64,000 bases of DNA from the NCBI GenBank assembly GCA_963829055.1, contig CAWHHI010000006.1:320001-384000 (forward strand). Direction: 5' to 3'. The stretch is from an uncultured Gemmatimonadaceae bacterium. GTDB taxonomy: Bacteria > Gemmatimonadota > Gemmatimonadetes > Gemmatimonadales > Gemmatimonadaceae. A model generated the notes under the pieces. It saw nothing but the letters and a program-made list of their open reading frames with translations. It was not told the DNA's origin and did no database searches. Each line of letters begins with the position of its first letter. Position 1 is the stretch's first letter. This document shows, in pieces, positions 1 to 64,000 of the stretch. The translations under genes were made by a program, and so were the position numbers.

Positions 1-166
1 GGTGGAGTGCGTGGTACAGCGCGCCTTCCTCGACCTGGAGCGTCCCGCCGGTGACGTCCTGGATCCAGTTCGCGACGGCGTAGCCGTGGCGCGGCCCCCA
101 CGTGAGCGCCTTGAGGACGAGCACGTCGAGCGTGCCTTTGAGAAGGTCGAGGTTGTCGTCGCTCAC
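1..166 (-). CDS. PadR family transcriptional regulator (acidobacterial type), N-terminal part; runs off the window start
   Basis: My translation of the minus strand from GTG at 166: MSDDNLDLLKGTLDVLVLKALTWGPRHGYAVANWIQDVTGGTLQVEEGALYHALH, with the typical GTLD.L.LK.L...P.HGY...G.LY.ALH pattern. Not in the ORF track. Confidence 0.88.
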   Translation of the reverse strand, partial: MSDDNLDLLKGTLDVLVLKALTWGPRHGYAVANWIQDVTGGTLQVEEGALYHALH

Positions 167-192
167 CGTGCCCACCTGGTCATCGTGCTTTG

Positions 193-209
193 CCCTGAAT
201 CATTCAGGG
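193..209. promoter_or_regulatory. Candidate PadR operator palindrome CCCTGAAT-C-ATTCAGGG
   Basis: Perfect 8-bp inverted repeat just upstream of the PadR start; autoregulation is inferred. Confidence 0.5.
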
Positions 210-332
210 GAATAAATGGCGGTGTGCAACGACGGTGTCAAGAGAGTGGCGACGACGCGACCGGCATGATCCACACGCGGGCATCGTCGGCGGCGGGTCG
301 TGGGCGTCGACGAAGTGCGCGCTAGGGCCGAT

Positions 333-1220
333 TCAGAGCGTACGTCGAAGTGCGCGCAACCGGTCGACCCGCGCTGGCAGCGCTCGCTCGAGGTCCGCCC
401 AGAGCGCATCCCAAAGCACCGTCAGTCGCTGGGACACATCCGGCGTTAGGCGTCCCGCTACTCGCACGCTTGCCGCTTCGTGAGTTGCGCGCGCATGATA
501 CGTGTTCAGCACGCTGCCCGCCGCCTCTTCCTCGGTCGAGGAGAGTCCAACCGCGGTGCGCAGGACCATCAGATGATAGTCGCCGACGTCACCGGCGAGG
601 GCGAGTGCCCGAAGGGCATCTGGCGAGTTCGGTTCCGGAACCGATACACCTAGCCGTGCGAGCGGGAGCGACCAGTTGTTCGTGGCGAATACGCCGTCGG
701 GATTCTGCGACCAGATCCAGGCGTGCATGACGAACAGTCGCGGCGACGTCGCGTCACCGTCACTCGTACTCGTTCGGTGATGCGCGGTTGGAAGACTCTC
801 CTCGGCCACGCCTCCGTTGTGCTCGTGCCAGTCGGCGAACGCGGGCAGTGCTGGCGGCGGCTCGCGTCCGCTGACCAACCGCGTGTATCCGACCGCGACC
901 AGACGAGCGGCGCCGTCGATGGTCGCGTAGACCAGAACCGATGGCCGATCTGGCTCAAAGGTGTTCTCCCCGATGCGGGCCGCGCTGATCCAGTGCTCGC
1001 CCATTGTCGGAAACTCGACGCCGACGCGCTTGTACCCATCCGCAATGGCGGCGTCCTGCGACTGATACCGACGCGTGCCGTCGCGAGCCTTCGTGGTGAA
1101 TTGCTCCACCGCGGCCGTGGGATTCGACCGTGGGACGTCCTGACACGGGGCAGCGGCCGACGCGACCGTAATCGCGGCCATCGCCAGAGCGCTCTCTCTC
1201 CAACCTGAGTGGCGCGTCAT
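333..1220 (-). CDS. Secreted hypothetical protein with His/Trp-rich motifs (possible metal or heme binding)
   Basis: C-terminal part of ORF 333..1796. ATG at 1220 overlaps the upstream stop (ATGA). Signal-like N-terminus; motifs MGEHW, P.VLVY, WHEH, MHAWIW..NPDGVFA. Confidence 0.7.
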   Translation of the reverse strand: MTRHSGWRESALAMAAITVASAAAPCQDVPRSNPTAAVEQFTTKARDGTRRYQSQDAAIADGYKRVGVEFPTMGEHWISAARIGENTFEPDRPSVLVYATIDGAARLVAVGYTRLVSGREPPPALPAFADWHEHNGGVAEESLPTAHHRTSTSDGDATSPRLFVMHAWIWSQNPDGVFATNNWSLPLARLGVSVPEPNSPDALRALALAGDVGDYHLMVLRTAVGLSSTEEEAAGSVLNTYHARATHEAASVRVAGRLTPDVSQRLTVLWDALWADLERALPARVDRLRALRRTL

Positions 1221-1649
1221 GGTGTCGGCCGCGCGAGGTCGTCGGGGGTTTCCTGCTTCGAGGCCGTGAGCAACGTGGTCATCAGCGTTGGGGAGATGCC
1301 ATACGGGAATCGGCTCAGCAATCGGGCGCGATCGAGCATCTTGGCAGTCGGCTTCGGCCCCAGATTGACTGTACCCGCGCCGCCTACCGGCAGGATGACT
1401 CGGCTGACGTCGCCGAATCTCGCAATCCAGAATGCGGTCGTGTGCGAAGAGCACGTACCCGGAGTCATTGACCACGATGAGCTCACCCGTCTGCTCGCGC
1501 CCGTCACGCAACACGAGGGTGCTGAGAACCCCTCGCGCGGAGTGTGCTTGCGGAATGGATCGTGGAGACTTCGACGTCATGCAGGCAGTGGGGAACAGCG
1601 ACAGCATCAATAGCAGCGCGCCGAGCCTGAATACTCTCGAGGAGGTCAT
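1217..1649 (-). CDS. Small lipoprotein, frameshifted near 1430 (probable sequencing insertion)
   Basis: MTSSRVFRLGALLLMLSLFPTAC lipobox in one frame continues as WIARFGDVSRV... in ORF 1217..1507; ATGA overlaps at both ends. Confidence 0.65.
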
Positions 1650-3202
1650 GAGATCGGCACCCGTCGCTGAAAGAAGTGCTGCTCGAGTGTGTCCTTCGAT
1701 GCTTGCCAGGTTCGAAGCACGTCGTGCATCGATGTGCGCGCCGGTGAGAACGGGAGGGAGTCCGTCGCGGTCTTCATCCATTTTCCGCGGACCCATTCCG
1801 TGTAGTAGCCCTGCGACGCGAGCATGAACGTGCGCGTGTCGGAAGGCGCCACTCCGACGTCGAACTCGATCGAGAAATGGTCACCGGGGTGCGTCTCGAC
1901 ATCGCGGTCGTCCGCGCGCGCGAGCATGGGCACCATGTCATCGCGAGGGACACCGTGGTTGTCGAACGCGCGGGCCGCCGTGATGTTCCGCGGCTCGACG
2001 CGCCGGACGCGCTGCGCGATCGCGACCCTGTCGATGCGGAACTCGTCAACCGTGAATGACACCCGCATGCGCACGCTATCACCACCCACGGCGGGCACGA
2101 CGACGCCAATGTCGCTCCACGCCACTGGGCCGAACGCGATCACACGTGCCACCGGCAACCACCGTTCACCATCCAGAACCTCGACGCGCATTCCGAAGTG
2201 CTCGGCGTGCCAGGTCGCGAGTTGCACGACGTTGGCGATCTGCGAGAGATCGCGCCCCAGCCAGTCCAATGCGCTCGCGCCGGGGCGGCCGAGCATGTAG
2301 TCGTAGAGAATAGCCGTGGAGAGGAGACTGCTGCGGGCTCGCAGCACCAGTGCGACGCTGTCCTGTCCGGCGGGTTTCGCGGTGGTGATCAGGAGATGGT
2401 CTCGTGTTGGCCCTCCAGCAACCGCGCGCTCGAGCAGTGCACCATCCGAGGAAAACACGACCCCGTCCGTGCGCGCCAGCGGGATGCTCACATCACGACC
2501 CGCCGCGTCACGGATACTGCCCGCACTCACGATACTTCCCACGGCCATGAGGCCGCCGATCGGCGAGGGCAAGGCAACTTCGTTCGCGTCGTGACGCACT
2601 TCGATGAGCTGCAACTGGTCGAGATGATGTGTTTCGAGCGCCTCGTTCTGCACGGACAGCCTAACGACCCCCCTGCCGTCGGGAGTCAGCGACATCCGGT
2701 CGACGTCGCGGACGGCGAGCAGCGGGGCAATGCTCTGTGAGAACGACTCGGCTTGCAGCATCGGGATCCCAGCGCTGTCGGCATAGATCGTCGGACACGA
2801 CCCGAAAATTGCGATGGACCCCCCCACTATCGCGGCCCCGGTGGCGGCGGTGCCCATGACACCATACAGCAGCGTGCGAGCCGGATTGACCTGACGCTCG
2901 TACACCTCGAACCCGAGCACACTGTCGAGAGCCACACTACTCACCGCCTGCGCGGTGGCCCTGGTCAGGGTGAAGCGCTCACCCATTCCAGTCGCGATGC
3001 CGTTACCGACCTTGACGCCCGCGCGGAACATGACAACGTCGCCGTTCATCAGGTGCGCTTTCACTGGCACACGAGTCAGGCGAGCGGGCGGTCCGCCCTT
3101 CTGCACCGCGACGGGGCGCGTCGTCGTCGAGATGAAGCACGCGACGGCGACCAGCCCACTCGCGCCGATTAACGCCGTGCGGACGTACGCGAATGCTTTC
3201 AT
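1646..3202 (-). CDS. Hypothetical lipoprotein (GSCP.IY motif, beta-rich)
   Basis: ORF 1646..3235; likely start MKAFAYV at 3202 with lipobox LVAVAC, an internal hydrophobic segment, then GSCPTIYA and GYYTEW motifs. Confidence 0.75.
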   Translation of the reverse strand: MKAFAYVRTALIGASGLVAVACFISTTTRPVAVQKGGPPARLTRVPVKAHLMNGDVVMFRAGVKVGNGIATGMGERFTLTRATAQAVSSVALDSVLGFEVYERQVNPARTLLYGVMGTAATGAAIVGGSIAIFGSCPTIYADSAGIPMLQAESFSQSIAPLLAVRDVDRMSLTPDGRGVVRLSVQNEALETHHLDQLQLIEVRHDANEVALPSPIGGLMAVGSIVSAGSIRDAAGRDVSIPLARTDGVVFSSDGALLERAVAGGPTRDHLLITTAKPAGQDSVALVLRARSSLLSTAILYDYMLGRPGASALDWLGRDLSQIANVVQLATWHAEHFGMRVEVLDGERWLPVARVIAFGPVAWSDIGVVVPAVGGDSVRMRVSFTVDEFRIDRVAIAQRVRRVEPRNITAARAFDNHGVPRDDMVPMLARADDRDVETHPGDHFSIEFDVGVAPSDTRTFMLASQGYYTEWVRGKWMKTATDSLPFSPARTSMHDVLRTWQASKDTLEQHFFQRRVPIS

Positions 3203-3485
3203 TCCTGGGGGCTCACGGTCTGAAGGTGGGGCCAATCATAATGCCATAGCGAGCTCTACGCTGGTGAGGATCTCCCAATGTCGGGCTGGCTCGCGCCGCT
3301 CCATCGCGCGACAGGCACGGGCGGGTGGATCGACAGGCGTTGCAACAGAGCGCGCCCGATCGGATGTGCTCGAGCCGGCCGACGCAGTCATGGGTGGCGG
3401 GCCCGCTGGCGCCCCAATCGGAATGTGCCTAACCTCCGCGTAGATCTGGAGTCCGCCACAATGGGCCATGGCCGAGGAAGACTGG

Positions 3486-5385
3486 ATGAGCGAGTCCTTG
3501 CACGACCGCGTTGTCGCCGCGATTGGTGAGCACTACGACCTGGAGGGCGAGATCGGGCGGGGCGGGAATGTCCGTCGTCTTCCGCGCCCGCGACCGGCGG
3601 CTCAACCGGCCCGTCGCGATCAAGGTGCTGCCGCCGGAGCTGGCGCACGATCAGGCGATCCGCGTCCGGTTCACCCGCGAGGCGCAGACCTCGGCGCAGC
3701 TGTCGCACGCGCACATCGTGCCGATCTATGACGTTGGCGAGCGCGGCGGCATCGCGTGGTTCGTCATGGCCCTCGTCACCGGCGGGAACCTCGCCACCCA
3801 CCTGATGCGAGAGCCACGTCAGCCGGTCGACGAAGTGCGTCGCATCCTGTGCGAGGTTGCTGACGCGCTCGCGTACGCGCACCTGCGTGGTGTGATTCAC
3901 CGGGACATCAAGCCCGACAACATTCTGCTGGATCGCCAGACCGGACGCGCGCTCGTCACGGACTTCGGCATCGCGTGGGCCATGGAAGCTGGGGCTCGCC
4001 TGACCGCGACCGGCATCGCCGTCGGCACGCCGACGTACATGTCGCCGGAGCAGGCCGTAGGCGAGCGCGAGCTCGACGGGCGGAGCGACATCTACTCGGT
4101 CGGAGTGCTGGGCTACCAAATGCTGACGGGTCGCGTGCCATTCGAAGCTGGGAATTCGATGGCGCTCCTGCTCAAGCACGTGACCGAGCGTCCGCGTCCC
4201 ATCGCCGACCTGCGACCAGACACGCCACGCGCCCTGCGCGAGACGATCGAGCGCGCGATCATGAAGGCCCCGGAGGATCGGTGGCCGACCGCGGCGGCAT
4301 TGCGTGACGCGCTGTCGTCGACCGATGCGTCCGGCCCGACGTGGCGCGCGGATCAGCGGGAGCCTGTACGCTACACGTCGCCTCGGCCCGACGGCTCGCG
4401 CAGAGTGGTCGCGTTGCGACCGCCCACACCGCAGAAGCCTGTTTCTCCGCTATTCCCGGCTCGAGGCGACGGGTCCCCGCCGGTCCTAACGAGCGGTCCC
4501 CTGGCTGGGCTCATGCTCGAGCCGCCGCACCTCGCTTCGCTGACGCCGGCGCAGCGCTATGACCTCCGACTCTGGCATGGCCGCGTGAATCTGGTCGACC
4601 GCGTGAAGGCGATGCGGCGGTATGGCCTGTTCACCGTCGCGGCCACGATCGGCGGCATCGCGGGGTTCGCGTTCGGCGTGACGGAAGTCCCGCCTTTCGT
4701 ACTCGCGCCCATCGTGCCGATCTACATGTGGGTGAAGCTCGCGCGGCGCGGCCGATCGTTGCGCGAGGCCGGCGTGCGTCTGCGGCAACTGCTTCCCCGG
4801 CCGCATTTCGTGATCCGGAAAAAGCAGGTGACGATGCAGCAGCACCTCGAGAAGCTCGCGCCGGTCGCCGTCATCGAGAGCCCCGAAGGCGCCGCGATCC
4901 GCCGAGCGGTCGAGGACCGTCTGGCGATCCTGGAGATCTTCGGCAAACTGTCGAAGCTCGACCGCGCGCGACTTCCCGATCTCGAAGCGACGGCGAAGCT
5001 GCTCGTGGAGCGCGTCGCACATCTCGCGCAGGCGATCCACCGGCTGGACGAGAGCATCGACCCCACGTTAGGCCGCGAGCTCGACGCGCGGATCGCCACG
5101 GTCGAGCGCGAGAGCGCATCGCCGGATGGCGAGCGTCAGCTCGGGCTGCTCCGCCGGCAGCGTGGCTCGCTCGACGAGCTCGTGCAGCGTCGCGTCGCCC
5201 TCGCGCGGCAGCTCGATAGTGCGGGCTTGGCGTTAGGCAACCTGCGCCTCGACCTGATCAAGCTCCGCTCATCGGGCCTTCAGTCGGCGCTCGCCGACGT
5301 CTCGTCGGCCACCCAGGAAGCGCGCGCTCTCTCGAGCGAGATCGACGCCGTGCTGGCCGCGGCGGCGGAAATGAAGAACCTGTAG
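3486..5385 (+). CDS. Serine/threonine protein kinase with C-terminal TM and coiled-coil region; +1 frameshift near 3566
   Basis: MSESLHDRVVAAIGEHYDLEGEIGRGG joins MSVVFRARD...VAIKVL...HRDIKPDN...DFGIA...GTPTYMSPEQ. Confidence 0.9.
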
Positions 5386-5389
5386 TGTA

Positions 5390-5637
5390 GGGAGGGCCGG
5401 CGAGGCCGTAGGAAGGAGGCCGTAGGAAGGAGGAGGGCGGATGGCGGAAGGCGGAGGCGAGGAAGACGGCGTGCATGCCGAGCGGCAGCGAGGGATCGGA
5501 GCGTCGTCGTGCCGAGCGCCGGATTACTACGGCGTCCTCGTGCCGCCGGCCGCCGGTCGCGGCGCCAGCCGCCTCGCTGCCCTCCGTCCTACGGCCTCCT
5601 TCCTCCGTCCGCCGTCCGCCGTCCGCCATCCGCCTTC
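5390..5637. repeat. Intergenic heptamer-periodic inverted repeat patch (GGCGGAA/GGCGGAG ... CCGTCCG) enclosing a REP-like half site
   Basis: ggatggcggaaggcggaggcg pairs with ctccgtccgccgtccgccgtccgccatcc; internal gcatgccgagcggcagcgagggatc; lies between convergent genes. Confidence 0.65.
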
Positions 5638-6876
5638 CTACTTGTATCGTCGCCCCCCTCGCATCACGAACACCACCTGCCGTAGCGCGCCAATGTCCCG
5701 CGACGGATCGCCGCTCACCGCGATGAGATCCGCCGCATAGCCTGACGCCACCACGCCCAGCGAGCTGCCGAGGCCTAACGCGGCAGCGCCGGCTGACGTG
5801 GCGGAGACGATGGCGTCCATCGGCGACTGGCCCGCGCGGACGCGGCAGGCCAGCTCCTCGACGTTTCGCCCGTGGGCGAGCGCGACCGCGTCCGTTCCGA
5901 ACACGACCTTGAGCCGCGGCGTCTTGAGCGCGCGCGTGAACATCGCGGCCGCCGTCGGCAGCGCCGCCTTGAGCGGCGCGAGCGTCGAGTCCGTGAAGTT
6001 GTAGGCGTCCGGATGGTCGACGTAGTTCTGGAACACGAGACACACCTGCGGATCGAAGATCGTGCCGTGCTCCGCCATCAACGCGAGCTCGGCGTCGGTC
6101 GCGAACGTGCCGTGCTCGATCTGCGTGCAACCGGCCAGCGTCGCGGCGCGAACGCTCTGCGCGCTGATCGCGTGCACGATCGATCGCAGCCCCTGCGCCT
6201 TGGCCTCGCCGCAGATTGCGGCGAGCTGCTCGTCCGACAACGTCTGTGCGCCACCGGCGCCGAGCCCGGCGGAGGCGAACAGCTTGATGACGTCGGCACC
6301 CTGCGTCTTGAGCTGCTGGACCATCAGGCGCAGCGAGTCGACCGATATGCGCGCGGAGCTGATCTGCGTGATCGACGTCAGGATGCGAGGGCCGGGGATG
6401 AGCTCGCGCGCCGTGGCGTCGCGGAGGTCGAGGTCTTCGGGCCCGCCGACACTCTGAATGGTCGTGACGCCCGCCATGAGCGTCGCGTACAGGTTGCCGG
6501 CTCGCGCGAGCGCGGCCTGCGCGGGCGTGTCGCCGCTCCGTTGCGAGTTGCGCTTGCCCTGACGGTCGACGTACCAGCCGGGATGCACGTGTGCGTCAAT
6601 GAGACCCGGGAGGAGCGTCGCGGAACCGAGCTCGATGGTTGTCGCGCCGGAGATGGTCACCGGCGCGGTCGTCACGCGCTCGATCTTCCCATTCCGAACG
6701 ACGACGTATGCGTTGCGCGTCGATGCGCCGCGGCCGTCGAGCAATGTGCCGGCGTGAATGATCGTTGGTGCGCCCGCGGGAGCGGCCGACGTGATCTGGC
6801 TCCGAGCGGGCCGCACGTTCGCCGTCGCGGCGAGAACGAACGCGGATGGTATGACGGCGGCAGAGATGAATCGCAT
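5638..6876 (-). CDS. Secreted metal-dependent amidohydrolase (Xaa-Pro dipeptidase/imidazolonepropionase-like)
   Basis: Signal peptide; PGLIDAHVH, GADVIK, HA, IEHG, FGTDA, G..ADLIAV.GDP motifs. Confidence 0.9.
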   Translation of the reverse strand: MRFISAAVIPSAFVLAATANVRPARSQITSAAPAGAPTIIHAGTLLDGRGASTRNAYVVVRNGKIERVTTAPVTISGATTIELGSATLLPGLIDAHVHPGWYVDRQGKRNSQRSGDTPAQAALARAGNLYATLMAGVTTIQSVGGPEDLDLRDATARELIPGPRILTSITQISSARISVDSLRLMVQQLKTQGADVIKLFASAGLGAGGAQTLSDEQLAAICGEAKAQGLRSIVHAISAQSVRAATLAGCTQIEHGTFATDAELALMAEHGTIFDPQVCLVFQNYVDHPDAYNFTDSTLAPLKAALPTAAAMFTRALKTPRLKVVFGTDAVALAHGRNVEELACRVRAGQSPMDAIVSATSAGAAALGLGSSLGVVASGYAADLIAVSGDPSRDIGALRQVVFVMRGGRRYK

Positions 6877-7193
6877 GGTATCCTCTGAAATTCGCCACTA
6901 CCACATACCGCACGGATCACCTTGCCGCAACTCGTGTGGCGCGACTCGCCAGCAACAATCAGTGAGCGTTAGGCGTCCGCGTGCTCGGCGGCGAACGGCC
7001 GCATTCAGGCGGTCAACGCCCTCGCGGGCTCGGTGAGAATTTCTCGCACGCGGACCGGTGCGCGCGCGTCCGCTTTCGCAGTGCAGATGCGTGTTGAGAA
7101 TACGCCCTCGATGCAGGGCGTGGACGACGCCAACCATGAAGTGTCTGCTTCGCTGAGTGGTGTCGGCCTCGTACGTGACAATGGAGACGAACC

Positions 7194-8048
7194 ATGCGGC
7201 AGGCAAAAGCCCTCGTGGCTGTGCTATCAGGCGTAATCATCACGGTCGTCGGTTGCGATGACGCGGGCAACACCGTGACCGAGCCGGCAACCCCGAACGC
7301 CGGCGCGCTGAACACGGACGCGCTGTTCGACCGCACGACGGTCAAGCAGAAGGATCACGTGCAGATCGTGAAGGCGACCGGTGACATCACCGACGGCCTC
7401 ACTCAGTACCGCGCACTGCTCGGCACGCTCGAGCCTAACGTCGTCGGCGAACAGCCGGGCCCCGGCGGACGCAGGGAGATCAACTGGGACGGCGTTCCGG
7501 CGGCGCTGACGAACAACAACACGTTCCCTGGCGACTTCTTCAATCAGCCCATCGTCGGACGCGCACGAGGAGCAGTGTTCTCGACCGACGGCGCCGGCTT
7601 CCGCATCGCTGATAACGGGTACGTCGACGTGAACGCGCACTACGCCGGCGAGTTCAACGCGTTCAGCCCGAAGAAGCTCTTCGTCGCGAACGGCAGCACG
7701 ATCATCGACGTTCGCTTCTTCGTTGCCGGTACGAACACGCCTGGGCTGGTGACGGGCTTCGGATCGGTGTTCGAGGATGTCGGTCGGGCAAACTCGACCA
7801 CGATCGAATACTTCGACGCCGCCGGAAACCGCCTGGCGAAGATCGCTGCGCCTCGGCGCAGTGACGCGAACGGACAGTCGTTCGCGGGTGCGGTGTTCGA
7901 CTCGCAGATCGTGGCGTCGGTTCGCATCACCGTCGGCGACACGCCGATCGGTGAGAATACGTTCGACAACGTGAAGGGCGCCGGGAAAAAGCGTGACATC
8001 GTGACGACGGATGACTTCATCTACGGTGAGCCGCGCGTCATCAACTGA
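7194..8048 (+). CDS. Hypothetical lipoprotein
   Basis: GGAG RBS; lipobox TVVGC; REINWDGVP and DDFIYGEP motifs; good coding bias. Confidence 0.75.
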   Translation: MRQAKALVAVLSGVIITVVGCDDAGNTVTEPATPNAGALNTDALFDRTTVKQKDHVQIVKATGDITDGLTQYRALLGTLEPNVVGEQPGPGGRREINWDGVPAALTNNNTFPGDFFNQPIVGRARGAVFSTDGAGFRIADNGYVDVNAHYAGEFNAFSPKKLFVANGSTIIDVRFFVAGTNTPGLVTGFGSVFEDVGRANSTTIEYFDAAGNRLAKIAAPRRSDANGQSFAGAVFDSQIVASVRITVGDTPIGENTFDNVKGAGKKRDIVTTDDFIYGEPRVIN

Positions 8049-8159
8049 GGATTGAACGAAGCCGCGCGCGGCGAGAGGAACGACGGGGTCGTAGTGGCGC
8101 AGCTCCGGTACGCTGACGCATGTTGACCTTGCGATTCAGCTACTCACCGGAGCTGCCCA

Positions 8160-9119
8160 ATGCCCCGAGCCTCTCGCCGCTCGCTCGTCGCGCGAGCCAT
8201 CCTCGCACTTGCCTCAACGCTTCCTGTCGCTGCAGACGGCCAAGCACCCAGTCCACCGCCGGTCATCGGTCACTGGGACCTGACAGTCACGGCTCCGGAC
8301 GGCGTCTACCCGTCATGGTTGGAGGTGACGGCGTCGGGGAACGGCGTGCTCGTAGGTCGGTTCGTGGGGCACTACGGCAGCGCACGCCCGATCGGACGTG
8401 TCGAGTTCGCGAATGGCGTTATGCGGTTCGCCGTTCCGCCGCAGTGGGAGCAAGGCACCGCCGACCTGCGCTTCGAGGCGAAGCTCGACGGCAGCCGACT
8501 CACCGGCGCGATCGTCAACCCGAACGGCGACAGGCACACGCTCGTCGCGTCGCGCGCGCCCAGCCTGCGACGCACGACCGCGCCCGCGTGGGGCACGCCG
8601 GTCGAGCTGTTCAACGGGAAGGACGTCGCTGGGTGGACGACACAGGGGAGCGGCGCGAGTCGCTGGCGCGTGGTGAACGGTGTCCTCACGAACACTGCCA
8701 GCGGCGCCAATCTCATGACGACGCGCCGCTTCGAGGACTTCAAGCTGCACCTGGAGTTTCGCTACCCGAAGGGCGGCAACAGTGGCGTGTACCTGCGCGG
8801 GCGTCACGAACTGCAGATCGAAGACAGTCCGGAGCGGGACTGGCCGGGCTTGCTGGATGTCGGCGCGATCTACGGCCTGGTGGCACCTAACGAGAACGTG
8901 GCGACCGGGCCCGGCACCTGGCAGACGTACGACATCACGCTCATCGGCCGCCGCGTGACGGTGGTGTTCAACGGGCACACGGTCATCGCCGACCAGGTCA
9001 TCCCCGGGATCACCGGCGGGGCGCTCGACAGCAACGAGGGCGAGCCTGGACCGCTCGTGCTGCAGGGAGACCATACGCCGGTGGAGTTCAGAAGCATCAG
9101 GCTGACGCCGGCGAAGTAG
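8160..9119 (+). CDS. Secreted DUF1080 (3-keto-disaccharide hydrolase family) protein
   Basis: LFNGKD..GW, F.DFKLHLEF, GNSGVYLRG, E.QI.D, WQTYDI, LQGDH..VEFRSI motifs; signal peptide. Confidence 0.88.
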   Translation: MPRASRRSLVARAILALASTLPVAADGQAPSPPPVIGHWDLTVTAPDGVYPSWLEVTASGNGVLVGRFVGHYGSARPIGRVEFANGVMRFAVPPQWEQGTADLRFEAKLDGSRLTGAIVNPNGDRHTLVASRAPSLRRTTAPAWGTPVELFNGKDVAGWTTQGSGASRWRVVNGVLTNTASGANLMTTRRFEDFKLHLEFRYPKGGNSGVYLRGRHELQIEDSPERDWPGLLDVGAIYGLVAPNENVATGPGTWQTYDITLIGRRVTVVFNGHTVIADQVIPGITGGALDSNEGEPGPLVLQGDHTPVEFRSIRLTPAK

Positions 9120-9249
9120 CGAACCCGCGGCCGGCGAGTTGCCGGAAAGACGCGAAAGCCGCCACGTGAGTGCGTTCTGCGTCCGACTCACGAGGAGCCG
9201 TTGATAGCAGACAATTCCGCCTAATCGGTTGTGCGTCTTACGTTCTCCA

Positions 9250-9732
9250 CTAGTGGCTCGGCGGCGCCAGGTTTCCACACGCGACGACCACATCAGGGTT
9301 GGCTGCCGACGCGGCGACCGTCACGAAGTAGTTACCCGTTGCCGGCGTGCTGAGGGCGACACTCGCTCCTGCCTCGCCCTTACCGTCATCCCCGATCTTC
9401 AGGGCCTTGTATGCCGTCGCCGGGCCGAACACACCTTCGTCGGCGCCGCACTGGCCATGGTGGACCTGCCACGGATGGACGCCCCCCGGCGTCGCGTTGG
9501 TGACGCTCAGAGATAGAGTGGTGGCGTCGATACTCTTGCCCGGCTGCATCGAGGCAGATCCGTTGATCTGCACCGCGCCGGCGAGTGAAGCCGGCGTTAC
9601 GAGCGTGCCACGCCAGCGAGTATTCAGATTCGCATCGCGACTTACCTCGCTTACCGGTTCGCGGTGAAACGGGTTGCAAGCGGCGAACACAACTATCGAC
9701 GTGACGAGTATTAGCGATTGACGGCGTTGCAT
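9250..9732 (-). CDS. Lipoprotein with Cu/Zn superoxide dismutase-like or CHRD-like fold
   Basis: AGGAGG RBS, lipobox VFAAC, HPWQVHHGQCG and VACGNL motifs. Confidence 0.7.
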   Translation of the reverse strand: MQRRQSLILVTSIVVFAACNPFHREPVSEVSRDANLNTRWRGTLVTPASLAGAVQINGSASMQPGKSIDATTLSLSVTNATPGGVHPWQVHHGQCGADEGVFGPATAYKALKIGDDGKGEAGASVALSTPATGNYFVTVAASAANPDVVVACGNLAPPSH

Positions 9733-9985
9733 GGTGACCTCCTGGAGATTCGGCCCCCCGGGCCGTAACGAGTCGGAATGCCGTGAGCGCCCACGAGCCA
9801 CTCGCGTATTGACCAACTGGATGATAGCATATGCAAGATATCATCCAACTGGTCAATAAGCGCAGTCCGGTGCCTCAGTCGCGCAGCGTGGCGTACTCAG
9901 CAGTTGCGGCTGGACGCGCTCTCTGCATCGCGTCGCTGGATGAGTCGCGATAGGTTGGTCCAGAGCCCCCACCTGGAGAACCAAG

Positions 9986-12645
9986 CTGCGAATCGCACGC
10001 CTCATCGCACTCCTTGTCGTAGCCGTCGGCGCCGGTTGTCGCGCGGGGAGCAGCGCACCGGCTGCCGCGCCGTCCGTCACCCAGCAGGCTGTCGCCACGT
10101 TCCCCGGCGACACCTGGCAACGCGTCGCAGACCCCACGCGTGCCGGCTGGAACAAGGCCGGGCTCGACTCCGTGCAGTCCCTGATCTCGCGCATGAACTC
10201 GAGCGCGATGGTGGTCGTCGAGCACGGCCGGATCGTCTACTCGTACGGCGATCTCACCGCGCAGAGCTACCTCGCATCCGTCCGGAAGAGCATCCTGTCG
10301 ATGCTCTATGGCATCGAGATCGCGCGGGGGCACATCGACACCTCCAAGACGCTCGCCACGCTCGGCATCGATGACCTCGGCGGGCTCCTTCCGCGCGAGA
10401 AGGAGGCGACGATCCAGGACTTGTTAGGCGCCCGCTCGGGCGTCTACCACATCGCGTCGTACGCCGGGGACTTCCTGGCCGAGGCGCCGCCGCGTGGATC
10501 GCAGAAGCATGGGACGTATCAGCTGTACTCCAACTGGGACTTCAACGCGCTCGGCACCATCTTCGAGCAGGAGACGAAACGGAATCTCTTCGACGCGCTC
10601 GAGCAGGAGATAGCGCGGCCGATCCAAATGCAGGACTTTCGGCGTGACCTGCAGAAGAAGGAAGGCGACTCGACGCGGTCGATTCACCCGGCGTACCCGA
10701 TCTTCCTGACGACGCGCGACATGGCCCGCATCGGGTTGCTGATGCTCCACAACGGCAACTGGAACGGAAAGCAGATCGTGCCGCGGGACTGGGTCGCCAA
10801 GTCCACCGGCATCATCACCCCAGCGGCGCAGCTCAACCCGTCGCGCATCAGGCGTGACCGCGTCGGGTACGGGTATCTCTGGTGGGTGTTCGACGGCCCG
10901 TGGAATACCGGGCCGTACGAGGGCGCGTACACCGGTATTGGCGCGATCGGGCAGTTCATCACGGTGATCCCGAAGCTCGACCTCGTCATCGCGCACAAGA
11001 CCATCCCGCGCGAGCCTGACAACCCGAGCGTGTCGCAGGGTGACTACTTCGCGCTGCTCGACCGCGTCATCGCCGCACGCACCGGCGCCATGCCGCAGCC
11101 GAAGCAGCCGGCGCTCGCTCCCTATGATCTGCTGATCACGAACGCCCGTATCATCGACGGGACGGGTACTCCAGCGGTTTCTGGTGACGTCGCGATCGTC
11201 GGGCCGCGCATCGTCCGGGTGTCGACGACACCGCTGCCCCGAGACTCCGCGCTGCGCGTGATCGACGCTCGTGGTCACGTGCTGTCGCCGGGCTTCATCG
11301 ACATGCACGCGCACCTCGAGCCGCTGTTGAACATGCCGGACGCCCAGAGCGCAGCGCGTCAGGGCGTGACGTTGGCGTTAGGCGGCCCCGACGGCGGTGG
11401 ACCGTGGCCATTTGGCGCCTATCTCGACTCGGCTGATCGCGCGGGACTCGGTATCAACGTCGCGTATCTCACCGGGCACAACACGATCCGACGCGAAGTG
11501 ATGGGCACCGCGAACCGCGCGCCGACGCAGGCCGAGCTCGCGCGCATGACGGGGATGGTCGGGCAGGCCATGCACGAGGGCGCGTTCGGCATCAGCACCG
11601 GACTACGCTACATCCCCGGCTTCTACTCGAAGATCGACGAGGTGATCGCGCTGTCGAAAGTCGCCGCCGACTCCGGCGGCATCTACACGTCGCATCTTCG
11701 CGAAGAAGGACTCGGCCTGTTCGAGGGCGTTGGCGAGGCGCTGGAGATCGGGCGGCAAGCGCACATCCCGATCGTGCTCACGCATCACAAGGCGATCGGC
11801 CAGCAAATGTGGGGCAAGAGCTACCGTCACGCTTCACATGGTGGACTCTGCACGTGCCGCTGGTACCGATGTGATGATCGACCAGTACCCGTACACCGCG
11901 AGCTCGACGAGTCTCGACGTGCTCGTTCCGCCCTGGGCGCTGGAAGGCGGGCGGACCGAGCTCGCGAAGAAACTTCAGAATCCGGTGCTGAAGGATACCA
12001 TAACGCGAGGCGTGATCGACTACCTCGCTGAACGACCGCGGCGGTGGCGACATCAAGCGCGTGCAGTTCGCGAACGTCGCGTGGGACCACACGCTCGACG
12101 GCAAGACGCTCTACGATTGGGCCGTTCGCAAGGGCATTGCGCCGACGCCGCAGAAAGCGGCGCCGCTCGTGCTCGAAGGTGTCGTGAACGGCGGTGCGTC
12201 GATGGTCTTTCACGTCATCGATGAGGGAGACGTCAGGCGCATCATGGCGCACCCGATGACGATGATCGGGAGCGACGGGCGGCTGTCGCGGCCTGGCGAC
12301 GGTGTCCCGCACCCCCGCAACTACGGCACGTTCCCGCGCGTGTTCGGCGAGTACGTCCGCGTGCAGCACGTGCTCACGCTCGAGCAGGCGGTGCACAAGA
12401 TGACCGGGATGTCGGCCAAGCGGCTTGGTCTGGCGAATCGTGGGTGCATCCGTGCTGGCTGTTTCGCGGACATCACCGTCTTCGATCCCGCCACGATCGC
12501 CGACAAGGGGACGTTCACCCAGCCGCACCAGTATCCGGTCGGCATCGACTGGGTTATCGTGAACGGCACGCCAGTGGTTGCGGAGGGCAAGTTCACGGAG
12601 GCGCGGCCAGGTCGCGTTCTGCGACATTCTCCCTCACGAAACTGA
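9986..12645 (+). CDS. Serine hydrolase (beta-lactamase family) fused to N-acyl-D-amino-acid deacylase; lipoprotein; two +1 frameshifts (~11822, ~12027)
   Basis: SVRK and YSN motifs, then PGFIDMHAH, DQYPYTASST, GSDG and HPRNYGTFPR across ORFs 10172..12031, 11730..12224 and 12061..12645. The upstream in-frame lipobox suggests a CTG start at 9986. Confidence 0.85.
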
Positions 12646-12672
12646 ATCGGTATCGTCCAACGGAGGGAGCCG

Positions 12673-13464
12673 GTGGGGAGAATTCGTGCGTGTGTGGTGG
12701 CCGCAGCCATCGCGGCGGCGGCCACGCCGAGCGCCGCGCGTGCACAGGGGGACGAGATCCAGGTGTACGACGGCGGCCTGGCCCCGAAGGGGGTCTTCAA
12801 CCTCACCCTTCACAACAACTACACGCCTGACGGCATCAAGACCCCGTCGTTCCCGGGCGCGGTAGTCTCGCACAAATCCCTGAACGGCGTCCCCGAGTGG
12901 GCCTATGGGGTCAACCGCTGGTTCGAGCTTGGTTTGTATCTGCCGCTCTACAGCCACGACGCGGACATGGGCTGGGGGCTGAACGGGTTCAAGCTGCGCA
13001 CGCTGTTCGCCGTGCCTAACGCCGACGACCGCCGCTTCGTGTACGGCGCGAACTTCGAGTTCAGCTACAACACCGAGCGCTGGGATACCAGCCGGTTCAC
13101 ATCGGAGATCCGGCCGATCATCGGCTGGCACCTGCGTCCGGTGGACGTGATCTTCAATCCGATCTTCGATACGTCGTACGATGGGCTGAACAACCTCGAG
13201 TTCGTGCCGTCCACGCGCATCGCCTACAACACTGCGTCTTCGTGGGCTTTCGCCATCGAAGAGTATTCAGACTACGGATCGCTCGACGACGTTGCGCCGG
13301 CGGCCGAGCAAGGGCACCAGCTGTTTGCTGTGGTCGATCACTCGAGCCCGTCGCTCGACGTGGAATTCGGCGTCGGCTACGGGCTCACCAGCGCGAGCGA
13401 CCGGTTCACACTGAAGCTGATTCTGGCCCACGACTTCAACAAACCGCGGTCGAAGAGGGCATGA
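12673..13464 (+). CDS. Putative outer-membrane beta-barrel hypothetical protein
   Basis: Signal peptide, DEIQVYD start, alternating aromatic/hydrophobic beta-strands. Confidence 0.7.
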   Translation: MGRIRACVVAAAIAAAATPSAARAQGDEIQVYDGGLAPKGVFNLTLHNNYTPDGIKTPSFPGAVVSHKSLNGVPEWAYGVNRWFELGLYLPLYSHDADMGWGLNGFKLRTLFAVPNADDRRFVYGANFEFSYNTERWDTSRFTSEIRPIIGWHLRPVDVIFNPIFDTSYDGLNNLEFVPSTRIAYNTASSWAFAIEEYSDYGSLDDVAPAAEQGHQLFAVVDHSSPSLDVEFGVGYGLTSASDRFTLKLILAHDFNKPRSKRA

Positions 13465-13516
13465 AGACGGGCACCGCAGGGCCACGATAGACTACGTCCC
13501 GCCAAGGAGGCGTTAG

Positions 13517-14869
13517 GTGCAGGATCTCACCACAGGGCCGGTCACGCGTCATCTCCTCAAGACCGCGAGCTTCATGCTCGTGACGATGGTCTTTCAGACG
13601 CTGTACTTCCTGATCGATCTCTATTGGGTGGGGCGTCTGGGCACGCAGGCCGTCGCGGCTGTCGGCGTCGCCGGCAACCTGAGCTTCATGGTGCTCGCGC
13701 TCACGCAGATGCTGGGCGTCGGCACCACGACCGTCGTGTCACACGCGGCCGGCCGGAAGGATCACCCGCAGGCGCTGTTGATGTTCAATCAGTCGCAGGT
13801 GCTGGCGATGGTGACGGGCGTGCTCTTTCTCGTCGTGGGGATGGCCGTCCGCGTGCGATACGCTTCGGCACTGAGCGCGGATGCGGGAACAGCGGCCATG
13901 GCCGCCGACTATCTGCTCTGGTTCATTCCCGCGATGGCCCTTCAGTTCGCGTTGGTCGCGATGGGGTCCGCGCTGCGCGGCGTCGGCAACTTCAAGCCCG
14001 GCATGATCGTGTCGACGGCGACGATCATCATCAACATGATCCTCGCGCCGTTCCTCATCTTCGGGTGGGGGACGGGGCATGCCTTCGGCGTCGCCGGCGC
14101 CGCGATGTCGTCGCTCATCGCGATCGTCGTCGGCATCGTGTGGTTCACGAAGTATTTCGTTGAACCCGGTGCCTACCTGCGGTTCATGACCGCTGACTGG
14201 CCACCGCGATTCGACCTGTGGCGGAAGATGCTCGGGATCGGTCTCCCCGCCGGCTTCGAGTTCGCGCTCATGGCGCTGTACATGGTCATCGTGTACTCGA
14301 TCGCGCGTCCGTTCGGCGCGGCGGCGCAAGCGGGCTTCGGCATCGGCATGCGCATCGTGCAGTCCGGGTTTCTTCCTATCGTCGCCCTCGGTTTCTCGGT
14401 TGCGCCCGTCGCGGGACAGAACTTCGGTGCGGGAATGGCGCAGCGCGTGAAGGACACGTTCCGGGATGCAGCCGTCATGGCTATGGGAGCGTCGATCCTG
14501 TTCGCGATCATCTGCAACATCGCGCCGGCGGCGCTCGTGGGAATCTTCTCGACCGATCCAGAGGTCATCGCCCGCGGCGAGGATTACCTCCGGATCATCT
14601 CGTGGAACTTCGTCGCCTCCGGACTGATCTTCGTGTCGTCGAGCATGTTCCAGGCGATGGGCAACACGATTCCTTCGCTGATCAGCTCGGGCGTGCGACT
14701 CGCGATCGTCGCGATTCCGGCCGTGCTGCTGTCGAGAATGCCGGGATTCGAAATGCGCTGGATCTGGTATCTGTCGGTTGGCGCCGTGTTCATTCAGCTG
14801 GCGCTGAGCTTGTTGCTGCTCCGTCGCGAATTCGATCGGCGGCTGCAATTCGTTGCTGTTCCCGCCTAA
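13517..14869 (+). CDS. MATE family efflux transporter
   Basis: About 12 TM segments; DL.WVG.LG..AVAAVG and GQNFGAG motifs; AAGGAGG RBS. Confidence 0.92.
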   Translation: MQDLTTGPVTRHLLKTASFMLVTMVFQTLYFLIDLYWVGRLGTQAVAAVGVAGNLSFMVLALTQMLGVGTTTVVSHAAGRKDHPQALLMFNQSQVLAMVTGVLFLVVGMAVRVRYASALSADAGTAAMAADYLLWFIPAMALQFALVAMGSALRGVGNFKPGMIVSTATIIINMILAPFLIFGWGTGHAFGVAGAAMSSLIAIVVGIVWFTKYFVEPGAYLRFMTADWPPRFDLWRKMLGIGLPAGFEFALMALYMVIVYSIARPFGAAAQAGFGIGMRIVQSGFLPIVALGFSVAPVAGQNFGAGMAQRVKDTFRDAAVMAMGASILFAIICNIAPAALVGIFSTDPEVIARGEDYLRIISWNFVASGLIFVSSSMFQAMGNTIPSLISSGVRLAIVAIPAVLLSRMPGFEMRWIWYLSVGAVFIQLALSLLLLRREFDRRLQFVAVPA

Positions 14870-14889
14870 CGTCGCTTCGGTTGCCATCC

Positions 14890-15300
14890 ATGGCGCCCGC
14901 TCCCGAGCCCATCGACAGCGAGGAACGCGACCTGGGCCTCGACGTGCCGATCACCCGTCGCGACTTCCTCAATTCAACGCTGCTCGCGAGCGGAGCCCTG
15001 CTGCTCGACGCGAAGGCGCCCCTGTTGGCTCAGGCGCCGAGCGCGAGCAACGCTGCGTGGGAGGGCTTTGGCGGTGTGGGCGACTACGCCCGGTCGCACG
15101 GCAACATGTGGGCGACCGTGAGCACCGCGCACGACCTGCGCGACGGTAAGCTCGGGGACGATGCCGCACGTCGGCGGGCCGTGGACACCGGCGAGCGCTA
15201 CGATCTCATCGTCGTCGGCGGCGGACTCTCGGGACTCGGCGCGGCCGCCTTCTTTCAGAAGCTCAAGGGCGGCGAGTGCTGGTGCTCGATCACGGGCAAC
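14890..15300 (+). pseudogene. Truncated Tat-exported FAD-dependent oxidoreductase (spermidine dehydrogenase-like N-terminus)
   Basis: ITRRDFLN twin-arginine motif, GGVGDY..SHGN, YDLIVVGGGLSGL; homology shifts frame near 15279 (C-LVLD-H) and ends at a REP element. Confidence 0.75.
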
Positions 15301-15321
15301 GGGGCAATTGTTAGGCGGCTA

Positions 15322-15472
15322 GTCATGCCGAGCGGGGTTGTCATTCCGAGCGAGCGCAGCGAGTCGAGGAATCGAGACTGGGTGGATAGAGGGCTCTCTA
15401 CCCGGACGATCGCGATTCCTCGACTCCGGGCCTTCGGCCCTCCGCTCGGAATGACAACTCGCTCGGCATGAC
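15322..15472. repeat. REP-like palindromic element, GTCATTCCGAGCG...CGCTCGGAATGAC family
   Basis: Nested inverted repeats gtcatgccgagcg/gtcattccgagcg...gagtcgaggaatcg...cgattcctcgactc...cgctcggaatgac/cgctcggcatgac. Confidence 0.85.
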
Positions 15473-15537
15473 AACCGAGAAACCGGCCGCTGAACCGGCT
15501 CGTAGGCGAGTTACACCCCACCGAACCCCGCCCGATC

Positions 15538-18019
15538 ATGACCATCTCGGCCATCGCCCGACCCGCCTGGAGATCGCTGCGCCGCAGCCCCGCCTTCACC
15601 ATCACCGCGTCGCTGACACTCGTCATCGGCATCGGCGCGGCGGTCGCGATCTTCGCCCTCGTGAACGGGGTGCTGCTGCGCCCGCTTCCGTATGGAAACC
15701 CCGATCGACTGGTCGCGATGTACCACGACCTGAGCATCGCGGCGCTCCCCAAGGGCAACCAGACCGCGGGCACGTACTTCACGTACAAGCGGCTGGCGAG
15801 AACCGCCGAGAGCATGGGACTGTACCAGAGCGGCGCCGTCAACGTGTCCGACCCGCGCGGCGGCGCCGAGCCGCAGCGCATCGGCTCGACGTGGATGACG
15901 GCCAGCGTCCTCTCGGTGCTCCAGGTATCGCCGCTCGTGGGACGCAACTTCACCGATGCGGAAGACCTGCCGAAAGGGCCTAACGTCATCCTCATCAGCG
16001 AAGGACTCTGGCGATCGCGCTTCGGCGCCGACCCGCGCATCCTCGGCCGCACCCTCGAGGTGAATGGGAAGAGTCACGAGATCATTGGCGTGATGCCCCA
16101 GCGCTTCCGATTCCCCATGACGGACACGCAACTCTGGCTGCCGCTGCAGCTCGACCCGAATACGCCGTTCCCTGGCGGCTTCAACTATGACGGCATCGCG
16201 CGGCTCAAGCCCGGCATCTCGCCCGTGGACGCGCGGCGTGACTTCGCTTCGGTGCTGCCGCGGATGGTCGAGATGTTTCCGAATATCGCGCCCGGCGTCT
16301 CGACGAAGATGCTGCTCGATCAGGCGAAGCCCGTCCCGTTACTCGTTCCGCTCAAGGACGATGTGACTGGGGGCATCGCGAAGACGCTGTGGATCGTCGC
16401 TGCTGCTGCGGTGCTCGTGCTGCTCGTCGCCTGCGCGAACGTGACGAACCTCATCCTCGTCCGCGCCGATGGTCGCCAGCGAGAGCTCGCGGTTCGCGAA
16501 GCACTCGGCGCCGGACGCGGTCGGGTGCTCGCGTACTTCCTGGCCGAATCGCTCGTGGTCACCGCTGTTTCCGGCGTGGTCGGATTGCTGCTCGCGGCGG
16601 TCGCCATACGTGTCCTCGTGAATGCGGGACCGACCGCCATCCCGAGGCTGAGCGAGGTGCACGTCGATCCCGCGACCGTCGGCTTTGCGCTCGCGGTCGT
16701 CGTCGTGGTCGCATTCGTGTGCAGCATCGCGCCGGGCCTGCGGATCGGCAGCGTCGATCTCTCGAACGCGCTGCGAGAGGGCGGACGCGGCGGCACGGCA
16801 GGGCGTGCGCGTCAGCGGCTGCGCAGCACGCTCGTCGCCGCGCAGATTGCGCTCGCACTCGTCGCGCTCGCGAGCTCGGGATTACTGCTGCGCACGTTCC
16901 AGCGACTCAACGCCGTGCGGCCCGGCTTCGACGCGGAGCGGCTCGCGACATTCTGGCTGTCGCTACCCGAGACGCGCTATCCGAGCGATACGTCCGTCGT
17001 CCGCTTCTACACGCAGGTGCTGGAGCGCGTGCGCGCACTGCCGGGCGTCGTGGAGGCCAGCGTCACGTCGCGCCTGCCACTCGTGAATAACAACGGCATG
17101 AGCCAGGATCCCCTGTACCCGGAGGGTGATGCCACATACACCTCGAAGATTCCGCCGCTGCAATTGTACACGACGACGGACGGCAGCTACTTCCGCACGA
17201 TGGGCATTCCGCTGATCGCGGGGAAAACGTTCGACCGGCTCGAGACCCAGCGGTCTGACGAGGCGATCATCAGCCGCGCGGCGGCCATCCAGTTCTGGCA
17301 TGACTCGACCGGCCAGCAGGCGCTCGGCAAGCGGTTCCGGGAGCTGCCTAACACGCCGTGGTTCACCGTGATCGGAGTCGTCGGTGACACACGTGACACG
17401 CTCGCTCGCGTCGCCGCCGTCGCAGGTCGTCTACCGGCCGCAGACGGTGTCGGCGGACCAGTTGATGGGCCAGACGCGCTGGACGATGGCGCTCGCCGTC
17501 CGTACCGCTGGTGAGCCGACGTCGATCATGTCGGCCGTGCAGCGCAGCGTCCGCGATCTCGATCCAGGTTTGCCACTCTATGACGTGCGCTCGATGAGCG
17601 CTGTCGCAGCGGCATCGATGGCGCAGCTGTCGTTCACGATCATCGTGCTCGGCGCCGCGGCGCTGGTGACGCTCGTTCTCGGTGCGGTCGGTCTGTATGG
17701 CGTCATGGCGTACGTGGTTGCGCTGCGCACGCGTGAGCTGGCGGTCCGTATCGCGTTAGGTGCGACGCCGCAGGCCATCGTGCGCATGCTCACGACGCAA
17801 GGCGTGATCGTCACGGGGTTCGGCGTGGTGGGTGGGCTCGTGCTGTTCGCGCTCATCGCGCGGACACTGAGGTCGCTGCTGTTCGGCGTCGCGTCGACCG
17901 ATCCGCTCACGCTCGCGAGCGCGTCGCTGCTGCTCATTGCCATAGCCGCGCTCGCGAGCTGGTTGCCGGCGCGTCGCACGTCACGCGTGGATCCGGCGGA
18001 CGTCTTGCGCGCCGAGTAG
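15538..18019 (+). CDS. ADOP-family duplicated ABC (MacB/FtsX-like) permease; +1 frameshift near 17401
   Basis: LRRSPAFT..ASLTLVIGIGA, LLRPLPY, ACANVTNL, RELAVREALGA; C-terminus in ORF 17384..18019 ends VDPADVLRAE. Confidence 0.9.
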
Positions 18020-18025
18020 ACGGGA

Positions 18026-18410
18026 GTTGGGGTGCACGATCTGGAGTCTGACCCTAGTCTGACCCCAATTGTGCTCTCGGCAAGCATCTCAGACGAAAGG
18101 GGCGACCGGATGCTGCGGATCGAGCGGATTGATTCCCTGCGACAGACGGATGCTGTCGCAACCGCCGCCGCCCAGCCGTTGCCATCCTGCCAATCCTGCC
18201 AATCCTGTCTGCTTTTGCTTTTCCAATTGGAGCTCTGCCCTCCTTCGATCCAGACTGTTAGGCTGGATGGCTGCTGAAGCAGTCCCTCTGCGTCCCTTGG
18301 CGTCCTCGGCGGTGAACTGCTGTTCCTCGATGCGTTCGAAGGATGCAATTGGGGTCAGACTCGAGTCTGACCCCAATTTGCGCGAGTCAGACTCGAGTCT
18401 GACCCCAATT
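18026..18410. repeat. Cluster of GGGGTCAGACTCGAGTCTGACCCC palindromes flanking 9-mer periodic repeats
   Basis: Perfect 32-bp palindrome at 18347-18378, partial copies at 18385-18410 and 18043-18070; internal ccaatcctg repeats at ~18182-18208. Confidence 0.85.
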
Positions 18411-18480
18411 GCGGTGAGTGTAGAGAAAACGAGGTCGGCTCCGACTTTCTATGCATAGACCGACAACGGAGAACGATGAC

Positions 18481-20016
18481 ATGACGAATACGACGACCTC
18501 GTCCGGTCCGCCAACTGGAACCGGCGCACGTGGACCGCTTGTGGTCTCGAAGACCAACCCGCGGTATTTCGCTATCCGATCCGCCGGCGACGACGAGCAA
18601 CTCGTTTATCTCACCGGCTCGCACATCTGGAACAACTTCCACGACGGACTCGGGCCAGGCGGAAAGTGCGCGGGCAAGCCCGAAGTGAACGACTACGACG
18701 CGTACCTGAAATTCCTCCAGGCGCACGGCCACAACTTCATCCGCCTCTGGCGGTGGGAGCAGTTCAGGTCGCAGGCCGCCGGTGGCAACTTCCACCTCTG
18801 CATGACGCCGCAGCCGTGGCCACGCACGGGCGCCGGTACGGCGAAGGACGGAAAGCCCAGGTTCGATCTGTCGACATTCGACCCCGCGTACTTCGATCGG
18901 CTTCGCGATCGTGTGATCGCCGCCCGGGATGCGGGTATCTACGTCGGCGTGATGTTCTTCGACGGATGGGGCCTTCATCTGAGCCCGCCACCGGACAACG
19001 TGGAGGGCCATCCCTTTCATGCCGCGAACAACGTCAACGGGATCGCGGTGAAGTCGATCCTCGATCACCAGGTGCTTCCGTTGGACCCACGTGTCCAGGC
19101 GATCCAGGAAGCGTACATCCGCAAGGTCATCGACACCGTGCACGACATGCCTAACGTGCTCTACGAGGTGTCCAACGAGTCGTCCGGCGGCGGGAAGGTC
19201 GACCAGACCTTCCTCGGGTTCCTGGGATTCAAGGAGCCGCAGGAGTGGGGCGATTCCACCGAGTGGCAGTACTGGGTGATCGACGTCGTCAAGCGGTACG
19301 AGCGCGAGCGCGGCTACGACTCGCACCCGATCGGCATGACGATGCAGTTCCCGGTCACCGATCAGACGAAGGTGAACGATCCGCTGTTCGCGAGTCAGGC
19401 AGACTGGATCTCGCCAGGGTACGACGACGAGATCTTCAGGAACGGGCTCCATCCCATGGCGCCGAACAGCCCGCCGTCGCGCTGGTTCGACGACCCGCCG
19501 CCCGCCACCGGGGCGAAGGTCGTGATCACGGATACGGATCACTACGCGCCCGGCAAGGGCGACGCGCTGTGGGCGTGGAAGTCGTTCGTGCGCGGCCACC
19601 ATCCGATCCTCATGGACTTCGGGATCATCGATGTCGTGAAGCCGCTCGACCCGTCGTTAGGCGTCCCGCCATCTGACTTCTACGAGCCGGCACGGAACGC
19701 CATGGGCGACACCCGCCGCTACGCGGACCGCATGACGCTCGCGAACGCCGTGCCACGAGGCGATCTCACATCCACCGGGTTCGCGCTGGCAAACCCTGGA
19801 ACGGAGTATCTCGTCCTGCAGCCAGCCGATTCTGCCGCCCCGTTCACCGTTACGCTGACGGCCGGCACGTACGATGTGGAATGGTTCAGCGTCAACGATC
19901 GCCAAACCGCACGAGCCGATGCGACGAAGGCCGAGCGCGATGGAGGCGTGAGCTTTCGCCCGCCTTTCGCCGCGCCCGGGCCATGTGCGTTGTACCTGAA
20001 ACGCGTTGGTACCTGA
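18481..20016 (+). CDS. DUF6298-like putative glycoside hydrolase with C-terminal collagen-binding-like domain
   Basis: GPL.V...NPRYF, YLTGSH.W, HNFIRLW.WE, NVLYEVSNE, DTDH motifs. Confidence 0.72.
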   Translation: MTNTTTSSGPPTGTGARGPLVVSKTNPRYFAIRSAGDDEQLVYLTGSHIWNNFHDGLGPGGKCAGKPEVNDYDAYLKFLQAHGHNFIRLWRWEQFRSQAAGGNFHLCMTPQPWPRTGAGTAKDGKPRFDLSTFDPAYFDRLRDRVIAARDAGIYVGVMFFDGWGLHLSPPPDNVEGHPFHAANNVNGIAVKSILDHQVLPLDPRVQAIQEAYIRKVIDTVHDMPNVLYEVSNESSGGGKVDQTFLGFLGFKEPQEWGDSTEWQYWVIDVVKRYERERGYDSHPIGMTMQFPVTDQTKVNDPLFASQADWISPGYDDEIFRNGLHPMAPNSPPSRWFDDPPPATGAKVVITDTDHYAPGKGDALWAWKSFVRGHHPILMDFGIIDVVKPLDPSLGVPPSDFYEPARNAMGDTRRYADRMTLANAVPRGDLTSTGFALANPGTEYLVLQPADSAAPFTVTLTAGTYDVEWFSVNDRQTARADATKAERDGGVSFRPPFAAPGPCALYLKRVGT

Positions 20017-20050
20017 GTCGCGCACCTAACGCCAGTCGTGGCGGGCGCGG

Positions 20051-20392
20051 CTAACGCGCGTCCCTCGCGCGACGTGCGCGCTTGCCGCGAGCGACTTCGG
20101 TGGCCAGCGCGTCGAGCCGCTGACTCCAGAGCCGGCGGAACCGGCCCAGCCATGCGTCGATCTCCCCGAGCGGTAGATCGCTCACGTCGTACATGCGGCG
20201 CGGGCCGTCGACTCGGACCGTCGCGAAGCCGCTCTCGCGAAGGACGCGCAGGTGCTGCGAGATCGCGGGCTGCGAGATGTCGAACTCCCGCTGCACCACC
20301 TCGGCGATCTCGCCCGAGCTGCGCGTCCCCTCGGCCAGGAGCTCGAGGATGCGGCGCCTAACGGGATTGCCGAGGACGTCGAAGGCTTGCAT
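20051..20392 (-). CDS. ArsR/SmtB family transcriptional regulator
   Basis: MQAFDVLGNPVRRRILELL...ISQPAISQHLRVLRESG. Confidence 0.92.
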   Translation of the reverse strand: MQAFDVLGNPVRRRILELLAEGTRSSGEIAEVVQREFDISQPAISQHLRVLRESGFATVRVDGPRRMYDVSDLPLGEIDAWLGRFRRLWSQRLDALATEVARGKRARRARDAR

Positions 20393-20402
20393 CACCGTTT
20401 CA

Positions 20403-21068
20403 TCAGGCGGGCGCGTCCTGTCCGGCTGTTCGAGTCGGCTCACCGGTGTACGCGGCGATCGTGCGCGAGGCAGCCGCCTCCGCTGCGGCCGCATCGGCGC
20501 CAGACGCCACCGACGCTCGACACCAGTCGTCGCTGCTCTGCCGCGCGAATGCCTTGCCGTTCTCGGATCCGAGCCAGGCCGCTGCTTCCTGCGGATCGAC
20601 GGCGGCGCCGGTAGCCATGTGGATCTCGAGGCCAACGAGCGCCATGTCCCAGCCCACGCCGACGGCGCCCGGACCGTATTGATCCCACGTCGCGTCAGGC
20701 ACTGGCATCACGTGCTGCAGCTCGAGGTGCGCGCGACCGTTTGCTGTAGGCGCGAGCCTAACGTCGACCCACGACACCTGGCCGCCGAACTCCCACGTTA
20801 CCGCAAGGTGCCGAGGCGGCTCGCACCGCGTGATGGTGCCGCCAGCGTTTCCCTGGAGCTGATAGCGGCCGCCGAGGCGCAGGTCACCCGAGACGGGGAG
20901 GAACCAGCGGGGGATTCGCTCCTTGCTGGTGAGCGCGTCCCAGAGGTCATCGACGGTCGTGTCGTACTCTCGGCTGGCGATGACGGCGTGTGCGGGCTGG
21001 CCGTCGTGTGTTCGACTTTCTACCGTGCGCGAGACCGCGCCGATATGGTGGGCGATGTCGATCTTCAT
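20403..21068 (-). CDS. SRPBCC (AHSA1-like) domain protein
   Basis: DLWDALT..ERIPRWFLP.SGDL..GGRYQL.GNAGG, GVGWD. Confidence 0.9.
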   Translation of the reverse strand: MKIDIAHHIGAVSRTVESRTHDGQPAHAVIASREYDTTVDDLWDALTSKERIPRWFLPVSGDLRLGGRYQLQGNAGGTITRCEPPRHLAVTWEFGGQVSWVDVRLAPTANGRAHLELQHVMPVPDATWDQYGPGAVGVGWDMALVGLEIHMATGAAVDPQEAAAWLGSENGKAFARQSSDDWCRASVASGADAAAAEAAASRTIAAYTGEPTRTAGQDAPA

Positions 21069-21230
21069 GGCGAGAGGCTTCTCCGGTGTGAGCGGACCTC
21101 GCGCATTATATAACAGACGCCTTATATAAGTAAAGCCTTATGGAGTTCCGGTGAGACCCGGGACAGAAGGAAAACGGCCGCGAGACTCTCCAGAGTCCGC
21201 GGCCGTTCCTCACTTGACGCACCGCCGCGG

Positions 21231-22110
21231 CTACACGAAACGCTTCACGAACTCGAGCGCCGTCGTCGCCACCTCGCGCCAGCCACTGTCGATCGTGAGC
21301 GCGTGTCCTCGATCTTTGATCTCCACGATCTCCGTCAGCCCTGGATTCTTCTGCTGCTGATGGAACGACGCGTTCGCGATCGCCCACGGCACCGTGTGAT
21401 CCTTCTCGCCCGAGATGATGAGCAGCGGACCGCGATCCGGATTTTCCGTATCGACTTTCGCCTCGGTCCACGGATTGAGGTTCGCTGCCGCGGCCTGGAA
21501 GAGCGGTGCGCCCGGCGCCGGCACGGCGAACTTTTCGTAGAGCTCCCTGGCCTCTTCGTTCGCTCACCGCGTTCGCGAACGCAAAGCGGAACTGCTCGAA
21601 CGTCAGCGGCACTGCCCGATGCCTGTTGGCCGGGTTGCCGAGCACGGGGAACCCGGCCTTGAGCGCCGAAATCGGGAGCGGCAACACGCCACGGAACGGA
21701 GCAGGATCCACGGCGACGGTTGCTGCAGACAGACCGCGGCCAGCGAGGATCTGCGCGAGCAATCCACCGAACGAATGGCCGATGACGGCCGGCTTCCGCT
21801 TGAGTCCGCGAATGATCTGCTCGACGTGATCGGCCACCATCCCAATGGTCTTGTTCGCGAACACCTCGGGGTGCGTGTTCGCCTCGTCCACCGTCGCAGG
21901 ATCATCCGGCCAGCCCGGAGTAAGCGCTGTGTAGCCTGCCTCCTCGACGAACGTGGCCCATCGGTCCCAGCTGCTCGGGAGTAGCCACAGGCCGTGCACG
22001 AAGACAATGGGCTGAAGCCCGGTCGCGTTGGAGCGCTCGATCTGCTGCGCTTCGTGATCGGTGACTTTGACGGTGGGGATGGAGGCGGGGGTGGTCGATG
22101 CGGTGGCCAT
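21231..22110 (-). CDS. Alpha/beta hydrolase; +1 frameshift near 21558
   Basis: VFVHGLW, GHSFGG nucleophile; C-terminus (GEKDHTVP...RGH) in ORF 21231..21524; AGGAG RBS before ATG 22110. Confidence 0.88.
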
Positions 22111-22240
22111 GATGGTTCTCCTACGGCGCGTGGTGCCGACTTCGAAAAGAGTGGTGCACGTTCGAGAACCGTTCATCTGCGCCGAACGAGAGCCACACGC
22201 AAGCTTCTTTACGATGTCTTTACGTGGCGTCGCATCACGC

Positions 22241-23368
22241 TCACGAGGCGCCCGCGCCGACCGGGCCGGCATCATAATGAAGGCCGATCGGCCCGACGTA
22301 CGCCGACTGCGGACGTATCAGTCGCCCGTCACGCAGCTGCTCCAGACAATGTGCCGACCACCCGAGCACTCGGCCCACCGCAAACGTCGGGGTGAAAAGC
22401 TCGGTTGGAAGGCCGAGCCCGTGCAGCAGCAACGCCGTATAGAACTCGACGTTCGTATCGAGGCGACGATCGGGTTTGTGTTCGCGCAGCAGGCGTAGCG
22501 CCGTAGACTCGACCTGTCGCGCGAGATCATAGACGGACCGATCGACGCCGCTCGTGAAGAATCGCTCCGCGGCCTCGCCAAGCACATCGGCGCGGGGGTC
22601 GCGTACTCTGTAGATGCGATGACCGAAGCCCATCAGTCGCTCGCCGCGATCGAGCATCGCCTTGATCACGGCTTCGGCGCGATCGGGAGTCCCGATCTCG
22701 AACACCATGTCCAGCGCGGGACCGGGCGCACCGCCGTGCAGCGGTCCCTTGAGTGCGCCCACCGCTCCGGTGATGGCGGAGATGACGTCCGATCGTGTGG
22801 AGACGATGACGCGCGCCGCGAACGTCGACGCGTTGAGCCCGTGGTCACAGACGGTATTCAGGTACGTCTCCAGTCCGCGCGCGCGCTCCGCCGACGGTTC
22901 GGCGCCCGACAACTGATGCAGGTAATGCGCAGCGTGTCCGATGTCCGCGCGCACGGGGACCGGCTGCTCTCCATTGCGCAGACGCCAGTACGTGCCGACG
23001 ATAGTCGGGAAGGTTGCGATGGCCGTCATCGCGTCGTCGAGTGGATCCTCCTGGCGGCCGAGGCTGAGCAGCGGCGCCGCCATCCGGAGCGCGTCCATCG
23101 GCGACGTGTTCGCCGTCGCGGCTTCGCGCAGGACTCCGAGCGCCGCTCGCGGGAGTGCTCGCCGAGTGGCGAGGTTCTGCGAGAACCTAACGAGCTCCGA
23201 TGGATCTGGCAGGCGCCCGTGCAGGAGCAGATGCGCCACCTCCTCGAAGCTGGCGTGTGGTGCGAGGTCATCGACCGCGTAGCCCGCGATCGTCAGGCGG
23301 CCAGCCTCCCCGTCGACCTGACTCAACCGAGTCGTTGCCGCCACGACATTGTCCAATCCCTGTGTCAT
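22241..23368 (-). CDS. Citrate synthase / 2-methylcitrate synthase
   Basis: DHGLNASTF, GPLHGGA, GFGHRIY..DPRA, NVEFY motifs. Confidence 0.93.
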   Translation of the reverse strand: MTQGLDNVVAATTRLSQVDGEAGRLTIAGYAVDDLAPHASFEEVAHLLLHGRLPDPSELVRFSQNLATRRALPRAALGVLREAATANTSPMDALRMAAPLLSLGRQEDPLDDAMTAIATFPTIVGTYWRLRNGEQPVPVRADIGHAAHYLHQLSGAEPSAERARGLETYLNTVCDHGLNASTFAARVIVSTRSDVISAITGAVGALKGPLHGGAPGPALDMVFEIGTPDRAEAVIKAMLDRGERLMGFGHRIYRVRDPRADVLGEAAERFFTSGVDRSVYDLARQVESTALRLLREHKPDRRLDTNVEFYTALLLHGLGLPTELFTPTFAVGRVLGWSAHCLEQLRDGRLIRPQSAYVGPIGLHYDAGPVGAGAS

Positions 23369-23407
23369 GGTCAGTATTATCGCGAGTGTGGATTATGGCG
23401 GTCAATC

Positions 23408-23423
23408 TTGATTCGGCAATCAA
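23408..23423. promoter_or_regulatory. Candidate operator TTGATT-N4-AATCAA between divergent citrate synthase genes
   Basis: Perfect 6-bp AT-rich inverted repeat in the 78-bp divergent spacer. Confidence 0.55.
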
Positions 23424-23446
23424 CATATCGCGGGTACGGGTCATCC

Positions 23447-24682
23447 ATGGCGTCCCAGCAGTATCTCACAGCGAGGCAGGCGGCTCAGTCGCTCGGCGTC
23501 ACACTCGCCACGCTGTACGCGTACACGAGTCGAGGGCAGCTCCGGTCGGAGGCGGTCGCCGGCAATTCGCGCGAGCGCCGGTACTATCGTGAGGACGTCG
23601 AGCGACTGAAGGATCGGAAGGCCGCTCGCCGCGATCCGTCGAAGGTCGCTGCGCGCGGACTGCGCTGGGGCGAGCCGGTGCTCGAGTCGGGCATCACGCT
23701 CATTCACGACGGGACGTTCTACTATCGCGGTCAGAACGCCGTGCGGCTCGCGACGACATCGAGCGTGGAGGACGTCGCCGCGCTGCTCTGGGGAGCGGAC
23801 GATGCCGAACGACAGCGTCTGTTCGCACAACCGAATCCGCTCGACTCGCGGCAGCTCGCGCAGCTCGGTCGCCTAACGGGTGATCCACTGCCGCTGCTCC
23901 AGGCCGCGCTGCCGATCGCCGCAGCAACCGATCTCGCGTCCTACGATCTCCGGCCGGCAGCAGTTCGTGCGACCGGCGCCCGCATCGTGCGGCTCCTGAC
24001 GACGATCATCGCGGGCCGGAGCGCGCGTGAGCCCATTCACCAGCTCCTGCAAGCCACGTGGGCGCCGAAGAAGGCTGCCGTGGCCGAGGTGGTCCGAACC
24101 GCGCTCGTGCTCTGTGCGGACCACGAGCTCAACGTGTCGGCGTTCACCGCGCGCTGCACGGCGTCGGCCGGCGCGTCACCGTACGACGTGGTATCGGCGG
24201 CGATGGCGACGCTCAAGGGCTATCGCCACGGCGGCGCCGCGGCGCGCGTGCTCGACATCGTTAGGCACGCCGATACGCCGAAACGGGCACGCGACGCCAT
24301 CGCCGATCAGTTGCGTCAAGGGCAGGCAATCGCGGGCTTCGGACATCCGCTGTATCCGGCCGGCGATCCGCGGGCCGCGCTGTTGATCCGGCTTGCGGAA
24401 TCGAGCGGGAACGAGCGGGCGTGGCGCCCGTTCCGCAACCTGTTCAAGGCAGGCCACGAACTGCTGAACGAATCACCGAACCTGGATTGCGGGTTGGCGG
24501 CCATAACGCGAACGTATCGCCTGCCAGACCAGGCGCCACTGCTCCTGTTCGCGTTGGGCCGCACCATCGGCTGGATCGCGCACGCGATCGAGCAATACGA
24601 GGCGGGCCACCTCATCCGGCCGCGCGCCCGGTACACTGGCAAGGCACCCGAGCCGGCGACGTCCGCAATCGCGAGGCCGTGA
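23447..24682 (+). CDS. HTH-citrate synthase family protein (probable regulator)
   Basis: MASQQYLTARQAAQSLGVTLATLYAYTSRG HTH, then DHELNVSAF, HGGA, GFGHPLY..GDPRA. Confidence 0.88.
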   Translation: MASQQYLTARQAAQSLGVTLATLYAYTSRGQLRSEAVAGNSRERRYYREDVERLKDRKAARRDPSKVAARGLRWGEPVLESGITLIHDGTFYYRGQNAVRLATTSSVEDVAALLWGADDAERQRLFAQPNPLDSRQLAQLGRLTGDPLPLLQAALPIAAATDLASYDLRPAAVRATGARIVRLLTTIIAGRSAREPIHQLLQATWAPKKAAVAEVVRTALVLCADHELNVSAFTARCTASAGASPYDVVSAAMATLKGYRHGGAAARVLDIVRHADTPKRARDAIADQLRQGQAIAGFGHPLYPAGDPRAALLIRLAESSGNERAWRPFRNLFKAGHELLNESPNLDCGLAAITRTYRLPDQAPLLLFALGRTIGWIAHAIEQYEAGHLIRPRARYTGKAPEPATSAIARP

Positions 24683-24700
24683 CGCTACTCCAGCCCTGTC

Positions 24701-25570
24701 ATGCCTGACACTGACGAGACGAGCTCCGGCAGCGTATGACGCCTTCTATCGCGCATTCGACTCACCGCTCATGCAGCAGATCCGGCGCGAGGCGTACGAC
24801 GAAGACATCGGGCAACACTCGTGGGTGCGCGCCGATGAGATGCGACGGGACCTGCGACGCCTCGAGCTCGATGCGTCGAGTCGCGTAGTCGATCTCGGCT
24901 GCGGCCCGTGCGGCCCGCTGACGTTCGTGCTGGCGGCCACGAGATGCGCCGGGACGGGCGTGGACGCGAGTGCCGCAGCCCTCCGCACCGGGCACGCGCG
25001 GGCGGCGTCGCTCGGCGTCGACTCGTTGCTTTCGCTTCGCGTAGCCGACCTCGACGATCCGCTCGAGCTCGCCGAAGGCTCGTTCGACGCGGCAATGGCG
25101 TTGGACGTCGTGCTGCATCTACGCGATCGCGGGCGATTCTTTCGTGACGTCGCGATGCTCCTGCGGCCAGGCGGCAGATTCCTGGTCACCGATGCCGGTG
25201 TCGTCACCGGCTCCATCTCGGACGACGAGGTCCGGCGACGGAGCCGCTACGGACACACGGAGCTCGTCGCACCGGGGCGGAACGAGACGTTGCTGGAAGC
25301 CGCAGGGTTCCGCGTCATCGAGGTCGAGGACCGCACCGCGAGCGTCGTGAAGAACGCGAGCGGCAGGCTCATGGCGATGAACGCGCATCGCTCGGAGCTC
25401 GAACGCATGTCGAGCACGGCGGACCTCGACGCCGAGCAGCGGTATCTCGAAACCGTGGTGGATCTGTCACGGAGAGGCGTCCTGTCGCGCTTCATGTACC
25501 TCGCCGAATTGGGGTCAGACTCGAGTCTGACCCCAACTCCGACCTCCACTCCCAAGGCCCTCGCTGCCAC
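24701..25570 (+). CDS. SAM-dependent methyltransferase (sarcosine/dimethylglycine N-methyltransferase-like); no stop of its own; probable +1 indel near 24720
   Basis: IGQHSW, VVDLGCGPCG, FDAAMALD, LLRPGGRFL; upstream YDAFYRAFDSPL is in frame, and ATG 24701 is one base off. Confidence 0.75.
25507..25536. repeat. GGGGTCAGACTCGAGTCTGACCCC palindrome inside an ORF
   Basis: 28-bp perfect palindrome 25509-25536, identical core to 18347-18378. Confidence 0.9.
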
Positions 25571-25571
25571 C

Positions 25572-26150
25572 ATGCCAGAACTGACGCTCGACCACACGAC
25601 CACCGCGCTCGTCCTCATCGACCTGCAGCGCGGAATCACCGCCGGCCAGACCGTGCCGCACGCGGCCGCTGATGTCATCGCCCGCGCAGCGCGGCTCATC
25701 GCAGCGTGCCGGCCGCGCGGTGTGCCCATCGTGTTGGTCCGCGTCGATCCCGGACCGGATGGAGTGCTCTTTCCGCGGCCACAAGCGGACCAGCCGCGAC
25801 CACCGATGACCATCTCGGCCGACTGGGCGGAGCTCGTCCCCGAGCTTGGCCGTGAGGCGTCGGATGTCGTGGTCACGAAACACCAGCCGAACGCGTTCTA
25901 CGCGACGGACCTCGACGTGCAGCTCCGGCGGCGCGGTGTCCGGACGATCATCCTCGGCGGCATCTCGACGAACGTCGGCGTAGAAGCGACGGCGCGTGCG
26001 GCGCACGAGCGCGGCTACGAACAGATCTTCGTGTCCGACGTGATGGCCGCGCGCGAGGCAGACCTCCACGAGCATTCCGTGAAGCGCATCTTCCCGACGC
26101 TCGGCCGCGTCCGCACGCTGGACGTGGTCCTCGCCGCAGTTGGTGGCTAG
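25572..26150 (+). CDS. Isochorismatase/cysteine hydrolase family protein
   Basis: TALVLIDLQRG, K...NAFY.TDLD, GISTNVGVEATAR motifs. Confidence 0.9.
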   Translation: MPELTLDHTTTALVLIDLQRGITAGQTVPHAAADVIARAARLIAACRPRGVPIVLVRVDPGPDGVLFPRPQADQPRPPMTISADWAELVPELGREASDVVVTKHQPNAFYATDLDVQLRRRGVRTIILGGISTNVGVEATARAAHERGYEQIFVSDVMAAREADLHEHSVKRIFPTLGRVRTLDVVLAAVGG

Positions 26151-26189
26151 CACGCTGCAGTGTCATTCCAGTAAGCGCTCCGGCCTGCA

Positions 26190-26312
26190 CGGCGGAGACG
26201 CAGAGCGCTCTGAACGCGCAGAAGGCGCAGAAAATGACAAATTGCTCGTCGTGTTCTTCTGCGCGGTCTGAGCGCTCTGAGCCCTCTGCGTTCCGCGTTC
26301 CGCGTTGCGGAG
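26190..26312. repeat. 9-mer periodic inverted repeat (CGCAGA-rich arm pairing with a TCTGCG-rich arm)
   Basis: cggagacgcagagcgctctgaacgcgcagaaggcgcagaa ... ttctgcgcggtctgagcgctctgagccctctgcgttccg between convergent genes. Confidence 0.7.
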
Positions 26313-26334
26313 CGCCCGCCGGGATGACAATCTG

Positions 26335-26787
26335 CTAGTCACGACCAGGCGCGCGTTCGACGTACACCGCGACCTGCGACTGCGCTGGTTGCACCACCGG
26401 CGTGAATCGCGCCGTGAAATCGCCGGCAGAGCGCGAACGCATCAGGATCGTCAGCGACGTATCGCTCGACTGCAGCAGGCGCACCGGGGCGAATGGCCCA
26501 ACCGACTGCGCGAAGTTGACCGACGCGTACACCGCGCTGTCGACCTGCGCGCCCGACATGCGCAGGGTGCCCTGGTGCGTGAGCGTGAAGTGCACTGCCG
26601 CGTGTCCCTCAGCGCGATTGTGCGCCGCCAGCCAGTCCGACGCGACCTGGCCGAGCGCCGTGTCGGGAATGACTGCGTCGTCGCGACATCCTGCCGACCC
26701 GACAGCCGCGCATAACGCCGGCAGGATGGTAAACCGCCGCCAGAGCTGCGTCAGGCGCCTCCGTCTGCTCGTCGAGGTCCTCGTCAT
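26335..26787 (-). CDS. Small hypothetical lipoprotein
   Basis: Lipobox-like GSAGC; lies downstream of blaR1 on the same strand. Confidence 0.55.
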   Translation of the reverse strand: MTRTSTSRRRRLTQLWRRFTILPALCAAVGSAGCRDDAVIPDTALGQVASDWLAAHNRAEGHAAVHFTLTHQGTLRMSGAQVDSAVYASVNFAQSVGPFAPVRLLQSSDTSLTILMRSRSAGDFTARFTPVVQPAQSQVAVYVERAPGRD

Positions 26788-26860
26788 GGTACCGGCAGTA
26801 TGCGCCCGGAGCCCGGACCACGCCAGCGATGAGTGACGGACCGGCGACCAGCCGCACGCT

Positions 26861-29551
26861 CTACCGTCGCCGACGGAGCTCGATCAACGAATCCGGCGAC
26901 GCCGCACGATAGCCCGCATCCTGCATGCGACGGATGAACTCGGGAGTCACCTTGTTCCGCCACATGTCGATGATCTGACTCCCATCCAGCCGGCGGTAGC
27001 CTAACGCGGCAAGCTCCGTCACATACATCGGCGTGACGCCGCTGAACCGGATCTCCGTGATTCCCTCCGCCGTGTTCGCATCGGTCACCTCCGCGGCACG
27101 CAGCGCGCGCACATACTCGGGCGTGACCTGCCGAACCGCGAGGTCGACGAGACCGCCTCGGGTGAGCGGAGTGACGCCAAGCGCGAGCAGTTCACGAACA
27201 GCCTTGGTCGACACGCCACTGAACGCGAGGTTCTTGAGGTCGTGATCCGACATCGCCTCGGTATCCTGAACACCGAGCGAGCGGAGAGTCGCGGCGAAGG
27301 TGTGGTTCGGCTCGAAGCGGAACCGGCCGCTTCCACGCCCGGATAGGAACGTGCCCTCATACTCGAAGACACCGGCGTCCTCTTCTACGCGGAACGCGAC
27401 TCGCGTCGGCGCGGCGGCGTTGACGTCTGCCGACGACAGGCCGCGCAGTTCGGATAGGTCGATCTGGCGCGCCCACTGGTTGTTCCCGTCCCAGTCGATA
27501 TCGAGCCTCAGCCCCGGTCCCCACTTGGCCATGAGTACCCAACTTCCGGCGAGCGGCGTGGGCTCGGCGGCGCTGGTGGCCGGCGGCGCAGTGGACGCAG
27601 GCGTTCCTGGCGTCGGCGCACCTGGCGTCGGCGCGGCAGCGGCGGGCCTCACTGCAGGTTCGGCCAACGACGACGCCTCACCGCGCGACCGCAGACTCAC
27701 GAGCTCGGAGATCGACAGTTGACGCCCCGCCGATGCGTTCGCCTGACGAGCGAAGTCCGCCGTCACACTCTGATTTCTGGCGCGGATCAACTGCGCCGCC
27801 GGCACGTTCCGGTAGCCCACCGATGCGAGCTCGCGAATGTAATCAGGTGTGATCCCGCTGGAATGAAAGCGCGTCACCGACTCCAGCGTGCCGAAGCGAT
27901 AGCCTAACGAATCGAGGGCGCGGAGCTCCGCGAGCTCGGGTCCGGAGCTGCTCGCGTGCACGAGCGCGGACGTCGACGGCGTCGCGTAGCCCTGCGCGGC
28001 CAACTCCTCGAGCATCTCGAGCCCCACCCCATGCCGCGCGAGCGTCAACTGCTGCTCGGCGGTCGGTGGCTGCATGCCGCGCCTGGCCAGCTCAGCGCCG
28101 AACGTGGAGTCCGGAGTGAAGGTGAAGCGTCCCGCTCCTCGACCGCGGCTGATTGTGCCAGTGAATGTGAACGTCCCGGGTCCGCGATGCAGTGTGAACA
28201 CGGCGTTGGAATCCGCGACGCTGCCGATCTGCACCATGGACACGCCCTCGAAGCGGGAGAGCGGTGCGTAGAACGTGTTGAGTCCCGGCGTGAACATCGA
28301 GATGTGAATAACTGTGCCGAGGCCCTGCATGCCTGCTTCGGCGGGATCGGCGACGCGAAGGTTCCACGTGCCACCGAGCACGCGTTGCGCGGAGCCGCGC
28401 GGAGCAGCGCCGGTCGTCGGCCGACCGAGGTCGCGCGTTGCCGCACCAACCGGGTCCACGTTAGGCGCCGGCTCTGCCACCGGCGCGCGGAATGCGGCAA
28501 GCGGCATGACCAGGAGTGCCGAGAACGCCGCATTGGCCACGGTGGCGCCGCGCCCCGGTGACGTGCGTCGGCGAGCGCCGTCAATTGCCGCACGGAGCCG
28601 CATCTCGATGTGGGAGGTCGTCGCCATTCCCACGGCGAGTGCGCCGAGCGGGCGCGGCGGACGGAGCGTCCGCGCGATCTCCAGCAGGTGCCCGGCGTAG
28701 TCACGCGGTTCGATTCCGCCCCTGACCACGCGATCGTCGCATGCGAGCTCGCGCTCGACGCGAAGGCGACGCGCGGCCCACCAGATCCCCGGGTGGGGCC
28801 AGTACAGCGCGCAGGCGACCGCGGCGAGGGTCTGCGTCAGGCAATCGTGCCGCACCACATGCGCGAGCTCGTGAACGAGAACGGCTTCGCGTCGCGCAGC
28901 CGGCCAACTCGACGATCCCGCGGGCACCATGACGAACGGACGAACGATGCCCCACGTGATCGGCATCATCTGCTCGGTGCTGCGAAGTAATCCAACGTGG
29001 CGACGGATGCCGAGGCGCACGACAGTCGACGCGAGTGTTTCCGTCCACTCGGTGTCATACTCGGGAATCCCGCCCCGCGCCCACCGCCGAACGATGAGTT
29101 GTTCGACCGCTATTCGCGTGAGCAGCAGAAGCACACCAGCGCCGTACACCACGAGGAGCACGAGTGTCCATGGGATTGCGCGTGCGGCAGCGACCGCAGC
29201 CGAGCCAGTTGTCTCGCCCACTTCGGGTGCGGTCGAAGCCGGGATAGAACGTGATGACTGAGTCGTCGTCACCCGGGCGTCGTTCGCGCTCGTTAGGCCC
29301 GGACTGGCGGACGGCGATGCCGTTTCGGCGGGGCGATGCGTCGGTAGCGGCATGAACCACCCGGGGAGCGCCCAGGCAAGAACGGGCAGGAGGAGCACCG
29401 CGACGACCGCGAACGTCCAGAGTTGGTGTCGAGCCGCCGCCGACGCACGGCGCAGCACGGACCAATCGATGACCACGGCGATCGCGAGCAGCAGCGTCGC
29501 CTTGAGCGCGATCGACGCGAGAGCGCCAAGGTCGGTCGTGTCGATGGTCAT
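26861..29551 (-). CDS. BlaR1/M56 family metallopeptidase sensor with duplicated C-terminal module
   Basis: TM segments, P.TWG..RP, HELAHV.RHD, W.HP..WWA, E.ACDD; ATG overlaps the blaI stop. Confidence 0.92.
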   Translation of the reverse strand: MTIDTTDLGALASIALKATLLLAIAVVIDWSVLRRASAAARHQLWTFAVVAVLLLPVLAWALPGWFMPLPTHRPAETASPSASPGLTSANDARVTTTQSSRSIPASTAPEVGETTGSAAVAAARAIPWTLVLLVVYGAGVLLLLTRIAVEQLIVRRWARGGIPEYDTEWTETLASTVVRLGIRRHVGLLRSTEQMMPITWGIVRPFVMVPAGSSSWPAARREAVLVHELAHVVRHDCLTQTLAAVACALYWPHPGIWWAARRLRVERELACDDRVVRGGIEPRDYAGHLLEIARTLRPPRPLGALAVGMATTSHIEMRLRAAIDGARRRTSPGRGATVANAAFSALLVMPLAAFRAPVAEPAPNVDPVGAATRDLGRPTTGAAPRGSAQRVLGGTWNLRVADPAEAGMQGLGTVIHISMFTPGLNTFYAPLSRFEGVSMVQIGSVADSNAVFTLHRGPGTFTFTGTISRGRGAGRFTFTPDSTFGAELARRGMQPPTAEQQLTLARHGVGLEMLEELAAQGYATPSTSALVHASSSGPELAELRALDSLGYRFGTLESVTRFHSSGITPDYIRELASVGYRNVPAAQLIRARNQSVTADFARQANASAGRQLSISELVSLRSRGEASSLAEPAVRPAAAAPTPGAPTPGTPASTAPPATSAAEPTPLAGSWVLMAKWGPGLRLDIDWDGNNQWARQIDLSELRGLSSADVNAAAPTRVAFRVEEDAGVFEYEGTFLSGRGSGRFRFEPNHTFAATLRSLGVQDTEAMSDHDLKNLAFSGVSTKAVRELLALGVTPLTRGGLVDLAVRQVTPEYVRALRAAEVTDANTAEGITEIRFSGVTPMYVTELAALGYRRLDGSQIIDMWRNKVTPEFIRRMQDAGYRAASPDSLIELRRRR

Positions 29552-29949
29552 TTCTCCTCCGTATTCGTGTCGCGAGCCTGTTTGAGCACCTTCGCGAGCC
29601 GCTTGTACTCCGCGTCCGAGAGCGGCTCATCACTCATGTCGAGTAGCGCCGCCATCGCGGAGCTCGGCGAGCTCCGGAAGAACGTGTTCACGAGATGTCG
29701 CAGCGCCGACCGGCTCACGTCGTCCGACTGATCGACGGGGAAGTAGACGTAGCGCGGCCCGTCCTGTTCGTGCGCGACGTAGCCCTTGGATGCGAGGTGC
29801 CGCAGCATGCCGCGTACGGCGGAGTTGCTGACCGGCTCGCCGAGCGCGGTCTGCACCTCGGTGGCGGTGGCGCGACCGGCGCGGAACAGGATGTCCATGA
29901 TCTGTCGCTCGCGGCGTCCGAGCTGATCGAGCGGATGGCGTGCTGGCAT
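29548..29949 (-). CDS. BlaI/MecI/CopY family repressor
   Basis: LGRRERQIMDIL...SAVRGML..L..KG...DGPRYVY...TFF. Confidence 0.93.
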   Translation of the reverse strand: MPARHPLDQLGRRERQIMDILFRAGRATATEVQTALGEPVSNSAVRGMLRHLASKGYVAHEQDGPRYVYFPVDQSDDVSRSALRHLVNTFFRSSPSSAMAALLDMSDEPLSDAEYKRLAKVLKQARDTNTEEK

Positions 29950-29967
29950 GGGCAAGGAAAGCCTGAA

Positions 29968-30001
29968 GTCAATGCATTGACAGTGTGTCAATACATTGAC
30001 A
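29968..30001. promoter_or_regulatory. Tandem palindromic operator GTCAAT-NN-ATTGAC x2 upstream of blaI
   Basis: GTCAATGCATTGAC (29968-29981) and TGTCAATACATTGACA (29986-30001); each contains a TTGACA -35 hexamer. Confidence 0.75.
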
Positions 30002-30041
30002 TCGAGGCCCGTCGGCCGTCAAGGCTTATTTTCGTTCCGGT

Positions 30042-30530
30042 ATGCATCCGCGCGCAGACCACCTCATCGCGACTCTCGATCTCCGCCCCCACCCGGAGGG
30101 CGGATTCTACCGCGAGGTGTATCGCTCGGCCGAGCGAGTGGTCCCCGCGGACGCGCGCGGTAACCGCGCGGCGCTCACGACGATCTACTTCCTCCTCCCG
30201 GCGGGCTCGCACAGCCGCTGGCACGTCGTCGCGTCCGACGAGGTATGGCACCTCTACGAGGGTGACGGGCTCGAGCTGCTCGAGCTCGACGCGTTAGGTG
30301 CCAATCTCACGCGGCACCGGCTGGCAGCGGTGGGCGACGGCGCCGGCGCCCCTGTTCACACAGTACCGGCCGGGAACTGGCAGGCAGCGCGGCCGTTAGG
30401 CGCCTACGCGCTCGTAGGATGCACGGTAGCGCCAGGGTTCGAGTTCGCGGACTTCCAGCTGCTCGCCGAGAGGCCGGATCTCGCCGCTACTGTTCGCACC
30501 GCGTGGCCTGACGTCGCGTCGCTCTTGTAG
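30042..30530 (+). CDS. DUF985 cupin domain protein
   Basis: L.PHPEGGFY, T.IYFLL, S.WH...DEVWH, GCTVAPGFEFADF. Confidence 0.93.
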   Translation: MHPRADHLIATLDLRPHPEGGFYREVYRSAERVVPADARGNRAALTTIYFLLPAGSHSRWHVVASDEVWHLYEGDGLELLELDALGANLTRHRLAAVGDGAGAPVHTVPAGNWQAARPLGAYALVGCTVAPGFEFADFQLLAERPDLAATVRTAWPDVASLL

Positions 30531-30552
30531 CGGAACGACGGGCAGGCGGGTT

Positions 30553-30709
30553 GTCATTCCGAGCGAGCGCAGCCGGGTGCCCACGCAGTGGGCGCATGAG
30601 GAATCGCGATCATACGGGTAGAGGGGCCCGCTCTACCGGGACGAGCAACGATTCCTCGACTCCGGCCTGCGGCCTCCGCTCGGAATGACACGGCTCCGCT
30701 CGGAATGAC
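30553..30709. repeat. REP-like element, GTCATTCCGAGCG family
   Basis: gtcattccgagcgagcgcagc...gaggaatcg...cgattcctcgactcc...cgctcggaatgac x2. Confidence 0.85.
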
Positions 30710-30716
30710 ACGCTCC

Positions 30717-33218
30717 TCAGTCGTTGAGGGCCACCATTGGACTCACGCGCGCCGCGCGGCGGGCAGGCACGAGCGTCGCCACCAGCGCGACCGCCGCCAA
30801 CACGACCACGACCAGCGCGATCACCCCCGGATTCAGCGCCTGCACGCCGTAGAGCAGTCCGCCGATCACGCGCGTGAGCCCCAGCATTCCTACGACACCC
30901 AGCGCCAGCCCGATCGCTGTGATGCGCATGCCGTCCCGCACGACGAGACCGAGGATGTCCGCGGCCGTGCTGCCTAACGCCATACGGACGCCGATCTCGC
31001 GGCGTCGCTGCGAGACCTGATACGCGAGCACGCCGTAGATGCCGACCGCGGCCAGGAACAGCGCCACCGCCCCGAACGCGAGCCCGATCAACATCGGCAC
31101 GCGACGCGGCACCAACGCCTGATCGACGCGCTGCTCCATCGTCTGCACGCCGAACACCGGCATCTCGCGGTCGATGGACACGATGGCTGCCCGCACCGCG
31201 CCCGCAACCGCGGCCGCATTCCGCTCGGCCCGAACGGCGAACACCAGATTCCGGTCCGTGGACTGCGAGTACGGGAAGTAGTACGCGCCTATCGGCGTAT
31301 CACTCGGCGTGGGCCCCATGAGCTGTACGTTCCTGATCACGCCGACCACGGTGAGAAAGCGAGTCTTGCCGTCGACGGCCGCCAGATCGTTAGGGTTGGA
31401 CGGCGTGTACATGCGACGGCCAATGGCATCCTGGTTCGGCCAGAAGTGCGCGGCGAGTCGCTCATCGATGATGATCACCGGTTGCGATGTCGGCGTGTCC
31501 CGCGCGTCGAAGAATCGTCCGCGCGAGAGTCGGACGCCCATTGCCTCGAAGAACCCGGTCGTCACGACGACGGAGCTCGGCGACACCAGAGACTCGCCCG
31601 GCTTCATCTCATGGCCCTCGGCCAGGATGATGCTGTTGCTGTAGTCGCCACCGAGAGGAATGGCCGACGTTGCTCCCGCCGCGGTGACGCCCGGCAACTC
31701 GTGGAGCCGTGCCGCTATCCGCGCGGTAACGTCCACCAGCGCGGCATCATCCGCATAACGATACGCCGGCAGTGTGACGGACGCGGTGACTACGCCCGCC
31801 GGCTGGAACCCCGGGTCGACGCGCAGCACGGCGCGGAAACTCGCCAACAGCAGGCCGGCGCCAACGAGCAGTACGAACGCCAGTGATACCTGCGCAACAG
31901 CCAGGCCTCGACGCAGGCGCGCTGCCGCGCCGCTCGACGTCCCGCCGCGGCCGCCCTCGCGCAGGTACGTTGTGAGGCTCGCGCGACGCAGCTGCGCGAC
32001 CGGCACGAACCCGGCGAGCAATCCGACGACGAACGCGAGCGCGAGGACCAGCAGGACCGTTTGCCAGTCGAGGCCGATCTCATCGCCACGCGGCAGCAGC
32101 TCGAGGTGCAACGCAGTCAGCGACCGCAGCATCCACCATCCGGCCATCGTGCCCAGCAGTCCGCCGGTGAGCGTGAGCAGCGTCGTCTCGGTGAGCAGTT
32201 GGCGCGCCAGCCGTGGGAGCTCCGCGCCTAACGCATGACGCGTCGCCAGCTCGCGTGCCCGACCCGCGGACCGAACCAGCGTGAGATTTGCGAGGTTCAC
32301 GCCACCGACGAGCAGCACGAGCATGACGCCGCCCCACAGCAGGTACAGCGTCGGGCGCACGTCGCGAATGACGGCGTCCTGCAGGCGGACGACCGTCGTG
32401 TGGAACCCCGCATCGCGAAGCAGCTTGGCCATCGCCGGCAGCCGTTGATCCGTGCGCGCGTTGAGATCGTTGATCTGCCGCTGCGCCTGCTCGATCGTCG
32501 CGCCGGGCTTGAGACGCGCGATCATCGACCAGTTGTTATTGTGTCGGTTCGCGTCGAGCGATGCGTCGGGCGTGAACGCGAGCGGGAGCCAGAGGTCGGT
32601 GTCGTTCCAGAGGTAGCGGAAGTCGGGTTGCATAACGCCGACGACGCGGTACGGCTTGCCGTTCACGCGAATGTCGCGACCGACTACGGACCGGTCACCC
32701 CCGTACTCCCGCTGCCAGAACCCGTACGACAGCACGACCTTCGCATCCTGATCCGGCTTCTCATCCTCCGAGAGGAAGAGCCGTCCCACGTCGGCACGTG
32801 CGCCGAGGAGCCGGAAGAAGGAAGGCGTCACGCTGAGCGCCGCGACACGTTGCGCGCCGTCGTTCGAGCCGAGTGTCGGATTGCGGCGGACGTAAAGCGC
32901 CTGCTCCGAGAAGACGGTCGTCTCGCGCAGCCGGTCGACGTAGTCGGGAACCGAGGTCGCGGTCTCGCCCGGCCCGGCCTTCGTGAAGCCGGCCTTCGGA
33001 TACAGGTTCGCGAACAGGACTATGCGATCCGGGTTCTCGAACGGCAGCGGCTTGAGCACGACTGACCGCACGATGCTGAAGATCGCGGTGTTCGCCCCCA
33101 GGCACACAATGAGCGTGAGCAGGGCGGTGGCCGTGAACGTGCGATCGCGCGAGAGACTGCGAATCGCGACGCGCGCGTCTCGCGCGACGTCGGCAAGCTT
33201 GCTCGTAGCCGAGCCCAT
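30717..33218 (-). CDS. ADOP-family duplicated ABC permease
   Basis: GANTAIFSIV..V.LKPLPF, NLANL, RELATRHALGA, REIGVRMALG; exact start uncertain (33218-33287). Confidence 0.92.
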   Translation of the reverse strand: MGSATSKLADVARDARVAIRSLSRDRTFTATALLTLIVCLGANTAIFSIVRSVVLKPLPFENPDRIVLFANLYPKAGFTKAGPGETATSVPDYVDRLRETTVFSEQALYVRRNPTLGSNDGAQRVAALSVTPSFFRLLGARADVGRLFLSEDEKPDQDAKVVLSYGFWQREYGGDRSVVGRDIRVNGKPYRVVGVMQPDFRYLWNDTDLWLPLAFTPDASLDANRHNNNWSMIARLKPGATIEQAQRQINDLNARTDQRLPAMAKLLRDAGFHTTVVRLQDAVIRDVRPTLYLLWGGVMLVLLVGGVNLANLTLVRSAGRARELATRHALGAELPRLARQLLTETTLLTLTGGLLGTMAGWWMLRSLTALHLELLPRGDEIGLDWQTVLLVLALAFVVGLLAGFVPVAQLRRASLTTYLREGGRGGTSSGAAARLRRGLAVAQVSLAFVLLVGAGLLLASFRAVLRVDPGFQPAGVVTASVTLPAYRYADDAALVDVTARIAARLHELPGVTAAGATSAIPLGGDYSNSIILAEGHEMKPGESLVSPSSVVVTTGFFEAMGVRLSRGRFFDARDTPTSQPVIIIDERLAAHFWPNQDAIGRRMYTPSNPNDLAAVDGKTRFLTVVGVIRNVQLMGPTPSDTPIGAYYFPYSQSTDRNLVFAVRAERNAAAVAGAVRAAIVSIDREMPVFGVQTMEQRVDQALVPRRVPMLIGLAFGAVALFLAAVGIYGVLAYQVSQRRREIGVRMALGSTAADILGLVVRDGMRITAIGLALGVVGMLGLTRVIGGLLYGVQALNPGVIALVVVVLAAVALVATLVPARRAARVSPMVALND

Positions 33219-33720
33219 TGGATCTCCCGTCATACGCCCAATGTCACACGCCCGAAAGGGCCGTGCCGGACGGTGCAGGTCAGTCACCGCCCGGTCAAGT
33301 CGATACGTCCCGACTACGGCGCCGGTTTCCGCCTCCGGTTACCTCGAGCATGTCGTCCCCATGCTGGCACGTACGAACAGTAGTGCGAGCGCGACGCCGT
33401 CGCATCACCCGAGACGAGCTCGGCGATCGCCGATCGCACCGTCAGTCGAGGCTCTCGTGTCATGGCCAGTCACTCAGCGCTCAGCCGTCAGCAAGAGGTC
33501 GTGGTTTCAGGTATCAGGGTGACGTCGCCCTTCGAGACACGCCTGACGCCTGAAACCTCATCCGTAAGAGGTAGGCGGTGACCGCACTTCCTGACACCTG
33601 GCCAGTAGCTGAGCCACGGCCGCCGTGCGGCATGACCCATCGCCCACATTCACCCGTCTACCCAACACTGGTCGCGCTACCGCCATCCTTAATACAGGAG
33701 TGGTGGCGGTGTGCATTGAC

Positions 33721-33755
33721 GACCAGCTACCAGCACGAGCGACCAGCCACCAGCT
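33721..33755 (+). repeat. Heptamer tandem repeat (ACCAGCN)5, near-identical to 61180-61214 on the opposite strand
   Basis: GACCAGCTACCAGCACGAGCGACCAGCCACCAGCT versus the reverse complement GACCAGCGACCAGCACGAGCGACCAGCTACCAGCT. Confidence 0.75.
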
Positions 33756-33795
33756 CAGTCCTCAACTCAAACGGTTAAATCACTTGCCAGCCCCC

Positions 33796-34542
33796 ATGCG
33801 AACAGCCAATCCCGCGCTCAAGGAAGGCACGTTCACCGGTATTCGTGCGGCAGCCGGCGAGGCCGCCATGACATTGCAGGGCACGGCGACCAAGTCGATG
33901 CTGCTGCTCCTCCTGACCGTGTTCGCGGCGAGCTTCACGTGGCGCGCGGTCGCGTCAGGCAACGTGACGATCCTCATGCCGGCCGCGCTCATCGGCGGGC
34001 TCGGCGGATTCATCGTCGCGATGATCACGATCTTCAAGCCGAACGTCTCGCCCTACACGGCGCCGATTTACGCGGTGCTCGAGGGGCTGCTTCTCGGCGC
34101 GATCTCGTCGCTCTACAACGCGCGATGGGCGGGTCTGCCGTTGCAGGCCGTTGGACTCACGTTCGGCGTCTTCATGGCCATGCTGATCGTGTACCGCCTC
34201 GGCCTCGTTCGCGCGACGGAGAAGTTCCGACTCGGCGTCGTCGCGGCGACGGGCGGCATCGCGATCATGTACCTCCTGAGCTTCGTCCTCGGATTCTTCG
34301 GCGTGCAGATGAACTTCCTGCGCGACTCGAGCCCGCTGTCGATCGGCATCAGCGTCGTCATCGTCGTCGTCGCGGCGCTCAACCTCGTGCTCGACTTCGA
34401 TTTCATCGAGCGTGGCGTTTCCTATCGCGCACCGAAATACATGGAGTGGTACGGCGCGTTCGGTCTGCTCGTGACGCTCGTGTGGCTCTATCTCGAGATC
34501 CTGCGCCTGCTCTCGAAGCTGCAGGGCCGCGGTCGTAGCTGA
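33796..34542 (+). CDS. Bax inhibitor-1/YccA family membrane protein
   Basis: MRTANPAL, YAVLEGL.LG, LVLDFDFIE.G, APKYMEWYGAFGLLVTLVWLYLEILRLL. Confidence 0.93.
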   Translation: MRTANPALKEGTFTGIRAAAGEAAMTLQGTATKSMLLLLLTVFAASFTWRAVASGNVTILMPAALIGGLGGFIVAMITIFKPNVSPYTAPIYAVLEGLLLGAISSLYNARWAGLPLQAVGLTFGVFMAMLIVYRLGLVRATEKFRLGVVAATGGIAIMYLLSFVLGFFGVQMNFLRDSSPLSIGISVVIVVVAALNLVLDFDFIERGVSYRAPKYMEWYGAFGLLVTLVWLYLEILRLLSKLQGRGRS

Positions 34543-34558
34543 GGACTGCTTCGGCACG

Positions 34559-34610
34559 GTCATCCCGAGCGCCAGCTCCGTGTCATCCCGAGCGCCAGCG
34601 AGGGATCTTC
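34559..34610. repeat. REP-like half element GTCATCCCGAGCG x2 ...CGAGGGATCT
   Basis: Variant of the GTCATTCCGAGCG family; reverse complement matches 61296-61340. Confidence 0.7.
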
Positions 34611-34662
34611 TGTAAGGCTCCCGTAGCCGGTCAGAGGCGAGTCAGAGAGTCGATCGCGCAAT

Positions 34663-34920
34663 TCCAACAGCGACGCAGAATTCGCAGACGCGCTACGCGC
34701 GCAACGCAGAAGGACGCAGAAACGGCCGCTCGGGACAGGCGCGCTGCGCCAAGCTTTTGAAAGGGGGACGACCTCGGCACGCATTGGCTGCCAGAGGTCG
34801 TCCCCCTTTCTTCACGGCCCAGCGAGAGGGAGCCTGGCCCCACAGTGTGTTGCGGTTTTCTGCGTCCTTCTGCGTTGCGGCCGCGAAGCGGCCGCCTGCG
34901 AATTCTGCGTCGCTGTTGGA
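34663..34920. repeat. ~258-bp nested inverted-repeat element (MITE-like or structured RNA), copy 1
   Basis: 25-bp terminal IR TCCAACAGCGACGCAGAATTCGCAG, 23-bp inner IR, 16-bp central stem AAAGGGGGACGACCTC. Confidence 0.85.
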
Positions 34921-34966
34921 TCTAGAGACCCAACCGTATTCGCGCGAACGACATGCACGAGGCAGT

Positions 34967-36621
34967 CTACATTCGCGGGAAGCTGTCGATCGGCGAAGGG
35001 CGCACCCATGGCCGGCAGCCGGGCCGCGGATTGGTCGGCATTGGCTGGACTGGGAACGCATCAGCGCTCGCGGACTCGAGGCGAACCGGATCGCTGAGAT
35101 CGAAGAGGTCCAGCGTCACGCCTCCAGCGATGGATGGTAAGGACAACGAGTCGCGCTTCACCCCGATGGTCGACAGGTATCCCCGCAGCGCCAGGCGCGC
35201 GGTTCGGAACGCGGGAGTGGCGGAGGTCAGGACCCAGAGCCGAGCTGTGCCTCGATAGCGGTCCACGTCACGGACGAACGCGCGCGTGTCGTTCCGGTCG
35301 CACGCCGCCGTGGTCCAGTCACTCGGCTGCAGCCCGTAACGCGGTCCGTAGAACAACATGCCGATGCGCGAGAGGGGGAACACGTACACGACGTCACCCG
35401 GCCGGCGGTTCTTCTGCAGGTAGGCGAGGACGGCTCGATGATGCTCCAGCTCGTACGGGGGAAGGGGATCCACGATCGCGATGGCAGGAGCCACGAGCAG
35501 CGCCGCCATTGCCGCACCACCTAACGCTGGGTGAAGGCGCGACGACGCTACGGCGTACCAGCTCCGTGCCGGCCGCGATGGCGAGCAGCACGATCGGGAC
35601 CAGATACAGCATGAGGCGCCCGCGGAACGGATACTGGTGCGCGAGTGCCGCCGCGATCGCCGCCACCAGTGGCCCGAAAAGCAGCAGGGCGACATCACGA
35701 CGCGACCGCCACACGGCCACGAAACCGATCACCATTGCGACGGTGAACACGACCGGCCAACCGGTAGTGCAGCAGAGTCAGGTCGGTGAACAGAGAGAGG
35801 GTCTGGTTCCAGAACCACCGCACCGTCGAGAGTCCAAGCGGGAACGGCACGAAGCCTCCCCGCCAGAAATCATCCATGAACTCGCGTGTCGTGGGCGTCA
35901 TGCTGCGAAGCCCCGCAATGATCGCGACTGCCGATGCCGCAGCCCAGAGCGGGATCGTGATGAGGAGTGCTCGGCCCGTTGGCCGATCGCGTGACAGCAG
36001 CCACTGCAGGGCGAGCGCGACGCCGATGCCGCCCATGACGAGCACGGAGGCCTGCGAGAACCAGATGATCACGAACCCGATGGCGCCGATGAGCACGAGC
36101 CGACGAGTGGAGACGTTAGGCCGACGCAGGTCGAGCGCGAGGACCAGGAGCAGAACAGTCGCGGTCACGTCCACCGAGTACTGCTTCACCTCCGCGCCGT
36201 ACTTGATGAACGGTACTCCGATCGCGAACAGCGCCAGTGCGAAAGGCGCCGCCAGGCCGTCGAGCGTTCGCTCGGCGAGTCGTCGGAAGAGGAACACGCC
36301 GGCGACGCCGCAGAGGAAGGGGAACAGTCGCAGCGCGAGCTCGTTGCCGCCCAGCACGTCGACCGCCGCTTTCTCGATGAGCAGGAATCCGCGCGGCGCG
36401 ACCTGGTCGAGCTTGAGCGGCTGCGTCACCAGCTCCGTACTCGTTAGGCCGAGTATGTTGCGGGAGAGCAGGATCTCGTCGAGGGAGAGGGTGGGGTTGC
36501 CGGCCCACGCCCACACGCGTAACGCGACACCGAGAATCACCAGGGCCGTAGCGAACCGCGCGCTCCGTAGCGCGTCCTCGATACGGGGTTGGTCTCGCGA
36601 TGCGGCCGCCGATTCCGTCAT
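34967..36621 (-). CDS. GT-C fold (GT39/PMT-like) membrane glycosyltransferase; two +1 frameshifts (~35760, ~35545)
   Basis: LSLDE, Q.APRGFL, ELALRL.P, EVKQYS, YPF.GRL motifs across three ORFs; ATG overlaps the sulfatase stop. Confidence 0.78.
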
Positions 36622-38183
36622 TTGCCGCGCAGCATTGCGACCGTGCCGTCCACACCGTCGGGAAGCTGGTCGTTCGCGAGTTGGTCGTCGTCTCGGACGG
36701 CGCGTTTCAGTCGCATGAGCTCCGCCTTGAGGGTGGCCGTGAGCTGCTCCTGGCCAGGCTGCCCATAGATGTTGTTCATCTCGAGCGGATCGTTCACGAG
36801 GTCGTACAGCTCCCACTGATCCTTCTTCCAGAAGTAGATCAGCTTGTGCGTCTTCGTCCGGACGCCGTAGTGCGCGCGCGTGTTGTGATCGCCCGGGTCG
36901 TGGTAGTAGCGGTAGTACATGGACGTTCGCCAGTCCGTCGGCGTTCGGCCACGCAGGATTGGCAGCATGCTGCGTCCCTGCATCTCGTTAGGTACCGGTA
37001 GCCCGGCAGCCTCGAGAAACGTCGGCGCGAAATCAACGTTGAGTCCCATCGCAGCGCTGCGCGAGCCAGCCTTGATCGCCGCGGGCCAGCGGATGACGAA
37101 CGGCATACGCAGCGACTCCTCGTACATGAAGCGCTTGTCGAACAGCCCATGGTCGCCGAGAAAAAAGCCCTGGTCGCTGGTGTAGATGACGATGGTGTTC
37201 CGGGCGAGACCGTTCCGGTCGAGATAGTCGAGCACGCGGCCGACGTTGTCGTCCACCGATTGTACCGTCGCGAGGTAGTCCTGCATGTATCGCTGGTACT
37301 TCCAGCGGGCGAGCGCTTCGCCCGTGAGCGTGACGGTCGTTCCGCCCCGCGTGGTCGTCACCGTATCGGGCTTCGTCATCAGCCATTTCGTGAGGCTATC
37401 GCCCGCCAGGCCAGTCGGCGGAACGAGCTTGAGATCGCGTCGCGTCATGTCTTTCGCGACGCGCTGCTCGTTTTCGTGCAGTGCGTCCGTTCGCGTCACG
37501 TACGAATCCCAGAGCGTCGACGGCTCCGGAATCCACCGGTCCACGAACGGCGCGCGATGCGCCTGGTCCGGTTCCCACGGCCAATGCGGCGCCTTGTTGT
37601 GCATCATCAGGAAGAACGGCTTGTTGCGCGGCCGCGCCTTCAGGAAGTCGAGCGCGAGGTCGGCGATGAGATCGGTGGCGTAGCGCCCCGTATACGTCGA
37701 CTCGCCTGTGGCTGTGTACATGATCGGATCCATGTACGCGCCCTGCCCGGGGAAGATCTCCCAGTGGTCGAAGCCGACCGGATCGCTGCCGAGGTGCCAC
37801 TTGCCGATCATGCCCGTGTAGTAGCCGCCCCGCTGCAGCAACTGCGCGACCGTCAGGCGCGAGCTGTCGAAGCGGTTGAACATCGTGACGCCATTCACGT
37901 GCGAGTACTGCCCCGTGAGGATCGTCGCGCGACTCGGCGTGCAGATGGAGTTCGTGGCGAACACGTTCTCCATGAGCATGCCTTCTCGCGCGATCCGATC
38001 GATGTTCGGCGTCCGGTTCACCCGTGACCCGTATGCGCTGATCGCGTGCGCAGCGTGGTCATCAGACATGATGAACACGATGTTCGGCCGCTCGGCCAGC
38101 TCGCGACTGTCGGTGCGGTGGTCGCTCGGCGCCGGCGCCGATCCCGTCGTCGAAAGGAGCAGGACTGCGATGAATGGGCGCAT
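36618..38183 (-). CDS. Sulfatase (arylsulfatase A-like) with signal peptide
   Basis: PNIVFIMSDDH, SICTPSRA (CxPxR), GKWHLG, YTSDQGF.LGDHG..DKR. Confidence 0.95.
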   Translation of the reverse strand: MRPFIAVLLLSTTGSAPAPSDHRTDSRELAERPNIVFIMSDDHAAHAISAYGSRVNRTPNIDRIAREGMLMENVFATNSICTPSRATILTGQYSHVNGVTMFNRFDSSRLTVAQLLQRGGYYTGMIGKWHLGSDPVGFDHWEIFPGQGAYMDPIMYTATGESTYTGRYATDLIADLALDFLKARPRNKPFFLMMHNKAPHWPWEPDQAHRAPFVDRWIPEPSTLWDSYVTRTDALHENEQRVAKDMTRRDLKLVPPTGLAGDSLTKWLMTKPDTVTTTRGGTTVTLTGEALARWKYQRYMQDYLATVQSVDDNVGRVLDYLDRNGLARNTIVIYTSDQGFFLGDHGLFDKRFMYEESLRMPFVIRWPAAIKAGSRSAAMGLNVDFAPTFLEAAGLPVPNEMQGRSMLPILRGRTPTDWRTSMYYRYYHDPGDHNTRAHYGVRTKTHKLIYFWKKDQWELYDLVNDPLEMNNIYGQPGQEQLTATLKAELMRLKRAVRDDDQLANDQLPDGVDGTVAMLRGK

Positions 38184-38450
38184 AGCGGATTATGGCGCAT
38201 CGAGGCGCAACCGCCAGCCCGGCGTGTATCGGGCGGATGAAGACAAGACAGGGGATTGGCGGGATCGGGCAGGAATCGTGGCCCGACGCGCCTAACGACT
38301 GACAGCCCCGATCCGCGTGGTGAATGTGTGGGACCCCCATTGTGGCGGCCGCTTGACGCTCGTCGCCCGGTGGTGCATGGTAGCGCGCCGGCGGAGCCCT
38401 CACGGCTACCGCACACCCCAAACGCGCTCCTTCCAGTGGAGGTCGCGAGC

Positions 38451-39050
38451 ATGCCAGCGACGGCCAGACCGCGGGTCAGTCTCACTGTAAACGGTGTCAC
38501 GCAGCAGCACGAGATCGAGCCGCGGCTCCTCCTCGTGCACTACCTGCGCGACGTGCTCGGGCTCACAGGTACACACGTCGGCTGCGACACCAGCCAGTGC
38601 GGGGCGTGCACCGTCCATCTCGATGGGCACGCCGTGAAATCGTGCACCGTGCTCGCGGCGTCAGCCGACGGGAGCACCGTCACGACCATCGAAGGGCTCC
38701 GCCCACACGGACAGTTCCACCCATTGCAGGAGGCATTCTGGCAGGAGCACGGGCTGCAATGCGGCTTCTGCACGCCCGGAATGATCATGACGGGAGTGGA
38801 TCTGCTTCGCGACAATCCGACCGCATCGGCGGAGGAGATCCGCGAGGGGCTCACCGGCAACCTGTGCCGTTGCACCGGCTACCACAACATCGTGCGCGCC
38901 GTGCAAGCCGTGGTCTGGCAGATGGCTCACACGACGGAAATGCCCGCGACGGCGCCCGGCGACGTCATCCCGCCGGAGTCGCTCCCCGGCGGCATTCTCT
39001 CGTCACCCACCGGCGCCGAGATCAAGGTGCCTGGCAGCACCACACGCTGA
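38451..39050 (+). CDS. coxS: CO dehydrogenase/xanthine dehydrogenase family small (2Fe-2S) subunit
   Basis: [36 protein letters not shown]. Confidence 0.92.
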
Positions 39051-39062
39051 GGAGCCGCGACC

Positions 39063-41547
39063 ATGGCCACGACGACGACCCCCGCCTCCGGCGATCAACC
39101 CTCGGCCAGTGCCGGCGCAAATGGCGGTGCAGCAGACAGCATCGAACGGCCGTTCGGAGCCCGCATCCGCCGCAAGGAGGATCCGCGGTTCCTCACCGGG
39201 CGCGGCCAGTACACCGATGACGTGCGAATACCGGGGACGCTGCACGCGGCGTTCGTCCGGAGCCCGCACGCGCACGCGCGCATTCGCGCGATCGACCTGG
39301 ACGCCGCGCGAACGTACCCCGGCGTAGTAGCCGTCTACACCGGAAAGGACCTCGCCGAGGGCGGTGTGAACGGCATTCCCACGGGATGGCTCCTGCCGCA
39401 ACTCAAGCCGAGCAACCACCACGCGATTGCCGTCGAGAAGGTGCACTACACCGGCGAGGCGGTCGCCGTGATTGTCGCGGAGTCGCCGTACGCCGCCCGC
39501 GATGCCGCCGAGCTGGTAGTGGTGGACTACGAGCCGCTTCCGGCGGTGGCCGACGCCGAACAGGCGCTGGCAGCGGACGCATCGATCGTGCGCAGTGATG
39601 GAACCGACAACGTCTGCTTTCGCTGGCAGATCGGGGACGCGGCCGCGACCGACGCGGCGTTCTCGCAGGCGTCGACCGTCGTTAGGCAGCGGCTGGTGAA
39701 CCAGCGGCTCATCCCGGTCGCCATCGAGCCCCGCGCTTCGCTCGCCACGTACACGCGGGCGACCGACGAGCTGACGCTGTGGGTGACATCGCAGAACCCG
39801 CACGTCCACCGCCTGATCATGGGCGCGTTCGTGCTCGGACTTCCCGAGCACAAGTTCCGCGTCATCTCGCCGGACGTCGGCGGCGGCTTCGGGTCGAAGA
39901 TCTTCATCTACGCCGAGGAAGTCGCGGTCGCCTGGATCGCGCGAACGCTCGAGCGCCCCGTGAGGTGGACGGCCGAGCGACGCGAGAGCTTCATGACCGA
40001 CTCGCACGGCCGCGACCACATCACCGACGCGGAGATGGCGTTCGACGCGAACGGCCGCATCGTCGGCCTGCGCGTGCGTACGATCGCGAACCTCGGTGCC
40101 CACCTCACGCTCTTCGCCCCGGCGATCCCCACGTACCTGTACGGCACGCTCCTCTCCGGCCAGTACCGCATTCCGGCGATCCACGCCGAGGTGACCGGCG
40201 TGTTCACGCACACCACACCGGTGGATGCCTACCGCGGTGCCGGCCGCCCGGAGGCATGCTACCTCCTGGAGCGCATGGTGGACCTGGGCGCCCGACAGCT
40301 CGGCGTTGACCCGGCCGAGCTTCGCCGCCGGAACTTCATCCCGGCCCGACCAGTTCCCCTACCTGACGCCAGTCGCGCTCCAGTACGACAGCGGCAACTA
40401 CGAGCCGGCGCTCGACCGCGCGCTGGCGATGGCGGACTACACGAACTTTCGCGTGGAGCAGCAGCGGCTGCGCCAGCAGGGACGTTTCGTCGGCGTCGGA
40501 CTCTCGAGCTACATCGAGGCCTGCGGCCTCGCGCCGTCGCAGGTGGTCGGCCAGCTCGGCGCGCAGGCGGGACTCTACGAGAGTGCCAGCGTGCGTGTCT
40601 ACCCGACGGGGAAAGTCAGCGTCTACACCGGTTCGCAGCAGCAGGGGCAGGGGCACGAGACCACGTTCGCGCAGATCGTCGCCGATCGCCTTGGCATCTC
40701 CACCGACGACGTCGACGTCGTACATGGTGACACCGGACGCGTGCAGTTTGGGATGGGCACCTACGGCAGCCGCAGCGCGTCGGTAGGCGGGTCCGCGATC
40801 GTCGTGAGCCTCGACAAGATCGTGGAGAAGAGCAAGCGCATCGCGGCACACATGCTCGAGGCGGCGCCCGAAGACATCGAGCTCACGGCGGGCCGCTTCC
40901 ACGTCCGTGGCTTTCCGGACCGGTCGAAGGGACTGGCCGACATCAGCCTGGCTGCCTATCTCGCTCACAGCATGCCCGCGGGAATGGAGCCGGGTCTCGA
41001 GGCGATGAGCTTCTTCGACCCGCCGAACTTCACGTACCCATTCGGGACGCACATCGCGATGGTGGAGGTGGATGCCGACACCGGGCACGTCACGCTGCTG
41101 CGCTACATCGCGGTGGACGACGTCGGCAACGTCATCAATCCGATGATCGTGGACGGCCAACTGCACGGCGGGATCGCACAGGGCGTCGCGCAGGCGCTCT
41201 GGGAAAGCGCCGAGTACGATGACAGCGCGCAGTTGCTCACTGGCTCGCTCATGAACTACGGCCTCCCGAAAGCGAATCAGTTGCCGTTCTTCGAGCTCGA
41301 TCGCACGGTCACGCCGTCACCCGTGAACCCGCTTGGCGTCAAGGGCGTGGGTGAGGCGGGCGCGATTGCGTCACCACCAGCCGTTGTGAACGCGGTGATG
41401 GACGCGCTGAGCCCGTTCGGCATCGCGCACCTCGACATGCCGCTGACGGCGCCGAAGGTGTGGCAGGCCATGCAGGCGGCGCGCGCGAATGGAAGCGCGA
41501 GTGGAAATGCAGGCGGCGGTACCACGACGGCGACTACGGGGAGGTGA
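39063..41547 (+). CDS. coxL: Molybdopterin-binding large subunit, form II CoxL-like; +1 frameshift near 40347
   Basis: RKEDPRFLTG, VGGGFGSK, AYRGAGRPEA, GQGHETT, GTYGSRS, KGVGEAG across ORFs 39063..40730 and 40225..41547. Confidence 0.9.
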
Positions 41548-41554
41548 GCTCAGC

Positions 41555-42427
41555 ATGTATCCGGCACCCTTCGAGTATCATCGCGCGACCAGTGTGGACG
41601 ACGCGCTCGCGCTCCTCGCGGCGTATGGGGATGACGGCAAGCTGATCGCCGGGGGGCACAGCCTGCTCCCGGTGATGAAGCTGCGCTTCTCCCAGCCCGC
41701 GCACCTCATCGACATCCGTCGTGTACCCGAGCTCGCGGGGATTCGGGAGCAGGACGGCACGCTCCGCATTGGCGCGACGACGACGCACGCCGCCGTCGCC
41801 GCATCAGACGTGATCCGGCGCCGAGTGCCAGTGCTCGCGGAGGCGGCGTCGCGCATCGGGGACACACAGGTCCGGAACATGGGCACGATCGGCGGGAGCC
41901 TCGCTCATGCCGACCCCGCCGCTGACCTGCCGGCCGTGACGCTCGCGTTAGGCGCGGAGCTGCACACCGTCGGGCGCAATGGCCCGCGCGCGATTCCGAT
42001 CGACGACTTCTTCACCGGCATGTTCTCATCCGCGCTCGCGCCGGATGAGGTGCTCGTCGACGTGCGCGTCCCGTTCCCGGTGGCAGACACCGGTGGCGCG
42101 TACGAGAAGTATCCGGACCCGGCCTCAGGATACGCGCTCGTCGGCGTGGCGGCTGTGGTGACGCTCGGCGCCGGTGGCGTCGTACAGCGCGCGCGCGTGG
42201 CCATGACCGGATTCGCATCGTCCGCGGTCCGGCTCACCGGAGTGGAGGCGACGCTGACGGGAAAGGCAGCATCGCCCGACCAGATCGAGGGCGCGGCGCG
42301 GCGAGCCGTCGAGGGGCTGGAACTGCGCGATGCGACCGGAGGCGGCGCGGCATTCAAGGCCAACCTCGCGGCTGTCTACACGCGGCGCGCGCTGACCCGC
42401 GCCGTCGCCCGCGCGCGCCGCCCGTGA
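41555..42427 (+). CDS. coxM: FAD-binding medium subunit
   Basis: MYPAPFEYHR, IAGGHSLLPVMKLR, QVRNMGTIGGS.AH.DP.AD. Confidence 0.92.
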   Translation: MYPAPFEYHRATSVDDALALLAAYGDDGKLIAGGHSLLPVMKLRFSQPAHLIDIRRVPELAGIREQDGTLRIGATTTHAAVAASDVIRRRVPVLAEAASRIGDTQVRNMGTIGGSLAHADPAADLPAVTLALGAELHTVGRNGPRAIPIDDFFTGMFSSALAPDEVLVDVRVPFPVADTGGAYEKYPDPASGYALVGVAAVVTLGAGGVVQRARVAMTGFASSAVRLTGVEATLTGKAASPDQIEGAARRAVEGLELRDATGGGAAFKANLAAVYTRRALTRAVARARRP

Positions 42428-42638
42428 CACGCACCTGATACGCGCCTAACGCTGGCTGCTCGGCCGCCGAACTACGGAACGCAGAAGGCTCAGAGTTCGG
42501 TTGACGTGCTTGACGAAGCACCCAGACGCATCAGCGCTGGTGGGCAGCAGCGTCGCCACCTCACCAGCGTGATCGGTCCCGAGGGACCGCGGAACGATCG
42601 CGGCGTCCGGCCGGCCGGACGCCGCGAAGGAGCGTGAC

Positions 42639-43178
42639 TTAGCGACCAGCCGGGGCCGGAGCGGCCTGCGGGAGGATCACCGCGTCGATGATGTGAATGA
42701 CGCCGTTGGACGCCTGCACATCGGCCGTGACGACGTTGATGCCGTTCACGTACACCTTGCCGCCGCGAACGACGATGTCGAGCGGAAGGCCGTTCACGGT
42801 GTTGGGCGTCGCGCCGTTCGTCTTCACGATGTCGGCGGCCATGACCTTCCCGCTCACGACGTGGTACGTCAGGATCGACGTGAGCTTCTCCTTGTCGGCG
42901 AGCAGCGCTTCGACCGTCCCGGCCGGAAGCTTCGCGAACGCGGCGTCAGTCGGGGCGAAGACCGTGAACGGGCCCGGGCCCGAAAGCGTCTCGACGAGAC
43001 CAGCCGCCTTCACCGCGGCGACGAGCGTGTTGAAGCTGCCTGCTTCGACGGCGACCTGCACGATGTTCTTCATTGGCTTCTTGTCCTTGGTGGAGGCGTT
43101 CTGCGCCGACGCGAGTGCCGGCACGGTGAAGACGGTGGCCAGGGCGGCGACCATCCAGATCCTGGTGTTGCGCTGCAT
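42639..43178 (-). CDS. Secreted fasciclin (FAS1) domain protein
   Basis: [30 protein letters not shown]. Confidence 0.95.
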
Positions 43179-43241
43179 TGCTGCTCCCTTGTTTCGAGTG
43201 TTTTGTTCGAAGTCCGCGTGATCTCCGGCGTGAGCCGCGAC

Positions 43242-43469
43242 CTACGCCCGCGCCGCTCGCGCCGGTGCCAGCCACCGTCGCTGAATGCCCTGCCACTGCA
43301 TGGCCTGATAGAGCGCAGACAGGCCGACGAGCACGTAGACCACGCGCCCCACCGACGACATCGGGCCGAACAGCGTGGCTACGACGTCGATACCGGCGGA
43401 GCCAACCAGGCCCCAGTTCAGCCCGCCGATGACCAGCAGGATGGCGGCGACTACATCGAGCTTCTTCAT
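43242..43469 (-). CDS. DUF378 small membrane protein
   Basis: LLVIGGLNWGLVG...RVVYVLVGLSALY. Confidence 0.92.
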   Translation of the reverse strand: MKKLDVVAAILLVIGGLNWGLVGSAGIDVVATLFGPMSSVGRVVYVLVGLSALYQAMQWQGIQRRWLAPARAARA

Positions 43470-43526
43470 TGCTGCTACCTCGTCGTTTTTGGAGTACTGC
43501 GTCCTGCGGTCGTCAAAGCGATCATC

Positions 43527-43613
43527 TGTCCAAGCGTTGTTCAGGTACAATCGCTACATGTCCGCCGCATGTCAAGGCGTTGTTCATAGTTTTTAATTGA
43601 CAAGTATTGGACA
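43527..43613. promoter_or_regulatory. Candidate CarH/LitR operator: 11-bp periodic TnnACA repeats
   Basis: Minus-strand units at 43527 and 43538, then 43559, 43570 and 43581; plus-strand TTGACA at 43597 and TGGACA at 43608. Confidence 0.65.
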
Positions 43614-43632
43614 AACGACGACATTCACAACT

Positions 43633-44616
43633 ATGGAAGACACAGCGCCCAAGCACCCGATTGCCGTCGTAGCCGAACGAACCGGACTCTCCCAGGACAT
43701 CCTGCGGGTGTGGGAGCGTCGATACCGGGCGGTTGAACCGAGTCGTGGCGTTGGCGGCCATCGGGCTTACTCGGACGCCGACGTCACACGCCTCCGGCTT
43801 CTGCACGCTGTCACGAACGCCGGTCGCAGCATTGGGCAGGTCGCGCACTTGCCGATCGACGAGCTGTCGCGCATGGCGCAGGAAGACGAGGCCGCACGCT
43901 CCGAACGCGCGAACGCCCGAGCGGGTGGACCGAGGCGCGGCGCTCTCCCTGAAGTCGATGACATCGTCGTGCGAGCGCTCGATCTGACATCGAGACTCGA
44001 TGGTGTAGAGCTCGAACACCTGCTCCGGCGCGCGATCGCGCAGGTCGGGATCTCCGCCTTCATTGAAGACGTGGCATCGCCCATCCTCCGCCGCATCGGC
44101 GACGACTGGCACGCCGGACGCTCGACGATCGCCCACGAGCACCTGGCGTCGTCGACGATCTACGACCTCGTGACCGAAGCGATGCGCTCCATGGCTCGCG
44201 GAAGCGGCGACGCAACGGTTCTCGTCGCCACGCCGGAAGGCGAGCGGCACGTCATTGGCGCGGCTCTGGTAGGCGCGGCCGCGGCGAGCGACGGATGGCG
44301 CGTGGTTTACCTCGGCGCCGACCTGCCCGCGAGTGAGATCGCTTCGGCGACCATCGCGACGCACGCGCGCGCCGTCGCGATGAGCATGATCTACGTCCAT
44401 GATCGCAACCGCGCGCTCGCCGAGCTTCGGTCGCTTCGCGTGCTGATCCCACCGACCGTCGCGATCATCGTGGGTGGCGGAGGTGCGCGCGACTTGAAGG
44501 ACGACCTCACCGCACTTGGGATCCGCGTCGGCGACAGCCTCCTCGATCTGCGCAACGCGTTGAACGAGGTGGCGGAGCGGGCGTCGAGCGACGCGGCAAA
44601 GCGGGGAGCGGCGTGA
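43633..44616 (+). CDS. MerR-family regulator with B12-binding domain (CarH/LitR-like photoreceptor)
   Basis: LRVWERRY..V.P.R..GGHR.YS; W-x9-EH (WHAGRSTIAHEH); E-x-H-xx-G (ERHVIG); YLGADLP. Confidence 0.9.
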   Translation: MEDTAPKHPIAVVAERTGLSQDILRVWERRYRAVEPSRGVGGHRAYSDADVTRLRLLHAVTNAGRSIGQVAHLPIDELSRMAQEDEAARSERANARAGGPRRGALPEVDDIVVRALDLTSRLDGVELEHLLRRAIAQVGISAFIEDVASPILRRIGDDWHAGRSTIAHEHLASSTIYDLVTEAMRSMARGSGDATVLVATPEGERHVIGAALVGAAAASDGWRVVYLGADLPASEIASATIATHARAVAMSMIYVHDRNRALAELRSLRVLIPPTVAIIVGGGGARDLKDDLTALGIRVGDSLLDLRNALNEVAERASSDAAKRGAA

Positions 44617-46058
44617 GGCCTGTGGGCGAACGCCTCATTCTCGTCACGGGCGCGAGCGGCTATGTCGGCGGACGGCTCGTGCGCGCGCTCGAGGAACGAG
44701 GGGAGCGAGTCCGATGTCTCGCGCGCCGACCGCAGGATCTCGCCGCGCGGATGCCGCACAGCATCGATGTCGTCGGCGGCGACGTGCTGGACGCGCCGTC
44801 GCTCGAACCCGCGCTGCACGGGGTAGACACCGCCTTCTATCTCGTCCACGGCATGGGATCACGGAGCGATTTCCAGGAGGAGGATCGCCGCGGCGCCGCG
44901 AACTTCGCGCAGGCAGCCCGCGCCGCCGGCGTACGTCGCATCGTCTACCTCGGCGGGCTCGGCACAGCGACCGACCTGTCGCCGCATCTCGCGAGTCGGC
45001 ACGAGGTCGGTCGAATCCTCCGCGAGTCGGGCGTCGATACGATCGAGCTCCGTGCATCGATCATCCTCGGCTCCGGGAGTCTGTCGTTCGAGCTGATCCG
45101 CGCTCTGGTCGAACGGCTGCCGGTGCTCGTGACGCCGAGATGGGTACAGCAGCTCACGCAGCCGATCGCGATCGAGGACGTGATCGCCTACCTCGCGGCG
45201 TCGCCGGATGCGCCGGTGGTCGGGAGCGAGATCGTGGAGATCGGCGGGCCGGATCGGGTGTCGTACCTGGATCTGATGCGGGAACATGCGCGGCAGCGCG
45301 GCCTGAAGCGCCTCATCATCCGGGTCCCTGTTCTCACCCCGTGGCTGTCGAGCCTCTGGCTCGGCCTCGTGACGCCGGTGTACGCGCGGGTCGGGCGCAA
45401 GTTGATCGACAGTCTGCGGAACGAGACCGTCGTCACGTCGCCGCGCGTTCACCAGGTCTTCCCGTCTATCCGGCCGAGGGGCTTCCGCGAGGCGCTCGAG
45501 CGGGCGCGCGCGAACGAAGACCGCGAGCTCGCCGAGACGCGGTGGTCGGACGCGCGGTCGTCGTTAGGTGCGGCGGCGCCATGGGGCGGGGCGGTGTCAG
45601 GGTCGCGGCTGGTCGATTCACGTGCACTGGCGGTCGCGGCGACGTCGCGGGTGTCGTTCGCCGCGATCACGCGCATCGGCGGTGACGTGGGCTGGTACTA
45701 CGCGAACTGGCTGTGGCGACTTCGCGGCGCGCTCGATCTGGTGGTCGGGGGAGCAGGGATGCGCCGCTCTCGGCGCGACCCGGAGGTGTTGTTTCCGGGC
45801 GACCCGCTCGACTTTTGGCGCGTGGAAGCAGTCGAGCGCGACCGGCTCGTTCGCCTGCGTGCGGAGATGAAGGTCCCCGGGCGCGCCTGGCTCCAGTTCG
45901 AGGTCCTGGCCGAGGGCGATCGCAGCGTGATCCGGCAGACGGCGCTATTCGAGCCGCGCGGCCTCGCCGGGCTGGCCTACTGGTACGCGCTCTACCCGCT
46001 CCATAGCCTCATCTTCGCCGGCATGCTCCGCGGAATCGCTACAGCCGCCGAGCGTTAG
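44613..46058 (+). CDS. NAD(P)-binding SDR with C-terminal DUF2867 (YbjT-like)
   Basis: VTGASGYVGGRL, GSGSLSFE, LRAEMKVPG.AWL.F, F.PRGLAG..YWY. Confidence 0.92.
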   Translation: MRPVGERLILVTGASGYVGGRLVRALEERGERVRCLARRPQDLAARMPHSIDVVGGDVLDAPSLEPALHGVDTAFYLVHGMGSRSDFQEEDRRGAANFAQAARAAGVRRIVYLGGLGTATDLSPHLASRHEVGRILRESGVDTIELRASIILGSGSLSFELIRALVERLPVLVTPRWVQQLTQPIAIEDVIAYLAASPDAPVVGSEIVEIGGPDRVSYLDLMREHARQRGLKRLIIRVPVLTPWLSSLWLGLVTPVYARVGRKLIDSLRNETVVTSPRVHQVFPSIRPRGFREALERARANEDRELAETRWSDARSSLGAAAPWGGAVSGSRLVDSRALAVAATSRVSFAAITRIGGDVGWYYANWLWRLRGALDLVVGGAGMRRSRRDPEVLFPGDPLDFWRVEAVERDRLVRLRAEMKVPGRAWLQFEVLAEGDRSVIRQTALFEPRGLAGLAYWYALYPLHSLIFAGMLRGIATAAER

Positions 46059-46209
46059 GCGAGCGGCTCGGGCGACGCGGCGCGGCGCCGGTGCGGTACG
46101 AGGGTAGGCGGCAACGTTAGGGCTGCCATTGCTATTCGGGCAGGGCTATGCTACGTTGCCTCAGCAGCCGATGCGCGGGTCGCGCGTCGAGAGTTCCAAG
46201 AGACAGCTC

Positions 46210-46239
46210 AAAGGCCCGAGCGATTGCTCGGGCCTTTTT
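46210..46239 (+). terminator. Intrinsic terminator-like hairpin upstream of the cold-shock gene
   Basis: AAAGGCCCGAGC-GATT-GCTCGGGCCTTTTT. Confidence 0.65.
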
Positions 46240-46388
46240 CATTGATCTCGATCTGCACGCAGCTGGCGATCTTCGATCGTGAGACGCGGGAACATAGGCA
46301 TCGTGCGATCGATTACCGATTGCACGGCGGTTGGTAAGTACGGCATGTCCGGACTCCGACCGCGAATACACCAATTAGGAGTTCGACC

Positions 46389-46601
46389 ATGCGTTCGACA
46401 GGCACAGTGAAGTGGTTCAACGACGACAAGGGCTTCGGTTTCATCACGCCAGAGAATGGCTCGAAGGATCTGTTCGTCCATCATTCGGCGATTCAGGGCA
46501 GCGGTTTCAAGTCCCTCGCCGAAGGCGATAAGGTCGAGTTCGACGCCGTCCAGGGCCAGAAGGGACCGGCCGCTGAGAACGTGACGAAGATCGCGCGCTA
46601 A
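46389..46601 (+). CDS. cspA: Cold-shock protein
   Basis: [15 protein letters not shown]...[25 protein letters not shown]. Confidence 0.95.
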
Positions 46602-46622
46602 GCTCGCGAACCACGCGCTGTT

Positions 46623-46659
46623 GACACGCCCCGCTCGGCTTAGCCGAGCGGGGCGTGTC
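46623..46659 (+). terminator. GC-rich hairpin after csp
   Basis: GACACGCCCCGCTCGGC-TTA-GCCGAGCGGGGCGTGTC, a 17-bp stem. Confidence 0.65.
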
Positions 46660-46687
46660 GCGTTCGGGCCATGGCATCAGTCGCTAC

Positions 46688-46953
46688 TCCGACTGCGGAA
46701 CGCAGAACACGCAGGCGCGCTTCGCGCGCAACGCAGAAGGACGCAGAAAACTGCACCACACCTCGGGCGACATCTTCCTCTCGCCGAGGCCGTGAAAAAG
46801 GGGAACTACCTCGGGCAGGCCAATGGCTCGCCCGAGGTCGTTCCCCTTTGTCAAAGGCCTGGTGCACCGCCGGCGTCCCGAGCGGCCGTTTTCTGCGTCG
46901 TTCTGCGACGGCCGCGTCAGCGGCCCTGCGCGTTCTGCGTTCCGCAGTTCGGA
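46688..46953. repeat. ~265-bp nested inverted-repeat element, copy 2 (inverted relative to 34663-34920)
   Basis: Shares CGCAACGCAGAAGGACGCAGAAA, AAACGGCCGCTCGGGAC, the central AAAGGGG..GACCTCGG stem and TTCACGGCC with copy 1. Confidence 0.85.
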
Positions 46954-47029
46954 CCCGCGATGATGCCGGCGTGTCGTTAGGCATCGACGCCAGCATTGAG
47001 TGGTCATCCTGTCCACCTTGTCGAGCAGT

Positions 47030-47698
47030 TCACGCAGCCTCGACCTCCGACTCCTCGATGCGGTCGGTCGCCGCGTCCGGGTGTTCGCCGAGGAACTCGA
47101 CCCAGACTTTCTTGATCTGCGGGTAGTGCTTCGTCGCTTCGACGAGGTCGAGAAAGCAGCCTAACGTGCGGGCCAGGCGGTCCTGCAAGGCCGAGTCCTT
47201 GAGCTGCCCCCCTTCTCCCCACGCCTGATGGGCCTGCGCGAGCGAAAACATGTCAGGGTAGACGCGCGTCCCGAGATGCTCGAATGGAATGCGGAGCGCC
47301 CAGAGCCCTCGATTGCCACCGACCATCGACGGCGACGCTGACATGAGCAACGCCTGCTTGCCGTTGAACGGCTGGGGGCGAAAGCGCGATACCCAGTCGA
47401 TCAGATTCTTGATCGTCGCCGGCATCGACGAGTTGTACTCCGGCGACGCGACGATCAGTGCGTCGGACGCCCTGAGCCGCTCGCAGAATCGATGCGCCCC
47501 GATCGGTGGGCCGGTGTCGACCTCGATGTCGTGATCGTAGAACGGACAGTCGAAGTCGCTGATCTCCGCTGCATCGGCCGTGGCGCCGCTATCGCTGACG
47601 AGCTTGGCGGCGAGTGTCGCGAGTCGGTTGTTCTGCGACGTGCTCGAGAGCGATGCGCCGAGTACCAACACGCGCACGTCGCGGTCGTGGTGCCCCAT
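47030..47698 (-). CDS. NADPH-dependent FMN reductase
   Basis: ASPEYNSS.P...KN.IDW.SR, SASP...GG.RGL. Confidence 0.92.
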   Translation of the reverse strand: MGHHDRDVRVLVLGASLSSTSQNNRLATLAAKLVSDSGATADAAEISDFDCPFYDHDIEVDTGPPIGAHRFCERLRASDALIVASPEYNSSMPATIKNLIDWVSRFRPQPFNGKQALLMSASPSMVGGNRGLWALRIPFEHLGTRVYPDMFSLAQAHQAWGEGGQLKDSALQDRLARTLGCFLDLVEATKHYPQIKKVWVEFLGEHPDAATDRIEESEVEAA

Positions 47699-47831
47699 GA
47701 ATGCCTCCGTCGGGTTGTCTCTCCATCGTGCAGGGAGTAGGCCGAAGGGCCTGAGGAACGAGGGCCCGGGGTTGCCATTCGCGCAGGAGTCGATCGAGCT
47801 TCATCCATTGTCCATCCGCTCGGAGCTGCCG

Positions 47832-48407
47832 ATGCCGTTGACGTACGCACACACCGCGATTCGCGACGACCAGGTTCCTGTGGCCGCTGAGCCGCTCGTT
47901 CAGCATGCGCTCGATACGTACGCGAGCGAAACGAACAAGGTCGCGTCCGTGTGGGGTGAGTTTCGCGATGATGATCTCGCGTATCGCCCTCACGCTCGGG
48001 CGAGCACGGTTGGCGACATTCTCACGCATCAGCTCCTGTCCGAGCGCCGCTTCTTCGGCGAATTCCTCGGCGCACCCGAACCGCCGCCGGCGGATGTGCT
48101 TCCGGCCGTGCTCACGGTGCATTCGGCGCGCGATCGTCTCGTCGCACTCGCGCTGCCGCGTCTGGCATTTCTCGCGGTGCGGAAGGCTGAGTGGTGGACG
48201 CAGCGCGCCCCGTTCTTCGACGTCGAACGCACACGCGCGTGGATCTTCTGGCGTCGCGTGCTTCACACGGCGCACCATCGCACGCAACTGACGGTGTACC
48301 TGCGGATGATGGATCGGGCGGTTCCGGCAACGTATGGTCCCACTGCGGATGTCAAATGGGACGGGGCAGACGCGACACATTCCGTGGAGGCGGCTGGACG
48401 CAAGTAA
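47832..48407 (+). CDS. DinB family protein
   Basis: YRPH.RA.TV..I..HQL, LHTAHHRTQLTVYLR...VP.TYGPTAD. Confidence 0.9.
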   Translation: MPLTYAHTAIRDDQVPVAAEPLVQHALDTYASETNKVASVWGEFRDDDLAYRPHARASTVGDILTHQLLSERRFFGEFLGAPEPPPADVLPAVLTVHSARDRLVALALPRLAFLAVRKAEWWTQRAPFFDVERTRAWIFWRRVLHTAHHRTQLTVYLRMMDRAVPATYGPTADVKWDGADATHSVEAAGRK

Positions 48408-48653
48408 ACGGCAGCCTGGCGCTGCACGCAGCTGCACGCTGGGCACGTCTGCCGACGGCTGCATGCTGCGGCCGCACGCTGCCCGCTGCTGCTATTAGCG
48501 CCCAGCATCCTACGCGCTGCTCGCAGCTAGCACCCAGCGTCACCCAGCAACAAGCACGATCACCCAGCAACCAGCCGCAGTCCGGTCGGCCTCCCAGCCT
48601 TGCGCAACTCCCGTCTCACTCATATCCTCGACATTGTCTAACAAATAGAGATC

Positions 48654-48971
48654 ATGCTCGGCGAACTCGAACAGATCGTCCTTCTCGCCGTCCTCCGCGT
48701 TGGCGACGCCGCCTACGGCGTTCCCGTCCACGACGAGATCGTGCGCCTGACCGGGCGCGACCTCACAGTCGGCACCGTCTACAAGACCCTGTCGCGGCTC
48801 GAGGACAAAGGACTCGTGCGCTCCTACGAAGGAGAGCCCACCGCGCAACGCGGCGGGCGCCGCACCCGCTGCTTTACCGTGACGATCACCGGGCGACGCG
48901 CGCTCGAAGCCACGCTCTCCGTGCTTCGCCGCATGGCCGTGGGTCTCGACGTCGGACTCGAGCCAACGTGA
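48654..48971 (+). CDS. PadR family transcriptional regulator
   Basis: LGELEQIVLLAVL...AYGV.....G.VY.TL.RLE.KG...RGGR. Confidence 0.92.
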   Translation: MLGELEQIVLLAVLRVGDAAYGVPVHDEIVRLTGRDLTVGTVYKTLSRLEDKGLVRSYEGEPTAQRGGRRTRCFTVTITGRRALEATLSVLRRMAVGLDVGLEPT

Positions 48972-51565
48972 CGCCACCATCAACCCCGCTGGCGTACCGG
49001 CTTCTCGACCGGTTCCTGCCGCCGCGAACCGCCGATGCCGTCATCGGCGATCTCATCGAGCGTGACGTGACCGGGCTGCGCCTCTGGCGCGAGACGCTCG
49101 TCGCGCTCTGGCACCTCCGCGAACGCACGCCAAAACAGGTGGAACTCATGTCGTCGTTCCTGTCCGATCTCCGACTCGCGCTTCGACTGCTCGCGCGCGC
49201 GCCGACCTTCGCCTTCACCGCGATCCTCACTCTCGCCGTCGCGATCGGCGCGACGACCGCGATCTTCAGCGTCGCGAATCCCGTCCTCCTCCAGCCGCTG
49301 CCGTACCCGAATCCGGAGCGCATCGTAGACGTCTGGGAGCGCAACCGCGAGGGCGGACGAGACAACGTCGGGTTCGCGACGTTCCGCGACTTCGCCGACA
49401 GGTCGACCACGATCGAATCGGCAGCCGCCATTGGCTCGTGGCAACCAACGCTCTCCGACGGCGACAACCCGGAGCTCGTCAGCGGCTTGCGCGTGTCGTC
49501 GACCTACTTTCGTACGCTCGGCGTCCAGCCCGCGTTAGGCCGAGGCTTCCGCGCCGACGAAGACGTGCCCGGCGTGCCTCGCGTCGTCGTCCTCAGCTAC
49601 TCGCTCTGGCAACGACGCTTCGGCGGCGATCCCGCGATCATCGGGAAGCCGATCTCGATCGGCGGTACGCCGATGGAGGTCGTCGGCGTCATGCCTAACG
49701 GCTTCAGCGACGTCGCCGCGCCGCAAGCGCAGATCTGGCGCGTGCTCGGCTACGCGGTCACGGACCCGTATGCCTGTCGCACCTGCCATCACCTGCGGAT
49801 GGTCGCCCGGATCCGCCCCGGCGTGACACTCGAGCGCGCACAGAGTGAGCTGGACAAGATCCACGGTGTCATGCTCGCCGAGCATCCGAAGGAGTACGCG
49901 TCCGTGGGAGCGGCGGTCGTCGCACTCAAGGACGACGTGACGACCGCGTACAAGCCCGCCTTGCTCGCGCTCACCGCCGCGGTTGCACTCATGCTGATCA
50001 TCGCTATCGCGAACGTCGCCAGCCTGCAGCTCGCGCGACTCGTCAGGCGCGATGAGGAGTTCGCGATCAGAACCGCGCTCGGGGCGAGCAGCCCGAGGCT
50101 CGCGCGGCAATTGCTGACTGAGGCGTTGCTGATCGCCGTGTTCGGCGGCGTGGCCGGCGTCGTCTTCGCGGCGCTCGCCATTCCGGCGCTCGTGGCGAAG
50201 CTTCCGCCCGCTCTCCCGAGGCTCGATGCCATTCACCTCGATTTCGCCGCGCTCGGCGTCGTCGCGGGGATCGTGCTCGTCCTGACGCTCGTGGTCGGGC
50301 TCGCGCCGCGTCGAGGGCGACGCGTGGCCAACGTCGCTGACGGCCTGCGGAGCGGGCGCCGCCTAACGGGAACGCGTCACTCGGCCCTGCGCGCGGGGCT
50401 CGTCGTGACGGAGCTTGCGCTCGCGCTGATGCTGCTCGTGAGCGCCGGCCTGCTCGCGCGGAGCGTCGTGCGGCTGCTCGATGTCGACAAGGGATTCGAC
50501 GCCAACAATCTGCTGACGCTCGGAATCAACTCCGTCGGTGCGGGCTACCCGGACGACGCGTCCGTCTTCCGATACCACGATCGTGTACGCGACGCAGTGC
50601 GCGCGATCCCGGGCGTCACGAGCGTCGGCGTCGTGAATCAGCTCCCGCTCGGGGGCAACATGGATCGGTACGGCGTCACGGCCATGGACAAGCCGACCGC
50701 GAATCCGGAAGACGTCCCATCCGGGGACCGGTATGTCGTGTCCGCCGACTATCTGAAGACGATGCGCATTGGCGTGATCGCCGGACGTGGCTTCACGATC
50801 GAGGACGAGCGCGACACGACGAATCTCGTTGCGCTCGTGAGCCAGGCACTGGCGGCGAAGATCTGGGGTGGTGAGAGCCCACTCGGCAAGCGCATTCGAC
50901 TCGGCGGACCGACGCGTCCGTGGCGGACGGTCATTGGAGTGACGAAGAACGTCCGCCACAGCGGTCTCGACGCAACGGAGACGCTGCAATTCTACGTGCC
51001 CGAACGCCAGTGGTTCTCGTCGGACAACCAGGAAGTGCTGGTGATTCGCACGCAGGGTGATCCTAACGCGGTCGCGGGAGCGGTACGCCAGACGATTCAC
51101 GACATGGACCCGACGCAACCGATCGTCGGCATGGCGGCAATGGACGATGTCATCGCGGCGTCCACGGCGCAGCGTCGTCTCGCACTGGTCTTGTTCGCTG
51201 GGTTCGCGACCGCGGCCGTGCTGCTCGCGGTGGCGGGAATCTACGGCGTGCTCGCGGGCAACGTGGCCGAGCGGACGCGCGAGATCGGGTTGCGAGCGGC
51301 GTTGGGCGCGACGCCTAACAGGATCCTGCAACTCGTGGTGGGGCAGGGCGCCCGCCTCGCGGTGATCGGTCTTTGCCTCGGCCTCCTCGGCGCGTTAGGC
51401 ATCACGCGATCGCTGCAGGCGCTCCTGTTTGGTGTCGGTCCACACGATCCGATCACGATCGTGGCCGCAACCGCGCTCCTGCTGGTGACGACACTGGTTG
51501 CGTGTCTCGTGCCCGCAGTACGCGCGGTTCGGGTCGATCCCAGTCAGGCGTTCAGGAGCGAATGA
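48968..51565 (+). CDS. ADOP-family duplicated ABC permease
   Basis: GTG start overlaps the PadR stop; GDL.E leader, GATTAIFSV, LPYP, REIGLRAALGA, VDPSQAFRSE. The ORF-track start at 48191 is over-extended. Confidence 0.92.
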   Translation: MTPPSTPLAYRLLDRFLPPRTADAVIGDLIERDVTGLRLWRETLVALWHLRERTPKQVELMSSFLSDLRLALRLLARAPTFAFTAILTLAVAIGATTAIFSVANPVLLQPLPYPNPERIVDVWERNREGGRDNVGFATFRDFADRSTTIESAAAIGSWQPTLSDGDNPELVSGLRVSSTYFRTLGVQPALGRGFRADEDVPGVPRVVVLSYSLWQRRFGGDPAIIGKPISIGGTPMEVVGVMPNGFSDVAAPQAQIWRVLGYAVTDPYACRTCHHLRMVARIRPGVTLERAQSELDKIHGVMLAEHPKEYASVGAAVVALKDDVTTAYKPALLALTAAVALMLIIAIANVASLQLARLVRRDEEFAIRTALGASSPRLARQLLTEALLIAVFGGVAGVVFAALAIPALVAKLPPALPRLDAIHLDFAALGVVAGIVLVLTLVVGLAPRRGRRVANVADGLRSGRRLTGTRHSALRAGLVVTELALALMLLVSAGLLARSVVRLLDVDKGFDANNLLTLGINSVGAGYPDDASVFRYHDRVRDAVRAIPGVTSVGVVNQLPLGGNMDRYGVTAMDKPTANPEDVPSGDRYVVSADYLKTMRIGVIAGRGFTIEDERDTTNLVALVSQALAAKIWGGESPLGKRIRLGGPTRPWRTVIGVTKNVRHSGLDATETLQFYVPERQWFSSDNQEVLVIRTQGDPNAVAGAVRQTIHDMDPTQPIVGMAAMDDVIAASTAQRRLALVLFAGFATAAVLLAVAGIYGVLAGNVAERTREIGLRAALGATPNRILQLVVGQGARLAVIGLCLGLLGALGITRSLQALLFGVGPHDPITIVAATALLLVTTLVACLVPAVRAVRVDPSQAFRSE

Positions 51566-51599
51566 GACCGGCTGCGTGCTTCCGTTTGCTCCCGGGCGG

Positions 51600-52052
51600 T
51601 CAGTCGGCGCGGCCGCGGCCTGGCTCGCGGAGCGAGTGAGTGATCGCGGCGATCTGCTGGCGCGCAGCCTCCATCTCCGCTGCGACCGCACGTTGTTCAA
51701 TGGCGGCCTCGAGCACACGACTGTGCAGCTTTCGCGCAGCCTCGGCTGCCTCTCGCGCGGCCTCGGCGTTCACTCTCGCTTCTTCGGCGTACTGGCGAGC
51801 GCTTTCGCCCGCTCGGCGAGCCGCCTCGGCTTCGATTCTCAGCGCTTCGCGCGCTTCTCGAAGGAGCTCGGCGTCGGTGCGTCCAGTCTCCGCGGTGTCC
51901 CGGTCGGTCTCGGCGTCGGATGCCATGTCGGCACGCGATGCGCGCTCCGCTTCAGCAATCTCCCGACTCTCTTCAGCGGTTTCGCGATGGCGCTCGCCTA
52001 CTTCGCGGTCCCGTTCGTTGTCGCCGTGCGTCGATCGATGGGCGTGTGTCAT
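51600..52052 (-). CDS. Coiled-coil hypothetical protein
   Basis: E/R/A-rich heptad-like repeats; GAGG RBS. Confidence 0.7.
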   Translation of the reverse strand: MTHAHRSTHGDNERDREVGERHRETAEESREIAEAERASRADMASDAETDRDTAETGRTDAELLREAREALRIEAEAARRAGESARQYAEEARVNAEAAREAAEAARKLHSRVLEAAIEQRAVAAEMEAARQQIAAITHSLREPGRGRAD

Positions 52053-52259
52053 GGCTACCTCGTCAGGTCCCGCGAGTTCTTCGTGCGCCTATGCGCGCCC
52101 GGTCCAGCGTCGACGCCAATACGGGTTCGGCGGACGCAGGCTCGCACTACGACGGTACGCCACTTGATCGCGAATGGACAGTGCGGACCTCGTGATCCTC
52201 GCGACTTCAGCCGTAGGACGCCGCAGACTGTCGCTCACTCGAGGGCGCGCGACCCAACG

Positions 52260-52547
52260 TCACCTCAGGCCGGTCGGCCCTCGTGGTTTGTCGGGCGGCT
52301 CGCGTTCTCCAAGCTGCTCGAGCACCACCGATTCGGGTGGGTCCCACAGACCCGAGAGGCCTGGGAGGCTCGCTTCGCGGTGCGCGAACCGGATCCTGGT
52401 CCGGGCGATCTCGGCCACCAGTGCCGCGAACTCGTCGGGCGGGAGGTGCGCGCAGACTGGCCGGAGCCGGGCGGCAATGTCACCGACCAGCGCGGGTAGC
52501 GCGTCGCCCAGCGCTTCGTAGCCTTCGGGGTCCGGAATGTTTTGCAC
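52260..52547 (-). CDS. Small hypothetical protein
   Basis: LVGDIAARLRPVCAHLPPDEFAALVAEIAR; similar to 52774..53037. Confidence 0.6.
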   Translation of the reverse strand: MQNIPDPEGYEALGDALPALVGDIAARLRPVCAHLPPDEFAALVAEIARTRIRFAHREASLPGLSGLWDPPESVVLEQLGEREPPDKPRGPTGLR

Positions 52548-52773
52548 TGGTGCGGCGCTCGGGCGAGGGTAGTGCTACCGATCCCGCCTCGAGCGGCAAA
52601 TCCCGCACCCAAGGATGCGGGCGTCGCGCCAGAAGTCCGATCCGGGTGCGCCGCGCGTGTCCGCGCCGTCCGGTGAGGCCCTCGCGGACCATGGCCGATC
52701 CACCGTGTAACGCATTCGGGTGGCCCGCTCGCGGGCATGGCGAATGCGATTACTTGGGGCCCAAAGGAGCCCC

Positions 52774-53037
52774 ATGCCCCCGAGGCCGGACCGCCCGAAC
52801 GCGATGGACGAAGCCGCGCAACGCCTTGCCGCCGAAATGCCGGCGGCGGCGGGCCTGGGCTCGGCCGACGACGGGCGCATTGAGTTGGCGCAGTCGGTGG
52901 TTGCCGACATCGCCATCCGTCTCCGCCGCCTCGGGCTCCGCCTCTCTCACGACGATTTCGTCGCCCTGGTGCTCGAGTTGGCGCACGAACAACTGGTGGA
53001 CGGGGCAGCCGACGTCGACGCACGGCCCGGGAGCTAA
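52774..53037 (+). CDS. Small hypothetical protein, paralog of 52260..52547
   Basis: AAGGAG RBS; VVADIAIRLRRLGLRLSHDDFVALVLELAH. Confidence 0.62.
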   Translation: MPPRPDRPNAMDEAAQRLAAEMPAAAGLGSADDGRIELAQSVVADIAIRLRRLGLRLSHDDFVALVLELAHEQLVDGAADVDARPGS

Positions 53038-53041
53038 CGGT

Positions 53042-53275
53042 ATGGCGCTGCGCGAGCTCGAGGACGCATCGGGGTGCCGGTGGCAGGTGTGGGAGACCGC
53101 GCCCGCCAAGACTACTGGCCTCTCGGAACGCTATCGGGGTGGGTGGCTCACCTTCGACTGTGGCGCCGAGCGGCGCCGGTTAGCCCCGGTGCCCGCGGGA
53201 TGGGAGGCACTCCCGACCGAGCGGCTCCTCCTCCTGGTTCTTGCCGCGGAGCTGGTGCCCCGACGATTCGGCTAG
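53042..53275 (+). CDS. Small Trp-rich hypothetical protein
   Basis: MALRELEDASGCRWQVWET...GGWLTFDCGAERRRLAPVPAGWE; starts 4 nt after the previous stop. Confidence 0.7.
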   Translation: MALRELEDASGCRWQVWETAPAKTTGLSERYRGGWLTFDCGAERRRLAPVPAGWEALPTERLLLLVLAAELVPRRFG

Positions 53276-54252
53276 TCCGCCTTTCTCTTCGCGCGCCACG
53301 CGAGCACCGAGCGGCGTGCCGACGTCACCAGGCGAACCGGCGGAAAGGACACCACTCGAACCTGCGCGCGCAACAGAGCGACGGGGACTCCGTGCGCTTC
53401 CATGACGGACACGGTCTGGAGGGCAGCCTGCACGTTCCCTCGCGCGGCCGCGCTCAGCGCGAGATGGGCGACGTAGTTCCTGATGTACGCGGCAATCTCG
53501 CTCCGATATTCCGAGAGCTCGCCGGCCGCGACGCTCGGATTCGACAACACCCGGAAGTGCGACGCCGCGAAGTCCGCCGCGCTCGACGTCAGGCTGGAGT
53601 CGTGAACCCGGTAGTGCGCCACGACGTCTGTGACCGCGGCGACGTCGCCACGTGACGCGAACGTCAGCCTCTGTAGCAGGTCACAGACACTGCCGATCGC
53701 CTCGTCGTAGTACTCGCGCCGGTCCGGCGCGCCGATCGGAAACATGGTGCCCGCCAGTGTAACCGATCGCTCGCCGCGCAGGTGCGCACGGATGAAATCG
53801 GGCCCTCGTTCGACGTCCGGGCCCTGTCTCCTGGAGACCGCTCGAACGTCTCCGGCGCTGTTGATCACCGCGAACGCTCCGTACGCGAACTGCACGCCGG
53901 GCCGACGACAGGCACCGACGAGCAGCTCGACGGCCCGGGGCGTCAGAATATCGTCGTCGGAGACGAGCACGAAATAGTCGCCTCGGGCCGCGCGTAGCAG
54001 CGCGTTGAAGTTGCCGACCATGCCGAGGTTTCGCTCGTGCCGGATGGCGCGCAGTCGCGGTTCCGCCGCGCCGAGCTCACGCAGCAGGTCGGCGGTTCCG
54101 TCGGTGGACGCGTTGTCCCCCACGAGGATCTCGAGATGGGGATACGTTTGCGCGCGTATCGACTCCAGCGACTCGCGCACATAGGCGGCGCGGTTGAACG
54201 TCGGTACCGCGATGGTGACCATCGCGTTCGAGGAGTGATCGGCGGTCGCCAT
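53272..54252 (-). CDS. Glycosyltransferase family 2
   Basis: VTIAVPTFNR, GDNASTDGT, NLGMVGNFN, SDDD. Confidence 0.92.
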   Translation of the reverse strand: MATADHSSNAMVTIAVPTFNRAAYVRESLESIRAQTYPHLEILVGDNASTDGTADLLRELGAAEPRLRAIRHERNLGMVGNFNALLRAARGDYFVLVSDDDILTPRAVELLVGACRRPGVQFAYGAFAVINSAGDVRAVSRRQGPDVERGPDFIRAHLRGERSVTLAGTMFPIGAPDRREYYDEAIGSVCDLLQRLTFASRGDVAAVTDVVAHYRVHDSSLTSSAADFAASHFRVLSNPSVAAGELSEYRSEIAAYIRNYVAHLALSAAARGNVQAALQTVSVMEAHGVPVALLRAQVRVVSFPPVRLVTSARRSVLAWRAKRKAD

Positions 54253-54257
54253 CGTCG

Positions 54258-55790
54258 TTAGGCTCGGCCCATGGCTCGTCGCAACGTGTTGGCCGCGTCG
54301 ACGCGCTCGGCCGCCGTGAGTCCCGCCACCCAGACGAGCGGAATCGCGAGGACAGCCACGACCGCCAGCGTCGCGATGAGCGCGATCGGCGAGGACGACC
54401 CGCTTCGCAACAGCGCCCAGCGCAGACTGAGCGCGAATGCCGCGGTGACGAGAGCGACGCCGATGGACGGGGCCACCCACCGCACGTAGTCGCGGAGCGC
54501 TATGCCGAACAGCCGCATGCTGTACCGGGGCACGTACCAGTTGTTGGTGGCCAGCTGAGCGATCACCATGCCAGCCACGACGCCGGGGACGCCCCAGATG
54601 CGCGCCAGTGCGACGCCGAGCGCGATGGTCACCACGCCGGACAGAATCGCGACGCGCAGAAATACGATTCGTCCCGTCGCCATGACGGCGATGGCGTGCA
54701 CCACGTGGTGGGCTTCGAGCACGTACAGGAAGAGCAGCAGCCACAGACTCGTGTAGCCGACGAAGTTCTGGCTGCCGACCCAGGCGGCGATGATCTCCCG
54801 GCCGAGCACGCCTACCACCGCCGCGCCGACACAGAGGAGCGTCGTCACCTTTCGCAGCGTCAGCCGAAGCATCTCGGTCACGCCACGCGTGTCACTGGCC
54901 GCAACCGTCGACGAAATGAACGGCTCGATGACCTGCGCCGGCATGAGCGCGATGATGTACAGCGTCTCCGCGAGCTGCCTCGCCACGACGAACTGCGGAA
55001 CCGATTCGACGGAGACCTGCGATGCCACGATCAATGGCGCGCTGGCCAGGATGAGCGCGCCTCCCAGGTTAGTGCCCGCCCACTGCAGGCTCGGTCCTAT
55101 CATTCTCCGCGCAAGCGCGTGGTCGTACGCTGTGGGCGCTCGCAGCTCGGGCCTCAGGTGCCTAACGAGCGGAATGGCGGCCAGGAGCAGCACGTTCTGA
55201 GTAGCCCACGCTGCCGCGAAGCCGACCAGCCCGAACCCGCTAAAACCGGCCAGCGCCGCGAGCCCGGTACCCATCATGTACGCCATCGCGCGCGCGAGCC
55301 GCTGCAGGCTCACCATTCCCCACCCGGATGCGACGGCGAACGCGTGACCGGCGAAGATGCTCGCCGCCGAGCCACCGACGAAGAGCCACCAGGCGGTCCG
55401 CCGGGATGCATTCCACTCGAGGCCCCCGAACCGGGGCAGTACGAGCCAACCTAACGATCCTCCGACGACGAGCACGATCGCGACGAGGACCAGGTACAGC
55501 CGCAGCGACGTCCAGTACACATCGCGGGCGCTCGTGCCCGCGTCGGCCTGACCCCCGCGCGCGAACGCCGTGAGCCGCGTGACGGTCGGCCCGAGACCGA
55601 CATCGAAGAGGTTCACGTAGGCGATCAGGCCGATCAGCACCATCCAGAACCCGGCCTCGTCGCGCGGCAGGAATGACAGGACGAGCAGCGTGTACATCGG
55701 GCCAAGCACGATGGACACGCCGATCTGAAACCATCCGGCGAAGATCCCGCGTGCGATCGCTCGCGCGGCCCCGTGCTTTCGATCAGCCAC
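54258..55790 (-). CDS. Wzx-like oligosaccharide flippase
   Basis: 12 or more TM segments, FDVGLGPTVTR; located in a polysaccharide cluster; start uncertain. Confidence 0.82.
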   Translation of the reverse strand: MADRKHGAARAIARGIFAGWFQIGVSIVLGPMYTLLVLSFLPRDEAGFWMVLIGLIAYVNLFDVGLGPTVTRLTAFARGGQADAGTSARDVYWTSLRLYLVLVAIVLVVGGSLGWLVLPRFGGLEWNASRRTAWWLFVGGSAASIFAGHAFAVASGWGMVSLQRLARAMAYMMGTGLAALAGFSGFGLVGFAAAWATQNVLLLAAIPLVRHLRPELRAPTAYDHALARRMIGPSLQWAGTNLGGALILASAPLIVASQVSVESVPQFVVARQLAETLYIIALMPAQVIEPFISSTVAASDTRGVTEMLRLTLRKVTTLLCVGAAVVGVLGREIIAAWVGSQNFVGYTSLWLLLFLYVLEAHHVVHAIAVMATGRIVFLRVAILSGVVTIALGVALARIWGVPGVVAGMVIAQLATNNWYVPRYSMRLFGIALRDYVRWVAPSIGVALVTAAFALSLRWALLRSGSSSPIALIATLAVVAVLAIPLVWVAGLTAAERVDAANTLRRAMGRA

Positions 55791-55803
55791 GATCAGCCCC
55801 GAA

Positions 55804-56703
55804 TCAACTATTGGCGAGGCTGCGAAGCCCGTCCGCGAGCGGCACAGCGGGCCGCCAGCCGGGAAGTGGATCACCCGTCCAGGGGACCATCACCTCCCGA
55901 TCACGATATGGACGTCCTCCCCAGACGACGTCCACGCGGCGCCCGGTGACGGAGGAGTAGAGCTCGACGACCTCTCGCAGCGTGTACCTCCGCGCCGCGG
56001 GTACCGCGAACGACTCGCTCGAGTCGACGTCGCTGCTTCCTGCCCGTCGTGCGGCCACGAGGAGCGCGTCGACGACGTCGTCGACGTGCACGAGGTCGAG
56101 CAGCTGCTCGCCCGGTGACATCTGGAGCGGCACACCGGTCTCGCTCGCGCGGTGCAGCACGGTGAAGAGTTTCTGTCTCCGGTCGCCAGGGCCGTAGGTG
56201 TCGAAGAGCTTCAGTGTCACGGCTCGTAACGTGGACGCAGCGGTGAAGTACGCCAGAAGATCCTGGACCGCCTGCTTCGTCGCGGCGTAGAGGTTCACCG
56301 GTCGCGCGGGTGCGCCTGTCTGGTGCTGCCAGCCGGTGCCCACGTTCACGAGTCGGCGGTTGCCCGCGCCCGCGAGCGCGTCGAAGAGCTGCGCCGAGAA
56401 CAGTACGTTGTCGTCGATCAGGCCAGCGATGTCGTCGGGGCCGTGCTGGGCCACGAACCGCGCCGCGAGATGGAAGGTCACGTCCGGCTTGGCGCGACGC
56501 ACGACGTCGGCGAGTGCCGCCGTGGTTCCGTCATGGAGTACCGGTCGGACGCCTTCCGGCAGCAGACGCGTATCCGTCGTCGGTCGGACGACCGCGACGA
56601 CCGTGGCTCCTCGCGCTACCAGTCGCGCCGCCAGGTGCGTCCCGATGAATCCGGTAGCGCCGGTAATGAGGGCGGTGCTCCCCGTCAGATCACCGTTATC
56701 CAT
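55804..56703 (-). CDS. NAD-dependent epimerase/dehydratase (CDP-abequose/paratose synthase-like)
   Basis: ITGATGFIG, FHLAA, PVNLYAATK, LFDTYGPGD.R.KL. Confidence 0.85.
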   Translation of the reverse strand: MDNGDLTGSTALITGATGFIGTHLAARLVARGATVVAVVRPTTDTRLLPEGVRPVLHDGTTAALADVVRRAKPDVTFHLAARFVAQHGPDDIAGLIDDNVLFSAQLFDALAGAGNRRLVNVGTGWQHQTGAPARPVNLYAATKQAVQDLLAYFTAASTLRAVTLKLFDTYGPGDRRQKLFTVLHRASETGVPLQMSPGEQLLDLVHVDDVVDALLVAARRAGSSDVDSSESFAVPAARRYTLREVVELYSSVTGRRVDVVWGGRPYRDREVMVPWTGDPLPGWRPAVPLADGLRSLANS

Positions 56704-57310
56704 CCGCTGGGTCGGCGAACTCGAACGGGGTCACGAACTCCTCCAGGGCGGGGAGCATTGCGTCTCGTGCGGACACGATCGGACTGCGGCCCGGCCATTC
56801 CATACCGAAGCTGTCCCAGCGTACGCCGCTGTCGTGCTGTGGCGAGTGAACGCTCGTGACCAGGTATCCGAGAATGCTCCGGTCGCTCGTGGCGCAAAAG
56901 CCGTGGGCGACGCCGGGCGGGATGTAGAGCCCCCGTGGCACCGACTCGTCGAGCTCCAGGGAGACGTGCTTGCCATAGGTCGGCGAGCCCCGTCGCAGGT
57001 CGAGCAGCACGTCGACCATCGTGCCGGCGACGCACCAGACGACCTTCGCCTGCTCACTGGGCGGAAGCTGGAGGTGCATCCCGCGGATCGCACCACGCCG
57101 AGAGGTGGTGTAGAACGCCTCGGCGAAATCGTGCTCGAGGCCGCACGCTGCGTAACTCGGCGCGTGGAAGAACTTCACGAATCGACCGCGCTCGTCGTCG
57201 GCTACGCGCGGCACGACCTCGAGGCAGCCCGGAAGGCCCGTCGGGGCGAAGGCGATCGGAAACGTGGTGGCCGGATGGCGGCTCGCGCCCGGCGCAGCGA
57301 GGCCAGCCAT
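56696..57310 (-). CDS. rfbC: dTDP-4-dehydrorhamnose 3,5-epimerase family
   Basis: DERGRF, IRGMHLQ, K.V.C..G...DV.LDLR.GSPTYG, GVAHGF, S.RD. Confidence 0.9.
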   Translation of the reverse strand: MAGLAAPGASRHPATTFPIAFAPTGLPGCLEVVPRVADDERGRFVKFFHAPSYAACGLEHDFAEAFYTTSRRGAIRGMHLQLPPSEQAKVVWCVAGTMVDVLLDLRRGSPTYGKHVSLELDESVPRGLYIPPGVAHGFCATSDRSILGYLVTSVHSPQHDSGVRWDSFGMEWPGRSPIVSARDAMLPALEEFVTPFEFADPADG

Positions 57311-57550
57311 CAGACGGTCGATCTCCTGGAGCTCAATTCCGCCCTCGTGCAGCAAGAGTGCATGGCGCTCGGATACCTAATAGCTGTGCTCGTCATAGTT
57401 GTGCAGAGATATGGCAAAGCCGACTCACAAGGTAACCTGGACACACGCGTCAGCGCGTACGCGCCAGGCTGACCCGCCGTGCTGCCGTGTCCGCTCGCGC
57501 GATTCGCCTGTCGGCGTTAGGTTGGCGCCGCCCAATAACCCGAGCGTCTC

Positions 57551-57748
57551 ATGTCGCTTACCCCCGAGCAATGCCGGGCACTCGTCGACGCGATCACGGT
57601 CGCCGGCTCGGCCGACGCCCTGGAGGAATTGCGCCGGATGTTCGAGCGCGAGCAGGGGCCGGCCGTGCCGGGCGGCTTTCTCGAACTGCTGATCGACGTC
57701 CGGCACTCGAAGCTGGGACAGCCGCGGGACCGGGGGCGCGTGTCGTAG
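57551..57748 (+). CDS. Small hypothetical protein
   Basis: 65-aa ORF with high-GC3 codon usage and an amphipathic helical pattern. Confidence 0.45.
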   Translation: MSLTPEQCRALVDAITVAGSADALEELRRMFEREQGPAVPGGFLELLIDVRHSKLGQPRDRGRVS

Positions 57749-57873
57749 CCGCCCCCCAAGGAGCTCGGCCGCGAGGCGGCACTCGACGGCGCCTGTCGCG
57801 CGCCGTAGGATCAGAGATCGCAGAGCTGACCGCGCGGCCTATCTCATCACCACCGGCGGACGACCGCCGAATC

Positions 57874-58092
57874 ATGCCTGGCTCGCAGAGCGAGTTCGAA
57901 CGGCTCGTCTTCGAGATCGCGTCGTCGACGTCGACCGCAGACCTTCGCGCGCTACGCGACTACGTCCGCGAGGCGTTCGCTGGCGATGCGCATCTACGAG
58001 ACCTCGACGAGCGCATCACCCATCGCGAGCAGCTCGTGGCGAGCGCCGAGGGGTTGATCGACGACGTCCGCCACCCGCGGCGCGACGATTGA
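57874..58092 (+). CDS. Small hypothetical protein
   Basis: MPGSQSEFERLVFEIASSTSTADLRALRDYVREAF...; good codon bias. Confidence 0.55.
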   Translation: MPGSQSEFERLVFEIASSTSTADLRALRDYVREAFAGDAHLRDLDERITHREQLVASAEGLIDDVRHPRRDD

Positions 58093-58109
58093 GACGCTTC
58101 GGTGTGGCG

Positions 58110-58198
58110 AGTGGAATGCGAGTGAGCTGTTGATAGCAGGCGATTCCGGCCAATACGGCCTGCATCGCCTGCTATGAACAGTTCACGCTCGCTCCACT
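58110..58198. repeat. Long imperfect hairpin between convergent genes
   Basis: gtgagctgttgatagcaggcgat ... atcgcctgctatgaacagttcac. Confidence 0.7.
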
Positions 58199-58688
58199 AG
58201 GTGGCGCGATTCCGTAAGGCACGGGTCACGGCGCGGTCGAAGGCCGACGCGAACGCCTGCTTGTCCTTGGCCGAATATGCCCGTGGTCCTCCCGTCTCCA
58301 CACCGGCGGTGCGAAGCGCGTCAGCGAAGTCTCTCACACTGAGTCGTTCGCCTACGGTCTCGGTCGTGTGCTCATAGCCTCGCGGGTCGATCACGGTCAC
58401 GCGCGCTGCCACGAGGATCGCCGCCAGCGGAATGTCCGCCGTGATCGCGATATCGCCTGATCTCGCGTTCTCCGCGATGTAGCGGTCTGCGGCGTCGGGA
58501 CTCCCCTCGACCCGGACAGCGGTGATCATCGGATGGCCCAGCGGGATCTGCGCCCGCTGATTCGCGACGATGATCGTCTCCAGCGTCAGTCTGTGTGCCG
58601 CGCGATAGACGATGTCCTTCACGTCGCGCGGCGTTGCGTCGCCGTCGAGCCAGATCCGCGTCACACTCCCTGTCACGGGGCCTGTCAC
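58197..58688 (-). CDS. YaiI/YqxD (DUF188) family protein
   Basis: IWLDGDATP, DAAD.YI, ITADIPLAA, DPRG, TGGP; start either 58688 (GTGA overlap) or 58664. Confidence 0.9.
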   Translation of the reverse strand: MTGPVTGSVTRIWLDGDATPRDVKDIVYRAAHRLTLETIIVANQRAQIPLGHPMITAVRVEGSPDAADRYIAENARSGDIAITADIPLAAILVAARVTVIDPRGYEHTTETVGERLSVRDFADALRTAGVETGGPRAYSAKDKQAFASAFDRAVTRALRNRAT

Positions 58689-61141
58689 GTGCCCTTCGAG
58701 GGCTTCGCCATCACGGTCGGGTCGAGCTTCATCGTTCTCGCCGCATCGGCGAAGCGCGGATCCGTGCGGATCCCGTCGAATAGCGGTGCATTGATGGACA
58801 TCGCGTAGAGCCAGGGATCCTTCTCTCGCGCGCCGCGCTCGAGCCAGTCCAGCGCCTTCTCGCGCTCGTCGAGTCCGGCGTAGCCCATCGCCATCGCGAT
58901 CGGTGACCCGCCACGGCCGTTTGCGCGCGCTTCCGCCGGCGCGAGCACGGCCCGGGCACTGTCGGCCTTGCCGCTCTTCGCGAGCGCGAACGCGAGCGAT
59001 CCCACGAGCGGGTCGATTCCCTGGCCGAGCCTGACGGCGCGCTGGAAACCCGCCGCGGCCGCGGGATACTCGCCGGCGAACAGGCGCGTGAATGCGAGAA
59101 ACGCGTGGCCGATCCACAGCGTCGAGTCCAACTCTACCGCGCGTTGTCCCGCGAGCATCCCTTCCTGATACCTGCCCGCGAGGCCGAGCGTGTAGCCCAA
59201 CTCGGCGTTGATCACCGGTGACAGCGGCTCGAGATCGCGTGCACGCTCGAGCTCCTTGACGGCTTCGCGCACACGCCCGGTGATGATCAGCACTTCGGAG
59301 TACCACTGGTGGCCCGTCGCGTAGTTGCTGTCGAGCGCGAGGCCGCGGCGGAACTCGGTGGCCGCCGGTTCCCAGTCACCGGTGCTCTTGAGGATCAGGC
59401 CTAACGTCGTGTGCGCCTCGGCCACCGTGCTATCGAGCGCCAGTGCACGCTCGGCTGCCTTGCGCGCGAGCGGGTACGCGCTGTCGGCGGGCGTGGTGCC
59501 GTAGATCGGCATGAGGCCGAGCGCGTCGGCGAGACCGGCGTAGGCGCGGGCGAACGTGGGATCGCGTTCGATGGCCTGACCGAAGTAGTCCGCGGCGCGA
59601 TGCAGCGCGTCGTTTCCACGCTGATGGAAGAAGTAGCGTCCGCGTAGATAGAGGTCGTAAGCGACGAGATCCTCGGTGCCGGCGAGTGCAGTGCCTGGGG
59701 TTCCGGCTTTCTGGCCGGCAGGCGCAGGGGCGAGCGCGACGCGCAGTGCGCCCGCGATGCTACCCGCGATGTCGTCCTGCACCTGGAAGACATCCTTCAT
59801 CTGGCGCTCGTACGTGTCCGACCAGAGCGCGAGATTGTCGTTCGCGTTCGTGAGTTGCGCGGTGACGCGGAGGCGATCGCCGGAGCGGCGGATCGTGCCC
59901 TCGAGCAGGCTCGATACCTTGAGTGTCTTCGCGATCTGCGTTGCGTCCATTCCCTTGCTCTTGAGCGCGAACACGGATGTCCGCGACGCAACACGCAGTC
60001 CCGGGATCTTGCCGAGCGCGCTCGTGAGCTCGTCGGTGATGCCTTCGCTGAAGTACCGGTCGCTGTCGCTGCCGCCGACGTTCTCGAGTGGCAGTACGGC
60101 GACCGAGCGCGGTGAGGCAGCGTCCGTCGATGCGGTACCACGATCGCCGCGTCGGGACAGGAACAGCGCGGCTGTCGTCGCGATGATGAACAGCGCCGCG
60201 AACGTGACGGCGAGGATCGTCCTGTTCGTCTTCGGTGCGACGGCTGGAACGGGCGCAGTACGGCCTAACGTGGAAGAGCCGCTCGATACCAGCGCCTGGT
60301 CGAGCCCGTGCACGAGCTCGGTAGCTGTCTGCGGACGCTTCGATGGGTCCTTCTCGAGGCATCGTCGCACGAGATCGACGAGCGGCACCGGCGCGTCTGG
60401 CCGCGCCACGGACAGCAGCGGCGGCACCTCCGTCATCTGCGCCGCGAGCAAGGCGGCCGGAGCACGGCCCGCGAATGGCGGGACGCCGGCGAACAGCTCG
60501 TAGGCCATGATGCCGAACGAATAAATGTCGGCACGATGGTCGGTGCTGGGGTCGGCCGCGGCCTGCTCGGGCGCCATGTAGAGCGGCGTGCCTAACGAGA
60601 AACCGATCTGCGTGAGCGACCCACCGGGCGCCGAGGTTCCCTCGCGCGCCGACGAGATGGCTTTCGCGACGCCGAAGTCGGTGACGACGGCGGCACCGCC
60701 CGACAGCAGTACGTTGTCGGGCTTGATATCGCGATGGACGATGCCGCGCTCGTGCGCATAGGCGAGCGCCACGGCAACGTCGCGCAGAATGTTCGCGCCG
60801 TCGGCGATCGACACTTTCGTCCCGGCCTTCAGCAGGTCGCGGAGCGAACGTCCTTCGACGAACGGCATCGTGAAGAACGGGACGCCGTCCGCTTCGCCCG
60901 CGGTGATGACGGGGACGATGTGTGGATTCTGCAGCCGAGCGACGAGCTGGATCTCGCGATGGAAGCGATCGAGGCTGACGCCGCCGGCGACATCGGGCGG
61001 GAGCAGCTTGATCACGACCTGGCGGTCGAGCCGGCGCTCGGTGGCGAGAAAGACGTGACTCATCCCTCCGCCGCCGAGCTCGCGCTCGATGGCGTATGCG
61101 TCACCGAGTGCGACCTGGAGTCGCTCGCGGAGCTCGGTCAT
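58685..61141 (-). CDS. Ser/Thr kinase with TM, TolB-like domain and TPR repeats
   Basis: ELGGGGMS, HRDIKPDN, DFGVAK, YMAPEQ; SVAVLPL.N...YFSEGITDE; AYDLYLRGR; TPRs. Confidence 0.95.
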   Translation of the reverse strand: MTELRERLQVALGDAYAIERELGGGGMSHVFLATERRLDRQVVIKLLPPDVAGGVSLDRFHREIQLVARLQNPHIVPVITAGEADGVPFFTMPFVEGRSLRDLLKAGTKVSIADGANILRDVAVALAYAHERGIVHRDIKPDNVLLSGGAAVVTDFGVAKAISSAREGTSAPGGSLTQIGFSLGTPLYMAPEQAAADPSTDHRADIYSFGIMAYELFAGVPPFAGRAPAALLAAQMTEVPPLLSVARPDAPVPLVDLVRRCLEKDPSKRPQTATELVHGLDQALVSSGSSTLGRTAPVPAVAPKTNRTILAVTFAALFIIATTAALFLSRRGDRGTASTDAASPRSVAVLPLENVGGSDSDRYFSEGITDELTSALGKIPGLRVASRTSVFALKSKGMDATQIAKTLKVSSLLEGTIRRSGDRLRVTAQLTNANDNLALWSDTYERQMKDVFQVQDDIAGSIAGALRVALAPAPAGQKAGTPGTALAGTEDLVAYDLYLRGRYFFHQRGNDALHRAADYFGQAIERDPTFARAYAGLADALGLMPIYGTTPADSAYPLARKAAERALALDSTVAEAHTTLGLILKSTGDWEPAATEFRRGLALDSNYATGHQWYSEVLIITGRVREAVKELERARDLEPLSPVINAELGYTLGLAGRYQEGMLAGQRAVELDSTLWIGHAFLAFTRLFAGEYPAAAAGFQRAVRLGQGIDPLVGSLAFALAKSGKADSARAVLAPAEARANGRGGSPIAMAMGYAGLDEREKALDWLERGAREKDPWLYAMSINAPLFDGIRTDPRFADAARTMKLDPTVMAKPSKGT

Positions 61142-61144
61142 GGG

Positions 61145-61420
61145 GGGACAGGAGGGAACAGGGAACCGGGAACTGCAGGAGCTGGTAGCTGGTCGCTCGT
61201 GCTGGTCGCTGGTCGCGGTCGCATTGAGAGCGAACGGCAGCGAGGGGTCTTCTCGAACGCCAACGTGGCCGGTCTGGCCACGAGTACTTCACGGAAGATC
61301 CCTCGCTGCGCTCGGGATGACAACCGCGCTCGGGATGACACCGCGCTCGGTATGCGTCCGCCGTCCGCCATCCGCCGTCCGCCCTCCGACGGCCTCCTTC
61401 CTTCGGCCTCCTTCCTAAGG
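61145..61420. repeat. Mosaic of heptamer repeats and a REP-like CGCTCGGGATGAC element
   Basis: gggaaca/gggaacc, gctggtc repeats, agatccctcgctgcgctcgggatgac, ccgtccg repeats. Confidence 0.75.
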
Positions 61421-61422
61421 CC

Positions 61423-63114
61423 TCAAATCGACTTCGACTTCACGAGCGCCGTGATGCGATCCGCGGCGCGGAAGGCGAGGGCCTGGATCGTCATCGTCGG
61501 CTGGCCGCGACCGGACGTGACGAAGCTGCTCCCGTCGCAGATGAACAGGTTCGGCACGTCATGCGCGCGGTGATCCGCGTTCACCACCGAAGTCCGCGCG
61601 TCGTTGCCCATGCGGCATGTGCCGAGGAGGTGTGGGCCGCCGCCGTCAGGCCCACCGCCGTCGCCCGCGACGCTCACGGCGCCGGCCGCCTGGAGCAGGT
61701 CGCGGCCTTTGTCACCGAACCAGGCGCCGAGCTTCTCGTCGTTAGGGTGGCCGGTGAACGTTAGGCGTGGCGCGGGGAGACCCCAGGCGTCCTTCAGCTT
61801 CGGGTCGAGATCCATCCGGTTGTTCGGCGTCGGCAGGCTGCTGAGATGGCCGTAGACGGCGAGACGCTTCGTGAAGTAATCGCGCGCGCGCTTCTTCCAC
61901 GCGCTGCCCCAGGTCGGCTCGTCGGGCCACGTCGCCTCACCGCTCAGCGGTGTGAACCCGCAGCGGAAATCGAATCCGCCACCGCCGTAGATCCCGAGTG
62001 ATCGCGGGAGCTCGTACGTGTCCCACACGACGCGCGACACGACCGCTCCCTTCCACCCGTTGATCTCGTGCTCGAACAGGCCGTCGCGAAGCGCGCTGCC
62101 GTTGAACATGATGTTCCGGCCGACCTGCCCGCTCGAGTTCGCGAGCCCGTCGGGGAACGCGCTCGTCGCCGACATGAGCAGCAGCTTCGGCGTCTCGCAT
62201 CCGTTGGCCGAGAGGATGACGGCCTTCGCGCGCTGCATGACCTCCGCTTTGCTCTTGTCGAAGTACGTCACGCCGGTGACTCGGCCGCTCGTGTTCGTCT
62301 CGACCTTGCGGACGTAGCTGAACGGCCGGATCTCGCAGCGGTTCGTCGCGACGGCTTCGGGGATCATCGAGACGAGCGAGCTCGATTTCGCGCGCACCTC
62401 GCACGCGGCGCCGATGCAGATGCCGCACGCCACGCAGCCCGAGCGTCCACGATAGGGCCGCGAGAGGATCGCCATCGGCGCCGGCCACGGATGCATGCCG
62501 AGCTTTTTCGCGCCGCGCTCGAGCAGAACGCCTTCGGACTTGATCGGCAGTGGAGGGAGCGGGAACGGCTTGCTGCGTGGCGGCTCGAACGGATTTCCCG
62601 CGAGCCCCGAGACGCCGATCTCCCACTCGACCTTCGTGTAGTACGGCTCGAGGTCCGCATAACGAATCGGCCAGTCCGCGATGGTCGAATCGTCAGGCAC
62701 GCCGAACCGCGTCGCCTGCTCGAACTCGAGCTCCGGGAAGCGCCAGAAGTTCGCCGTGAAGTGCACCGTGCCGCCACCCACGACACGACCGTAGTTGTTC
62801 CACCCGCTCGGCTTCGCTTCGTCCTTGTCCGTCTTTCGGCGCGTGCCCGGCTGATCCTTGTTGTTGTTCGTGAGGGCTTTGTCGGGATGAACGAGGCCCC
62901 AGAAATCGTCGTGCCCGAAATCGCGTTCCGTGAGCCACGGGCCCTGCTCCAGTACGACGACGGAGAAGCCGTTGCGCGAGAGCTCTCGCGCCAGCACGGC
63001 ACCGGCGGCGCCCGAGCCGACGATGACGAAGTCGACTTCATCGGACGGCCGATACGTTCGCATCGGCGACTGCAGGCGCTTCGGTTCGTCGGGGTGATGT
63101 GGGTGATGGCTCAT
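61423..63114 (-). CDS. GMC family oxidoreductase (gluconate 2-dehydrogenase alpha-like)
   Basis: IVGSGAAG, VGGGTVH, CVACGIC...C, HLLGTCRMG, PTMTIQALA. Confidence 0.93.
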   Translation of the reverse strand: MSHHPHHPDEPKRLQSPMRTYRPSDEVDFVIVGSGAAGAVLARELSRNGFSVVVLEQGPWLTERDFGHDDFWGLVHPDKALTNNNKDQPGTRRKTDKDEAKPSGWNNYGRVVGGGTVHFTANFWRFPELEFEQATRFGVPDDSTIADWPIRYADLEPYYTKVEWEIGVSGLAGNPFEPPRSKPFPLPPLPIKSEGVLLERGAKKLGMHPWPAPMAILSRPYRGRSGCVACGICIGAACEVRAKSSSLVSMIPEAVATNRCEIRPFSYVRKVETNTSGRVTGVTYFDKSKAEVMQRAKAVILSANGCETPKLLLMSATSAFPDGLANSSGQVGRNIMFNGSALRDGLFEHEINGWKGAVVSRVVWDTYELPRSLGIYGGGGFDFRCGFTPLSGEATWPDEPTWGSAWKKRARDYFTKRLAVYGHLSSLPTPNNRMDLDPKLKDAWGLPAPRLTFTGHPNDEKLGAWFGDKGRDLLQAAGAVSVAGDGGGPDGGGPHLLGTCRMGNDARTSVVNADHRAHDVPNLFICDGSSFVTSGRGQPTMTIQALAFRAADRITALVKSKSI

Positions 63115-63115
63115 G

Positions 63116-63674
63116 TCAGGCGCGATCGTAGTAGCCGAACGGCGGAGCCCAGGAGTACTGGTCGCGATAGCCGATCAGCTGCCAGCCGATCTTCTGATAG
63201 TTGCCGCCATGTTCGGGGTGCGAGAACATGCCGAGCATCGTCAGCGATCGCAGTGGCCCGAATATCTCAGGTCTGGTGCGCTCGAGCTCGCGTAAGGCAA
63301 CGATCTGCTCGTTATGCGACAGGTCGAGGAACGGCACGCCGTCGGGGCGATAGTGGGCCGAGAACTCGGCGAACGCGTCGAGTGTCGCCGTGAAGTCCTT
63401 CTTTGAATCCTTGAAGATCGTGGCGAAGGCGTGGTCGATGAACCGAACGACGCGCGCCTCACGTGCGCCGGGCGTCTCGTCGGTCGGGACGATGTGCGCG
63501 GTGATGACGTCCAGGAGTCGCGCCTGATCGGACGTGAGGGACTCCAAAGCGGCGTTCTCCGGGCACGGTCGCCACGAATACGCCGGCGGCGGCGGTGGCT
63601 TCCGCCCATCGAAGGGTGCCGAGGGTCGAGGCCAGTGCCGCGGCCATGCGTTCGACGAAATCGCGTCGTTCCAT
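63116..63674 (-). CDS. Gluconate 2-dehydrogenase subunit 3 family, Tat-exported; +1 frameshift near 63562
   Basis: MERRDF Tat leader (ORF 63459..63674) joins IVPTDETPGAREA.V..FID...GMFSHPEHGGN...GW.LIGY. Confidence 0.85.
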
Positions 63675-63694
63675 CGCGCCAATGTAGCACGCGG

Positions 63695-63919
63695 GCTGGC
63701 GGCTGTCGAAAGGCGGAGGCGGCGAGCGGAGGGCGGAAGGCGGAAGGCGGCGAGCGGAGGGCGGAGGGCGGTGACTGTCATTCCGAGCGGAGCGCCGTCA
63801 GGCCGCAGTCGAGGAATCGAGACCTTGCTCGATAGAGGGCCCTCTACCCTCGTGATCGCGATTCCTCGACTCCGCCGCTTCGCGGCTCCGCTCGGAATGA
63901 CGACCCCGCTCGGAATGAC
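63695..63919. repeat. Heptamer repeats (GGCGGAG/GGCGGAA) followed by a GTCATTCCGAGCG REP-like element (63777-63919)
   Basis: gtcattccgagcg...gtcgaggaatcgagac...gatagagggccctctacc...gattcctcgactcc...cgctcggaatgac x2. Confidence 0.85.
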
Positions 63920-63924
63920 AGCCG

Positions 63925-64000
63925 CTAGTGTCGGCCCGCGACCTCGACGAGCGTGCGGTAGATCATCTCCGTGCCCTGCCGCAGCGACTCGATGCGCACG
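63925..64000 (-). CDS. C-terminus of a gene entering from the right, possibly an M20 family peptidase
   Basis: VRIESLRQGTEMIYRTLVEVAGRH-stop; only 24 residues visible. Confidence 0.5.
   Translation of the reverse strand, partial: VRIESLRQGTEMIYRTLVEVAGRH

What the first reader, a model, noticed from the sequence alone, without database searches (positions are those of the whole stretch)
444..61765. Pervasive non-palindromic heptamer CCTAACG/CGTTAGG at ~1 per kb, embedded in genes: candidate uncharacterised DNA-uptake or chromosome-marking signal
Seen: at least 59 exact copies counted by eye, 30 CCTAACG (e.g. 2660, 4485, 5774, 7434, 8886, 13015, 19150, 23186, 27000, 32227, 49694, 55161, 60591) and 29 CGTTAGG (e.g. 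444, 5066, 5231, 11376, 17754, 24259, 30292, 36442, 41946, 49533, 61759). There are also about 5 CCTAACA/TGTTAGG variants, and the most common extension is GCCTAACG. A rough mononucleotide estimate at ~68% GC gives only about 7 copies, and TA-containing words are otherwise scarce here. Most copies lie inside ORFs in all four non-stop frames, forcing codons rare at this GC: CCT-AAC (PN), CTA-ACG (LT), TTA-GGN (LG), GTT-AGG (VR). The two stop frames appear only at true gene ends (14867 TAA, 46056 TAG, 54258), which argues against a base-calling artefact and against selection on protein sequence. Established: DUS/USS in Neisseria/Pasteurellaceae and HIP1 in cyanobacteria show this frame-independent, intragenic pattern, whereas Chi and KOPS are strand-polarised, which this motif is not. 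Inference: a lineage-specific signal maintained at DNA level (uptake sequence, methylation- or repair-driven iteration, or a nucleoid protein site). I do not know of it being described for Gemmatimonadota.
Basis: partly seen in the sequence, partly recalled or inferred. Interest (0 to 1): 0.88.

Follow-up and report, generated by a model that had tools for sequence, protein, structure and literature searches.

The report
Self-spacing DNA tag in soil bacteria
A group of soil bacteria has written one eight-letter DNA word, identical to the cutting site of integron gene cassettes, into thousands of places in its genes without changing most proteins, and the copies keep a few hundred bases apart, which is how DNA-uptake tags of a few human-associated bacteria behave and may mean that these bacteria recognise the DNA they import.

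Summary
Confirmed and genome-wide. The window holds 59 CCTAACG (3.2 expected); the 7.78-Mb genome holds 6,391, on both strands alike. The word is an 8-mer, (G>A)CCTAACG, with weaker forms GCATAACG and GCCTAACA. It is written by silent codon and stop-codon choice (3,943 in genes against about 300 after synonymous shuffling), also at the same rpoB/rpoC codons in distant genera. New here: copies exclude each other over about 350 bp in any orientation (a permissive site is used at 6% when another copy lies within 50 bp, 51% beyond 400 bp); the weak forms obey the same rule; it recurs in other species. The trait is patchy within one Gemmatimonadota order, with dialects, and was not seen in 102 genomes of other orders. 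Its reverse, CGTTAGGC, is the crossover box of these bacteria's integron attC sites, yet only 31 copies lie in attC, and neither integrase nor attC number follows the trait. No shared methylase, no strand polarity. Not found in the searched literature; an earlier unchecked scan note reached a like reading.

The parts
444..61765 (.). 59 dispersed copies of the core CCTAACG/CGTTAGG (43 as GCCTAACG, 11 as ACCTAACG); + strand: 2660, 4485, 5774, 7434, 8886, 13015, 14865, 15979, 19150, 20025, 20357, 20757, 23186, 23872, 27000, 27903, 30973, 32227, 35520, 38291, 42445, 47160, 49694, 50362, 51062, 55161, 55450, 59400, 60264, 60591; - strand: 444, 5066, 5231, 6967, 11376, 13511, 17754, 19655, 24259, 28459, 29291, 30292, 30394, 31388, 36114, 36442, 36986, 39680, 41946, 45562, 46053, 46115, 46975, 49533, 51393, 54256, 57515, 61740, 61759
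14865..14871 (+). copy that supplies the TAA stop of the MATE transporter gene 13517-14869
46053..46059 (-). copy that supplies the TAG stop of the gene 44622-46058 (+)
54256..54262 (-). copy that supplies the TAA stop of the gene 54258-55790 (-)
15979..15985 (+). in-gene copy (Pro-Asn frame, ABC permease gene) shared at the same codons by 5 of 7 genomes of the genus; the other two encode another residue pair
   Evidence: (column 615)
29291..29297 (-). copy read as TGTTAGG (the weaker working form) in contigs of two independent public runs
   Evidence: table 3, row 29291 C>T in X1 and X3
8417..63317 (.). six copies of the weaker working form GCATAACG (8417, 26710, 31753, 32630, 62657, 63310)
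   Evidence: shown to avoid main copies genome-wide
10422..51320 (.). five copies of the weaker working form GCCTAACA (10422, 15309, 17346, 18256, 51313)
   Evidence: shown to avoid main copies genome-wide

Best explanation
The 8-mer is an uptake or post-uptake recognition tag that spreads by molecular drive. Shown: something favours fixation of the word about 400-fold wherever it is tolerated, reads it on either strand with graded affinity, and counts one copy per few hundred bases as enough. Inferred: a sequence-specific step in natural transformation (binding at the pilus or membrane, or protection and integration after entry) prefers short DNA pieces that carry the word; alleles that create a copy recombine in more often; a second copy on the same short piece adds little, which gives the exclusion zone of about 350 bp. 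The strength varies between lineages with how often they transform.
For: Density 0.82/kb, both strands equal on all 20 contigs. Silent route: TTA is used at 1259 of 2820 Leu codons in NCG-Leu-GGC against 25 of 13891 in the control context; 860 of 1129 G-Pro-Asn-G contexts carry the word; 143 of 149 CGT-stop-GC ends use TAG. Orthologous genes hold 94 copies in 127 kb from 11 high genomes and 1 in 155 kb from 15 low genomes, without indels. Use of a permissive site rises from 22 of 373 (<50 bp from another copy) to 762 of 1503 (400-600 bp); pair correlation 0.24, 0.32, 0.45, 0.55, 0.74, 0.82, 0.95 per 50 bp, then flat, alike for all orientations; repeated in 60 pooled loci of other species. Highest density where constraint is lowest (short convergent gaps 5-6/kb, divergent gaps 0.5/kb). 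Dialects between lineages, as for DUS. ComEC, DprA and type IV pilus genes are present. In H. influenzae a second USS within 100 bp adds no uptake (PMC7811141, section 19).
Against: No receptor found: ComEA, DprA and pilins occur in high and low genomes alike and ComEA shows no mark of the high group; in this assembly the ComEA-like match lies in an 81-residue open frame only. No terminator-type inverted pairs (1 and 3 pairs within 20 bp), no flank preference beyond one base, a shorter core than DUS/USS. Peptide distortion is clear only for Pro-Asn (1.38; others 1.03-1.05). A toy fragment model gave the ramp only with a weaker bias than the codon data imply. Competence was never shown for these bacteria here. 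Selection for a protein-loading site predicts the same spacing. The match to the integron box is not explained by uptake as such.
Confidence: 0.45

Rival explanations
1. The reader is the integron integrase (or a protein of that fold): it binds or nicks single crossover boxes in the chromosome or in incoming DNA and so biases which allele is kept.
For: The word is the attC crossover box with its neighbouring base: 16 of 25 attC sites of this genome end CGTTAGGC, 20 of 23 listed for the low-count genome G021 end GTTAGGC. All dialects seen (GTTAGGC, GTTAGGT, GTTATGC, GTTAGAC, TGTTAGGC) are attC box forms. Integrases act at genomic sites (bioRxiv 10.1101/2022.09.11.507474) and on transformed single-stranded DNA (PMC12614218).
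Against: Integrase is found in 9 of 11 high and 13 of 19 low genomes; those of high genomes form no clade. attC counts do not differ (median 12 in 11 high, 11 in 25 low genomes; at most 82 scored per genome). In G299 5 of 16 attC ends are GTTAGAC and 3 of 16 GTTAGGC, but the genome has 4539 CCTAACG and 52 GTCTAACG. The published genomic target is only GWT. This genome's full-length integrase lacks the usual catalytic Lys and first His and a second copy is truncated. No scars or indels at in-gene copies.
Confidence: 0.2
2. The word is the loading or anchoring site of a chromosome-binding protein that spreads or slides over a few hundred bases; each well-spaced site is weakly selected.
For: Orientation-free exclusion over about 350 bp and graded variants fit a spreading footprint; some phage contigs carry the word at host-like density inside head and tail genes; HIP1 has been read this way (PMC5861425).
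Against: No coverage rule: 28 gaps exceed 6.4 kb and the gap spread is near random overall; no period at 10.5 bp or at 5-150 kb; density varies 400-fold between related genera; no candidate protein.
Confidence: 0.17
3. A methylase plus methyl-directed repair ratchets near-matches into the word (Elhai-type model for HIP1), and an existing site directs repair nearby, suppressing new ones.
For: Most one-base neighbours are below Markov expectation; fourfold-site G+C is slightly higher near copies (0.845 against 0.82).
Against: No methylase family shared by high genomes: PF01555 0 of 3 high, PF00145 0 of 4 high, PF02384 none in G000, PF02086 2 of 4 high. The word is not a palindrome and has graded variants. 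G000 is 86% complete, and BREX/Eco57I-type families were not searched.
Confidence: 0.08
4. A self mark for a nuclease-helicase or defence system (Chi-like).
For: Non-palindromic 8-mer; carried by some phages.
Against: No polarity to replication (721/793 in G-rich and 1157/1138 in C-rich windows), whereas KOPS-like words are polar in the same contigs; opposite-facing copies exclude each other as much as same-facing ones; long empty gaps exist.
Confidence: 0.07
5. Artefact of sequencing, codon bias or protein sequence.
For: The assembly has frameshift-type errors (rpoB split).
Against:: codon-preserving null beaten 12-fold, same codons in independent assemblies, none in foreign contig ends of the same assembly.
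Confidence: 0.01

Closest known systems
DNA uptake sequences: USS of Pasteurellaceae and DUS of Neisseriaceae
   Same: About one copy per kb, both strands, inside genes with frame bias, made by point changes, dialects between lineages, a second nearby copy redundant (PMC7811141, PMC2817400, PMC1939737; passages read).
   Different: Other phylum and sequence; 8-bp core without flank motif; no terminator pairs; a much sharper short-range exclusion by my estimate; patchy inside one order; equals an integron box; no receptor or uptake bias shown.
HIP1 (GCGATCGC) of cyanobacteria
   Same: Hyper-abundant octamer in coding and non-coding DNA, kept against codon preference, function unsettled (PMC5861425).
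   Different: Not a palindrome; no shared methylase found; no period of tens of kb seen in 5-kb bins.
Integron attC crossover box (R box; consensus GTTRRRY/RYYYAAC recalled, AAC cleavage triplet read) and attG sites
   Same: Identical sequence including the base before GTT; variants fall in the same set.
   Different: 6,360 of 6,391 copies lie outside the attC sites found, with no L box or hairpin; published attG consensus is only GWT; no relation to integrase or attC number.
Chi and KOPS
   Same: Non-palindromic octamers enriched in a chromosome (recalled).
   Different: No replication polarity; redundancy does not depend on orientation.

Membership tests
DUS/USS uptake sequences | Hundreds to thousands of copies, about 1 per kb, both strands | tested here: met
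   6,391 in 7.78 Mb, 3154/3237
DUS/USS uptake sequences | Accumulates in coding DNA by point change, with frame bias and peptide enrichment | tested here: met
   3,943 in genes against 291-336 in 5 synonymous shuffles; four frames 1143/759/1541/500; Pro-Asn 1.38-fold, other dipeptides 1.03-1.05
DUS/USS uptake sequences | Rare in recently acquired DNA | tested here: inconclusive
   Absent from foreign contig ends, which look like mis-joined DNA, not true islands; Spearman -0.20 between density and tetranucleotide distance over 381 windows
DUS/USS uptake sequences | Competence machinery encoded | tested here: met
   ComEC, DprA, pilins and pilus operon; also present in low genomes
DUS/USS uptake sequences | A sequence-specific receptor (ComP; ComN predicted) | tested here: inconclusive
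   No candidate from ComEA comparison or pilin counts; minor pilins were not compared residue by residue
DUS/USS uptake sequences | Close inverted pairs serving as terminators | tested here: not met
   1 head-to-head and 3 tail-to-tail pairs within 20 bp
DUS/USS uptake sequences | Measured uptake preference | not testable with these tools
   needs a competent isolate
HIP1-type iterated palindrome | Palindrome | tested here: not met
   GCCTAACG/CGTTAGGC
HIP1-type iterated palindrome | Co-occurring orphan methylase | tested here: not met
   four Pfam families in five genomes each; other families not searched
HIP1-type iterated palindrome | Period of tens of kb | tested here: inconclusive
   no oscillation in 5-kb autocorrelation on 7 contigs; fragmented genome, simpler method than the paper's
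Chi/KOPS | Polarity to the replication direction | tested here: not met
   KOPS-like control polar
Integron attC site | Crossover box GTTRRRY | tested here: met
Integron attC site | Paired R''/L''...L'/R' hairpin behind a gene | tested here: not met
   31 of 6,391 copies lie in the 25 covariance-model hits; about 11 of 6,391 have a strong attC arm upstream
Integron attG site | Used as insertion target by the integrase | tested here: inconclusive
   10 of 13 run-terminal attC end GTTAGGC against 6 of 12 internal ones (counted); empty sites could not be identified
Xer dif half-site | Matches the arms of this genome's dif | tested here: not met
   dif-like site at C16:560789, at the skew switch, has other arms

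The most novel reading that the evidence does not exclude
A third, independently evolved family of uptake sequences, in which the competence machinery of some Gemmatimonadales reads the integron crossover box itself. The cell would thereby harvest cassette DNA from any soil neighbour, and its own chromosome (and some of its phages) fills with the box as a by-product, one copy per short fragment. This would join natural transformation to cassette capture at the level of DNA recognition and make the exclusion length a record of the size of DNA that soil bacteria integrate.
Probability: 0.25. Interest if true: 0.92.

Novelty: new variant of a known kind. Interest (0 to 1): 0.8.

Why it matters
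Genome-wide tags of this strength are known from few groups (uptake sequences in two families, HIP1 in cyanobacteria). This one lies in an abundant soil phylum, has arisen or been lost several times among close genera (natural on/off contrasts such as G235 and G292 against G288), comes in dialects, and has a measurable interaction length. It also distorts codon statistics (59% of TTA codons) and can serve as a binning and host-assignment mark.

Tried and rejected
Maximal-order Markov ranking hid the word because its sub-words are inflated too. Rfam: nothing in the window or at the integron. Xer half-site idea: rejected. 'Dead integrase as reader': degenerate integrases occur in a low genome too; no stand-alone integrase N-terminal domain tracks the trait (the extra hit in G000 is a truncated second integrase). 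'Perfect box protects genes from cassette insertion': density is highest outside genes. Lower density near the terminus (45-63 per 100 kb on C16) did not persist clearly as a lower use of permissive sites (0.40-0.60 along C16); nine windows of G299 were uninformative. Compensatory turnover between neighbouring columns in orthologues: too few pairs (3 observed, 4.0 expected within 150 bp). Exclusion could not be judged in G299, G235/G292, G014 or phage samples alone (65-158 pairs, noisy). Host of the motif-rich phages: a portal protein found only 29-43% matches in 5 of 201 genomes of the family, no link made. Ad hoc attC finders were unreliable and were replaced by a covariance model. Laying four runs showed only 40 of 778 differences, so conservation at motif bases could not be counted. 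A spacing calibration on a USS-bearing genome was not obtained; HIP1 counts in one cyanobacterium were not used further. G211 (0.11/kb) has low G+C and is probably not a carrier.
Full report
Observation. The window has 59 exact CCTAACG/CGTTAGG (30/29) against 3.18 in 100 dinucleotide shuffles. 45 of 59 lie in genes as I called them, 3 form stop codons, 11 lie outside called genes. The genes are ordinary (kinases, permeases, citrate synthases, a sulfatase) and Rfam finds nothing. The window is C6:320001-384000 of a 7.78-Mb, 20-contig assembly.

The word. Genome-wide there are 6,391 copies (3154/3237), 0.64-1.09 per kb on every contig, 26-fold over an order-2 Markov model; GCCTAACG (5,004) is the top 8-mer at 49-fold. 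Use of permissive codon contexts shows no consistent flank preference beyond the base before the core, G over A. The working set can be read off the spacing: GCATAACG, GCCTAACA and ACCTAACG lie within 200 bp of a main copy in 14-15% of cases against 30.6% for random positions, whereas GCCGAACG, GCCCAACG, GCCTGACG, GCCTCACG and GCCTACCG do not avoid it (29-33%).

It is kept at DNA level. 3,943 copies lie in called genes against 291-336 in five within-gene synonymous shuffles; 59% of TTA and 21% of CTA codons and 264 of 808 TAA stops belong to the word. In NCG-Leu-GGC, TTA:CTC is 1259:1163; in the control NCG-Leu-G(not G) it is 25:9669, a bias of about 400-fold. Stop codons follow: GCC-stop-CG uses TAA in 179 of 245, CGT-stop-GC uses TAG in 143 of 149. 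Density is highest where constraint is least: 5-6 per kb in convergent gaps under 100 bp, 0.5 per kb in divergent gaps of 100-300 bp. In 21 orthologue alignments, 11 high genomes hold 94 copies in 127 kb and 15 low genomes 1 in 155 kb; in rpoB the same Ala-Leu-Gly codons read GCG TTA GGx in six distant carriers where the others have CTC, CTG or CTT. Two motif-free stretches (C6:5440-55038, C11:1-44054) are compositionally foreign and hold second copies of housekeeping genes at 32-67% identity, so they are probably mis-joined DNA; they show that the sequencing method does not make the word. Contigs of four independent runs cover the window stretch at about 98-99% identity; among the 40 of 778 differences shown, one touches a copy and turns it into the weaker working form.

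Copies exclude each other. Gaps under 100 bp number 149 against 509 expected, under 200 bp 408 against 977; 30 control heptamers of like abundance give 1.02-1.66 times expectation. The chance that a permissive in-gene site carries the word is 0.06, 0.12, 0.24, 0.37, 0.46, 0.51 for a nearest copy at <50, 50-100, 100-200, 200-300, 300-400, 400-600 bp, in all four frames. The pair correlation climbs from 0.24 to 0.95 over 350 bp and is then flat, for same-facing, head-to-head and tail-to-tail pairs, with no 10.5-bp phase and no oscillation at 5-150 kb. Sixty pooled loci from other species give 0.21, 0.24, 0.45, 0.64, 0.72 (the selecting pair was removed). There is no polarity to replication.

Distribution. 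All 7 genomes of the genus carry 0.48-0.89 per kb and G014 1.77. Among 301 genomes drawn across the phylum, 4 exceed 0.5 per kb (G000, G235, G292, G299), 10 lie at 0.1-0.3, and none of the 102 from other orders exceeds 0.06. G288 is low though filed in the genus of G235 and G292. On an RpoB tree of 35 genomes carriers do not form one clade (quick tree, several forks open). Mid-level carriers in the two other families have dispersed, in-gene copies. Dialects: GCATAACG is about a tenth of the main form in genus g1 and G014, near zero in G235, G292 and G299, and of like size in G030, G071 and G253; GTCTAACG is raised in G235 and G292 (164, 213). Unpublished genomes G013, G078, G117 and G198 enter only as low rows in these tallies. 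Of 55 viral contigs from a like scan, six carry 0.58-0.83 further copies per kb; three of them encode head or tail proteins at those places, one nearly complete phage has 29 in 44 kb, and one of the six loses its excess over the whole record (9 in 70 kb). Their hosts are not known.

The integron link. In low genomes, runs of hits at 600-bp spacing are attC ends; 20 of 23 listed for G021 end GTTAGGC. This genome has XerC, XerD and an integron integrase with a cassette array behind it. A covariance model finds 25 attC sites at E<0.01 (one weaker hit dropped); 16 end CGTTAGGC, and they hold 31 of the 6,391 copies. So the word is the crossover box, but the copies are not attC sites. Integrase occurs in 9 of 11 high and 13 of 19 low genomes, without a clade of carriers; attC numbers are alike (medians 12 and 11, capped at 82, model trained partly on G299, G021 and G000); and G299's commonest attC end, GTTAGAC, is not spread in its genome. 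Published genomic targets share only GWT (bioRxiv 10.1101/2022.09.11.507474; parts 1 and 5 of 6 and passages). Cassettes are excised from transformed single-stranded DNA in Vibrio (PMC12614218; abstract and passages), which makes a tie between uptake and cassette ends plausible but does not show one here.

Mechanism. A fixation bias that acts on both strands, inside and outside genes, with graded variants and a one-copy-is-enough range, is what biased uptake of short fragments followed by recombination would leave. For H. influenzae a second USS within 100 bp adds no uptake, and 23% of USS lie within 100 bp of another but 17% within 30 bp (PMC7811141, passages and section 19); the drive model of Maughan et al. 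is cited there and was not read. Peptide enrichment and rarity in transferred genes are from PMC2817400 (passages), even spacing from PMC1939737 (passages). The genome encodes ComEC, DprA and a pilus, but so do low genomes, and no receptor was found. I put this at 0.45, the integrase as reader at 0.2, a spreading chromosome protein at 0.17, a methylase ratchet at 0.08 (no shared methylase; HIP1 passages from PMC5861425; PMC4390886 seen only in a listing) and a Chi-like mark at 0.07. Shown: enrichment, silent origin, working variants, exclusion, patchy range, identity with the attC box.

Novelty. Full-text searches found no description: CCTAACG as a word gives one unrelated paper, GCCTAACG none, Gemmatimonad with overrepresented and octamer none; listings showed none; PMC8618304 only lists the phylum as having integrons (one passage). 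The library lacks most subscription papers and no supplement was read, so a mention in a table of oligomer surveys is not excluded. An earlier unchecked note of this scan reports the same word, the DUS likeness and the attC match in another genome; it is not independent support. It works like an uptake sequence but fails two family marks (terminator pairs, longer core) and membership cannot be shown without an uptake assay; I rate it a new variant of a known kind, interest 0.8.

Noticed in passing
window 15339-15460, 30552-30710, 63776-63920: A 120-160 bp palindromic repeat with TGTCATTCCGAGC ends; 470 such ends in the genome. It resembles the Ssn-related motifs of PMC11893778 (search pattern read); no Ssn gene was looked for.
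   Followed up: partly
G000 C6:5440-55038, C6:600000-620000, C11:1-44054: Motif-free, compositionally foreign contig ends; the first and third hold second copies of housekeeping genes: probable chimeric joins.
   Followed up: partly
L001:10009-10986 (G000 C20:208009-208986, -): Integron integrase lacking the usual catalytic Lys and first His, with its cassette array downstream on the same strand; similarly degenerate copies in G288 and G293.
   Followed up: partly
G000 C20:103000-207300, C10:178000-190300, C9:55600-210300: 24 of 25 attC sites lie scattered among ordinary genes over these stretches, and all 25 are on one strand of their contigs: a dispersed array or many secondary insertions.
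   Followed up: partly
G299 C2:815000-857000: A large homogeneous cassette array, at least 60 attC sites in about 40 kb, and a second cluster at C1:687600-691800.
   Followed up: no
G000 C16:560789-560818: dif-like site exactly at the maximum of cumulative GC skew, 20 kb from xerD.
   Followed up: no
L258, L227, L207, L232 (viral records G318-G321): Phage contigs with the word at host-like density; it may serve as a host-assignment mark.
   Followed up: partly
window 22241-24682: Two divergent citrate synthase-family genes, one with an N-terminal helix-turn-helix domain.
   Followed up: no
L195 (unnamed short locus): 16 copies of the heptamer in 892 bases, probably a tandem repeat.
   Followed up: no
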